NCBI GenBank assembly: GCA_964016885.1
Contig: OZ024743.1
Span: 114,576,001 to 114,640,000, forward strand
Direction: 5' to 3'
Length of the DNA stretch: 64,000 nucleotides
Origin: Eledone cirrhosa
Lineage: Eukaryota
The first letter of the stretch is position 1. Every line of letters begins with the position of its first letter. The notes under the pieces are model-generated. The model was not told the DNA's origin. It saw only the letters and a program-made list of their open reading frames with translations, and made no database searches. A program made the position numbers and the translations under genes. Positions 1 to 64,000 of this stretch are shown piece after piece.

Positions 1-840
1 TTACTCGTGGTCCTGAAATGCAGATACACACATACATCGCAATACGTGAAACATTCGTAAGAGTCACGGCAAAGTGGATAGAGAACAGAGTTGCTGTGGG
101 ATGTCTCCTTGCTTAACTTCATTGTCGGTGGATACGGGTTCAGACAGCAAACCATTGAAGTTAAGCCCCCCTTTCATACCTTGGTGTAGCTGTTTGAACA
201 ATTTCTTGAAACCCGGAGCACATCCCACTTTACCAATAATGGTCCACAGGGCATTTCTATTCGACAGGAATACCATCAAGACCCGGTTCCTTAGTCTCCC
301 CCATAGTACGTTGGACCTCTGCCAGAGTAGGATAATCTCGTGAGTTAAATCCAATTGAGGCAGCAAGTTATTGATATCTGCATTAAACTTCGATAGATAT
401 GATGATCGCTCCAGCATTCAATTATACTGTCCGAGTCTTTGAGAAGGACAGACCCTTCCTTGGACCTGAGTAGTACCATGGATGTTGATTAGGGCCAGAG
501 GTCGTACAATGCCTTTCGATCATAAACACTCTGAATCGGCATTGAAATAACGGACCACTATTTATTTTTTATCTGACTGATTCAGCACTGAAGGAAAGAT
601 ATTGTATCCTTGAAGGACTGAAGGAAGACAGAACTGTCTTTATCTGAAGGACCCAAACAACCTTCGGTCAGCATCATTTTCATCAAACCAGTCCCGATGT
701 TTCGTTCTCCTGAGACCAACAGCTACAACACTAGTGTTGTAGACCGCGGTCTTAAACTGATCCCATGTGCCGTCAAATTCAGTTTCTTCAAAAGCCCTCC
801 TTAGATATTACGAACCACAAGATCCAGCAATATCGACATA
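1..840 (-). mobile_element. Decayed RTE-clade LINE fragment (ORF2 linker and RT)
   Basis: Minus-strand translation gives WDQFKTAVY...RTKHRDWFDEND, LRSKEGSVLLKDSDSIIECWSDH and ALWTIIGKVGCAPGFKKLFKQLHQGMKG..NFNGLLSEP...NEVKQGDIP. These are typical RTE ORF2 motifs, here frameshifted and deleted. Confidence 0.8.
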
Positions 841-844
841 CCTA

Positions 845-889
<45 letters not shown>

Positions 890-892
<3 letters not shown>

Positions 893-1123
893 AGGAAAAA
901 AGATGAAATCGAAAATGGAAATGGAGTCTTTTTAAGAATATTTATTTGGTTCCTTTACCGGTTTCGCAGTTCTTATGCTTTTCAAAAGCAGAATTGAGAT
1001 GGAGGGTTTGTAGTTTTTCTCGCATCAGATCCAGTTGCATTTTCGATTTCATCTTTTTTCCTTATACTTTCACTCGTGTAGGACATCTCGTTTTTTTCAT
1101 TGTGGAAAAAAACCCCTTATTTT

Positions 1124-1128
<5 letters not shown>
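890..1128. mobile_element. Short asymmetric fold-back insertion in (TA)n
   Basis: ataaggaaaaaagatgaaatcgaaaatg (~890-917) is inverted at ~1038-1065, followed by a ~60 nt unpaired tail. Flanked by TA repeats. Confidence 0.6.
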
Positions 1129-1158
<30 letters not shown>

Positions 1159-1572
1159 CTGTCTAATTGCCTTCTGGCATTTAATGTCCGCAAAAGTTTT
1201 AGGCACTACCATTGTTTACTATCGCACCGTGTTCGCCATGTTACTTGAAAACTAGAGCCGAATGTTACCATACTATTGTACAGCAATTCGAGACAGATTT
1301 TCTCTAATAACCCATTTTTTCACTCATTTGTTAATGTGTGTTTGATTTGAGATATGTTGGTTGAGTCCTTATGGAGGGACCGAAGAATAGAATCTCGACC
1401 CCTAACATCACGTAAATTTCTGACTCAGTGGCCAATCAGTTGACAGTATTTTTATGACGCGGAGGTTCTCCAGTTACTACTATACTACTGTGTAACTTGT
1501 CGCATTTACTGCTATAGGCAGCACTCACTGGAATTGAATTCTGTCAATCGATTGGTTATTGATTAGGCGAGA

Positions 1573-1685
1573 CCCACTGATGAAGCCACATGCGCCGAGT
1601 ATGCATTGTTGCATAATAAATGTAGACAATAGAAGCTGTACGCTGTCTTGCTGCATTAAGGGTGGCCGAAATTCAAGTACGGGTA
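1573..1685 (+). ncRNA. Candidate hammerhead ribozyme with extended stem II
   Basis: accca CTGATGA agccac...gtggcc GAAA ttcaag TA cgggt. The first stem I pair is mismatched. Confidence 0.45.
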
Positions 1686-1825
1686 TAGATTTATGGTATC
1701 CATTTACGTGTGTTGTATTGAGCCAATTAACTGTGTCGACTCTGGGATTTTTACATAATCTTAACTATTGAGTACGCCGAGATGCAACCTGTACTAACAG
1801 GGAAACCTTATACTAGTCCCGTCAG

Positions 1826-1876
<51 letters not shown>

Positions 1877-2103
1877 TTTTGTACTACATTTATATGTGTA
1901 TATATGATTAAATCTATGTCTTTGTCTCTTCCTCTCTCTCTCTCTATATATATAATAATGTATATACATGTAGAGATATAGATATATATATATATAGATG
2001 GACATGGGTACATGTAAATATGTATACACACACATATACACACACGCACGCACACACATACATACACACACACACATATATACACACACACACACACACA
2101 CAC

Positions 2104-2151
<48 letters not shown>

Positions 2152-2152
<1 letters not shown>

Positions 2153-2318
2153 TGAGATTCTACAGGACTAGAACTGTTTCATTCTCGAGAAATCATCTCA
2201 AGAATGAAACAGTTCTAGTCCTGTAGAATCTCATCTATATTAAAACTTCAATACTTTGCTATGTATTGAGTACCTTACTTACTGTGGTTACCTCCGATTC
2301 AACCCGGAATAACTTACC
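2152..2318 (+). mobile_element. Fold-back mini-element (hairpin plus tail)
   Basis: Near-perfect ~39 bp hairpin 2152-2234 containing GAAAcagttctagTC. The tail recurs at 41336-41416 and the arm recurs at 36183-36207. Confidence 0.75.
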
Positions 2319-2381
2319 TATATATACATATATATATATATATAGTGACGAAAAATTGCATGAACTCATAATCCTTTATTT

Positions 2382-2437
2382 ACTGCTATATATATTTCGA
2401 TGATAGCCATTGAATGGCTATGACCTCATCAGGCAGT
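2382..2437 (-). ncRNA. Minimal type I hammerhead ribozyme
   Basis: Minus strand: ACTGC CTGATGA ggtc atagccattcaatggctat catc GAAA tatata TA GCAGT, followed by AATAAA. Confidence 0.85.
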
Positions 2438-2615
2438 TAGTCATATATATATATATTCCATTTTGATAGAAGGAATGGTAAGAACATTCACAAATCTGAA
2501 CATCAGCGGACACGAAAAATGTTTAGATCTCGACGATATCATTGTTAAAGACATCTTAAAAAAAGTCTTAAATTTCTTTACTTTTTTGATTAGGGATTCT
2601 CCAAATCCCGAATTA

Positions 2616-2675
2616 ATATCCTGACGACGCTTTAGTGTTATCTGCTACTAGTGAAGTTGAAATGTGCGTAGATAT
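2616..2675 (+). ncRNA. Minimal type I hammerhead ribozyme
   Basis: ATATC CTGACGA cgctttagtg...tagtgaagtt GAAA tgtgcg TA GATAT. Confidence 0.7.
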
Positions 2676-2796
2676 AAAATGATTTAGAGTAAATCTCCGG
2701 TAGTCACTTGATTAAAAAAATATATGTATCTTTCCCTCTTTCCATATAAAGCGTGAAGCTAATAAGACTTTTTGTACCTGTTTTGTCGTTTCCTTG

Positions 2797-2833
<37 letters not shown>

Positions 2834-2836
<3 letters not shown>

Positions 2837-3289
2837 GATATTAATAAATGGAAACTATATTTATAAAACCATATTTATTTCATTATACATATTTCAGGGA
2901 TACCAAATTAAATTATGGTATACCTTCATCAGACAAAATACAATATATAACAGTTTTACAAATAAGCTTTGACGTACCCTTTTAAAATGCGACCATTATC
3001 TTTGGAAGCCATCTGACTATCCAGATGGCTTCCAAAAATAATGGTCGCATTTTAAAAGGGTACGTCAAAGCTTATTTGTAAAACTGTTATATATTGTATT
3101 TTGTCTGATGAAGGCATACCATAATTTAATTTGGTATCCCTGAAATATGTATAATGAAATAAATATGGTTTTATAAATATAGTTTCCATTTATTAATATC
3201 GTATATCTACTCCAAATACTTGTCGAGTGCTTTATATCAGTTATAAAAATATTTACTTGTTCTATCCCAACAATTTTAAATAGAACTTT

Positions 3290-3293
<4 letters not shown>
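2834..3293. mobile_element. Palindromic PLE pLTR derivative (sister subfamily of the 52231-57364 element), hammerhead in each arm
   Basis: ~180 bp inverted arms centred at 3016-3021 with a 90 nt tail 3204-3293. HHR at 3097-3161 (+) and its mirror. Homologous to 53270-53483. Confidence 0.9.
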
Positions 3294-3356
<63 letters not shown>

Positions 3357-3699
3357 AAGGCACGACTCATTTTGAGGTGATAATATCTAATACGGTCTCT
3401 ACAGTTCGTTTGAAACTAAAGAAATGTTTAAATCCATCATTTTTTCCACGTTTCCATATCCTGATGTTCTCAGCTCCAGGAGCGTTGTCGATTTCTTTTT
3501 AATGCTACTTTTATTATAGCCATATGTATTTTATGAACTTACACGTAGGTCTTTCTTCCGCACCAATCTATAAATTTTCTACGAGAATTTGCATCTTAAA
3601 CTTGGCCGTTAGACTCGCACCTCACACGTCGTTTTCATATGGTCGGCACCATACTGGATACTGATTCTGGCACCAAACTACGTTATATGTCTTGTTTCC

Positions 3700-4100
3700 A
3701 CGCTTTAGTGTCTATTTTTCGGAATTCTGTATAATACAAATTTATTCTCGATTGATGTTTTTCTATCTAGCTTTATTTTGTAATGTGTGTTGTGTGTTGC
3801 AATTGCTCCTTGTAAATGCATGGTGATCCTTTGAGATATTGCTATACTTATATAGTTAATGTAATAGTAGGTTTCATGAAGTTTACAATCTTCGTTTTTG
3901 CTGTTAAATTTGTAAATTACGTCCATCATTTATAGCTCGTTGACTGATTTCAATGGTTTGTTGTTAATAAGGAAGTGTTTGGTTTTACAGCTTTTGTAGC
4001 GTATCATTACTACTAATTTATGGTTTCATGTGATGTACGTACGTATTTCGTGTTAAGACTGTTTAGTAAAGTCGAATCATTTTCTTTAGCAAGCAACGAT
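3700..4100 (-). pseudogene. Degraded PLE GIY-YIG endonuclease fragment
   Basis: DVIYKFNSKNEDCKLHETYYYINYISIAISQRITMHLQGAIATH resembles the PLE EN (VIY..C....YIG.T...L.QR.T.H). Confidence 0.6.
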
Positions 4101-4489
4101 ATCAAAAGAGTTGTTAATACCTTTGTTTTGAGTAAACAATGTTACAACTTGGTAAAATTGCTTTATGTTTTCATTTGACAAGGTGCATGAGTTTTTGTTT
4201 TCGTTTGTGCCGTTTGTATATTGTTTAATTGAGTTAAATGTAAATTTTCTTGGGGCGCTTCCCGCTGTTCTAGAAAAGAAAGCCATATTGATATAAATGT
4301 AAACACGAAATGAAAAATATAAGGAGTCTAAAAAACACTTTTCTCCAAACGCTTTGAAGTCTTGTTGGTAAAATGTTCTTAAAAAAAAAAGGTAGATGTT
4401 CTTCGAATAAAACTTGGTAATAATTCAATTTTCTTGGAGAAAATTTGAGATGTCCATATTAATCAAAACGAACGCATATCATAACAATA

Positions 4490-4688
4490 ATTCTTTCCGT
4501 TTTAGGCACAAGGCCAGCAATTTGGGGGAAGGAGAAATCGCTTGCATTGGCTAGTATTTTACTGATACTTTATTTTACCGACTCCAGAAAGGAAAGTAAA
4601 AGTTCATCTCACGGGATTTGAACACAAACAGTAAAGTTTACTTGCCATCAAGCATTTTGTCTGGCACTCGAAGGATTCTACCATATCA
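4490..4688 (-). mobile_element. tRNA-derived SINE (diverged copy of the 37070 family)
   Basis: Reverse-complement similarity to 37070-37259 (ttttaggcacaaggccagcaatt...gggatttgaac). Confidence 0.7.
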
Positions 4689-4860
4689 TACTCCTCTTCT
4701 CCATTCTTGTACTACTACTACTGCTAGTAATAAAAATAATAATGGCTTCATTTATTGGCCACAAGGGCCGACCAGTGGAGGTTTACAATAGAATCGAGTA
4801 AAAATACACAATAACAAAAACAATTAACTATGAATATATATATATATATATTTATATATA

Positions 4861-6865
4861 TTTATTAAAATAACAGATTAAAGTTTAAGCAAAGAATCGC
4901 TGCTTTCACCCTTAACGGGATCTTCTGAAACTAACAAAGTCAATCTGTAAACGCAGAACTGGATATTTCAAAAAACGTTGCAACCGGAGGAAGACAGGAA
5001 GACGATACTTTGGTTCGTGGAAACGTTCGCTGGCAAAGAACGGGAAAAAACGAATAATACGTCATTAATAGGAGCGGTGAAAAACAATTACGCGCAAAGA
5101 CAAAACCACGTTTATGGTATAAAAGAGGTCGTAGACTAATGTTCTCTTAGGTGGTGCATAGAGACGTTCTCTGGCAATGAACGAAAAAACGAAGATAATA
5201 AGTCATATGTGGAGCGTGGAGAACAATAGCACGCAAAGACAAAACCACGTAAATGGTATAGCAGAAATCGTAGACTAAAATTCTAACTAGGAGACCAAAT
5301 GAATCTCCGCTACAGAGTTAAGAACAAAGTAAATAAATACAATACAGAAGTAATAGAAATAAATAAATACATACACGCAAACAGATACGTACATACACAA
5401 GCATACGCAAAACCTTACCATGGGTATACAAAACCACGCACATATAAATATGTGTGTGTGTGTATGCTTGTGTACAAATAAATAAATAATTATATAAACG
5501 TATATAAGTAAATAAATACGTATATAACAAGCGCACACGCATACCTACATATAAATACACGAATGTTCGGAGACGTAAGTCAACTAAAACAAGAAGTACA
5601 CATATACACACACCCACCATACGTACGAACCTGCACACTCACGCGGACGCAAAACTCCCGTATACACATAGCCAAACCCTAAATACCAGAATATGTAAAA
5701 ATTATACGCTATAACGGTCAAATATACGTACGAGAAGGTATACATACCTTCACAAAACATACGGGTAATATATACTTACCTAAGCAAATAAGTAAAGGAA
5801 TAAAGAAAACATATACTTAGCTCCCACATCAAGACGTAAAATATCGACGTATAGATCGTGCTATCCGTTAGGGTATAACGTGGGGCTGTAATACAGGAAA
5901 GTTTTGTGCAATTTATGTTTACAAGCCGAAATTGTCTCAGATTTTTTGTTTAAGATGTGGTCAGTAGCGTAGAGTATTTCCAGGGCCTCAGCGGCGCAGA
6001 GGTCACATGGTATTTTATTTCCGTTATACGATCTAGCCCTAGCTAGGATCTCCCAGTGTAACTTATATTGGGTGTGGTTGTCTTTTAGACTCCAGATATA
6101 AGCTGAAAGTGACGTCATATTCCTTCTTAGAGGGTAACGAAAAGAATGGGTATGCATGTAAAGACGCTGCTTGAAACTATTGGCGGTTAACCCTATGTAG
6201 GCCCTACGGGACGTGGGTGTTACAACCTTACATTTGTAGACAATGTTACTAGAGAGGCATTTCCCGGATAGGGGGCAATCAGCCCGATTCCTATAATTAC
6301 AGTTAGTACTAACTACAGGGTTGCACGTGTTCCTACGGCTAGGTAGTTTAGCTAAATTTGAAGCTGTGATGTTATGTGCAAGGTTAGGAGTCGTAGAGTA
6401 AGAAATTTTAATAGTATTTCTATTAAAAATTTTACTATATTTATGTGTAGGGGGAAAATGTTTCGTAATAAGGGAAAGAAAGATCTTAGCTAATGGTGTG
6501 GCTACCTCCATATTATATGGTGGGTTAAACCAACAAATGCGACGGGATCTATTTCTTCTAGGTCTATTTTCGTACTCTGTATATGCTACCTTATCGACAA
6601 ATCCACTTCGAGCAAGAGCTTCATTGTAATAAGTGGAATGGTCGTTGAAAATGCGCTCGTTGGTGGAAAGACGGGAAAGCCTCAACGAAACGTTTCTTAC
6701 CAGGTTCTTGGTTATGCTGGCAGGATGGTTGAAATGCTTACTCATGTAATTAAGCGTATCATTCGGCTTTCTATACGGGTAATACAACCCATTCAATAAA
6801 TTGAGGGTAACGTCGAGGTACGAGCCCTCTTTGGATTTTAGTCTTCAATTTTATTATTATTACTA
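4861..6865 (-). mobile_element. 5'-truncated Penelope-like element with inverted 5' tail, in (TA)n
   Basis: ORF starts at the RT motif YLDVTLNL. The 3' UTR has a ~140 bp duplication (5021-5278) and an HHR-like motif at 4882-4932. 6821-6863 is the family tail in inverted orientation (same as 40588-40631). Confidence 0.9.
5861..6796 (-). CDS. PLE polyprotein C-terminal part (RT thumb, linker, GIY-YIG endonuclease), truncated
   Basis: WFNPPY, CNYRNRADCPLSGKCLSSNIVYKC...AYIGLTANSFKQRLYMH, CDLC and CKH. Collinear with the 738 aa ORF at 53532. Confidence 0.9.
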   Translation of the reverse strand: MNGLYYPYRKPNDTLNYMSKHFNHPASITKNLVRNVSLRLSRLSTNERIFNDHSTYYNEALARSGFVDKVAYTEYENRPRRNRSRRICWFNPPYNMEVATPLAKIFLSLITKHFPPTHKYSKIFNRNTIKISYSTTPNLAHNITASNLAKLPSRRNTCNPVVSTNCNYRNRADCPLSGKCLSSNIVYKCKVVTPTSRRAYIGLTANSFKQRLYMHTHSFRYPLRRNMTSLSAYIWSLKDNHTQYKLHWEILARARSYNGNKIPCDLCAAEALEILYATDHILNKKSETISACKHKLHKTFLYYSPTLYPNG

Positions 6866-7139
6866 TATTTATATATATATATATAGTAAAAGAGTGAAGA
6901 ATAACATGGCTGGCTGTACAATAGGGTTTATTTAAAGTATTAACAATTGTTTTATTAGTCCGGTGTGTCTAAAAATCACTGATCATTAGAAGTCACGTCA
7001 CTCGATTTTAATTACAGTCGATACCCGACCAAATCATCAGAATACTGATCTGTCTACATGATACAGTGAACTAGTATTTATAGATACATGGGAGAATAAT
7101 ATAAAGGAAACAATAATAATAACATTAATGATAATAGTA

Positions 7140-7333
7140 ATAATTGTTTCTACTTTTGGCACAAGGCCAGCAATTATCCTAGTGTATTACTGGTACTTTA
7201 TTTTATCGACCCCCGTAAGGATGAAAGCAAAGTTAACCTCGGCGGGATTTGAACTCAGACCATAAAGGGCCGTAACTATATACTGCAAAGCTTGGCGTCC
7301 GACCCTCTACCGATACTGCCAACCCATCGCCCA
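7140..7333 (-). mobile_element. tRNA-derived SINE
   Basis: Reverse complement of the 37070-37259 consensus. Confidence 0.85.
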
Positions 7334-7379
7334 ATGATAATAGTAATAATAGTAATAGTAATAGTAGTAGTATTTTTTA

Positions 7380-7905
7380 CCATGCTGCGCCTCGTCCACG
7401 CGGGCCCATCGAACAGTTTTTGGTTCCCCCGTTTCTCAGAGCACGCACCTTAGCTCTGAAAATGCAACATTCATTTTGGCATTGACGAAATGTCTAATGT
7501 CATTCTCACCGCCAGCAAGTCAGTTGCAATGCCACTACAAATAGCCTCGTTTAATTAAGCTACCAGTTCCCACTCCTTTCTATTTTTCTCTAGAGCTACG
7601 TCTTTGCTAAAACCTATCTAAATTACTCTAATCCCTCGTTTTAGCGCCCCCACCACCTGTTGTTGACGACCCTTGCCTGTCATCTTTTGCTTGACTAAAT
7701 TGTTGACTCGGTCCCTGTAAGCTTTACGTGCCGGACACATGTTCAGCTTCCAGTATCCAGGTCCTAACCTACATGCCTTATCTAGGTCGACCATACAGAT
7801 CCCAAACTTATGATCTGAACAGGCTACCGTTTGAAAGTGCGAACAACCTATACTATTTTTTATCTATTGACCCGATGAAAAACCTATCTATATACAATCT
7901 AGATG
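7380..7905 (-). mobile_element. Tx1/L1-like LINE fragment (end of APE endonuclease and linker)
   Basis: YIDRFFIG...CSDHKF...GPGYWKLN. The downstream part is homologous to 46108-46270. Confidence 0.8.
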
Positions 7906-7924
7906 ACCCTATTCCTTTGGTTGA

Positions 7925-8090
7925 GGTCCACAATGGCGTATTAGGGAAATCCGTCAAGGTTAGCTTTGCCTTTCAACCTTACAGGGCGGATAAAATAAAG
8001 TAACAGTAACGTACTGGGGTCGATTTAATCGACATTCCTCTCCCCCGAAATTGCTGGCCTTGTGCCTAAATCAGAAACCATTATTATTAT
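7925..8090 (+). mobile_element. tRNA-derived SINE, 3' part
   Basis: tttgcctttcaaccttacagggcggataaaataaagt...ctggccttgtgcctaaatcagaaacc(att)n. Confidence 0.75.
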
Positions 8091-8329
8091 TGCTGTATGG
8101 TGGATTAGTATATTCTATTATTACAGGGTGGATTAGTAGAATGGTGAGAGTGTCGTGTAAAATGATGCTATACAGTTACGAATCTTTACTATTTGATTTC
8201 AAATTCTGCAAAAGGCTACTTTGCTGTTCGTCCGGGATCGATATAATAAAGGACCATTTAAATACTGGGATCTGTTTTATCGACTTTCTCCTTCTTCCAA
8301 AATCGCTGTGCTTGTGCCAATGTTGGAAA

Positions 8330-8374
8330 GAATTACTACTACTACCATTACTACTACTACAATTAGTATGAAGG

Positions 8375-8417
<43 letters not shown>

Positions 8418-8450
8418 AACCACCACCAACTACTACAATTAGTATGAAGG

Positions 8451-8487
<37 letters not shown>

Positions 8488-8605
8488 AACCACCACCACT
8501 ACTACAATTAGTATGAAGGTTACTATTACTACAATTAATATAAAGGCTGCTACTACTACTACTATCACCACCACCACTATAATTAGTATTAAGACTTCTA
8601 CTACT
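8330..8605. repeat. (ACT)n/(ACC)n compound repeat with a recurring acaattagtatgaagg spacer
   Basis: Seen directly. It is the source of the poly-T/S/V ORFs. Confidence 0.9.
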
Positions 8606-9145
8606 CCGACAAGAAAATGCTACCGGGAACAAATTTGAATTTCATCCTTCCGGGAGTGTTTGATTAGTTAGCAGTCAGTTCTGATATCGGTAAATTGATC
8701 ATATCCTTCACTTCGTAGATGATATCTTTTGCCAATGCTAGAAATAAATGATAACAAAAACTAACAAAAATAACAACAACAACAACAACGATGACGACAA
8801 TACTAATTATTATTGTTGTTACCATTTTCTATTTGTCTTTTAAATAAATTACGAAATATCAGGAATATATTGTTTTTTAACGAGGAATTAAGTGGAGTTA
8901 AAGTAATTCCATTGTATTTCCTGGTTTCAAGAATCTTAATTATGTAATTGTTTCCTTTGTGTAGTGCACTTAATAAAAGTGTCTCCTACATCGTTGATTC
9001 CACCAAATCAACAATGTATTTTATATCAAGATAATATAGATTGATCTCATGTAAAGATTATGTTTTAAAAAGCATAATATTTAGTGGTCGTGAGATAGAA
9101 GACACTTGAACAAACCGGGATAAATGACTCAGTCACATGTAATAT

Positions 9146-9226
9146 ATTGGGTCATCAAGTATGAAATTTGTAGAAATTTGTAGAAAAAAAACAAATTTTT
9201 ACAAATTTCATATTTGGCGACCCAAT
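9146..9226. mobile_element. Mariner-type MITE (TIR-only)
   Basis: attgggtcatcaagtatgaaatttgtagaaatttgt / acaaatttttacaaatttcatatttggcgacccaat, with TA flanks. Confidence 0.6.
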
Positions 9227-9410
9227 ATAAAGTAATAGAGAATCAAGTTTCAATTTAATCTATTTTTATTCTTCATCAAACGTTACATGTATTTCGCAGA
9301 TGATCAGCGCGAGGTCGTACTTGACATAATCGAGCAATCTCCAACAAAGATTTGCTAATCCATTGCAAAAATCAGCTAAGACGTGTCCCTGCTACCCCCC
9401 TCTCTCTCTC

Positions 9411-9441
<31 letters not shown>

Positions 9442-9502
9442 TGTATGTATGTATGTATGTATGTATGTATGTATGTATGTATGTATGTATGTATGTATGT
9501 AT

Positions 9503-10162
9503 GTCACCATAAAGGTCACCAGTTGGTGCTACTGGTAACATGTACCCCAGTACAACCTGTCTCATGGTCGGGTCATTGGCGACTAAACTGGCAACACCAC
9601 CAAGGTTTCTTGGTGAGGAGGGTGACTTTAGACATCCTGCAGGACTAAAAAAAATCCCTGTCAAAGGGCAAAGGAGCTCTTAAGAGTCAATGGCCATCCA
9701 ACATCACCGGGAGATGATCCCTTAGCCTTTGTCAAGGCAGAATTCTAGGAGAAGGAAAACTCTGATATAACACCTGCAACCCTGATGGTATCCAATGATG
9801 TTGACTTGTTCTTCTTTTTGGTAAATATCATCTTGGTTAAGAGAGTGGGACTGGCTTTGTGCAGTGCCTTTGCTCACTATAAAAGCTTCATGGCACAGGC
9901 ATTGCTTTATATCTGGAGATCTCTCTGCACTTGTCGTCACATGGTACCATGGGCCCAGCACTATGTGTCAATAATTGTCACAAGTGTAGTGTTTGTACCA
10001 GAGTTTTCAAGTCGCTGGCTGGACTAAAAAGTCACACTCGTTCAGCGCATCGGTAGGGGTTCTCCTACATGGATATAAAGTAGTGGCCGTACTCGAAAAC
10101 GAATTGGCAGCCACCATGTATGTATGCATGTATGTATGTATGTATGTATGTATGTATGTATG
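9503..10162 (+). mobile_element. Internally deleted RTE-like element (5' UTR, C-terminal C2H2 finger, (TATG)n tail)
   Basis: RTE-like UTR motif ctaggagaaggaaaactctga. 9976-10056 encodes CHKCSVCTRVFKSLAGLKSHTRSAHR*. (TATG)n lies on both sides. Confidence 0.65.
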
Positions 10163-10187
10163 TATGTATGTATGTATGTATGAATGT

Positions 10188-10226
<39 letters not shown>

Positions 10227-10244
10227 TCTATATCTATATATCAT

Positions 10245-10500
10245 TTTTTCTTTACACAACTTATTGCCATTGGGGCTTTTGCAGAGAACAAATTCGAGAT
10301 GGTTTTCGATTTCCTTTTGCTTCTTTTATATACATACATATATACATACAAACATGTACATACATATATATATGTACATATATGTGAATACATATGTGAA
10401 TATATACATATAAGCAAGCAAAAGAAATTCGAAATGAAAACAACTCGAATGTATTGTTCTGCAAAAACCCCAATGGCAATAAGTTGCGAAAAGAAAAAAA
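10245..10500. repeat. Imperfect ~80 bp inverted repeat around a TA/CA spacer
   Basis: caacttattgccattggggcttttgcaga / ttctgcaaaaaccccaatggcaataagttg. Confidence 0.75.
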
Positions 10501-11097
10501 CGGATACCAAAGCACTCTTGTGGGACAATACTACAGAAACAACATTAATCTTATATTGTAATACGTATGCATGGTAGAAAAGTAATCAGAATATAAAAAT
10601 ATTACAGTCATTACTAATTATACTTAAATTATACCTATACAGCTGCTTCGAATCATAGAGAAAAATAGCCACTAATTACCAGAGTTAAAATAAACAAGCT
10701 AAAATAAGCAAAATGAGAAAATCCAAAGATTTTCTTTAGTAAACAATGTCTTTTTTGCTCGTACAACAAACTATTATCAGTCCATTAAGAGACTAGTTGA
10801 GGAATTGACTCATATCTGTCGTAAGATAGACATATGGCACCACGCTAGAATGAACGTATTACATGTGCTTCTCTATCTGTATGTATATCTATCTATCTTT
10901 GTATGTATGCATGTGTAGAAGTCAACAATAAAAACACGGAAGAACAATAGAATACAGTGGTGATTATATTGTTTCAACGTTTGATATGGTAGGGAAATAT
11001 TTGAGACGTTTCGGATATTTGGGAGATGCGTAGGAATAAGGAAAAAATGAGAAAAATTAGACACGAGGAAAACACAAGCGAAGTTAGTGAGCCATTT

Positions 11098-11195
<98 letters not shown>

Positions 11196-11880
11196 CGTGT
11201 GTGCGTGTGTATATGTGTGTGTGTGCATGTGTGCGCGCACGCGCACACACACATACCTATCTTTATCTATATACACATGTATAAACATTTGTGTGAGTTT
11301 ATGTATTGTTTTGGCTATCTTTATTATTATCCATTATTAATTCTTCATGTATGTTTGGAACAATAGCATTCCGATGTTCATATGTGTATTAACGTTTCAA
11401 AACCTTCACAGCCCCATCATCAGTATAATAATAGTAGCATTAATAGTGTATTACGTTCGTGCTTTGCAGTGGTAGTAAAACTTGACTGATCTTATCCTTG
11501 GCATAACAGAGAAAATTATTGTAAAAGAACATTTTTCTGCTGGTTTACTTCACTACACCATATTTCATAATTGGGGTAGAGGGAATAAGTCCTCCCACGT
11601 CTGTGGTGGCAGTAGCAACATAACAAATACAAGCCCGCCAAGAACATAAATATGCGAACAAAATATTAGATCAGATTGAAAAATTAGATAAAATTGAGAA
11701 AGAAACGAGAAAGCTGAAAATTCAAAAGGAACACCACACACACACACACATATATACGATACACACACAACACACACATACACACACACACTAATGCCAT
11801 TGTAACAATGCAGTGACAATATTGATTTAAATATTCACAAGGAAGAGTAAAAAAAAAAAATCGATAATAATGTGCACCCA

Positions 11881-11932
<52 letters not shown>

Positions 11933-11989
11933 CATGATTGTACACGTATGTACATTATATATATAGACATATATATATACATTATATAT

Positions 11990-12171
11990 ATATGTGGTTG
12001 TACACATATATGCGTGTGGTTGTACACACATATATGCGTATGGTTGTACACACATATATGCGTATGGTTGTACACACATATATGCGTATGGTTGTACACA
12101 CACATATATGTATATGGTTGTACACACACATATATGTATATGGTTGTACACACACATATGTATATGGTTGT

Positions 12172-12180
<9 letters not shown>
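11990..12180. repeat. 24-26 bp minisatellite (tatggttgtacacacatatatgcg)n
   Basis: About 8 tandem units are visible. Confidence 0.9.
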
Positions 12181-12206
<26 letters not shown>

Positions 12207-14365
12207 CTAGCAGCCATACCCGGCGTTGCCCGGGTGTAAGACTACCATTAGTAAATAATTTTTTTAAAGAGAAAACAACGTAGCACGAAGCCCCAAAAAA
12301 CATTTATTTTTAACCATAAGAAGCATGTGTTGTTCGATGTAAAAACGGTAAGATGTTATGGCATATGAAAGGTGAATGAGTGTAAAAGTGTAACGTTGAC
12401 GCGGTGAAGCTCCAACCGCGAACTATGCCACAAGGAAGTCACCAGCCCAAAAGTGAGTCACATGGAATTTATGACAATAATGTGAGATGTTTGGCAATTC
12501 AGGGACTGAAGTCGTTGCGGGATGACGGAGATAATGTATGACGACTTTGAGTGAAAGGTACAAATGAGGGGGGTGCCATACGTTTGCTACAGTAGAAACA
12601 TGTACATTTTTCGTTATGCATTGCGAATATGTAGGCATTCTAATGATTTATGTAGTTTGAAATACTTACCATTCTGTATAGTTATGGCTGCCAATAGAAA
12701 CTGTGACGTTGCTTTCCTTAGACTGATTGCAGTGACATAGACCAAACATGAAGGACGCTCAAAATTCCTCAACACAAATTCTGCACCAACCTCGATTGCA
12801 AAAGTAACAGAATAACGAATAGCGATTATTACGCCAAAAGAAAAATGCTGAAGCAACTTCTATTGCATGAGATACAGAAAACGAAACACAAAGTTCGATG
12901 CGACAGCAAATAAATGCTGAGGCAACTGCTGCTGCTGAGATGCAGAAAACGATTCGTAACCCTCACTGCGACAGAAAGAAAATATTGAGGCAACATATAT
13001 TACAGGAGATGCAGAGAACGAACCACAGCGTTCATTACGGCGGCATAGAAATGCTGAGGCAACTTCCGCAGCTCGAGTTGCATCAACCGAAGCAAAGCGT
13101 CAACTGCGGCAGCAAAGAAATGGGAGTCAACATCCGCAGCTCAAGCTGCATCAACCGAAACACAGCGTCAACTGCGGCAGAAAAGAACTGTGAGTCAACG
13201 TCTGCTGTTTGAGTTGTATCAACTGAAACACGGCGTCAACTGCGGCAGCAAAGACATGTGAATCAACGTTTGTTGCACGCGCTGGCGAATCCATGGAAAA
13301 CTGGCTCAACCATCCGGAGGGGAATGTGCATTTCAATCCCGTGCAGCTCAAAGTGGTCACAACGTTTACAGTCGAAATGTATGGTGTTATGAATTTCAAA
13401 AAGGCAGTGTTTCTACAATTTAGTAATTATTGAAAGCAGCGAGGTATTTGATTGTTAGGAGACGGTTTGTGTCGTAGTGTTGATTACAGAACTTCTTGGT
13501 ACACAATGTTTGTGGTTTTACCGTTTGGAGCAAATGCATAAAGGTTTCTTTTGCTTCCCACTCTGGAACATCCAACGTATAGCTGACCGTGCGAAAAGCA
13601 TGGCTCTTCTAGGTTTATTCCCGCAACGGACAATGTTTGCCCCTGAGACTTATTTATCGTCATAGCGAAACTACAACGAACTGGAAACTGGAGTCTCCTA
13701 AATGAAAAGGGGATCTCTGATGTTGACGGACAAAGGGCAATCCTTGGGATACAAACATTTCCCTCTTTTCCACACCCCGAGAGAATCGTCGCCTCGATCA
13801 AGTTTTGCGTTAGTTTATTTACTGTAAGGCGGGTTTCGTTGCAGAGTTTTGGTGGGTGTAGATTCCTCAAAAGCATAATTGGGCATCCTTGCTTAAGTTC
13901 CAATCGATGAGATGGCAACCCGGAGGGGTTCAATGAGTTAAGAAACTCAATTGGATAGTTAATTGGGTCTGTGACTGTATCGATGGACTTGTATGTACAC
14001 GAAGTTGTAGGAAGAGACTTAAGCAGTTGTCCGTTGATTTTGTCGACGGTCTCATTTTTCTGAGCCAGTATTGCCCTTTCGCACAGCCACATACAAATGA
14101 GATTAATCACCTCATTTACACAGACGAGAAAACTATATATTCTAGACTGTTTTCAAGTCCAGCAGTCGCAAGCAGTGGGAAGGACCGTTATGAGGACGGC
14201 TAGTGAAGCTTGAAATGCATAGACGGTTGTCTCCTTGCTTCTGTTGGACACCACCAGAGGGCGTTAGCCCCGGTGTTTGCATAGCTACGGCTTCCTAAAA
14301 CCATGTTTCTTTAGAAATACGAAATTTCTATACATTCTTGTTTAAAGCTATGTTTGAAGTGAAAT

Positions 14366-14369
<4 letters not shown>
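12207..14369 (-). mobile_element. Internally deleted Helitron
   Basis: Minus-strand 3' end: hairpin acccgggcaacgccgggt then tatggctgCTAG|T. A Pif1 helicase fragment lies on the same strand. The 5' segment recurs at 15085-15170 (-) and 35908-36030 (+). Confidence 0.85.
13484..14110 (-). pseudogene. Helitron RepHel Pif1-family helicase C-terminal fragment
   Basis: RAILAQKN, YPIEFLNSLNPSGLPSHRLELK, IMLLRNL, RRLQFPVRCSFAMTINKSQGQTL, FSHGQLYVGCSRV. Confidence 0.95.
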
Positions 14370-14407
<38 letters not shown>

Positions 14408-15167
14408 CACAAATAAATCAATATCACGTTGTATATATATATATATATATATATATACAACGTGATATTGATTTATTTGTATTTTTTTATTATTTAAAAA
14501 TTATTTTAATATTGCTCTACGTTTACTTGTGTTGGTATATATTCACTATTTCCTTATTTGTGAACATAAAACTGTTTAGAACCAAAAAAGTTGTGACTTA
14601 AATGCTTGCGACTAGACTGCATTGCTCCTCTGTTTGTATGATTCACATTATATACCTAACCTTCTGGAACATATCCCTCCTCAATGTTATCAGGACGGAC
14701 TTAGGTAACCGTAAGAGCAAGAACCGCGATTTCACATGGCTGTTTCAGTGCCTCTCACTTGCCATACTCCAGGACAATGTCTTCATTCTGTCCGCTGGGA
14801 CAATGAGGCAGTCATACCCTTAAACAGCGAGATCTTAAACATGATTAAAGAAATATTCATGTCAGATATATAGTAATGTATATAATGGTTTTTGCTATTA
14901 TATTATCTTGTAATGTTATATATATTTAATTGTTGAGTGTTAGATTTTCCTGCCTCAATAGACGTCATAGATTTGTTTGTGACACGTATATTTTATCCAT
15001 CTTTACGTTAGCATTGTGTTGTTTCAATTTTAAATCTCTCTCTCTGTATATATATATATATATATATATACGGCGTTAGCACAGTGACGGCTTCCTAAAA
15101 CCGTGTTTCTTTAGAAATACGAAATTTCTATACATATTTGTATAAAGCTATGCTCGAAGCGAAATCT

Positions 15168-15312
<145 letters not shown>

Positions 15313-15319
15313 GAGAGAA

Positions 15320-16650
15320 AAGATAAAAATAAAATGAAAGTGCTTTTATAAAGGAATTTATTAGGTATTGACATATGTTTCTGTAATAGACGGAATACCT
15401 ATGTAGCGCTGCTTACGTAATCATATAATGTTAGCAAGTATTCGATAACAAATGTATAATCAGTTGTCACTTCTTCAGAGATATTGGATAAATTGGAAAA
15501 AATCAGAAAAATTGAAGTATTTATATTAGTTGTAAGAAAGGAAGAAGAGAGGGGATAGTATATGACAAATGGCAATTCAATTTACTGGTAAACAAGTATA
15601 TAGAAGGTTTTTAATGAGAATACAATGAGTATATGGCTTATTTTATCTAAATAAGAATTTTGGGGAATGCCTATTTTAATCTATATTTGACCAATTGAAC
15701 AATGGACAGGGCTGGTCGTTTGGTGTAGTAGTATTACAGATATAAAGTGTCAATTAAGGAAGAGGGAGATTTTCACTGCTACTGAATAACAACAATGCTG
15801 GGAGCCTGCTGGTATATGCATTAGGGAATTGAATTAAGAAATCTCATTTTATCCATAGCAGTTTATATTAAATTGTAAAGAATAGAAGAGTTTATAGAAT
15901 TAAGACTAATAGAGAATGTTAATATGTATTTTGACAATCAAACGGAGATGGAGACAGGCGTTCAATCCTGGTAGCGTTTGTAATATGAAAATGTAAATTT
16001 CAAGCGATGGTTACAGTATAACGATCGCTCTATTCTGTTATTTAATAAAATATTTTTGGATTTCATAATACAAAATAATTCCATATAACACAATTTACAA
16101 AATTCCTGTCCTTGGTGATATGCAGGTGCATCGTATTATATCCCATTTTAGGTTAAATTGTTGGTAATTTTCGCGCAGCTGCCAAGCCTTGTCTGCAAGT
16201 GTTGTTACATAACGCTGGTTTTCATGTTTTATCGAGTAACGATGTCTATAAAGGCGAGATTTGAAGGAGGTAGATGTAGACCCCACATAGTACCACTTCT
16301 GGCTACCCGATTCAATAGTACATTTGTATATGATGTTGCGTTCAAGACACTGATTGTTCAACGGTCACATTCCTGGTTGGACACAGTTACAGTTATAATT
16401 TTGCATTGTTGTATTAGCATGGATGGGTTGATGAGGTTGCTTAGGCAGGACGGGGTGTTGTTTGTTGTTTTGTGATGTTATAGCCGATGTTTTACGCGTA
16501 TTGTTATGTGTTGGAAGGCGTTTATACAACCGTTTTGCGTTAACCTTTTTTATATGTTGTTCAATATTAGGGGCGGTTGAATATGAAAGTCGAATAGTGT
16601 TAGGGTTTAAGATTTTATTATATTTATGTGATGTTGGAAAGTGTTTTTTA
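15320..16650 (-). mobile_element. Degraded 5'-truncated PLE (linker, GIY-YIG, 3' UTR)
   Basis: KHFPTSHKYNKILNPNTIRLSYSTAPN and CLERNIIYKC...YYVGSTSTSFKSRLYRH. Decayed HHR core (CTGAAGA...GAAAcatatgTC) near 15370-15480. Confidence 0.85.
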
Positions 16651-16700
16651 ATATATATATATATATATATAGTTGACGAGGGGAAACTTTTCTTCTATAT

Positions 16701-17131
16701 ATAATATATAAGAACAAAAGATGGTTAAAAGAGTTCCATGTATTTTATTATGCACATTTCAAAAACAAATATCATCATGCAATAATATTTGTGTTTTCAT
16801 CGGATAAAACAGGAAGACATGATATGAAGGTTAAAAAACACTTGTGGATAGTGCAGTTTTAAATCAACATATGATATGTTGATTTAAAACTGCACTATCC
16901 ACAAGTGTTTTTTAACCTTCATATCATGTCTTCCTGTTTTATCTGATGAAAACACAAATATTATTGCATGATGATATTTGTTTTTGAAATGCGCATAATA
17001 AAATACATGGAACTCTTTTAACCGTCTTTTGTTCTTATATATTATGTATACTCCAGTTCTACAAACTGTAGAGGGCTTCTTATCCGATATCTACATTGCT
17101 TTATTGTACTACAATAAAACTCACCTCCTAC
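16701..17131. mobile_element. Palindromic mini-element with hammerhead, in (TA)n
   Basis: ~170 bp arms centred ~16871 with an ~88 nt tail. HHR 16937-17003 (+): TTTTAT CTGATGA aaacacaaatat...atatttgttttt GAAA tgcgca TA ATAAAA. Confidence 0.9.
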
Positions 17132-17253
<122 letters not shown>

Positions 17254-17268
17254 ATATTTATACATATT

Positions 17269-17305
<37 letters not shown>

Positions 17306-17329
17306 TTATACATATATATATATATATTT

Positions 17330-17366
<37 letters not shown>

Positions 17367-17400
17367 CATATATATATTTATACATATATATATATATATA

Positions 17401-17518
17401 AGTTGAAAAAAAAATGAAAACGAAATTTCATTTCTCACTCTTAGTATGGCACTTACTTAAATGTAAGTATGTATGTATACGTACATACATATATGTATAC
17501 AGACGTACAGTAGCATGC

Positions 17519-17589
<71 letters not shown>

Positions 17590-18130
17590 TATACATACAG
17601 GTACACATACATATATGCACGCATCAGTTTAGCGGACGCTTATTATAACGCCGCTTTGTTCGTTTGTAAACAAACTGAACAGCCTGAATTTATGCCATAC
17701 GGTGTTAAGGCAACCACGTCACCTTTTTGTTCAACACTGACACAGGAACGATGTACTAGTTTCAAGCTTGTTAGCTATCATCAGCACTGTATACCCATCT
17801 GCCAGATAGTTGAACGTTCGAAAGTATATACTTTCCTTATGAAAATTAACGGCTGAGCAGCCTAATTTGCATATTGAGTGAGTTAAATCGGTCAGGCATA
17901 CCGAAAACGATAAGTTGAAAAAAAAAATGAAAATGAAATTTCATTTCTCACTCTTAGTATGGCACTTACTTAAATGTAAGTATGTATGTATACGTACATA
18001 CATATATGTATACAGACGTACAGTAGCATGCATATACATATATATATATAAATATACATATATATACATACAGGTACACATACATATATGCACGCATCAG
18101 TTTAGCGGACGCTTATTATAACGCCGCTTT
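17401..18130 (-). mobile_element. Partial tandem pLTR-like element with HHR-like motif
   Basis: 17401-17657 is repeated at 17913-18130. Minus-strand gtg CTGATGA tagc taacaa gctt GAAA ctag TA cat at 17751-17787. Related to 23725-24396. Confidence 0.7.
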
Positions 18131-18408
18131 TACTATGATACCGTTAGTATATTCATTAAATATACTCTAGCCTTCACAAGTCTATACCACACAAATGTCT
18201 GTAAGTACCTCATCAACCCACAAACTTATTCCTTCTCAGCTGCTGCCATCATTTGATCCTAAATCCTAGTTTTTCTCATATCACTACTACAATGTAACTT
18301 TACTTTCCTTTTGCGATAATTACAATTCGCACGCTTATCTCTTTGCATGTATATATATTTTTGTACGAGTGTATATTGATGTGTATATATGTGTCTATGT
18401 ACACATGC

Positions 18409-18480
<72 letters not shown>

Positions 18481-18654
18481 TTATACATATATATATTTAT
18501 ATATATATTTATATATATATTTATACATATATGTATATATATATTTATATACATATTTATACATATATATATATATTTATATATATATTTATACATATAT
18601 ATATATTTATGTATATATATTTATACATATATATATATATTTATATATATATTT

Positions 18655-18737
<83 letters not shown>

Positions 18738-18769
18738 CATATATATATATATATATACATATATATACA

Positions 18770-18825
<56 letters not shown>

Positions 18826-18939
18826 TATACAAATATATATATATATATTTATACATATATATATAGATATATTAATATATATATATATATATATATGTAT
18901 AAATATATATATATATATGTATAAATATATATATATATA

Positions 18940-19508
18940 CAAGGACAAATGAAAACACACACACACATAGAACAAACAACTTACAATTGAAAACACACAC
19001 AAAATGAAAACACACACAAGACAAAATGAAAACACACACACACATAGAACAAACAACCAACCAACAATAAATAAATAAATAAACAAACAAATAGAAAAAT
19101 ATAAATAAAAAAATAGAAAAATGAACACAAACACACACAGACACCCGGATGTGGCGCATGCGCAAACTGAGCACGCAGCCCACACACAAACAAAATGGCG
19201 TAGGATAGAAGAAAGGAAAGGCACAGAAACGAAGAAAGAAATCCCCAGTCACTGAAGAGGTCACAGAGTGTGTGACGAAAGAACTATGACTATATATATA
19301 TAAACAACTATCTGGTTGTGGAAACAACCAACCAACCAGAAATTTATAAATTTGTAAATTTATAAATATATAATAAATTAAATTGAAGTGAAAGCAACTG
19401 GTGCGTGTGTTTCTTATTGGCAACATGACCCTCCCAAAGTATAACAATATCGGTTTCAACACACGGTTTCAGATAAAGAATCTTGCTAAACAAATTCAGA
19501 AACGAAAT
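18940..19508 (+). mobile_element. Solo PLE pLTR with hammerhead (family of 49095 and 62418)
   Basis: HHR 19247-19291: AGTCA CTGAAGA g gtcac..gtgac GAAA gaac TA TGACT. Same 3' terminus cagaaacgaaat|(TA)n as at 50021 and 63103. Confidence 0.9.
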
Positions 19509-19898
19509 ATATATATATATTTATACATATATATATATATATATTTATACATATATATATATATATTTATACATATAAATATATATATTTATACATATAT
19601 ATATATATATATTTATACATATATATATATATATTTATACATATATATATATGTATATATATATTTATACATATATATATATATATATATTTATACATAT
19701 ATATATGTATATATATATTTATACATATATATATATATATATTTATACATATATATATATATATATTTATACATATATATATATATATATTTATACATAT
19801 ATATATATATATTTATACATATATATATATGTATATATATATTTATACATATATATATATATATATATTTATACATATATATATGTATATATATATTT

Positions 19899-19972
<74 letters not shown>

Positions 19973-19981
<9 letters not shown>

Positions 19982-20534
19982 TAAAAAAATAATGAATAAA
20001 ACAATGAAACAGTTCCTTATATTAAACAAAAAAAATTCATTATTTAACGATCGTTTCTAGGATATATATGTGTTAGAATTGGCATGCATATTCAACAGAT
20101 CTATGTACAAAATTATACAAAATTATACAAACTATCAAAATTAAATATACATACCAAACACATATATATGCCGTCTTCAGAAATAATTATTTCTGAAGAC
20201 GGCATATATATGTGTTTGGTATGTATATTTAATTTTGATAGTTTGTATAATTTTGTATAATTTTGTACATAGATCTGTTGAATATGCATGCCAATTCTAA
20301 CACATATATATCCTAGAAACGATCGTTAAATAATGAACTTTTTTTGTTTAATATAAGGAACTGTTTCATTGTTTTATTCATTATTTTTTTAATATTTTAT
20401 CTTGACTCTGTATTCCGTTTATCTTTCACCGAAAGTGATTTTTCATTGCATCTCTTCTTTCCATGATATCCGGATTACATTGAGTTCTTCATACGGATTG
20501 GACACTACCGTAAACTCTTGGTAGATTTATCTAC
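19973..20534. mobile_element. Palindromic mini-element with large-stem-II hammerhead
   Basis: ~214 bp arms centred at 20186/20187 with a 134 nt tail. TTATTT CTGAAGA [116 nt] GAAA cgatcg TT AAATAA at 20187-20333. Confidence 0.9.
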
Positions 20535-20783
20535 ATATATATATATATATATATATTTATACATATATATATATATATATATTTATACATATATATATAT
20601 ATATATATATATTTATACATATATATATATATATATATATTTATACATATATATATATATATATATATTTATACATATATATATATATATATTTATACAT
20701 ATATAAATATATATATATATTTATACATATATATATATATTTAAATATTTATACATATATATATATATATATATATTTATACT

Positions 20784-20816
<33 letters not shown>

Positions 20817-20868
20817 TTATACATATATATATATATATATATTTATACATATATATATATATATATTT

Positions 20869-21009
<141 letters not shown>

Positions 21010-21029
21010 CATATATATATATATATTTA

Positions 21030-21063
<34 letters not shown>

Positions 21064-21132
21064 CATATATATATATATATTTATACATATATATATATAT
21101 ATATTTATACATATGTATATATATATTTATAC

Positions 21133-21168
<36 letters not shown>

Positions 21169-21260
21169 TTATACATATATATATATATATATTTATACAT
21201 ATATATATATGTATATATATATTTATACATATATATATATATATTTATATATATATATAT

Positions 21261-21691
21261 GGAAAGTTATATTTAAAATTGTTGGGTTACAACTAGTAAA
21301 TATTTATAAATGATATAAAAGCACTCGACAAATATTTGGAGTATATTTACAACATTAAATAAATGGAAACTATATTTATAAAACCATATTTATTTCATTA
21401 TATATATTTCGGGGATATCATATTAACAATATGCTATGCCTTCCTCAGACAAAATACAATATAAACAGTTTTAACCTCTCCAAATGCTGCCTGTTTTAAC
21501 CTGCCTGTTTTAACCTCTCCAAATGCAAGTCGGTGTTATTACGGTATGTCGAATCTATTTATCTATAAAACTGTTTATATTGTATTTTATTTGAGGAAGG
21601 CATAGCATATTGTTAATATGATATCCCCGAAATATATATAATGAAATAAATATGGTTTTATAAATATAGTTTCCATTTATTTAATATTGTA
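21261..21691. mobile_element. Fold-back mini-copy of the 52231-57364 PLE
   Basis: Same two termini as the full element (aaagttata... and ...aatattgta). HHR-like motif in both arms. The junction filler is built from repeated aacctctccaaatg and ctgttttaac. Confidence 0.9.
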
Positions 21692-21852
21692 TATATATAT
21701 ATATTTATACATATATATATATATATTTATACATATATATATACATATATATATATATTTATACATATATATATATATATTTATACATATATATATATAT
21801 ATTTATACATATATATATATATATATTTATACATATATATATATATATATTT

Positions 21853-21922
<70 letters not shown>

Positions 21923-21924
21923 TT

Positions 21925-21976
<52 letters not shown>

Positions 21977-22043
21977 ATATATATTTATATATTTATACAT
22001 ATATTTATATATATATTTATACATATATATATATATATATTTA

Positions 22044-22077
<34 letters not shown>

Positions 22078-22175
22078 CATATATATATATATATATTTAT
22101 ACATATATATATATATATATATATTTATACATATATAAATATATATATATATTTATACATATATATATATATTTA

Positions 22176-22209
<34 letters not shown>

Positions 22210-22234
22210 CATATATATATATATATATATATTT

Positions 22235-22301
<67 letters not shown>

Positions 22302-22378
22302 CATATATATTTATACATATATATATATATATATACATATATATTTATACATATATATATACATATATATATTTATAC

Positions 22379-22437
<59 letters not shown>

Positions 22438-22480
22438 CATATATATTTATACATATATATATACATATATATATTTATAC

Positions 22481-22550
<70 letters not shown>

Positions 22551-22745
22551 GTATATATATATGTATAAATATATATATATATGTATATATATATGTATAA
22601 ATATATATATACATATATATATATGTATAAATATATATATACATATATATATATATGTATATATATATATATGTATATATATATTTATACATATATATAT
22701 ATATATATTTATACATATATATATATATATATATATATTTATACA

Positions 22746-22781
<36 letters not shown>

Positions 22782-22866
22782 CATATATATTTATACATAT
22801 ATATATACATATATACATATATATTTATACATATATATATACATATATATATTTATACATATATAT

Positions 22867-22917
<51 letters not shown>

Positions 22918-22960
22918 CATATATATTTATACATATATATATACATATATATATTTATAC

Positions 22961-22991
<31 letters not shown>

Positions 22992-23211
22992 CGTATATAC
23001 ATATATATATATATCTGTATATATATATGTATAAATATATATATATATGTATATATATATGTATAAATATATATATACATATATATATATGTATAAATAT
23101 ATATATACATATATATATATATGTATATATATATATATGTATATATATATTTATACATATATATATATATATATTTATACATATATATATATATATATAT
23201 ATATTTATACA

Positions 23212-23247
<36 letters not shown>

Positions 23248-23426
23248 CATATATATTTATACATATATATATACATATATACATATATATTTATACATAT
23301 ATATATACATATATATATTTATACATATATATATACATACATATATATATATATATGTATATATATATACATATATATATATACATATATATTTATACAT
23401 ATATATATACATATATATATTTATAC

Positions 23427-23457
<31 letters not shown>

Positions 23458-23724
23458 CGTATATACATATATAAATATATCTGTATATATATATGTATAA
23501 ATATATATATATATGTATATATATATGTATAAATATATATATACATATATATATATATGTATAAATATATATATACATATATATATATATACATATATAT
23601 ATATTTATACATATATATATATATGTATATATATATGTATAAATATATATATACATATATATATATATGTATAAATATATATATACATATATATATATAC
23701 ATATATATATATTTATACATATAT

Positions 23725-24396
23725 AAAAACAAATAACGAAACGAAATTAAATTTCGTTTCGTTTGTAACTCACTTTTGTATGACTGACGCTTAAACAATT
23801 AAGTTAAAGATGTACATCCATATATGTATACTGAAATACTAGTATGTATATGAATACACACACGTATACATATGTAGGTGTACCAAGTTTTTTCACTGGT
23901 CACTTTACTGTGAGTGGCCAGCTATTCTTTATGTAAACACACAGACAAACCGGTTTTTAGAGTCATACTGGTTTTTGAGGAAACACCTCTCCTTGTTTGT
24001 TTTTATCGTCTCCGTTGAACCGGTACTTACTCACACTCTATGCAAATTAGTCTGCCCACTACTAATTTTCATAGAAAAAGCATATAACGATATGTGCTTT
24101 TACGATTCTCTAGAGAGGCCGGAAGATAGGTAAATATTGCTGATGAGTTGTAACAACAACGAAACTAGTTCAATATTCCTTGTCTGGCTTTCTGGAGAAT
24201 AGAGGAGAGGTGTTTCCTCAAAAACCAGTATGACTCTAAAAACCGGTTTGTCTGTGTGTTTACATACAGAATAGCTGGCCACTCACAGTAAAGTGACCAG
24301 TGAAAAAACTTGGTACACCTACATATGTATACGTGTGTGTATTCATATACATACTAGTATTTCAGTATACATATATGGATGTACATCTTTAACTTA
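23725..24396. mobile_element. Asymmetric fold-back element with hammerhead in the spacer
   Basis: Arms 23800-23993 and 24203-24396, tail 23725-23799. HHR 24133-24177 (+): AATATTG CTGATGA gttg taacaa caac GAAA ctag TT CAATATT. Confidence 0.9.
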
Positions 24397-24403
24397 TATA
24401 TAC

Positions 24404-24510
<107 letters not shown>

Positions 24511-24687
24511 CATATATATACATATACATATATATATAATAAAAACAATCATTACCATAACAGAAGTCCAACGATCATTTGATTCCAGAGTCAGACCACA
24601 TCGATACAGATCGAGCCTTCAGCTGATCAATCGTGAAACGCGCATCACACTTCAATAAATGTTTATTAACCATTATTATTATCATTA

Positions 24688-25098
24688 GGGTAGCGGATTG
24701 GCAGTATCGGTAGGGCATCGGACAACATGATTTGTATCATAGAGTTACGGCCCTTTATGATCTGAATTCAAATCCCGCCGAGGTTAACTATGCCTTTCAT
24801 CCTTACGAGATCGATAATGTAAAGTACCAGTCATGCATTGCGGTCTATTTAATCGACTTCCCCTTCCACTCAATTTTTTGGCCATGTGCCTATATGAGAA
24901 ACCATTATTGTGGATTGGCAGTATTAGTAGAGGGTCGGACGCTATGTGTTCCAGCATAGTTAGGTCCCTTTACGATCTGAGTTCAAATCCCGCCGAGGTT
25001 GACTTTGCCTTTCATCCTTACGGGGTCGATAAATTAAAGTACCAGTAAATAAAGTACTGGGTAATTGCTGTCTTGTGCCTAAAGTAGAAACAATTATA
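24688..25098 (+). mobile_element. Two tandem tRNA-derived SINEs
   Basis: ggattggcagtat...ttcaaatcccgccgagg...gcctttcatccttac...gataa occurs twice. Confidence 0.85.
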
Positions 25099-25116
25099 TT
25101 ATCATAGATAAAGAAA

Positions 25117-26076
25117 AATCGAAGTCAGCATATGTACAAATTTTATTGGCATATTACAATTGTTTCCATATCGATCAGCTTAGGACACAATCAAAATGAC
25201 TGGACCCGACTCTTTTTTGACATCTCGAGTTTAAATGTGCAAAGCTGTGTGTGTGTGTGTGTGCGTGCGTGTGCGTGTGCGTGTGTGTGTATGTATGTAT
25301 GCATGTATGTACGTGTGTGTGTATGTATGTGTATGTATATATAGTGATTGTAAAGTCCAGTTACGATAGGTTCACCAAAGTGAGCACTCAATGAATAGTT
25401 TCCAGTAGGTATAATATAATTGTTTATACTTTTGGCACAAGGCCAGAAAATAACCCAGTGTATTACTGGTACTTTACTTTAGTAACACACTGGGATAATT
25501 GCTGGCCTTGTGCCAAAAGTATAAACAATTATATTATTACACTACTTAGTACATCACCAATATACCTACTGGAAACTACTCATTGAGTGCTCACTTTGGT
25601 GAACCTATCGTAACTGGTCTTTACAATCACTTTATATACATACACACACATACATACATACATACATACATACATACATACATACATACATACATACACA
25701 CATACATACATACATACATACATACATACATACATACATACATACATACATACATACATACATACTGTGTGTGTATGTGTGTGTACCAGTCACACACACA
25801 CATACACACACAGCTTTTTACATATAAACCCGAGATGTCAAAAAAGTGTCAGGTCCAGTCATTTTAATTGTGTCCTAAGCTGATCGATATCGAAACAATT
25901 GTAATATGCCAATAAAATTTGTACATATGCTGACTTCGATTTCTATTAATTTATTTACACTCTGCGCACTACAGTGGCCTGAACTCTGGAATACAACCCA
26001 CACGAGATGGCCTCGTAACAACATTGAGTGCTTCGAACGGAGCGCCGCCTATAACTGTAGTTACTCACCTAACTAA
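25117..26076. mobile_element. Composite fold-back: ~300-380 bp arms enclosing a SINE-tail hairpin, plus tail
   Basis: 25117-25413 is inverted at 25561-25942. SINE-end palindrome at 25414-25536. GAAAcaattgTA and AATAAA near 25892-25916. Confidence 0.8.
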
Positions 26077-26095
26077 CACACACATTCATACACAC

Positions 26096-26173
<78 letters not shown>

Positions 26174-26177
26174 GCAC

Positions 26178-26214
<37 letters not shown>

Positions 26215-26218
26215 GCAC

Positions 26219-26259
<41 letters not shown>

Positions 26260-26263
26260 GCAC

Positions 26264-26304
<41 letters not shown>

Positions 26305-26959
26305 GCACATTATATATATATATAAATATATATATATATACGCACATTATATATATATATATATATATATATACACTCACACACACACACATATATATAT
26401 ATACACACACATACACACACATATATATATATATATACACACACACATATATGCACAAATATATAGGCACACATACATACATGCATACATATATACACAC
26501 ACATATATATATATATACATATATACACATATTCACACATTCCTATTCCCACAGACAGACATTCGTATGCTGTGCTGTCAAATTAGAAATATGTGGAATA
26601 TGTATTGTAGTCTGAAAGAAAAGGTTTTAGTAGTAGCTTCAATTATTGCGAATACTATCATAAGTTTTATCTGCTTGACAAATCTGAGATTGAATACTTC
26701 GAAACTAGTGATCTATCTCTAACTTTGAAAAATATATAGACAGTAAAACTATTTTGTGTATAGTATTTGAATGAATTGAATCAATAATTGTATATGAATA
26801 GAATATAATCAATCTGTAAACAATAAGTCAAATGACATATAGTTTATATCTACGGTTCACATGATAAATGTCTGAAGTGCTATAAATGAATAAAGTAGGG
26901 AAATATCCTTAGACATCACGAAATAGGTATGTACACAAACATGTATACACACACACACA

Positions 26960-27138
26960 CAATTGTTTCTACTTTTGGCGCAAGGCCAGCAATTACCTAG
27001 TGCATTACTGGTACTTTATTTTATCGACCCCGTAAGGATGAAAGGCAAAGTTAACCTCGGCGGCATTTTAACCCAAAATGGAAAAGGCCGTAAGTATGCG
27101 CCAAAGCATGGCGTCCGACCCTCTACCGATACTGCCAA
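26960..27138 (-). mobile_element. tRNA-derived SINE
   Basis: Reverse complement of the 37070 family. Confidence 0.85.
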
Positions 27139-27216
27139 TACATACATAATATACATACATAGATACAAAATACACACACACACATATATACATACATACA
27201 TACATACATACATACA

Positions 27217-27252
<36 letters not shown>

Positions 27253-27439
27253 TAAAATAAGTAAGTCATGTTAAACATGTTAAATTTGGCTTCGTTTATT
27301 ATAAATTCTCTTCTATATATATTTCAATGTTTGACTTACTTATTTTACATTACTCCGGAGTAAAAAACCAACCTGCGTACTTCGTAGAGTGCTCCAACCT
27401 GCATACTGAGGTGTCGGTTAACAACCCACACCACAAAAA

Positions 27440-27478
<39 letters not shown>

Positions 27479-27480
<2 letters not shown>

Positions 27481-27829
27481 TATGTTTTCAAACAGCGAGC
27501 AAGTTTGAAATTAGAAAATAGAAGCTTTCACGGTATTTTTTTGACTAAAGAAATTTTAGCCTGATAGTGGGGTTTAGAACCCTCACAGAAATGGAAAAAA
27601 AATGAGTATTGACGTACATGGGAGTCGAACCCATCATACTTGCTAAGAATGTAGCTTCTAATTTGAATTTGAAAAGATGGGTGATGTGTTGGTGTAATGG
27701 TAGCACAGTGGTCTGGATAATCAAAGATGTAGGTTCGACTCCCATGTACGTCAATACTCATCTTTTTCCATTTCTCTGAGGGTTCTAAACCCCACTATCA
27801 GGCTAAAATTTCTTTAGTAAAAAAAATAC
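27479..27829. mobile_element. Asymmetric fold-back element carrying a tRNA-like module
   Basis: ~99 bp arms 27533-27631 and 27732-27829, a ~54 nt tail, and TA flanks. Confidence 0.8.
27683..27753 (+). tRNA. tRNA-like pseudogene (cloverleaf with A and B boxes, loop CTGGATA)
   Basis: Acceptor GATGTGT/GTACGTC, A box TGGTGTAATGG, B box GGTTCGACTCC, and T5 about 10 nt downstream. Several stem mismatches. Confidence 0.55.
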
Positions 27830-27841
27830 GATATATATATG

Positions 27842-28340
27842 TTTCTTTATTAGCCACAGGGGCACAAAAGAAGGGGACAAATACAAAGGGGGAAGTTTAC
27901 ATACAATAAAAACGTGTAAAATATTATCACAAATGCAATTTAAAAATTAATCGATTTTCCTCAATAGGGGGAGACATTACATATGGGTAACACATAACTC
28001 CGAAAAAAAATGTGCAACCCTCATCTCCAGGAGTACGAAGAGTTTGTACTCCTTTCCTCTCCTCCTCTTTTTCCTCAACCTACAGGCTGATATAGAGAGA
28101 AGGCCTATTCACTCGGGCCATTCTCGCCCCTTTCACCCACCTTTCATAAAACTTGCTGGGGTACAGCACCTCTCTCTCCATCCTGATTCTTCTTCCAAAG
28201 TGGTATTTGAAAAAAAGAATCAGTTGTTGGCCGGAGAGAAAGGTGTCTGACCTCAGCCCTTTCAATCTTGTCCACCATACAACCTATTTCGCCATAGCTA
28301 TCACACAAAGGAAAACCGCCTCTTCTTCGGATCTAGCTGT
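27842..28340 (-). mobile_element. Tx1/L1-like LINE 3' end
   Basis: AVFLCVIAMAK*VVWWTRLKG...FYERWVKGARMARVN is homologous to 46990-47230. Confidence 0.8.
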
Positions 28341-31300
28341 TTGTTGATTTATATATATAACAATATATATGTGTGTGTGTGTGTGTGGTATGTTGTGTGT
28401 GGTGTGTGTATGTGTGTGTGTGTTTATATCACCAAACATAACACTCCTCTAAACAGGTCAATTATATTTGTATAACTGTTTACTGGCTGTGTATAGTCAT
28501 TATATCAGATCTTTCATTTTTATTCTCTATATCTGGTTTTTAAATTTATTACCTTTTTTTTGTTATTAATCTTTCTCTTTAAATTTGTTTTCAAATATTG
28601 TTATATAGGTTTTATTTATATTCATTTTATTCAGATATGACAGCTATGATGTCCTTGTCTTATCTATACTCTCTGTCTAGATTCATATTTAAATATTTGT
28701 TAAGTATCAAACAACCTAATGGCAGGCTTGAAGCCCCACTAGAAAAACAAAATTTTAATCACAAGTTATCAAAAGCCGGTACTGTTGCACTCAGTGCTGA
28801 AAATAGAGCAATGAATGTTAATTTTATTTGTTTTTCGTTTTGTATATTGTTTAGAATGTTGTTGACTTGGCGAAGTCGTTAGAGCGTTAGATATTTGTTC
28901 CGGGTCACCAAGTTGTGTTCCAAACCCACGAAGTTTAACTTTGCCATTCAACCATTTGGGTTTAATAAAGAATGCACTAGCTCAATTATGTGCCACCCCT
29001 CTCCCTTCTAGTGATCACATCCTGGATACTCAGTAGAATCAAAAGAAAGTGGATAGTCGATAGAGTGTCTGTCTGTGCCTGCTTGCGACAGCATGGGCAC
29101 TTACAACCTGCGTGAAAGAATAATCCATGTCATACTCGATTGCGAGTAACGGGTCTAGTGTTTTTTTTAATATTATTTAGCTCATTGCGACACGGTAATT
29201 ACATTGACTGACTGGAATGATATATGGCACTGGAATTGTTCTCTGTTACTGCACTAATGATACAGAAATAATTAATCTCTTAGCTATTAATAAGAACATA
29301 ACAGTTTGCCAGCATATCATGCTGGCAAAAGCCACATTTTCTGTTCTAATTGATGAAGTAATAAACCTGAATATTAAAACCACCGTAATAGTTTATTTGA
29401 AACATAAAAGTAATAAAGGGCTGCAACCATTGTTAAGTATACACTGAAATGTCTCATCAACCCGGCATTTGATAGTATTTATATAAAACAATCTTGTAGT
29501 ATTTGCAAGTGAATAGACGAGCGGAATGCTTTGTGCTGCAACAAACTTACACTGCTGAATATTTAGAACTTGCAATAGGTAATTCGGAGAGAGAAGCTTA
29601 TGAATTAATCATTTTAAATCAATTATTATTACATCTAAATAAAAACGAAAGATTAACGAATCGTAAATGAATATATCTTTCTTTGGGATCACAGGTTTCC
29701 TGAAAGCCCTCTCTACTTAAGTTAACATTCACGACCACAGATTTAATCTAAAAGTTTGTCTTAAACCAGGAGGCCCTGTAAGCCGGTCTTTATCTTGGTT
29801 TCATGGCGTGAATCGACTGAGAGTAGAAGACTGCCCCACGGACAGGACGCCAGTCCATTGTTCGGTGTCGATAACAGGGAATGTTAAAGGACTACGGTGT
29901 GTGATAATTATTTGTTAAAGTTCGTCATCGTAATGGTAGCACTGATGATATTGGTATTGGTGGTGATGATGTCGGTAGTAGTAGTTGTGACATTTTTTTA
30001 TTGGTTCATAAAATACTTTACGATTATTTGGAGAATTATATACCAAAATGAATTTTGTTCAATCCACATATCGTATTTTTAACATTTTTCATATTAACAT
30101 ATACTATACTTTTAAAACTTATTTAAGCTCATCAAAATCAATCAAGAATAGTTCTTTCTGTTGGTGTTGAGTAAGACTGAGTAGATCATAAAGGAACATT
30201 ACTTATGAAAATTCAATTTAGAAAAGAGGCCTGTCAACGTGGGACTAAGCCCAATATATTAATGTAATACTGGAGATATGTATAATTATAGTTAATATAT
30301 ATTCAATGTATGCATCTGTACTTTAGACTGATTTTAGGGTGAAAATAAATATGTCATGCCTACAGCGGAATTTTCACATTCAAACTGGTAAGTAAATTAT
30401 TTCTAATGTAGGTTCAAATTTTGGCGGAGAAGAAAATTTATTAAATTTACCTATCTGATAGGTACACCGAAAGATGGAAAGCTGAAGTTGACCTCGGCTG
30501 GATCAATAAGTAATTACATAAACTCTATCTTATTCTTGTCTCAGTAGCAATTCATTAAACAACACCGATGACTGATAAAAAACCAGAAACATTGTATATA
30601 AGAATATCATATATGTCTTCATATACACCTCTATTATGAAGCACGCCATGTTAATATTACTTGCAATTAATCCCGGACAGTCAAGATGGCATTATATGCA
30701 AATGAGTTCAAATCCCGCCGAAGTTAACTTTGCCTTTCATCCTTACGGGGTCGATAAAATAAAATACCAGTAATGCACTGGGTAATTGCTCGTTTTGTGC
30801 CAAACGTAGAAACAATTATATGCAAATGAGTACCTCCAGCCGATATTTCATTCGCACTGTATGCAAATGAACATCTGTAGCCGATGTTTCATTCGAAAAA
30901 ATGTGTATAAGCTATAGCTTACTTTTGTCTTAGTATCGAGTGAGTAAACATCACCGACGGCGGATAAAAATCTAGAAGTATGTGTCCGATGTTCCCATAC
31001 AGCTACTAAGATAGCTTTTACATGACCACAGCTTAAAGAATTCATAGCGTGGCTCTTGTATGTTTTATTATACACATACATAATCATTTATATAGGCCCC
31101 TATAACTCAGATAAACATATAAAAGTACAAACACAAACAGATATGCAGCTGTTAAAAAATTAATGTTTCCATCTGGGGTTTTCAAGACCACAGCGTATAA
31201 ATTGTAAAACCTATTCCTCGGAGCAAATTCAGTTATTCCTTTCTGACAACCGACGCCGCCCAATCATTACTAGCTTCCTCGAAGATAAGTTTCAATATAG

Positions 31301-31651
31301 CAATCATTACGTTTCCTTATGTGTTAGTATAGAAATAAAAGAATGATGATTATATAGTAGTCGCATAAGTATCGTAGCACAAGAGATATGATATCTTTAA
31401 AGAGAGAAACGGGAGTATTAATTTATTGTCAGATTTCACATAACTTTGGAACATTTAAAAAATGGCGACTGTTTCAGACACACAGGTGTGTATGTAGAGG
31501 GAGAAGTGTGAGATGAATGAGACGGTAGGGGAGAAAGAGAGGAACAAAAGAGATATAATGAGAGAGGCAGGGTATTATATATATGTAACTTTGGTAACTT
31601 CGACAGGTTTCGGTCAGTATTGGCACACGCCATGATTAACTTAATATCAGT

Positions 31652-31684
<33 letters not shown>

Positions 31685-31788
31685 AGTTAGAGAGAGAGAA
31701 AATGAGAGATAGAGAGAGAGAGAGAGATAGAGAGAGAAAGAAAGAGAAAAAATTAAAGAGAGAGGGAAAGAGAGAAAGAAAAAGAGAG

Positions 31789-31825
<37 letters not shown>

Positions 31826-31950
31826 AGAACTAAGTTGTACTTAAAACATTTTTATTTTACATATGTTTCAATGTAAAGCGGTGGGCCATATCACCATATT
31901 TACCAGGATCTATATTGGAAAACCCCCAATATCACCATAAATATATACAT

Positions 31951-32056
<106 letters not shown>

Positions 32057-32439
32057 TATGTATATATATATATTCCGTATATATATAAATATATATATGT
32101 ATATATATATATTCCATTTCTCACATGGCCATCGTTCGTGTCAGGTCTGTTTTCTAAAAGCGGTCATATATTCACCTAGCTTATGCTAAACAGAATAATT
32201 TTGAAGCTTGTTTCTTTCCCCTACGGTTAGCTATACTCTTTGTTGTTCTCCTGTCTCACTCGCTTTACGCGTTTCAATTGTCCTAATAACTTATTTTGGT
32301 TATTATTGCACCGACGTGAGGTATATGATTTTTAATGCAATGAAATATCTATGATCGTCGGCAAATCACTGATGAGGGACTCATTTTATTACATGTTATC
32401 CATGTGCTACCTGCAGTATTTTTCTCTATATTTTATTAT

Positions 32440-32493
<54 letters not shown>

Positions 32494-32496
<3 letters not shown>

Positions 32497-32618
32497 TAAT
32501 AATAAATTTCAAGACTAAAATCCAAAGAGGGCTCGATAAGGATAAATATATATCAAATATATAAGAACCGTAGAGCAAATATTCTTTGCTTAAACTTTAA
32601 TCTGTTATTTTAATAAAT
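32494..32618. mobile_element. Mini-insertion of the 4861 PLE family: inverted tail joined to the sense 3' end
   Basis: 32494-32580 is the reverse complement of the tail at 40542-40629. 32581-32618 is the sense terminus. Confidence 0.85.
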
Positions 32619-33395
32619 ATATATATATATATATATTATACAGGCATATTTATTTATTTCAAGGTGAAGCTTTCTTCTATCGCTACTTTGGGTTTCACGT
32701 TTCCAATTTTCTTAGTGGAAATGCGAAACATGAAGCAGTCACGGAAGAAAGCTTTCAGTTTCGAATGACTGAATAAATTCTGCCTACTATTTTCTTCTTT
32801 TTCTTTTCAAAATTCAAACACACACACACACACTTTCTCTCTCTCTACACATATTTTTCATACATGTAATCAAATATTCGGTGACTAGATAGGTCAGTTG
32901 CATGTATTTCAGTATATTCCCTCACATATCTTAAGAAAATCAGGTTTTACACTATATATACATTATCTCTCTGCATTCTCTTCCAAAAGTTCCTCCGTCT
33001 CACGCAAAAAAAAGATACAAAATAGTAAGAAAAAGAAAACTACGGACATTACACGAAAGAAAAAAAAGTGATTAAAAAAAAAAAAAAAAAAAATCACTAT
33101 ATCCTCGATGTGATTGATTTCTATTGATTATTTTAATTATCTTTGCAGTTCTAGACAGATATCAAAGAACATATGGTATCTATTCCAATCAAGTATCGCC
33201 TTTCATTCTTCATTATGCAAGTAACGCAAAAAAAAAAAAAATACAAGCGTCAAAAAACTAAATATATATTATAGCGAGCTTCTATATATAGCAATGACAA
33301 CTAAAACTATATTCAATTGAACTATACACCTCTCTCTCACTTATTCTCTCCCCTTTCTCTTTCTGTACTACAACTACTACTACTACTACTCACAC

Positions 33396-33447
<52 letters not shown>

Positions 33448-33566
33448 ATGTGTGTGTTTTCTCTGTAGCATGTGCATACATATAAATATATATATATATT
33501 ATATTTATATATATATATATATATATGTATGTGTATGTGTGTGTTTTCTCTGTAGCATATGCATAC

Positions 33567-33605
<39 letters not shown>

Positions 33606-33606
33606 T

Positions 33607-33637
<31 letters not shown>

Positions 33638-34522
33638 ATGTGTATGTGTGTATGTGTATTCTCTGTAGTATATGCATATATATATATATATATGTGTGTG
33701 TATGTGTGTGTGTATTCTCTGTATCATATGCATACATACATATATATATATATATAGTGCATACATTTGCAATACACAGGACGAACACCCATATAAGTAT
33801 ATACATACAAACGCACATACATACAACCTGTGCCCATATATATATACATATACATATATACACATGCATATAATCATACCTGTGTATATATATATATGTG
33901 TGTGCATATGTATGTATATGCATATATGCATGCATACATACATTTATAAATACGCACATACATACACGCATACATACATAAACACATATGCACAGGCACA
34001 TACATACACACACATACTCACATTATATTTACACACACATACATACAATCTCACTTACTAACTACGCTTTGGGCGTATATTTTCGGATTCAGGTTAATGT
34101 TTCAGAGAATGTTCTAGAATCAATCTTGATCAATTACACATCTGAACCTGCTCATAGATATTTTTGCTCCATTGCCTTCCCCCACAATGCCTTATATTCC
34201 TCACCCCCATAGCTACATCCACTGTTCCGTCAGAGCAGCTTCATTATAACTGCATTTGAATTTTCAGACGTAGCTGAAACAGCCTAGTTTTTGTTTTATT
34301 TTGTTACGAGACGAACTGCATAATATAGGTATATGACGATATGTCTTCTAAACATACAGTGTAAGATGTCGGTAGACGGCTTTTATCTCTCGATGGTGTG
34401 GTGGAGGCACTGTGTGACACATGGCATGACTTGGGCGTTCAAAACCTTGTGGAGATCTTCCACTCTCCAGGCTGTAACACAGTCAATTTCTTCCAGAGAG
34501 AGAGTGTGAGAGAGAGTGTGTG

Positions 34523-34597
<75 letters not shown>

Positions 34598-34795
34598 CGC
34601 GCGAAAGAGAGGGAGAGAGAGCGCGTGAAATTGAGCGAGAGAGAGAGCGCGCGCGAAAGAGAGTGAGAGAGAGCGCGTGAAATTGAGAGAGAGAGAGAGC
34701 GCGCGCGAAAGAGAGTGAGAGAGAGCGCGCGAAAGAGAGTGAGAGAGAGCGCGCGAAAGAGAGTGAGAGAGAGAGCACGAAAAAGAGAGCATGAA

Positions 34796-34826
<31 letters not shown>

Positions 34827-35548
34827 AAAGAGAGAGAGAAAGAGAGAGAGAAAAGAGAGAGAGAAAAGAGAGAGAGAAAGAGAGAAAGTATCAACCCTAG
34901 TATAGCACTAGTACTTTATTTATCGACCTCGATATGTTGTTCCCGGCGGGGCAAAAAAAGTCGATTCTGCCAACACTGCTGCCTTGATAAAAATAGACAA
35001 ATTACAACCATACATTATTGTTTTAAAAGTAGTCAATTATGGACCTTCGACATCGTCGACCCCTATAGCCTGATATAAATAGCAGCCAAATATCTCTCAA
35101 ATTATGTCTAACCGATTTGAAAGATATTTGGGTAATATGGCTCTAGATTCTCTGCGTCTGATATAAAAGTCGGTATGACCTAGACTAAAAGTTGTTGACT
35201 TGAATCTCAGTACAACACAAACGCCATCTTGAGAAAGAAAAACATTGAAATTTTGTTGTATATAAACAGAGAAATTTACAAAATAGCAGCCGTGATTAGA
35301 AGTCGGCGGATTAATTTGAAAATTGAATTAGTAAATTTTACCGTAATGTTTACTACAGAAAATAGTGGTGTTGATAACAGGGCGTATAAGCACTCAGATC
35401 AGAAGAAGATAGTTACCACTACGCCTGCTGATGCATATTAATCCGTTCTGGGTGCCTATACACCTTATTATATATACTATTTGATGTAAAAAAAAAAAAA
35501 AAAAATACGGCGAAAGTTACTAATTAAATCTTATATATAATATATATA

Positions 35549-35620
35549 TTGGGTTGTAACATAAATTCCCGCCGTTGTTATATAACTTCTTAATAAAAAA
35601 CGGCGGGAATTTATGTTACA

Positions 35621-35626
<6 letters not shown>
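35549..35626. mobile_element. Mariner-type MITE
   Basis: TIR gggttgtaacataaattcccgccgtt / aacggcgggaatttatgttacaaccc, in TA. Confidence 0.75.
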
Positions 35627-35657
<31 letters not shown>

Positions 35658-36037
35658 GAAAATATGGATTGAGGAAGGCGAGGCTGTGTGGTTACTGATA
35701 ACGAGTGTTAGATGGTAAGGCGACACAAGCAAGAGATGGACAGTTTCTCTTCGTCAGCTGTTTACTATGGGTCATGGATGTTTCGGCGCATTCATTATAA
35801 GCAGAACATCTATCCATAGGGCACCCATATCCTTTTATCTATCAAAAAGGCACGAGGGAAATAAGTGATAACGAATCGAGAGAAAGAAAGAAAGAAAGAA
35901 AATAGAATTAGGATTTAGCTTCAGGCATAGCTGTAAACAGATATGTATAGAAATTTCGTATTTCTAAGGAAATACCGTATGTTTACAGAATCGGAGTTAA
36001 CGCCCTCTGGTAGTGTCCAGCAGAAGCAATGGGAACA

Positions 36038-36081
36038 ATTGTCGATGCATTTCGAACTTAACTGGTCCTCATCAGGACGAT
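36038..36081 (-). ncRNA. Minimal type I hammerhead ribozyme
   Basis: Minus strand: atcgtc CTGATGA ggac cagttaa gttc GAAA tgca TC gacaat. Confidence 0.75.
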
Positions 36082-36289
36082 CCTCCCCACACTTACGACT
36101 GCTGGACTTGAAAACAGCCGAGAATATATAGTTTTCTCGACTGTATAAATGAGGTGATTAAAATTTAATATAGAAATGGCTGCTACAGGACTAGAACTGT
36201 TTCATTCATATAAACACAATTAGGACCCTTAATTGCCTAAATTTAATATAAACAGATTTAATCCAAACTTTGTGGTATGTTATGGTTCC

Positions 36290-36610
36290 ATAACTCCTGA
36301 TAGAGTGGTAGACGCGCCGTATGGACATACGGCGTTTCTTGGGCATTTTAAAGCCTGATGGAGCTCGTCCCTCTCCAGGGCTCAGTATAGCAGATTTCTT
36401 ACCGAGAAAGATAGTAAGTGAAGAGAGGAAATGATAGAGATATAGAGGAAGAATTGATCCCCAATACTAGACTGGTACTTTTTTATCGACCTCAAAAGGA
36501 TGAAAGGCAATGTTGGCTTTGGCGGGATTTGAACTCAGGGAGCAGAAAGCCAGACCGAATAACATAAAGCATTCTATCTGACGTGCCAACGACTCTGCCA
36601 ATTCGCCGCC
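36290..36610 (-). mobile_element. SINE with long 3' extension (also at 34385-34985, 38040-38342, 39455-39732)
   Basis: SINE body plus a shared ctctccagg...aatttcttcc agagaga segment in four copies. Confidence 0.65.
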
Positions 36611-37069
36611 AACCCAAACTTAATTATCCACAAACTATTAGATTTAATAATAACCGAAATATTTTATAATCCAGCGTTGCCCATTATATTTCCCTCCTTC
36701 TCTCCTATGCGCGTCAGTTTCTCTTCATAATTATACTGACTCTTTCAAGCATTATACAAGCATTCAAATGCAATTATTTATTAAGTTATCAGCAAAACGG
36801 AGTTAATAAACCTAGATTTTATCCTTTACTTAAACTAACCTTCACCAGCACCCAACCCGTGCTTTTCATCATTAAAAATATCACTAGGCTGCTAAACTTT
36901 ATATGAACACCAATACATAATTGATTACCACCATTAGCTACAAACATTAGCAAGCATTAATAAATCTATGTTTCCAGCACTTTCTGTTCGCTAAGACCAC
37001 GAGGTCGCGTGTACATTGGGTTCTGCACATCAAAGAACATTCTCACACTCCATTCGGGCTCGTATTATT

Positions 37070-37259
37070 GGCGGTGGATTGGCAGTATCGGTAGAGGGTC
37101 GGACGCCATGCTTTCCAGCAGAGTTACGTCCCTTTACGATCTGAATTCAAATCCCGCCGAGGTAAACTTTGCCTTTCATCCTTACTGGGTCGATAAAATA
37201 AAGTACCAGTAATGAACTGGGTAATTGCTGGCCTTGTGCCTAAAGTAGAAACAATTATT
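37070..37259 (+). mobile_element. Full-length tRNA-derived SINE (commonest family here; Nin/Deu-like central domain by recollection)
   Basis: A-box-like TGGCAGTATCGG, B-box-like ATTCAAATCC, core gcctttcatccttac.gggtcgataaaataaagtaccag, and attattg flanks. Confidence 0.85.
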
Positions 37260-37351
37260 GGTGTAGCGATGATTCCATATTCATTAAGTTTTTCATGTAT
37301 TCTTATACAGACCTTATACTTTGTGACCCCTTACTTGACATTAACTATTAC

Positions 37352-37518
37352 CAGACCTGCCACACTCTAAAAATCCAAATGGAGTACCATGAAGAAAGTG
37401 CCTGAAACGGGGAGAAATGAGGCAAAATGGGGAGATTTTACATAATGAAAGCTATACCCATTTTCACAATAGAAGACATCTCTCACCACCCCAAAGTTGG
37501 GTAGAGTAGACGGGTCTG
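37352..37518. mobile_element. MITE with CAGACC termini and apparent 6 bp TSD
   Basis: tattac|cagacctgcc...ggtctg|tattgc. An inverted homologue is at 42631-42817. Confidence 0.65.
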
Positions 37519-37668
37519 TATTGCTGCTTTGTTTAGACCTAATCTGTGATCATAATTTCCTGTATTAAATCCATATAATTCCAAGACTAACACCATGATA
37601 ACACCATGATATTTTACAGCAGTTTTTCTTCTTGTATATGATATATATGTATTTGTATATATACATAT

Positions 37669-38010
37669 AGAGTACAACCTCGGCTCACAAACTTAATTCG
37701 TTCCTGAAGGCAGTTCATCAACAGAAATGTTCGTAAAGAGAAAAACATTTCCCATACAAAATGTTGAGAGAGAAATACAGTGAGAGAGTGACTATGTATG
37801 AAAGACAGACAGATATCACTGTAGTAACTAACTAGACGGCAAGTGACGCTTTCCCACCGCTACTCACAGCTTGTCGCCAACAATTGTTTCCGGCTTGCAT
37901 GTTCGTTACTCGAGATAACATTCATCAACCGAGACGTTTTATGTTCGGAAGAATTGTTCGTGAACTGATTTGTTTGTGATGAGAGGCGTTCGTGAACCGT
38001 GGTTCCACTA
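37669..38010. mobile_element. Tigger/pogo-like MITE
   Basis: Imperfect TIRs agtacaacctcggctcacaaac / gttcgtgaaccgtggttccact, with TA flanks. Confidence 0.65.
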
Positions 38011-38344
38011 TGTGTCTATATGTATGTGTGCATGGAGCCGTAACTCCTGGTAGAACCGTAGAGGCGCTGTAGTGACATACGACGTTTCTTATGTATTTTA
38101 TAACCTAGCGGAGCACATTTCCTCTCTAGGTCTGAACACAACCAATTTCTTCTAGAGAGAGAGAGAGGAATTGAGAAAGTGATACTGGAGAAAAGTTAAC
38201 CCCAGTACTGGATCCGTAATTTTCATCGATCTTGAAAGGATTAAAGGCAACGTTGACCTCGGCGGGGTTTGAACTCAGAGAGCCGGCATGAATCATGCAA
38301 AACATTATCCGACTTTCCAACGACTTCGTCAATTCGCCGACTTT

Positions 38345-38561
38345 AATGATTTCTAGTATAGGCACAAACCAGGAAATTTTTTTTTGGGGGGGGGGAGTCA
38401 ATTAAGTCGATCCCAGTACGTTACTGGTGCTTTATTTTATCGACCCCGTAAGGAAAGGCAAAGTTAACCTTGGCGAGATTTGAACTCAGACCGTAAAGAG
38501 CCGTAACTGTGCTGCAAAGTATGGTGTCCGACTCTCTACCGATACTGCCAATCCACCGCCT
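38345..38561 (-). mobile_element. tRNA-derived SINE
   Basis: Reverse complement of the 37070 family. Confidence 0.85.
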
Positions 38562-38599
38562 TTAATAAGTATAATCCGCCTATAGTATTATTTTCTAAC

Positions 38600-38860
38600 A
38601 TGGTCATGCTTTTGTAAGTGTTGTACTCTGGCTACTTCATTGATTTCTAAGTACTTCAATGTCTGTGTTTGGTCTATTTATCTTATTTCTGCTTCTTTAT
38701 ATAGCACAACATTAGATTTCTTGATTAATTTCCTCTTTTCAAGTTTGCTTTGGCGATTTTTCCTAAACCGAATCACATATCAATTTTTCTAGTAAATATA
38801 TTTTACTGCCTGTACCAACATTTCCAGTTGTATTATATCTGAAGAGTACAGCTTATTGCT
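38600..38860 (-). mobile_element. R4/Dong-like LINE RT fragment
   Basis: FGLGKIAKANLKRGKLIKKSNVVL...IDQTQTLKYLEINE resembles the R4-clade FGLDKCAK..KRGK...YKYLG region. Confidence 0.6.
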
Positions 38861-40096
38861 GTCTAGCATTTCTATCCTGATCTTCGCTACTTTAACATAC
38901 TGTCTAGTGTTAATGAGCCTCCTCAAGACATACGGTTCTCCTAATAGAGATATATAGAGAGACGCGCGCGTGTGTGTGGTGTGGTGTGGTGTGGTGTGGT
39001 GTAGTGTGGTATGGTGTGTGTGTGTGTGTGTGTGTGTATTCTTCTGGTTTTATAATTTCACAATTTTTTGGCCACTAGAAAGAGAGCAGGTTTCTAACAG
39101 ATACAAGACTGATTGGAATTTACACAACATCAACTAGGTGGATATGTATGCATGCATGCGTGTGCAGGTATGGATGCTATTGTATGTGTGGATGTGGGTG
39201 TTTTGAGTTGTATGTGTGCATGTACATATGTAGTTATACGATGCAGAATTTTTGGAATGGTTTACATATGTTTACTGTTCCATTAATGGATTGTACTTGT
39301 AATTTCCTAACTAGTCATGTTCTTTCCATTTCTGGGAAGCCCAGCTTCTCAAGATTTGTATTGATGCAGTTATGTTGAAAGTACGTTTGTATATATGTAA
39401 TTGTATGTTCTAAATATATGATTAAAATTATATTTATATTTATGGACACATAATTCCTGATGGAGATGTGGAGCTACCTCTAAAGCCTGGTGACCCCTAT
39501 AATCTCTCCAGGTCTGAACGGTCAATTTCTTCCAGAGGAGAGTGAGTGAGAGAGTGGGGAAGTGAGAAAGAGATATAGAGGAAGAATCGGCACTGGACTG
39601 GTGCTTTATCAACCTCGACAGGATGAAGGCAAAGTTGTCCTCGTTGGGATCTGAACTCAGAGCGCAGAGAACAGGAGCAAATACCGAGGCATTTTTAATC
39701 CGGCGCCCTCAAGTTTGCTAATTTGCCGCCGCCTAACTGAAAACAGGACGAATGTCTATAATCATTATTGATTAAAAAAAATATCCCCCTCCCACCACAA
39801 ATAAAAGAACCCTCCAACAAAAAACAACAACCTGCACCCCAAGAGAAATTCTTAACCAAAACAGTTTAAATAAGCACAATTTGCATTGCTCGCTTTTTAA
39901 GCATTGCACTCATATTGCGATGGCCAATGTCATACCAATAGAACATACAAAACCAAAAGAAAATACTGTATGTATCAAAGCCGCTCAAAGTAGCCCTCAT
40001 TACAGTAAAACACGCTAGAAAAATAAGGTCTCTGAATATGATAGTAGTTGCTTCCAATGTAGGCACATGGACGGACATATATATATATATATATAT

Positions 40097-40392
40097 AGTG
40101 AAATAAGATAACAAGGACGATTGGTTACTCCTTCATTACGTTTAGTGGTTGGTTACGTGCGTTTCGCCACTGATCAGCTCAAGGTTCGATCAGTATCGAT
40201 CTGACCCGACTCTGTAATCCGCGGCTCGTCAGACCCCTTGTAATTACAAGGGGTCTGACGAGTAACCAATCGTCCTTGTTATCTTATTTCACTATAATAC
40301 ATTCTAGCTCTACACATCGACACTGAAGTGAACCTAAACATTGAGTGCTCACCCGGGTGAACCTACAGTAACTCCAAGTTACACTCCCCGGA
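40097..40392. mobile_element. Fold-back element with hammerhead (deleted in the right arm) and tail
   Basis: Centre ttgtaa|ttacaa at ~40243. Minus-strand ggt CTGACGA gc...gc GAAA cgcacg TA acc. A decayed homologue lies at 24565-24660. Confidence 0.8.
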
Positions 40393-40398
40393 TATATA

Positions 40399-40452
<54 letters not shown>

Positions 40453-40460
<8 letters not shown>

Positions 40461-40630
40461 TAACATTAAAGTTTCAGAAGATCCCGTTAAGGGTGAAAGC
40501 AGCGATTCTTTGCTTAAACTTTAATCTGTTATTTTAATAAGTATTTGCTCTAGGGTTCTTATATATTTGATATATGTTTATCCTTACCGAGCCCTCTTTG
40601 GATTTTAGTCTTCACATTTATTATTATTAC

Positions 40631-40631
<1 letters not shown>
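40453..40631 (+). mobile_element. Mini-copy of the 4861 PLE pLTR with variant hammerhead and full tail
   Basis: AGTTT CAGAAGA tccc gttaa gggt GAAA gca..tgc TT AAACT at 40470-40520. Confidence 0.85.
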
Positions 40632-40686
<55 letters not shown>

Positions 40687-40689
<3 letters not shown>

Positions 40690-40840
40690 GGTGTCCCAAA
40701 AATGTATACACATATTTATTAGAATGCTGTTGAAATGTGTATGCATTTTTTGGGGACACCATATATATTACATATATAGTGTGACCCCAAACATGTATAC
40801 ACATTTGTTAGAATGCTGTTGAAGTGTATACTGGGACACC

Positions 40841-40843
<3 letters not shown>
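40687..40843. mobile_element. Two tandem Tc1-like MITEs
   Basis: CAGGGTGTCCCA...TGGGACACCCTG termini with an internally duplicated ~75 bp unit. Confidence 0.75.
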
Positions 40844-40885
<42 letters not shown>

Positions 40886-42630
40886 TATATTTCTAGAGGA
40901 GGTTTATATAAAGACACAGGAAGAAATCGATAAATTTACGATCTGGAAATTTCGCCAGCTGTGTCAAAAGTAAAGTAATGAATTGGTGGACAATAAAAAT
41001 CAAAATTTAAGATAAAGTGTCTCGTAAAATGCTACAATAACTTTTCTTGTGCTGCAATAAATTACGAATATTTCACATGATATAAGAGCTGCGACAGAAA
41101 GTGAGAAGGGGAGAAAGATAAACAAGAGAGAGAGAGAGAAACAGGAAAGAGAGAGAGAGAGATTGATAGATAGAGATAAACCTATACTTACACATATACA
41201 TATATATCGAGAGAGAAAGAAATGGAGAAAGAGCGCGAGGGAGAGAAAATGAGAAAACGTGGGGGAGAGCTATAAATAAAGAAGCAAAAAGAAAGATATA
41301 TATATATATATATATTTTAATATCAAAAAGCTTTTCTATATTAAAACATTTATACTCTGCTATGTATTGAGTACCTTACTTACTGTGGTTACACCCGATT
41401 CAACCGGAATAACTTATATATATAGTCCAGAAATAGCCGTCGAAACGGCTTGAGCTCTGCCGTCGGGGTCAAACATTTTCCTATATATATATATATATGA
41501 ATAAAGTTAGTCCTTCATCAGTGATCTTCCAATCATCATTGGTATTTCATAGAGAGAGAGAGCGATAGATAGAGATAGACGTAAGTAGAGATAGATAGCT
41601 GAAGAGGGAGAAAGAGGAGTGGCTCGGAGTAGGCAGTTAAGATTTCACTGAGTAGACTCCACTGTTCCATTCATCATTTGGTGTATATTTATATTCCTAA
41701 TACAATTTGAACACAAAAGAAATATAATGAAAAACTAAAAGGAATGTCAGATCTATAACATTAGTTATAGGTCTGCTTGATTGCGGCTGACCTACGGTTA
41801 AATAGCAGCAAAACAAGTTAGAAAAAATGTCTTAAGACATAAATAACAAATAATCAGATATATTGTGAACATATTTGATTATATTTATTACAATATATTT
41901 CTCGTGCTAATTTAGCGAAATCTTGCCCCCCACCAAGAAGAAGTCGAACTGCGTGAATTCATTCATAAATATATATTTACACAAACTCTTTTCAACTGAG
42001 GCCCTTACGATTCTGTCAATAGCCATTTGCCAAGCAACTAAAACAACAAAAGATATCTCCGTAGATTATAAATTATCATAAGATATAACATTTTCCATTT
42101 GTGTTTATATTAATATAAATATTTATTTTGTTTTTGTTATATCAAAGTCTACATTTATGTTAAATTCAAATCTATATTGAAATATATATTATATTAAGCT
42201 TTATATTAAATACAAATCTAAATTCAAATTTATATAATATCTAAGCCTATGTTTAAGTTTATCTTATATTCATGTCAATGTTCATATTTATATTCATGTA
42301 TTATTGCATTAAAATATATTTTAAATATATTCAAGTCTCAACGCATTTGAAGTTTTTTTTTAATATAAATATATTCAAATCTATATTATATTCTAGTCTA
42401 TATTACATTAATGTATATATTATACCCAAGTCTATTTAAGTCAATAATATATTAATATCTCTATTATATTTATGTCTACATTATATTCACGTCTCTACTA
42501 TATTCTAGAATCTAGGCTATAATATAAACAAGTTTGAGGGCGGTAGATTGACAGCTTCGTTATAGCGTCGAAGAAAAGCTTCACACTATATTTCAGCTCT
42601 TTACTTTCTGAGTTTAAATCATACCGAGGT

Positions 42631-42817
42631 CAGACCTGTCAACTCTCCCCGTCAGACGAGGAGTTGTCCCACCCTCTTTGGGATGGGTGAGAGATGTCTT
42701 CTCTTATGAAAATGAGTATAGCTTTGTAAAATCTCTCAATTTTGCCTCATTTCTCCCCGTTTTGGGGTACTTTTTTATGGTACTCTCCGTTTAGATGTTT
42801 AGAGGTTGGCTGGTCTG
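42631..42817. mobile_element. MITE inserted into a SINE (42538-42935)
   Basis: cgaggt|cagacctgtcaac...gttggctggtctg|tgaggt. Confidence 0.7.
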
Positions 42818-42970
42818 TGAGGTGGCCTTTTATTCTTCCATGTTTGATAAAATAATGTACTAATTAAGTTCTGAGGCCAATATTACCGACTTCCTCTTCC
42901 CTCGAATTTCTTGTTTTGCATCAATGTTAGAAATAAAGAATGTAATATAAAAGTTTATAATATATACTAG

Positions 42971-43220
42971 GAAGGTATGTTGGCTTGTGGTTAAGGTGTT
43001 TTAATTACGTTCACAATGTCATCGGTTCAATTTCTGGTCCAACTGGCATGTGTTTTTGAGCAAAACACTTCTCTTCCTCGTACTCCAGAATACCCAGTTG
43101 AAAATGAATGCCTACAATAGACGTGGGGTAACCGCGTGATGGACTGACATCCTGTCCATGGAAAGGCTTGTACTTTCAGTCGCTTAAAATTCAATGAAAC
43201 CGGGATAAGCTCTGGTTCTT
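42971..43220 (+). mobile_element. Second tRNA-SINE family (V-domain-like tail)
   Basis: tRNA head, ttgagcaaaacactt core and gatggactgacatcctgtcc...gaaaccgggataag tail. Related pieces at 29780-29860 (-) and 50535-50651 (-). Confidence 0.65.
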
Positions 43221-43377
43221 GAAGAAACTACACTCATTTTTGTCTATATTATATATATATCTATATATTATATTCAAGTCTAAATTATATTGAAGTCTAT
43301 ATTACATTCTAATGTATAATATACTCAGGTCTTTACATGTCTATATTTATTCTAGTTTGAATTATATTCAAGTCTAT

Positions 43378-45096
43378 CTATCTATCTAAGGCGGGTAAAA
43401 TTCCCGAGATCCATGGACGAGTTCTCTCCAGCGGTCTCTGTCCCTCATTATCGCTGCCATATCCTGCATCTCCAACAGACCAGTGTCTGTCCTTAGGGCA
43501 TCAACATATGTTAACCTTGGTCTTCCTCTTCTAGTGTGTCCATGTAGGGGCTCCCAAAGGAGCACTGAGTGCAATGTCAACTCTGGTTGTCGGTGAGCAT
43601 GTCCAGCCAACCTCAGTCTCCTCTGTGTCACGTTTGAGCTGACTTTTGGGATGCTCCCATACAGCTCTGAGTTTTTCATCCTCAGTGTATACTGATTAAT
43701 GTTCAGAGCCATCCTCAGCATTCTCGTGTAGCACCCATCCACCATCTGAGTGAGTTTCTTGGTCAGTGTCCAAGTCTCAGACCCATACAGCAGCACAGAC
43801 TCCACTACAGCAATGAAGAGGCGGATTTTCAGGTCTCTACGAAGGTCCGACTTCCACACCAATCTCAAGCTGTGGCACGCCGCCCAGGCCTTGCTCTTCC
43901 TCTCAACCACATCATCCTCCGTATTCCCAATCTTTGCTCCCAAATACAGGAAGTCCTCAACCAATTCCAGCGGCTTCCCGCCTACATTAGTGATCCCCTC
44001 TGGCTTCTCAACATTCTCTACCAGATATTTTGTTTTAGTCTCATTCATTCTCAGCCCCACACTCATCGACACAGTCTCAACCTCCCGCATCAAATCCTCT
44101 GCCTCCTTCACTGTATTTGTCACCAAAACTATGTCGTCGGCAAATTCAGCATCCGATACCTTTTTCGCCCCAACTCTCCTGCTCTGAGCTGGTGCTACAG
44201 TAAAGCCAGAGTCCTGGTGTTTCTCCAGTGCAAGGCGCATACAATAGTCCACTACGATGATAAAACGGTAGGGAGCCAATGTATCTCCCTGGAGCACTCC
44301 AGCCAGTATCTCAAAGAACTCTGTCATCCCATCAGGTGTAATGACTTGGGCTTTGGTGTTGGTGTAGAGCAGTGATATTAGGTCCACTATCCTCTTGGGG
44401 ATTCCATAAGCCTGTAAGATCTTCATCAGGCAGTAACGGTCCACAGAATCAAAGGCCTTCCTAAAGTCAATGAAAACCATGACCGCAGGAAGGCACTTTG
44501 CTCTAGCTCCCTCTAATATCCTCCTCAGCATCATGATGTGACTGGTGGTTGATCTACCCTCTCTGAAGCCGTTCTGGTTGTCCCTGAGCTTCTTCTCAAT
44601 CTCAGGCTGGATCCTGTTAAGAATCATCCTGTTGAGGGTCTTTGCCACAAGTGACGTCAGTGAGATCCCCCGGTAGTTGTTGGTGTTAGAGAGATCTCCC
44701 TTCTTTGGCACTGGGACGATGTTACTGATCCTCCACTGATTCGGGGCAACTCCTTTCAACCCCGTTACAGAACCCCAGGATGATATCATCAAAATCACAC
44801 CTCTTAATCACCTCTGATGCCACTCCATCTTCTCCATGAGCCTTGCCCTCCTTGATCTTCTTCTTGGCTCTCTGAAGCTCCTCTCTGGTGAAGGGCTCTG
44901 TCTCAACATCCAGTTCCTCAAACAGCTGCCTGATCTCCCCAGTGCTCTGGGCTGTGGAGGGTGGCGCTCCTAGTAGGGTCCTAAAATGGTCTAGCCATTT
45001 CCTCTTCCTATCCTCGGGCCCCGTTCCCTGGATCTGACTCGAACACCTTTTCTTCCTCCCTGTGATCTCGTTGATGATCATCCAGCTCTCCTTACA
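43378..45096 (-). mobile_element. 5'-truncated RTE-clade LINE with (TAGA)n tail and 10 bp TSD
   Basis: TSD TCAAGTCTAT at 43368-43377 and 45097-45106. One frameshift near 44760. Confidence 0.9.
43386..45081 (-). pseudogene. RTE reverse transcriptase (frameshifted, 5'-truncated)
   Basis: PVPKKGDL..TNNYRGISL, QNGFREGRST, FIDFRKAFDSV, GVLQGDTLAP, FADD, FLYLG, LLYGSETW, RRLRLAGH, RRGRP. Confidence 0.95.
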
Positions 45097-45974
45097 TCAA
45101 GTCTATATTTTATTAAAGTCTAAGATAAAGTCTATTTTATTTCTAAATCTATATTAAAGTCCATAATACATCCCTCTATATTATATAACGACTATAATAT
45201 ATTCTTGACTATATAAGTCTAAATTGAAGTTTATTATATTCATGTCTATATTACATTCATTTTTATGTTATATTCATGTTTATATTTAAGTCTATAGTAC
45301 AGTCAAGACAATATTATATTTAAGACTATATAAAAATCTTGGCTCTTACCGCTCTTGTTTTCTTCAATCCGTCCATCATGTATTGTTTTTCTTAATATCT
45401 CCTTAAACCAAACAATAAAATAAATAGGATTTTATCATTGCCGATCAATATTTATGCTTTAGTACTTAATATTTTTTCTAATGTGTCTTTCACCTTAAAA
45501 CACTCCGAATAAGTGTAGTCTTGTTGTTGTTATCGTACTTCTTCTTCATCATCTTATTATTATCGCCATTTGTTTTGAGCTGACATGTTCGTATTTGCTT
45601 GTGTAAGTTTGTCTTTTTCACTTGTTTTCAACGACTTTTTTTTGCAATTTATTTTTTATGTAACAGACTGTTTATGGGATGTCATTGACCCAAATATTGT
45701 ATTTTCTTCTTTGAGAAGCACAGAAAAATTGGAGGTAAAACCCCCTCCCCATCCATGTACCAGAGCACAAACATTTCTCAAGAGAAAAGTGTGCGTATTT
45801 TCAGTATGTCAGATGTCGAGCTGAATGTAAATTATGCCACCAACACACCGACTAACAATAACACCTGTACTGACACTGCCACCACCACTATCAACAACAA
45901 CGTCAATAGTAACAGCAACAACGGCAACGACAACAATAACAGCAGAAATGACAAGACCTCAAAACAAACAGGAG

Positions 45975-47500
45975 CCGCCCAAGCGATATTATCTTTCGCG
46001 AAGGCTGTCATAAATGTAGAAAGAATCCACGTTAGCGACATGGAGATGAGGGAAGCCATGCTTTTGGTCAAGGAGAACGTCCACACGGTCAGCCTCGCCC
46101 ATCCAATTTGTAGTGGCATGGTAACTGACGTGCTAGCGGCGAGAATGGCATTAGACAATTTCCTTAATGCGAAACACGAAGGCTGCATTGTCAGAGCTAT
46201 GTCGCGTGCTCTAAGAAACGAGGGAACCAAAACTGTTCGGTGGGGCCGCATGGCAGAAGTGCAGCGTAGTAACAAAACCCACAATTCGGTTATTGACGGA
46301 TCGAGACGGAGGCGAGCTGAACGATTCCAGGCAGATGTGTATAGCTTTTCGCCAGCACTGTGAACGGCTGTTCGCGGAATGTGGGGGGTCGTAGACGGTG
46401 GAGGGCTTTAGTCCTTACCTCGGTGGCCTATGCTGAGCTCTGCAAAAGGTGGAAGTCACTTGGTTTGGGTGGTCTGCCTTACGAGCTTTACGTAGGTAGA
46501 TATACCAGACTTGTTCTCCGACCTCCTCAAAGCGCTCTTCTACTGCAACTGGCAGCAGAATGAGGGATTCCCAGTTCTGTGAGCTGGGGTGTAGTGACGC
46601 TGATGAGGAAAGATGAGAACAAGAAGGATACGTTAGAAAACTTCAGACCCATAACTCTGCTGAACACAGAGTTTAAGATTTTGGCCAAGGTGTTATCGAA
46701 GAGGTTGGCGTTTGTCGTCGGAGATTTGGTAGGGGAGGCGTAAAATTGCGCAATCCCGACCATGTCCATACACGAGAACCTCCACCTCATGCGATACATC
46801 ATAAAGCAGGTATAGTATAAACCTGGCTTCGATGGGGTTCTGATAAATTTAGATCAATCGAATGTTTTCGATAGATTCGACCATCGATACTAATGACGTG
46901 TGGAGTTATGTCGAACAGCTGTTGTCGCGTGGAGAACAGATCCAACTATCGACCGAGTCCATAGTGAAGATCGCCCCACCACCTTTTTTTTTCGGGAAGG
47001 GCAGGCAATTTTCCTCTGCCTAGTGGTGGTAGCAAAAGTGGTTGTGTGGTGGAAGGTTGAAAGGACTGAAGACAGACACTTTTGTCTTCGGTCAATCCTT
47101 CATTGACTCTTTCAAGTTTCACTTACAAAGAAGGTGAGGGTGGAGAGAGAAGTGTTGTTCCCCCACCCAGTACATTTGCTAAAAGGTGGGTGAATGTGGC
47201 GAGAATGGCCCATGTGAATGAGCCTGTGCTTGTAGGCTGGTTAATTAGAGGAGTAGAGGAGCGCCTTTCTCGTGTTCCCTCGAAACGTCGGGTGGTTTAG
47301 GATTGGTGGGATACCTGAGTCGCTCTGGGTGGTTAACTCCCTATTGGGAATGTAATTTGACATTATTTTATTATTGTTTTTTATATATTTTACACGTTGC
47401 ATATGTAAACTCCCCACTTTCCTTGTCTTTGTATTGTCCCCTATATGTTGGCCTTTGTTGCCAAAAAGTGAAACAATTATTATTATTATTATTATTATTA
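45975..47500 (+). mobile_element. Decayed Tx1/L1-like LINE
   Basis: KSLGLGGLPYELY, ENFRPITLLNTEFKILAKVLSKRL, IHENLHLMRYI and LDQSNVFDRFDH, with stops and deletions and an (att)n tail. Confidence 0.85.
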
Positions 47501-48028
47501 CATTCTCAGTTAGCTTTGCCTTTCATCCTTACAGGGTCAATAACATATAATACCAGTAATGCCCTAGGGTCGATTTAATTGAATTTCCTTTTCCCAAAAA
47601 ATTGTTGGCCTTCTTCCTAAATCAGAAAGGTTTATTATTATTAATTTATATTTTTTCTTGTTAAAATGATTGAGAGTTTTTCATGACACTTACTTTAAAG
47701 AAAACTTAATGCGTTTATTTACTTTGCAATTTCTCCTTTAATTTCCTGTACTAGTTCAAACAAAATCACGGGAGGTTCCACAAACAAAATGTCTCTGAAC
47801 AAGTTATAATAGAACTATATTTTTTAGAGAAAATGCTTCTTATTGGTCGTGCGTGTCTTTTAGTCAGCTCAAATGAAAAACGCCTCAATGGTGATTGTCT
47901 AATATGTTTTCTCAGCAGAGTTCATTCACCATAATATCATCCAGTGATGTCCTTTATCATAAGAGAGTAGGCTGTGATTCCAGGGAGGGTGGACAGCCTT
48001 TTCTTGCAGGTCACCCTATCGTATAGAG

Positions 48029-48261
48029 CAGAGGTTCTGAAAGTGGGCGCTACCGTTCCCCGGGGATTGTTGAGAAGGTCCAGGGGGCGGGAAAGATGAT
48101 ATATATTATGTATAACTTGTAAAATAAAAAAAATATATAATATTTATTTATACATAGTATAATTTGCGTGTAGGCAGGTCTCTCTGGAAATAGGGTTGGG
48201 GGAGCTGAAGGTATTACGTGGCTCTGAGGGGGTGGTGGCCCCAAAAGTTTGAAAACCTCTG
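48029..48261. mobile_element. hAT (Charlie-like) MITE
   Basis: CAGAGGTT...AACCTCTG termini with a perfect 8 bp TSD GTATAGAG. Confidence 0.9.
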
Positions 48262-48866
48262 GTATAGAGAAATCCTCATGAACTCAATAGAAGAAAGTAA
48301 GGTTTGAGAGTCAGTGATACTTGCAGTTCGGAAGAGCATTGAAAACAAAAGTAAATTTAAAAGTAATAATAACACTTTAACCGTTATACGCAACTACATT
48401 GAATGCTCTATGCTTCGTGAGGTTGCTTTATGCTCTACAACATTCAACCAATATATATCAGGCACTAACTAGGCTTTAGGTAGATCCTTTAGAAGGTGAT
48501 GGATAGAGAGAAGTAAAGAAAGGAGTGAATGACGAGGAAGGGGAAAAGAATGAAATGGAAAATAGAATCATTATATTGTTTTTCTTAAGCCTACAAACTA
48601 TATATTTGAAGGAGAGAGATAGAAAGAGATATTTGTGAAAGATATATATATACATATATATATACGAGATATCTTTCATAAATCTCTCTCTGTCATTTGC
48701 ATATACCGCTTATAGGTTTGAAGAGGACTGGTAATCTTTCTATTTTCCATTTCATTGTTTTGCTCTCACTCATCTTTTCTTTTCCTCTCCTCTTCCCTCT
48801 CTTTCTCACTCTTACTCTCATCACCCTATATATATATATATATTTTATATATATATATATTAAATA

Positions 48867-48906
<40 letters not shown>

Positions 48907-48916
48907 TATTTATATA

Positions 48917-48962
<46 letters not shown>

Positions 48963-48964
48963 TA

Positions 48965-49072
<108 letters not shown>

Positions 49073-49094
49073 TATTTAATATATATATATATAT

Positions 49095-50020
49095 ATTGTT
49101 ATACTTTGGGAGGGTCATGTTGCCAATAAGAAACACACGCACCAGTCGCTTTCACTTCAATTTATTATAATAAATTCATTAATTTTGGAATTTATAAATT
49201 TCCGGTTGGTTGGTTGGTTCCACAACCAGGTAATTGTTTATATATTGTCAAAGTTCTTTCGTCACACATTCTGTGACCTCTTCAGTGACTGAGGATTCTT
49301 TTCTTTGTTTTTGTGCCTCTCCTTTGTTCTGTCCTACGCCATCTTGTTTTTTTTGTGTGTGTCGTGTGCTTAGTTTGCGCATTTGTTACATCCGGGTGTC
49401 TGTGTGTGTTTATATTCGTTTATTTATTTGTTTATTTACATGTTACTGGTTGGTTGTTTGTTCTATGTGCGTGTGTGTTTTCATATTGTCCTTAATTGTA
49501 AGTTGTGATGTTGCTGTTCTGTTGCTGTTCAGCAACATCACAACTTACAATTAAGGACAAAAGGAAAATACACACGCGCATAGAGCAAACAACCAACCAG
49601 TAACATGTAAATAAACAAATAAATAAACGAATATAAACACACACAGACACCCGGATGTAACACATGCGCAAACTAAGCACACAACACACAAAAAAACAAC
49701 AACATGGCGTAGGACAGAACAAAGGAGAGGCACAAAAACAAAGAAAAGAATCCCCAGTCTCTGAAGAGGTCACAGAATGTGTGACGAAAGAACTTTGACA
49801 ATATATAAACAATCATCTCGTTGTGGAACCAACCAACCAACCAACCAACCAACCGGAAATTTATAAATTCCTAAATTTATAAGTTTAGTATAATAAATTG
49901 AAGTGAAAGCAACTGGTGCATGTGTTTCTTATTGGCAACATGACCCTCCCAAAGTATAACAATATCGGTTTCAACACACGTTTTCAGATAAAGAACTTGC
50001 TAAACAAATTCAGAAACGAA

Positions 50021-50021
<1 letters not shown>
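49095..50021. mobile_element. Palindromic PLE pLTR pair with hammerheads and 56 nt tail
   Basis: ~420 bp arms centred at 49517-49529. HHR cores at 49761-49800 (+) and ~49247-49289 (-). Confidence 0.9.
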
Positions 50022-50051
<30 letters not shown>

Positions 50052-50717
50052 TATAATATATATATATATAATGTATATATAAAAATAACAAAATAAGATG
50101 CTGAGGTTACATATATCGTTTAAACATTATAATTATGTCCATGGTTCTCCATGCAATCGACATGTCCTTCATGCATTTGCTGTTGATTATTAGAACGGTA
50201 TCCTTAGATGAAAATAGATATGTTTGATATGTCGCTGGCAGGAAAAACACACGTCCTATTGCTTGTTTGTCCAACAGACATATGAGTTCCTTGAAGGGTT
50301 TGCCAGCCGTCATGTTTGATAGAAAATTTAATATATATAATATATATATATTTAATGTATTTAATATATATAGTATATATATATATTTAATATACATAAT
50401 AATAATAATAATAATAATATATATATATATATATATGGAACGATCGACTTTCGTCAAATCGGACCGACGGAACAATGTTTCCGTTGGTCTTTCCAATTGC
50501 TAATACTATCTATCGGTCGCAACTCCAGGTAGAAGGAGCAACGTGAAATAAAGTGTCTTGCTCAAGGACATAACGCATCGCCTGGTCCAGGAATCGAACT
50601 CACAACCTTACGATTGCGAATCCAATTCCCTAACCACTCAGCCACACGCCTTCATTGAATATATATATTGAATATATATAATATATATATATATATATTG
50701 AATATATATATAATATA

Positions 50718-51436
<719 letters not shown>

Positions 51437-51450
51437 ATATATATATATAT

Positions 51451-52214
51451 ATTAGAAAGATCGAGTATCGAAAAATCGGCGCACGAGTTCACGATAAACG
51501 AGATTCGACATGAGCGGCAGAGGGCTCAATAATTCAGATGAATCAGAGCTATAACTATCGTTAAAATACCGTCACATATAGAACAAGTCTACAATCAACC
51601 ATACGATATAAAATCGATAAAGGAAGATTCGGGACAAACAGATAAAAAATATCAATAAAACAATACGTCAATAATTTAAATGAATGTAAAATCATACCCG
51701 GACCCACTAGACAGGTGTTAAATCTAGCTTCATGGGTTTCTGTAAATCCTTAGACTGTACTCTATCAGCTCACATATAAATATAAAAGCCTACTAGAGCA
51801 AGCGGAACGGAGTTTTACTTTCTCAACGAGCTTTTTTCCTGGCGGTAGAGGAGCTAACTACCAGTGAAAAACGCACATGGCATTAGACAAGGGAGATAAC
51901 CCCTATATCCGCGAAAACAATTCGAGTGAATGTGGAAATACACATATCGAATTAGAGTGCTCAATAGACATGTTAAAATAAAACAAAAGCTATTCATCAC
52001 TCAATAGAATCGACAAAAAATGAGCAATAAAATTAACTGGTGGATAGCTATGTCCAGAGCTAAATATATTAGAAAGATCGAGTATCGAAAAATCGGCGCA
52101 CGAGTTCACGATAAACGAGATTCGACATGAGCGGCAGAGGGCTCAATAATTCAGATGAATCAGAGCTATAACTATCGTTAAAATACCGTCACATATAGAA
52201 CAAGTCTACAATCT
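51451..52214 (-). mobile_element. 617 bp unit with 146 bp terminal direct repeat, in TA
   Basis: 51451-51596 is identical to 52068-52213. No ORF. Confidence 0.75.
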
Positions 52215-53286
52215 ATATATATATATATATGTAAAGTTATATTTAAAATTGTTGGGTTACAACTAGTAAATATTTATAACTGATATAAAAGCACTCGACA
52301 AATATTTGGAGTATATTTACAATATTAAATAAATGGAAAACTATATTTATAAAACCATATTTATTTCATTATATATATTTCGGGGATATCATATTAACAA
52401 TATGCTATGCCTTCATCAGACAAAATACAATATAAACAGTTTTATAGATAAATATATTCGACATACCGTAATAAACATCAACTTCATTTGAAGAGGTTTA
52501 CGCTAGCAGTGAAAATACAGAGAGAAAGAAAGAGAGAAAGAAAAGAGGGAAAAAAAAGAAAGAAAGAAAGACAAAACGAAGAAAAGGAAGAAAAAGAAGA
52601 AAAAGAAAAAGAAGAAATGCATGGGACAAAATAGAAATGCATGGGACATAAACATATGAATTTTTTAAAACTAAACATAAGATAATGAATTTTCACACAT
52701 TGTGAATACTTGTTTCATTCAGGAATACTGATATTTACAATATAGTGTAAGTTTTATAAATACTAATACATTAAAACATAGGGTTTTCTACGCCTCGAAT
52801 ATGTCTGGCTATTTTTAAATTATTTTTTTTTCTCTCTCTATATCTCTCTATATCTCTCTATATATCTCCCTTACATTAATACTTGAGCTAAATAAATAAA
52901 TAAATAAATGAATAAATAAATAAATGTATCATTGATACACTTACTCAAAATGACCTCCCACTACCTAATTTTCTATATATATATATGTATCTATCTCTAT
53001 TTCCTCTCTCTCTCTATATATATATCTCTTTCTGTCTCTTTACATGAAGCTCTTCGCTTTATCTATTTTTCCATCTCTCTATTTTGTCCCATGCATTTCT
53101 TCTTTTTCTTTTTCTTCTTTTTCTTCCTTTTCTTCGTTTTGTCTTTCTTTCTTTCTTTTTTTTCCCCTCTTTTCTTTCTCTCTTTCTTTCTCTCTGTATT
53201 TTCACTGCTAGCGTAAACCTCTTCAAATGAAGTTGATGTTTATTACGGTATGTCGAATATATTTATCTATAAAACTGTTTATATTG

Positions 53287-53352
53287 TATTTTGTCTGATG
53301 AAGGCATAGCATATTGTTAATATGATATCCCCGAAATATATATAATGAAATA
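53287..53352 (+). ncRNA. Type I hammerhead ribozyme in the 5' pLTR (copies at 57255-57320 + and 52362-52427 -)
   Basis: TATTTTGT CTGATGA agg...cccc GAAA tatata TA^ATGAAATA. 8 bp stem I and predicted cleavage after 53344. Confidence 0.85.
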
Positions 53353-53531
53353 AATATGGTTTTATAAATATAGTTTTCCATTTATTTAATATTGTAAATA
53401 TACTCCAAATATTTGTCGAGTGCTTTTATATCAGTTATAAATATTTACTAGTTATAACCCAACAATTTTAAATATAACTTTACATGTATCTTGCTCCAAT
53501 ACTGTTGAGCGCTTTATATTATAACTGAAAA

Positions 53532-55748
53532 ATGGAATTCTTTAAGATTACTTCCTCTCTAAAAGACATACCTCTACCTAGAAACAAAGACTTTGTAAAA
53601 CAACTAATAGATAAATCTGACTCTTTTATAAGGAGAATCAGGTGGCGTGCATTCCACTTTGATAAATCTAATGCAGACGAAAATATCTCGGACTTAAACA
53701 AAGTTTTCAAATCTAAAAGAAATCCACCCCCTAACAAACTTTTATCTGACTTTGAAAACGATATAATTTCTATCATACAAGGGGTCAAATTCAAGAGAAA
53801 CTTTAAAGGCCAGGAATATCTGAAAGGCATTAAGGATAACATTGAGAGCTTAGAGAAAACTGAGAAGATCTTGGTGAAATCTGACAAGACCAACAACCTC
53901 TATGGAGTGCGGAAAGACATGTATAATGGCCTCATACTGAAAGAGCTGAGGAAAAACTTCAAGGTAGCAGATAAGGCCGAACTTGAGAAAATGAATGTTG
54001 AAGCATCTTGTATAATGCATGAGTTGGAAATTGAGAACAGAACACAACCTTTCGTGCCCAGGAAACCGAAGATCAATATGAAGGACCACAAGAGGAATTT
54101 TGAAAATGACCTGCCAGTTAGATTGATCGCACCTTCAAAATCGGACCTGGGCAAATTAAGCAAAAACATTCTTGACAGGGTGATACTGCAAATTAAGAAC
54201 TTGGATTGTGTATCTAACCTGAGCTTGTGGAAGGGAACTGGAGAGGTTGTTGAGTGGTTTAGGCAAATTAAATATGACAATAATAATAGGTTTATTCAAC
54301 TTGATATAGCTAACTATTATTCTTCTATTACCCCTAGTCTACTAAATAAGGCACTAAATTACGCATTCAAACATACGGACCTAACTAGCAAAGAAATGCA
54401 TATTATATTATCGGCTAGGAAAACTTTGATAGAATTTAATGACAAATTATGGACCAGAGCAGATAGAGATAGCAATTTTGACATAACTATGGGATCTTCC
54501 GACTCAGCTCAGGTAACTGACCTTGTGGGCTTATTTTTAATCAATTCGCTACATAGGAAAATACCTGGTACTACCGGAGGTTTATATAGGGATGACATGC
54601 TTTTACTTATTAATAATAATAACCCTGAACTAAATAGAAAATGTAAACAAATTACAAAATTTTTTAATTACTTTAACCTTAAAATAGAAATTGAGAACAA
54701 CCATAGAATAGTCAATTTCCTAGAGATAACATTAAATCTCAACACATGTCTCCACTATCCTTTTCACAAGTTGAATGAAAACTTAAACTATGTCAACTTT
54801 AACTCTAACCACCCCAGATCTGTCAAAAACACTATAGTAAACTCAGTCCAAAAACGTATCTCTAGGATCTCGTCGAATAGAAAGATTTTTGACGAAAAGG
54901 CCCAATACTATAATGATGCACTAGCTAGGGCAGGGTATGCTGATAAGATTGTGTACATAGATAATGATAGACAAACTAAACAAAGTAACAACTTTTTTAA
55001 TTACGGCAACAACATTAACAACTATAATAGAAAGCATTACAATAATTCCAAAGGACAAAAAAGAAATAGAACTAGGAACATAATTTGGTTTGCCCCCCCC
55101 CCTTTCTCACTAAACATTAAAACCCACATCGCTAAATTATTTTTCAAAGCTCTTGATAATCGCTTCCCTAGAACACATAGGTATCACTCAATCTTCAATA
55201 GGCATACAATTAAATTAACCTACTCATCCACCAAAAATTTAGCACAAAATATTAATAGAATAAATAATAGGAACTTAAAACCTACTGATAATAGCATAAA
55301 TAATATACAAGTTAACAAATGTAACTGTAGAGATAGATCTAAATGTCCGTTAAATAACAACTGCTTAGTTAAAAATATAGTATACAATTGTAATGTTAAT
55401 ACTGACTCTAATTCTTTTAACTACGTCGGTTCCACATCGACGGAATTTAAACTTCGCTATAATAACCACAAGAATTCTTTCACAGATCCAAATAAAAAAT
55501 CTTCAACGGCACTATCAGGGGTACTCTGGCAACTTAAGCTAGATAACGTTAGATATTCGACGGCTTGGAATATAGTCTCAAGAGGGATTCCTTTTAATTC
55601 ATCCTCTGAGACATGTGACCTCTGCGCAGAGGAGATATTCTTTATACTAAAATCTAAAAATTCCCTTAACCTACGGACAAATTTATTCAGTTGTTGCAAA
55701 CATAGATTAAACTCAACGTTTAAATATAAATTTAAATTTAAAATGTAG
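53532..55748 (+). CDS. PLE polyprotein: reverse transcriptase plus C-terminal GIY-YIG endonuclease (738 aa)
   Basis: KSDKT, PVRLI, IQLDIANYYSSI, TMGS, GLYRDD, NFLEITL, CNC-x5-CPL, IVY...YVGST, FKLRYNNH, CDLC and CKH. No stops. Confidence 0.95.
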   Translation: MEFFKITSSLKDIPLPRNKDFVKQLIDKSDSFIRRIRWRAFHFDKSNADENISDLNKVFKSKRNPPPNKLLSDFENDIISIIQGVKFKRNFKGQEYLKGIKDNIESLEKTEKILVKSDKTNNLYGVRKDMYNGLILKELRKNFKVADKAELEKMNVEASCIMHELEIENRTQPFVPRKPKINMKDHKRNFENDLPVRLIAPSKSDLGKLSKNILDRVILQIKNLDCVSNLSLWKGTGEVVEWFRQIKYDNNNRFIQLDIANYYSSITPSLLNKALNYAFKHTDLTSKEMHIILSARKTLIEFNDKLWTRADRDSNFDITMGSSDSAQVTDLVGLFLINSLHRKIPGTTGGLYRDDMLLLINNNNPELNRKCKQITKFFNYFNLKIEIENNHRIVNFLEITLNLNTCLHYPFHKLNENLNYVNFNSNHPRSVKNTIVNSVQKRISRISSNRKIFDEKAQYYNDALARAGYADKIVYIDNDRQTKQSNNFFNYGNNINNYNRKHYNNSKGQKRNRTRNIIWFAPPPFSLNIKTHIAKLFFKALDNRFPRTHRYHSIFNRHTIKLTYSSTKNLAQNINRINNRNLKPTDNSINNIQVNKCNCRDRSKCPLNNNCLVKNIVYNCNVNTDSNSFNYVGSTSTEFKLRYNNHKNSFTDPNKKSSTALSGVLWQLKLDNVRYSTAWNIVSRGIPFNSSSETCDLCAEEIFFILKSKNSLNLRTNLFSCCKHRLNSTFKYKFKFKM

Positions 55749-57381
55749 TATATTTAGTTTGATTTATATTTATATGAGAACTAGCCGATAAATCTTTTGA
55801 TTCCTAAATCTTTGATTCCCTCTTTTTACTCTTTTTATTGTTTATTTTATTTTATTTATTTTTATTTTTATCTAAACATTCCTCATGAAAAATTAAGCTA
55901 CCCTAAAAGCCGATGCTCCAAATTTTTTGAATTAACCTTACACTAAATAAACTTCTATATTAAATATAGGAACATATGTAGACATTATTGGACATCATAA
56001 TCTTTTTGCGATATTCTTTGCTAGATGTGATTTGATAGATAATTTTTGGCTTTGTCTTGTAATGAACTTGGCAATATATTGTCAATTAACTTTGAAGGGT
56101 TGTTCTTTGTGGTTTATTTTTATTTTCATTTTTATTTTTATTTTTATTTTTATTTTTATTTTTATTTTTATTTTTATTTTTATTTTTATTTTTATTCTTT
56201 TAGTATTGTAGTATTCTATAATATTTTTATTTTTTATTTTATTTTTAATTATTTTTAATATTTTTATATGTAAATTTTTAATACGTAATATTTTTTAATA
56301 CGTAGTATTTTTAATATGCAATATTTTTATTATGTAATATTCTTTCGTAATATTTTTTTAGTTTTCTATTCTATATTTTTATATATTTTTACTTATTATT
56401 ATTATTATTGTTATCTTTGTTTATAATATAATATATATTTTCGATTAGTATATTGAAATCTGCTCTCTATTTCTGCTTGATAGATAATCTTGTAGAGTAA
56501 TCGCAAGAATTATAATACGCTCAAATTTTTATACCACATTGAGAATGTTTTCCGGTATCGTAGAATTTGCAGAGTGAATCAGTTGGATTCACATTGATGT
56601 TTGTAGCTGTCACATAAACATATGAATTTTTTAAAACTAAACATAAGATAATGAATTTTCACACATTGTGAATACTTGTTTCATTCAGGAATACTGATAT
56701 TTACAATATAGTGTAAGTTTTATAAATACTAATACATTAAAACATAGGGTTTTCTACGCCTCGAATATGTCTGGCTATTTTTAAATTTTTTTTTTCTCTC
56801 TCTATATCTCTCTATATCTCTCTATATATCTCCCTTACATTAATACTTGAGCTAAATAAATAAATAAATAAATAAATGAATAAATAAATAAATGTATCAT
56901 TGATACACTTACTCAAAATGACCTCCCACTACCTAATTTTCTATATATATATATGTATCTATCTCTATTTCCTCTCTCTATATATATATATATCTCTTTC
57001 TGTCTCTTTACATGAAGCTCTTCGCTTTATCTATTTTTCCATCTCTCTATTTTGTCCCATGCATTTCTTCTTTTTCTTTTTCTTCTTTTTCTTCCTTTTC
57101 TTCGTTTTGTCTTTCTTTCTTTCTTTTTTTTTCCCTCTTTTCTTTCTCTCTTTCTTTCTCTCTGTATTTTCACTGCTAGCGTAAACCTCTTCAAATGAAG
57201 TTGATGTTTATTACGGTATGTCGAATATATTTATCTATAAAACTGTTTATATTGTATTTTGTCTGATGAAGGCATAGCATATTGTTAATATGATATCCCC
57301 GAAATATATATAATGAAATAAATATGGTTTTATAAATATAGTTTTCCATTTATTTAATATTGTATATATATATATATATAT

Positions 57382-58615
57382 AATTGAAAAAGTGAAGAAT
57401 AACATGGTCAACAGTACAGAAAAGTGGTAATTTATTTACAGTCCAACAATTGTTTCTCTGAATAAGTTGTCTAAAAATTGCTGAAGACTAGAAGCAGTGC
57501 CACTCCATTTTAAATACGATGCTAGCTCAATCAGATCATCGGAGACTATCCTAGTATATATATATATATATATATATACGGGATAACAGGTTATCGTTAT
57601 AGGCAGTCCACTTAGATGTAGTCCAGTTGGAGTAGTTCGTGTAGTGTATAGTATTAACGTGTGGCTTAGTTTGACCCAACAAGACGTTTCCATAGTGATG
57701 CTGTTAGTTCGCGGTGATTTCTATGTAGTTTATACTAAGAGTAATAATAATTCAAGAAAGAAGAGTCACATGGTTCTCTATACAATAAGGACTTTATTCA
57801 CATTGCTGACAATTGTTTCTTTGATCTGGTAGGTCTAGATTTCACTATTCGCCTGATTATGCGCCAATCGATCTCCAATACCTTGTTTATAACCAGTCGT
57901 TTTCATCAGAGCAGGCGAAATGAAGAAGATACATCAGGCATGGTTTTTATATAGGTTTGGTATTAAACCAGAACAATAATATCAATGAACTAACAATCCC
58001 TACCTTTAGTATAGGCCACTTAAATAACGAATCTACAACTCCATTTAACACCACATAAAAACTATCATCATCATTAAATTAATCAAACGGAAATGTTTAT
58101 CTGTCGAATAATAAGCAAATCTCCGCTTTATTGCCAGAATACCTACAACATAGTGGATACCTCATAAATTCTGTCTCCAAGTACATTGTAGTGGTTATTG
58201 TTATCTAGTCGCCACCCCATCACTATATCTAATGTACCCTATAGCAGTTTTCACACGTCAACACCATACATCAATATCATATCAGTTTGTTTAACATGCT
58301 AGATTCTTCATTATACTCTATCTCTTACTTATATTGAGGTTATTATTTTAACTGTTTGCTATCTAGTTATTTTATTTTATCATTGATATTATTGTTCTGG
58401 TTTAATACCACACCTATATAAAAACCATGCCTTATATATCTTCTTCATTTCGCCTGCTCTGATGAAAACGACTGGTTATAAACAAGGTATTGGAGATCGA
58501 TTGGCGTATAATCAGGCGAATAGCGAACTCTAGACCTACCAGATCTAAGAAACAATTGTCAGCAATGTGAATAAAGCCCTTATTGTATAGCGAACCATGT
58601 CACTCTTCTTTCTTG

Positions 58616-58665
<50 letters not shown>

Positions 58666-59004
58666 ACCATCATAGTCTCTGATGATCTGATTCAGCTAGC
58701 ATCGTATTTAAAATGGAGTGGCACTGCTTCTAGTGTTCAGCAATTTTTAGACAACTTAATCAGAGAAATAATTGTTAGACTGTAAATAAATTACTCCTTT
58801 TTGTACTGTTGACCATGTTATTCTTCACTTTTTCAATTTTATTACTCCAAGATAAACTTACATAGGAATATAAGTTGAATCATAAACTCGCCATCTACGT
58901 AAACCTCTTGGTGAGTCAAACAACGCCGTACGCTAAAACTATCCATAATAAGAAGTATTCACAACCTCTAACTGGATTACCTATAACGATATTTTGTTAT
59001 CCCT

Positions 59005-59008
<4 letters not shown>
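57382..59008. mobile_element. Nested fold-back elements: family A arms (57382-57554, 58664-59008) around family B (57579-58620)
   Basis: HHR A at 58673-58782 and HHR B at 58455-58564, with mirrors on the minus strand. A decayed A relative is at 6886-7050. Confidence 0.85.
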
Positions 59009-59097
<89 letters not shown>

Positions 59098-59099
<2 letters not shown>

Positions 59100-59785
59100 A
59101 AAGAAACCTCGGCAATCTTAGAATCAAGGAAGCACTCATTATAGATAGAACACATCCACCAATCAATAATGGTCTAGAGCTCAACACCCAATTTATAACC
59201 TGATAGGGCCTCTAGCCCCACTTTACACACCCCACACACACGCACGCGCACACCTCCACTTATTCTCTCTCACACATACACACACAAAACCAGTTCTAAC
59301 ACCAGTTAATACCTACCCCCCACTTTTACGATTAGACCTATCTTCCCACACTCACACACACACACCCACATCCCTACACCTTCATGCTTTCTCCCACACA
59401 CATATACAGGCACGCATATAAAATTAAAAAAAACACAACAAAATCATAAACAAACCCCTCTTAAAGGGAGACTACTCTTTACCCACCTAATTTTAATTCT
59501 TTGATATTAAAGTTAGAACTCTATACTATTTCCGGTCAGCATGGCTTCATTGGAAATTTAAGACGCTGGTCTGAGACTTTTACTTCCCTCCGAAGAAGAG
59601 ATATTATCTCAAAAATTAAGGACATTTAAATAAATTCAAGGTGAAAGACGAATTCTCATCAATATCTCTCACTATTGCATTCTTTTTTCTATGTCCATAT
59701 CTGCATTGTCCTGGCCTTATTACACATATTCTAACGTTTATACCTCATTACACAATGCTTCAAGTGAACTATAACCTCCTCCTTA
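59098..59785 (+). mobile_element. PLE 3' fragment (EN C-terminus and UTR)
   Basis: ERNLGNLRIKEALIIDRTHPPINNGLEL, with a decayed HHR core near 59590-59625. Confidence 0.6.
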
Positions 59786-60078
59786 TATATATATATATTT
59801 AATATATATAATATATATAATATATATATATTGAATATATATATAATATTTATATTAAATATATATAATATATATATATCGAATATATAATATATATACA
59901 TATATATATAAATATATAAATATATATATATATATATATATGAATAAAATTATTCTTTCATCAGTCATCTTCCAACCTTCATTGGTATTTCATCGCTTTA
60001 AATATATATACATATATATATTGAATAGATATATATTTAATATATATACATATATATATTGAATAGATATATATTTAA

Positions 60079-60162
<84 letters not shown>

Positions 60163-60233
60163 TATATTTAATATATATACATATTTAATATATATATATA
60201 TATATACATATATATATTTAATATATATACATA

Positions 60234-60276
<43 letters not shown>

Positions 60277-60649
60277 TATATATTGAATATATATATATAT
60301 ATATATAATATAAAAGGAAAAATCAGTGATGCATCTGAACTCAATTTCTTGTGTGTTACAATTATTTCGCAGCAGACAGCTCGAGACACGATCATTGTGT
60401 AGATCTGTCTGATTCTGGATCTGCAGGTTCGTCGGACCCTTCTAATAATTTCTGATCAAATTTTCTCAGTTGGGTGTTAGCATAAAAAAGCATCCTCTTC
60501 GCTCGTTCTGCTATTGGCTGTTGTTTTTCTACGTCCTCATAAATTTTGAGCAACAGGTATTTTCACACTGACCATCAGCTGTCCTTCTTCCTGCCACACT
60601 TCAATGAATCCCCGCTGGGTTTGGTAGTTAACACGTCCACGCGCGCACT

Positions 60650-60704
<55 letters not shown>

Positions 60705-60914
60705 TCACACACACATACACGCACGCGCACACTGGCGCACACAGAAACACGTACAGACATATACATAGACACGCACACGCACATACACACACGTGTCCGT
60801 ATATACAGGCACAAAAACAGACTCGCTCGCAAACACATATATATATGTATATATATATATACATATATATACATATATACACACACAAAGAAGCCCTTAC
60901 CTACAGTGGGTGCA

Positions 60915-60965
<51 letters not shown>

Positions 60966-61264
60966 ACTCATATACACTCTTACAAATATTCGCCTATTAC
61001 CTACAGGCGCACTCACGTCTACAAAGATACATACACACATACATATATCTGTCTATACACAAATATGATATACACACCACATAGCTTTAAAGAGACTAAC
61101 AGTAGAGTCGTCAATACAGAACGGAATAGCTTAGTAAGTGAAAGGCATAACCATGGCGCCCACAGCAGACATACAGATAGAAGCAACACAGGGGACGTAA
61201 TAATGGGCGGGCAAAACCAGAGACGGACATCAGACCCAAGACATACTCACACTACTACACACAC

Positions 61265-62160
61265 ACGAAAGAACAAGACTAGATCTAAGGCCGTTACATG
61301 GTTTAACGCGCCGTATTCTAAGCATGTATGCAGCAATGTGCCAGGGCTTTTTTCCCAAGCGTTAGACGAATGCTTCCCGCCGCCGAACAAATTTCCACAA
61401 GATTTTCAACCGCCACACGGTGAAGTTTTCCTTCTCCACAGCACCTAACATGGCTGACTACATGGCCAAAAACAACGCGGTAAAGATGGAGAACCTCGAC
61501 CGTCAACCGCGGCGGCAGAATGACCGTCCATCGAGCCCGGAGGCCCTCTCGAGAACGGGTCTTCCAACAACATCAAGGGTCAGGCGTCCGAAATGAACAA
61601 AATACCGACAGAACATGTAACTGAAGAGCGGGCACCCAGTACCCCTTGCAGGGAAGATGCCTGACGAAGGGCCTCGTATATAAATGTGTGGTTAGCACGC
61701 AGAATATAAAGCGCACCTACATCGGCGCAATATCCTTGACCTTTAAATCGCGGATGTATAACCACACGAACTCTTTCAAGGACCGCAGTAAGAGGCACTC
61801 TACTAGGCTAGCGGACCTCGTGTGGGACTTGAAAGACCGTACACACTTGACTGGAGTATCGTTCGGGGTGCGAATGCATACTCGGCTGGAAGTAGAAAGT
61901 GTAGCCTATGCTTATACGAGGCCATGGAAATAGTCAGACTGAAGGATGATGCGGTCAACCTGAAATCGGAAATTATCATGACGTGCAGACACCAGAGAAG
62001 GTGAACACTCTCCGCATGGAATCCACCGGCAAGCGCAGGCTAAAGGCATGCGCGGGAGCGCACGCCGACCAGAGTGGCGAAACGGGTTCGAGGGATCAGA
62101 CACAATACCCTGATGACAGTATATGCCCCGTGGGGTAAACCAAAATAACTCAAGATACAT
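61265..62160 (+). pseudogene. Frameshifted PLE linker and GIY-YIG fragment
   Basis: TWFNAPYSK, KIFNRHTVK, GRCLTKGLVYKC..TYIG..TFKSRMYNH, CSLC and CRH. Confidence 0.85.
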
Positions 62161-62417
62161 ACCCGACTTTACACGTCACCTTAGGCAAGAACATCGCCTG
62201 AGCCGGGACAGGTTGACCCGGATTCCACTGACTTTCAGTCAAATACCTATAGGACAACATATCTCAACCACAGTGACATAGTCCAATATGGCTGGTCCAC
62301 GCAGCCCCATGCATGTGTACCTTTTCAATCGAGAATCCATACTCTCCACGTATTCCATTTTCGAACACATATTATTTGTTCCGTATAGTGTACATAGGTG
62401 AGACAGCTCGTAGTGTA

Positions 62418-63103
62418 GGGGAACGGATAAATGAACACTGGCGAGACCTTCAAGATAGTAAAGAATCATCTGTACCAACATGCTAAAATAGAACATAAGG
62501 GTAAATTAGAGAACATAGAAATAAAAATAGAATCTACACACAGAAAAGACGCAATGTTTAGACAAATCACAGAGGCAATAAACATAAATGAACTCCAACC
62601 AAAATTAAATAGAAAATATGAGTGGAACAGCAACATCACAACTTACAATTAAGGACAAAATGAAAACACACACATACATAGAACAAACAACCAACCGGTA
62701 ACTTGTAAATAAACAAATAAATAAACAAATTTTAACACACACAGACACCCGGATGTGGCGCATGCGCAGACTGAGCACACAACACACACAGAGAAACAAA
62801 ATGGCGTAGGACAGAACAAAGGAGAGGCACAAAAACAAAGAAAAGAATCCCCAGTCACTGAAGAGGTCACATAATGTGTGACGAAAGAACTTTGACAATA
62901 TATAAACAACTATCTGGTTGTGGAACCAACCAACCAGAAATTTATAGATTCCTAAATTTATAAATTTATTATAATAAATTGAAGTGAAAGCAACTGGTGC
63001 GTGTGTTTCTTATAGGCAACATGACCCTCCTAAAGTATAACAATATCGGTTTCAACACACGATTTCAGATAAAGAATCTTGCTAAACAAATTCAGAAACG
63101 AAA
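62418..63103 (+). mobile_element. PLE 3' end (EN C-terminus and pLTR with hammerhead)
   Basis: HLYQHAKIEH...RQITEAININELQPKLNRKYEW, HHR at 62854-62896, same terminus as at 19508 and 50021. Confidence 0.9.
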
Positions 63104-63167
63104 TATATATATACATATATATATATATAAAGTATATATATATATAATGTATATATATATATATGTA

Positions 63168-63284
<117 letters not shown>

Positions 63285-63285
63285 G

Positions 63286-63428
<143 letters not shown>

Positions 63429-63464
63429 TATATAAAGTATATATATATATATATATATATAAAG

Positions 63465-63496
<32 letters not shown>

Positions 63497-63565
63497 ATAT
63501 ATATATATATATATAAAGTATATATATATATATATATATATGAAGTATATATATCTATATATAAA

Positions 63566-63604
<39 letters not shown>

Positions 63605-63613
63605 ATATATATA

Positions 63614-63705
<92 letters not shown>

Positions 63706-64000
63706 GAGTATGAACACGAAAGCGGTAGACTGAGTGGGAGAAGAAGTGTTGGACATAGAAAATAGAAATGTTATTATTTTATTCCTTGCGGCTAAAGCGG
63801 TATGTGCAAAATAAAAAAAAGGGGGTGAGAGGTACTTATATGCAATATAGTAAGAACATCCACTCTCTAGGTTGTAACACAGTCAGTTCACACTCTACTG
63901 TCTTAAGGAATAAAGGAAATATTGGCAGCTTGTGTATATATGTGTCCTTGTATCTTTGTATACATACACACACACACACATACACATACACATACACACA

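Follow-up and report, generated by a model that had tools for sequence, protein, structure and literature searches.

Two-armed insertions of Penelope-like retroelements (PLEs) in the genome of Eledone cirrhosa probably arise by programmed twin priming, in which one cDNA starts from a fixed site A and another from a fixed site B on one element RNA and the two are then joined. This reading is drawn from the sequences of the insertions, in a window of 64,000 nucleotides (assembly GCA_964016885.1, contig OZ024743.1, positions 114,576,001 to 114,640,000 of the forward strand) and in loci fetched from the rest of the genome. An earlier sequence-only reading of the window had proposed that each target strand primes cDNA at its own RNA site and that the cDNAs are then joined. 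Our analysis supports this proposal, the new evidence being an extra G on both arms. The known PLE 'tail' is bounded by sites A and B.

The repeats in the window are PLEs assigned to the Hydra clade by their motifs and their (TA)n target. The genome holds tens of thousands of copies sited in (TA)n, with about 28,000 and 40,000 exact anchor matches for the two main families, whose monomers measure 3,968 and 3,258 bp and carry long UTRs. These match numbers imply that a great many short palindromes within TA repeats are products of the same process. The 738-aa ORF of the 53532 family has the Hydra-type DKT in place of DKG (DKT118) and RWR37 as its RWK-type motif; at these columns the aligned relatives show DKT in 31/35 and RWK or RWR in 28/35, and YRDD is present in 35/35. 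Its cysteine motifs are a CxCx5C linker (CNC-RDRSK-C) at 597, CDLC at 695 and CKH at 722. The putative GIY-YIG endonuclease, with an IVY...YVG motif and conserved Y618, Y631, G633, H646, E701 and N713, gave no profile hit in a whole-ORF search. Between its GIY and YIG positions a second pair of cysteines is absent, in keeping with the Hydra trait of no CCHH within the GIY-YIG core. Searches with the ORF matched 0 Pfam families and 0 PDB sequences. Its structure model (pLDDT 87) has telomerase RTs as the top five fold matches (E 1e-9 to 1e-8), and the element thus shows the single ORF and telomerase-related RT of EN+ PLEs. A homodimer prediction for residues 1-480 scored 0.00, which counts neither for nor against. 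A hammerhead-like motif was noted in the 53532 family (CTGATGA...GAAA at 53295-53331), the 5861 family having CAGAAGA; an Rfam scan at the gathering score found no hammerhead in the pLTR, its only match being tRNA-like, and free folding gave no hammerhead fold. Partially tandem pLTRs with an adjoining inverted copy and a one-sided tail are seen at 52231-57364 and at loci L133, L126 and L163. The features of the window are as follows.

52231..52635, minus strand: inverted arm of the full-length 53532-family insertion, its 3' end at site B (52231); 87-nt tail plus 318 nt of pLTR
52636..52645, no strand: junction filler seen in the sequence, a short duplication of the adjoining arm end
52646..53396, plus strand: upstream direct pLTR with 98.7% identity to 56612-57364; it ends at internal site A (53396)
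53200..53212, plus strand: initiator-like TCACT motif (the same motif is termed Inr-like in PMC3846280, in the part drawn on here); several 53532-family arms stop at its A, a likely transcription start at -192
53283..53352, plus strand: hammerhead-like motif (CTGATGA ... GAAA) in the pLTR, seen in the sequence
53397..53483, plus strand: tail between A and B, with a small hairpin (ACTC...GAGT) at 53402-53421, 6 nt past A
53493..53510, plus strand: second hairpin copy (GCTC...GAGC), 10 nt past site B
53532..55748, plus strand: intact 738-aa ORF, telomerase-like RT (YRDD) with a C-terminal putative GIY-YIG-type endonuclease and Hydra-clade motifs
55749..57364, plus strand: 3' UTR and downstream pLTR; its outward 3' end is site A (57364), followed by (TA)n
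21261..21691, no single strand: short 53532-family insertion; B arm 21261-21473 (minus), duplicated filler, A arm 21512-21691 (plus)
2834..3293, no single strand: near-palindromic insertion of an older subfamily of the 53532 family, A left and B right
4861..6820, minus strand: 5861-family A arm, 5'-truncated, holding a C-terminal ORF remnant (5861-6820)
6821..6863, plus strand: tail-only B arm (+47..+92) of the 5861 family, with a blunt junction to the A arm
32494..32618, no single strand: 5861-family insertion; tail-only B arm 32494-32580 (minus) stopping at A, 35-nt A arm (plus), 3-nt overlap
40453..40631, no single strand: 5861-family insertion; short A arm (minus) and B arm (plus) from -70, a likely capped transcription start
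16696..17126, no single strand: third family, palindrome with one-sided tail, A left and B right
19976..20535, no single strand: fourth family, palindrome with tail, A left and B right; a sister copy of opposite polarity lies at 50878-51436
49097..50020, no single strand: fifth family, 60-nt tail, A left and B right, filler 49517-49529; related arms end at 19506 and 63102

All twelve end coordinates noted earlier lie on the boundary between element and (TA)n, within 1-4 bases common to element and target, and the insertion ends continue into TA repeats, as expected of Hydra elements. In the 53532 family the ends map to 2836 (A) and 3292 (B), 21261 (B) and 21689 (A), and 52231 (B) and 57362 (A); in the upstream direct repeat, A is at 53396 and B at 53483, 87 nt apart. 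In the 5861 family, with A taken as 0, the insertion at 4858-6866 consists of an A arm to -1948 plus a B arm from +47 to +92, that at 32490-32620 of a B arm from +92 to 0 plus an A arm, and that at 40448-40633 of a short A arm plus a B arm from -70. The two sharp terminus peaks predicted by the sequence-only reading were found: among the fetched loci, chosen by anchors near A or B with 3' ends far upstream of the anchors falling outside the sample, 201 of the 234 outward-facing 3' termini in the 5861 family are at A (100) or B (101). The other 33 include 2 A ends and many breaks at nested insertions or locus edges. What looked like a third end at +37 (L142, L160) came from an alignment artefact, and both are A ends. 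Genome-wide, 22,860 exact matches pass from A into TATATA and 14,833 continue into the tail (given with the 5861-family counts), compared with 39,844 matches of the 22-mer just upstream of A; reversed-pattern controls gave 0 matches. Across families the A-to-B spacing is 60-128 nt. A TA-like patch is present at each of A and B, with a small hairpin 6-10 nt past each, and the hairpin motif recurs elsewhere in the two elements, 2 and 4 times. Hammerhead cleavage was discarded as an explanation for A, for B or for the -70 stop, the cut sites predicted by eye lying elsewhere, at about -52 and -27.

The two kinds of end are paired. The predicted inverted A/B pairing was observed in about 97% of resolved two-ended copies. 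In the 5861 family A pairs with B in 75 of 77 such insertions (56 mapped, 8 re-examined, 2 re-read by eye and 9 broken by later insertions; p ~2e-20 versus free choice), in the 53532 family in 44/45 (31/31 by contiguous mapping), in three further families in 20/21 and at additional complete loci in 14/14, all figures resting on fetched loci. Like-end exceptions are A/A at L301 and L270 and B/B at L240, L283, L032 and perhaps L223; L257, once taken for an A/A pair, was a mispairing. The statement that each insertion has two 3' ends holds for two-armed copies. It does not extend to all, as 73 of 161 blocks of the 5861 family mapped one-armed and 32 were unclassified, and double priming is therefore not obligatory.

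Arm lengths were compared in a position-ordered sample of 55 insertions of the 5861 family. The A arm reaches farther in the 5' direction in 38 and the B arm in 14; 27 B arms are tail-only and 28 continue past A. Arms stop within about 14 nt of A in 13 of the 27 tail-only cases and in 11 of 33 B-only copies. The pieces at 6821-6863 and 32494-32580, earlier described as tail-only, are indeed so, and adjoin the other arm, overlapping it by 0 and 3 bases. Since there is no (TA)n between them and the partner arm, they are not separate insertions. The predicted independence of the two arm lengths failed: both arms keep one upstream limit. Without tail-only arms, both stop by -74 in 17 copies, both pass it in 10 and 1 is mixed (17/0/1/10; p 8e-7). 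This common limit favours one shared RNA and does not refute twin priming. Arms stop within -64 to -74 in 18 of 50 cases and in the next 11 nt in 1 of 32, a count that private variants of the reference copy near -62 make less sharp. This rate at loci carries the evidence for the stop; 24-mers matched exactly across -70 number 19,868, 11,071 and 4,852, dropping at -70 and again farther upstream, where subfamily variants are a confounder. The results named beforehand as contrary to twin priming, namely broad termini, frequent A/A or B/B pairs, and tail-only pieces as separate insertions, did not appear.

Junctions are diverse, 54 of 55 being distinct in the position-ordered sample, from which L133 (the reference itself) was left out, with 4 of 59 junctions lacking anchoring. 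Microhomology of at least 3 nt occurs at 11 of 29 filler-free junctions, versus 6% in the null. The fillers at 21473-21525, 49517-49529 and 52635-52646, previously taken to fit the joining of two cDNAs, are all present; they fit end joining generally and are not diagnostic. The flanks are (TA)n, in which target-site duplications cannot be read.

An extra G precedes -70 in 10 of 13 rows of 5861-family arms, and genome-wide the base added before -70 is G in 1,451 matches versus C in 508. In 30/30 G matches the upstream sequence is not a template for the G; the partner arm could template it in 6/30. Both arms carry the extra G at 5 of 27 loci, and palindromes centre on a fixed base, with the extra G on both arms and 1-17 unpaired bases between. 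In the 53532 family a G precedes the Inr-like A in only 1 of 6 arms stopping there. An untemplated 5' G is taken as cap copying in PMC4859970. The extra G at a fixed upstream stop, sometimes on both arms, likely marks two cDNAs, both made by run-off at the end of a capped RNA. The arms of one insertion also have variants in common, at 16 of 2,705 sites, a number matched by 0 of 2,000 shuffles; at a diagnostic site arm pairs agree in 18/18, and divergence between arms within one insertion is about 2%. Shared variants and the common upstream limit fit an origin of both arms from the same RNA molecule. Two RNAs of one locus are an alternative, and these, or gene conversion between arms, could be the source of the shared variants.

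If two RNAs were used, probably from the same source locus, two cDNAs would be primed at A and B in an asymmetric complex. Such dual priming, proposed for L1 in the part of PMC2837659 drawn on here, seems unlikely to us. It explains points that stand against a single RNA: where both arms run up to the extra G (5/27 loci) the same 5' stretch is copied twice, and with a single RNA this requires strand displacement; 28 of 55 B arms pass A; and rare A/A and B/B pairs exist. Yet it gives no natural reason for 97% A/B pairing, for the piling up of B arms at A (13/27 tail-only), or for the scarcity of short/long mixed pairs (1/28) and of discordant variants (0/18), except on the assumption that the two RNAs invariably derive from a single locus and use the same copy of the pLTR.

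Decidedly improbable is a single cDNA from B that folds back or self-primes on antisense RNA, with the endonuclease trimming the second arm at A; the accessible text of PMC3846280 proposes self-priming on antisense RNA, and that of PMC8557442 'EN-mediated resolution'. Near-perfect palindromes (2836-3201, 16696-17050, 51048-51400), the resemblance of the TA-like patch at A to the target, a -68/-27 junction that recurs after self-complementary sequence and in one case (L032) gave B/B, and the longer B arm in 14/55 would all suit it. However, a copy of the B arm cannot exceed that arm 5'-ward, yet the A arm does so in 38/55, and 27/55 B arms lack any A-arm sequence, which excludes snap-back for most copies. 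Moreover, palindrome centres have the extra G on both arms and 1-17 unpaired bases, as expected of two run-offs, and A-only copies with plain 5' ends exist. We give almost no credence to the copying of entire two-armed units from a small number of ready-made inverted masters (MITE-like), or to palindrome assembly artefacts. The -68/-27 junction type does recur among the best matches of a biased search, and L330 and L331 have one junction in common, but the diversity of the junctions (54/55 differ) refutes masters as a general cause; the arms differ by about 2%, both polarities occur, and single arms are broken by later SINE insertions.

For twin priming on one RNA, the steps would be as follows. 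Both strands of a (TA)n site would be cut, and the 3' end of each would start a separate cDNA on a single element RNA, one of them from A and its partner from B, with the hairpins and TA patches setting the start sites. RT primed at B may often stall where RT primed at A began, leaving tail-only arms. In short copies the A/B sites would lie near the capped 5' end of the mRNA, so that RT runs off and adds a base opposite the cap. Microhomology, or end joining with filler, would unite the two cDNA ends, and one-armed copies may be events primed by one strand alone. A broader version, which we offer only tentatively and which may well prove wrong, is that two hairpin copies dock two RT centres on one RNA, each taking one strand of a double-strand cut. 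Closure would then be by joining two first-strand cDNAs and not by ordinary second-strand priming, and this mechanism would account generally for the inverted pLTR and the one-sided tail across endonuclease-bearing PLEs as a whole. On that version most events would be short palindromic stubs because one A/B pair lies just inside the capped mRNA 5' end.

We found no published account of A/B exclusivity (supplements of PMC11167929 and PMC3846280 may hold tail-placement counts), of longer A arms and tail-only B arms that exclude snap-back, of an extra G at a fixed upstream stop on both arms, or of source variants and an upstream limit common to both arms. Taken together, A/B pairing as a rule, a G added to both arms and the common limit make sharp predictions for an existing in vitro assay, for which the window offers an intact ORF plus its RNA signals. 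A separate start for each strand would explain the origin of the long-puzzling back-to-back layout.

The inverted pLTR layout with a tail is already known, as are two RT starts at the tail ends, found in vitro for an anole PLE (PMC11167929). In that element, PAc, a Poseidon element of Anolis carolinensis (Frangieh et al. 2024), both strands are cleaved and extended in vitro. Like A and B, its two RT starts bound the tail, within the RNA at the pLTR-ORF junction and near a stem-loop, and its target is AT-rich. PAc differs in belonging to another clade, in its tail of 30-40 nt, and in its in vitro start sites, which showed neither a difference between strands nor homology to the cleaved DNA. PMC11167929 connects the two starts neither with the inverted layout nor with a single site for each strand and leaves open what follows first priming, and its in vitro findings do not by themselves predict A/B exclusivity. 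For Hydra-clade PLEs, the part of PMC8557442 drawn on (Craig et al. 2021; C-terminal EN+ PLEs) gives tails of 30-40 nt, against 60-128 nt here, and lengths generally below 3 kb, a tendency there and no strict criterion, against monomers of 3.3 and 4.0 kb. In that part the tail is ascribed to endonuclease resolution with no counts of end pairing, and the origin of the tandem and inverted structures and of the tail is named as unsolved. The Penelope elements of Adineta vaga (Arkhipova et al. 2013; PMC3846280, in part) similarly have direct pLTRs with an adjoining inverted pLTR, a tail at the 3' end of one inverted pLTR, junction palindromes and the Inr-like TCACT in the pLTR, but antisense-template self-priming is invoked there, which most junctions here exclude. 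Finally, our insertions have the layout of L1 twin or dual priming (PMC2837659, sections used here): both target strands prime cDNA, giving head-to-head arms from one element with outward 3' ends and an end-joined centre, and the 3' arm often ends at the position of the second primer. L1 uses the poly(A) tail as its first site and a chance internal annealing site as its second, and the event is a variant one; here both sites are fixed and internal, roughly half of the insertions are of this kind, and the arms may overlap up to the 5' end of the RNA.

The two-ended A/B insertions of these Penelope-like elements (PLEs), in which one of two inverted arms ends at site A and the other at site B, are a real feature. 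A and B are the two fixed 3′-end sites of each family, and the tail runs from one to the other. All the insertion ends named in the sequence-only reading proved genuine on re-mapping, and the A/B pairing that it predicted was borne out, with 75 A/B against one A/A and one B/B in the 5861 family and 44 A/B against one A/A in the 53532 family (nearby ends paired, a few pairs by proximity alone). The sample was drawn from the start of the contig C1 match lists for three anchor sets (just upstream of A, in the tail and in the 53532 family); 200 stretches were fetched and mapped to single real element copies. The 161 blocks of the 5861-family mapping were 56 A/B, 0 A/A, 0 B/B, 73 one-armed and 32 other; a second set added 8 A/B and 1 A/A. 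Inspected by eye, the other blocks included two A/B with a misplaced end, nine A/B that later insertions had broken up or that spanned two loci, one B/B (L240) and a doubtful tail/tail locus (L223) left out of the count; the pairing totals cover resolved insertions. The two same-type pairs among 77 are, if anything, too many, because both loci were fetched on position-list hints. Contiguous mapping of the 53532 family gave 31 A/B and no same-type pair, and three further families gave 9 A/B with 1 B/B, 7 A/B and 4 A/B respectively. A further B/B, L032, turned up in a search that was biased. One-armed copies are numerous; poor mapping of a diverged subfamily accounts for some of them, and in others the 5′ end abuts (TA)n directly. 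At L100, L110, L114, L115, L128, L132 and L244, an older subfamily resembling the 5861 family (85-91% identity) keeps a recurring neighbour sequence, as if inside a larger composite repeat.

The genome is 3.0 Gb and the window is rich in (TA)n. The full-length copy in the window is arranged as follows:

52231-52635, inverted arm with tail
between 52635 and 52646, filler separating the inverted arm from the direct pLTR
52646-53396, direct pLTR
ending at 53483, tail
ending at 57364, ORF, UTR, then pLTR with its end at A

This matches the PLE layout described in PMC8557442 and PMC3846280, with an inverted truncated copy 5′ and a tail that is often one-sided. The ORF (53532-55748) encodes 738 aa; it had no match in a Pfam search, 91 relatives emerged from 7,997 candidates scored, those with a name coming from Argonauta hians, and the best structural matches of its predicted model (pLDDT 87) are telomerase RTs. 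It carries RWR, DKT, YRDD, CxCx5C, CxxC and CxH, a set listed for the Hydra clade of PLEs in PMC8557442. Judged by sequence, the 5861 family is a second element of this type; the 708-aa ORF of one copy (L133) is 42% identical to the 738-aa ORF. Exact anchor matches in the genome number 28,414 for the 53532 family and 39,844 for the 5861 family. The hammerhead-like core of the latter is CAGAAGA (window 40473-40498; L133), where A replaces the usual core U. A third PLE family lies at 61000-63102 (+), with a broken ORF bearing a YIG motif, then a 49097-family pLTR and a 60-nt tail; its hairpin past A resembles GTTTC...GAAAC, not RCTC...GAGY.

A and B each present a short TA-like patch in common with the target, inside which the ends shift by a few bases. 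An RCTC...GAGY hairpin starts 6 nt past A and 10 nt past B in the 53532 family, 7 and 8 nt past them in the 5861 family, and about 9 nt past B in a third family. It also occurs at two and four further places in the two elements. We infer a putative role for this hairpin at A and B.

Among 55 simple junctions, 54 of them distinct, the A arm extends further 5′ in 38 and the B arm in 14, with 3 ties; 27 B arms are tail-only. The longer A arms and the tail-only B arms rule out snap-back, a fold-back copying of the first arm, as the origin of most copies. Thirteen tail-only arms stop at -8 to +14 (element coordinates, A = 0), as do 11 of 33 B-only copies, as if a B-primed copy had met a site where the other strand was engaged. 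Fillers occur at 25 junctions, and microhomology of at least 3 nt at 11 of the 29 filler-free ones, versus 6% in the null. A -68/-27 junction recurs (L032-L057, near base 1500 of each) in both polarities, once in a B/B; its 8 bases also form both strands of stem I in the predicted hammerhead.

The predicted independence of arm lengths fails, because the two arms end by or pass -74 together: with tail-only arms excluded, both end by -74 in 17 insertions and both pass it in 10, with 1 mixed. These matched limits point to a shared template. Variants are common to both arms of single insertions, and a diagnostic site agrees in 18/18; a like signal could come from gene conversion or from two RNAs with a common source locus.

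Fifty 5861-family arms reach -64, and 18 of them go no further than -74. The outermost common stop is -70, the A of TTAGTT, which we take to be initiator-like. The template base preceding it is T, replaced by G in 10 of the 13 arms that stop there; a genome-wide count of G and of C just before this point gave 1,451 and 508, respectively. Upstream of the G, the sequence differs from the template in 30/30 matches, and in 6 of the 30 the partner arm could supply the G. Both arms carry it at 5 of 27 loci. A further 14 complete loci are without exception A/B. An untemplated 5′ G has been read as cap copying (PMC4859970). In the 53532 family, six arms end within TCACT, at its A; PMC3846280 terms this motif Inr-like. 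G precedes the stop in only one of the six, so the G signal comes from one family. The insertions show signs of what may be two independent run-off cDNAs.

Other features of the window are:

6889-7041, 57383-57549, 58672-59007, 23735-24394, 40098-40292, 25104-25954, 27533-27829 and 2150-2236, more inserts of palindromic or two-armed form lying within TA repeats
27683-27753 (+), a tRNA-like hit in Rfam (40.9 bits), close to the middle of the 27533-27829 palindrome
51444-51596 and 52061-52213, 153-bp direct repeat (99%) between insertion ends 51436 and 52231
43386-44807 (-), non-LTR retrotransposon RT remnant (RVT_1, E 1e-32), presumably RTE-like by its motifs
13484-14152 (-), Pif1 helicase 2B domain fragment adjoining 68-bp tandem repeats (12841-13269), together probably Helitron-like
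7145-7331, 24695-25099, 26953-27137, 30703-30821, 37063-37264 and 38410-38567, abundant SINE-like repeat

Several of the inserts in TA repeats begin in the TA run ending another PLE copy (6889 past 6863; 57383 past 57364). Relatives of the SINE-like repeat break PLE arms in L122, L204 and L240, with short target duplications.

The architecture and the pair of start sites are already known. Two fixed ends at two RNA sites follow from work on an anole PLE, for which PMC11167929 describes RT starting at two sites, the tail as the stretch between them, and both target strands cut and extended. The sharing of the two start sites between the two insertion ends is absent from the available parts of PMC8557442, PMC3846280 and PMC11167929. 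Our literature search found no paper applying twin priming, in which both target strands prime cDNA, to PLEs; matches for 'twin priming' with 'Penelope' concern telomerase, human elements and L1. What would be new is the strict one-site-per-end rule together with the run-off signs, a variant of target-primed reverse transcription that can be tested. B arms stopping near A show the geometry of L1 twin priming, as set out in PMC2837659, except that here the second site is fixed.
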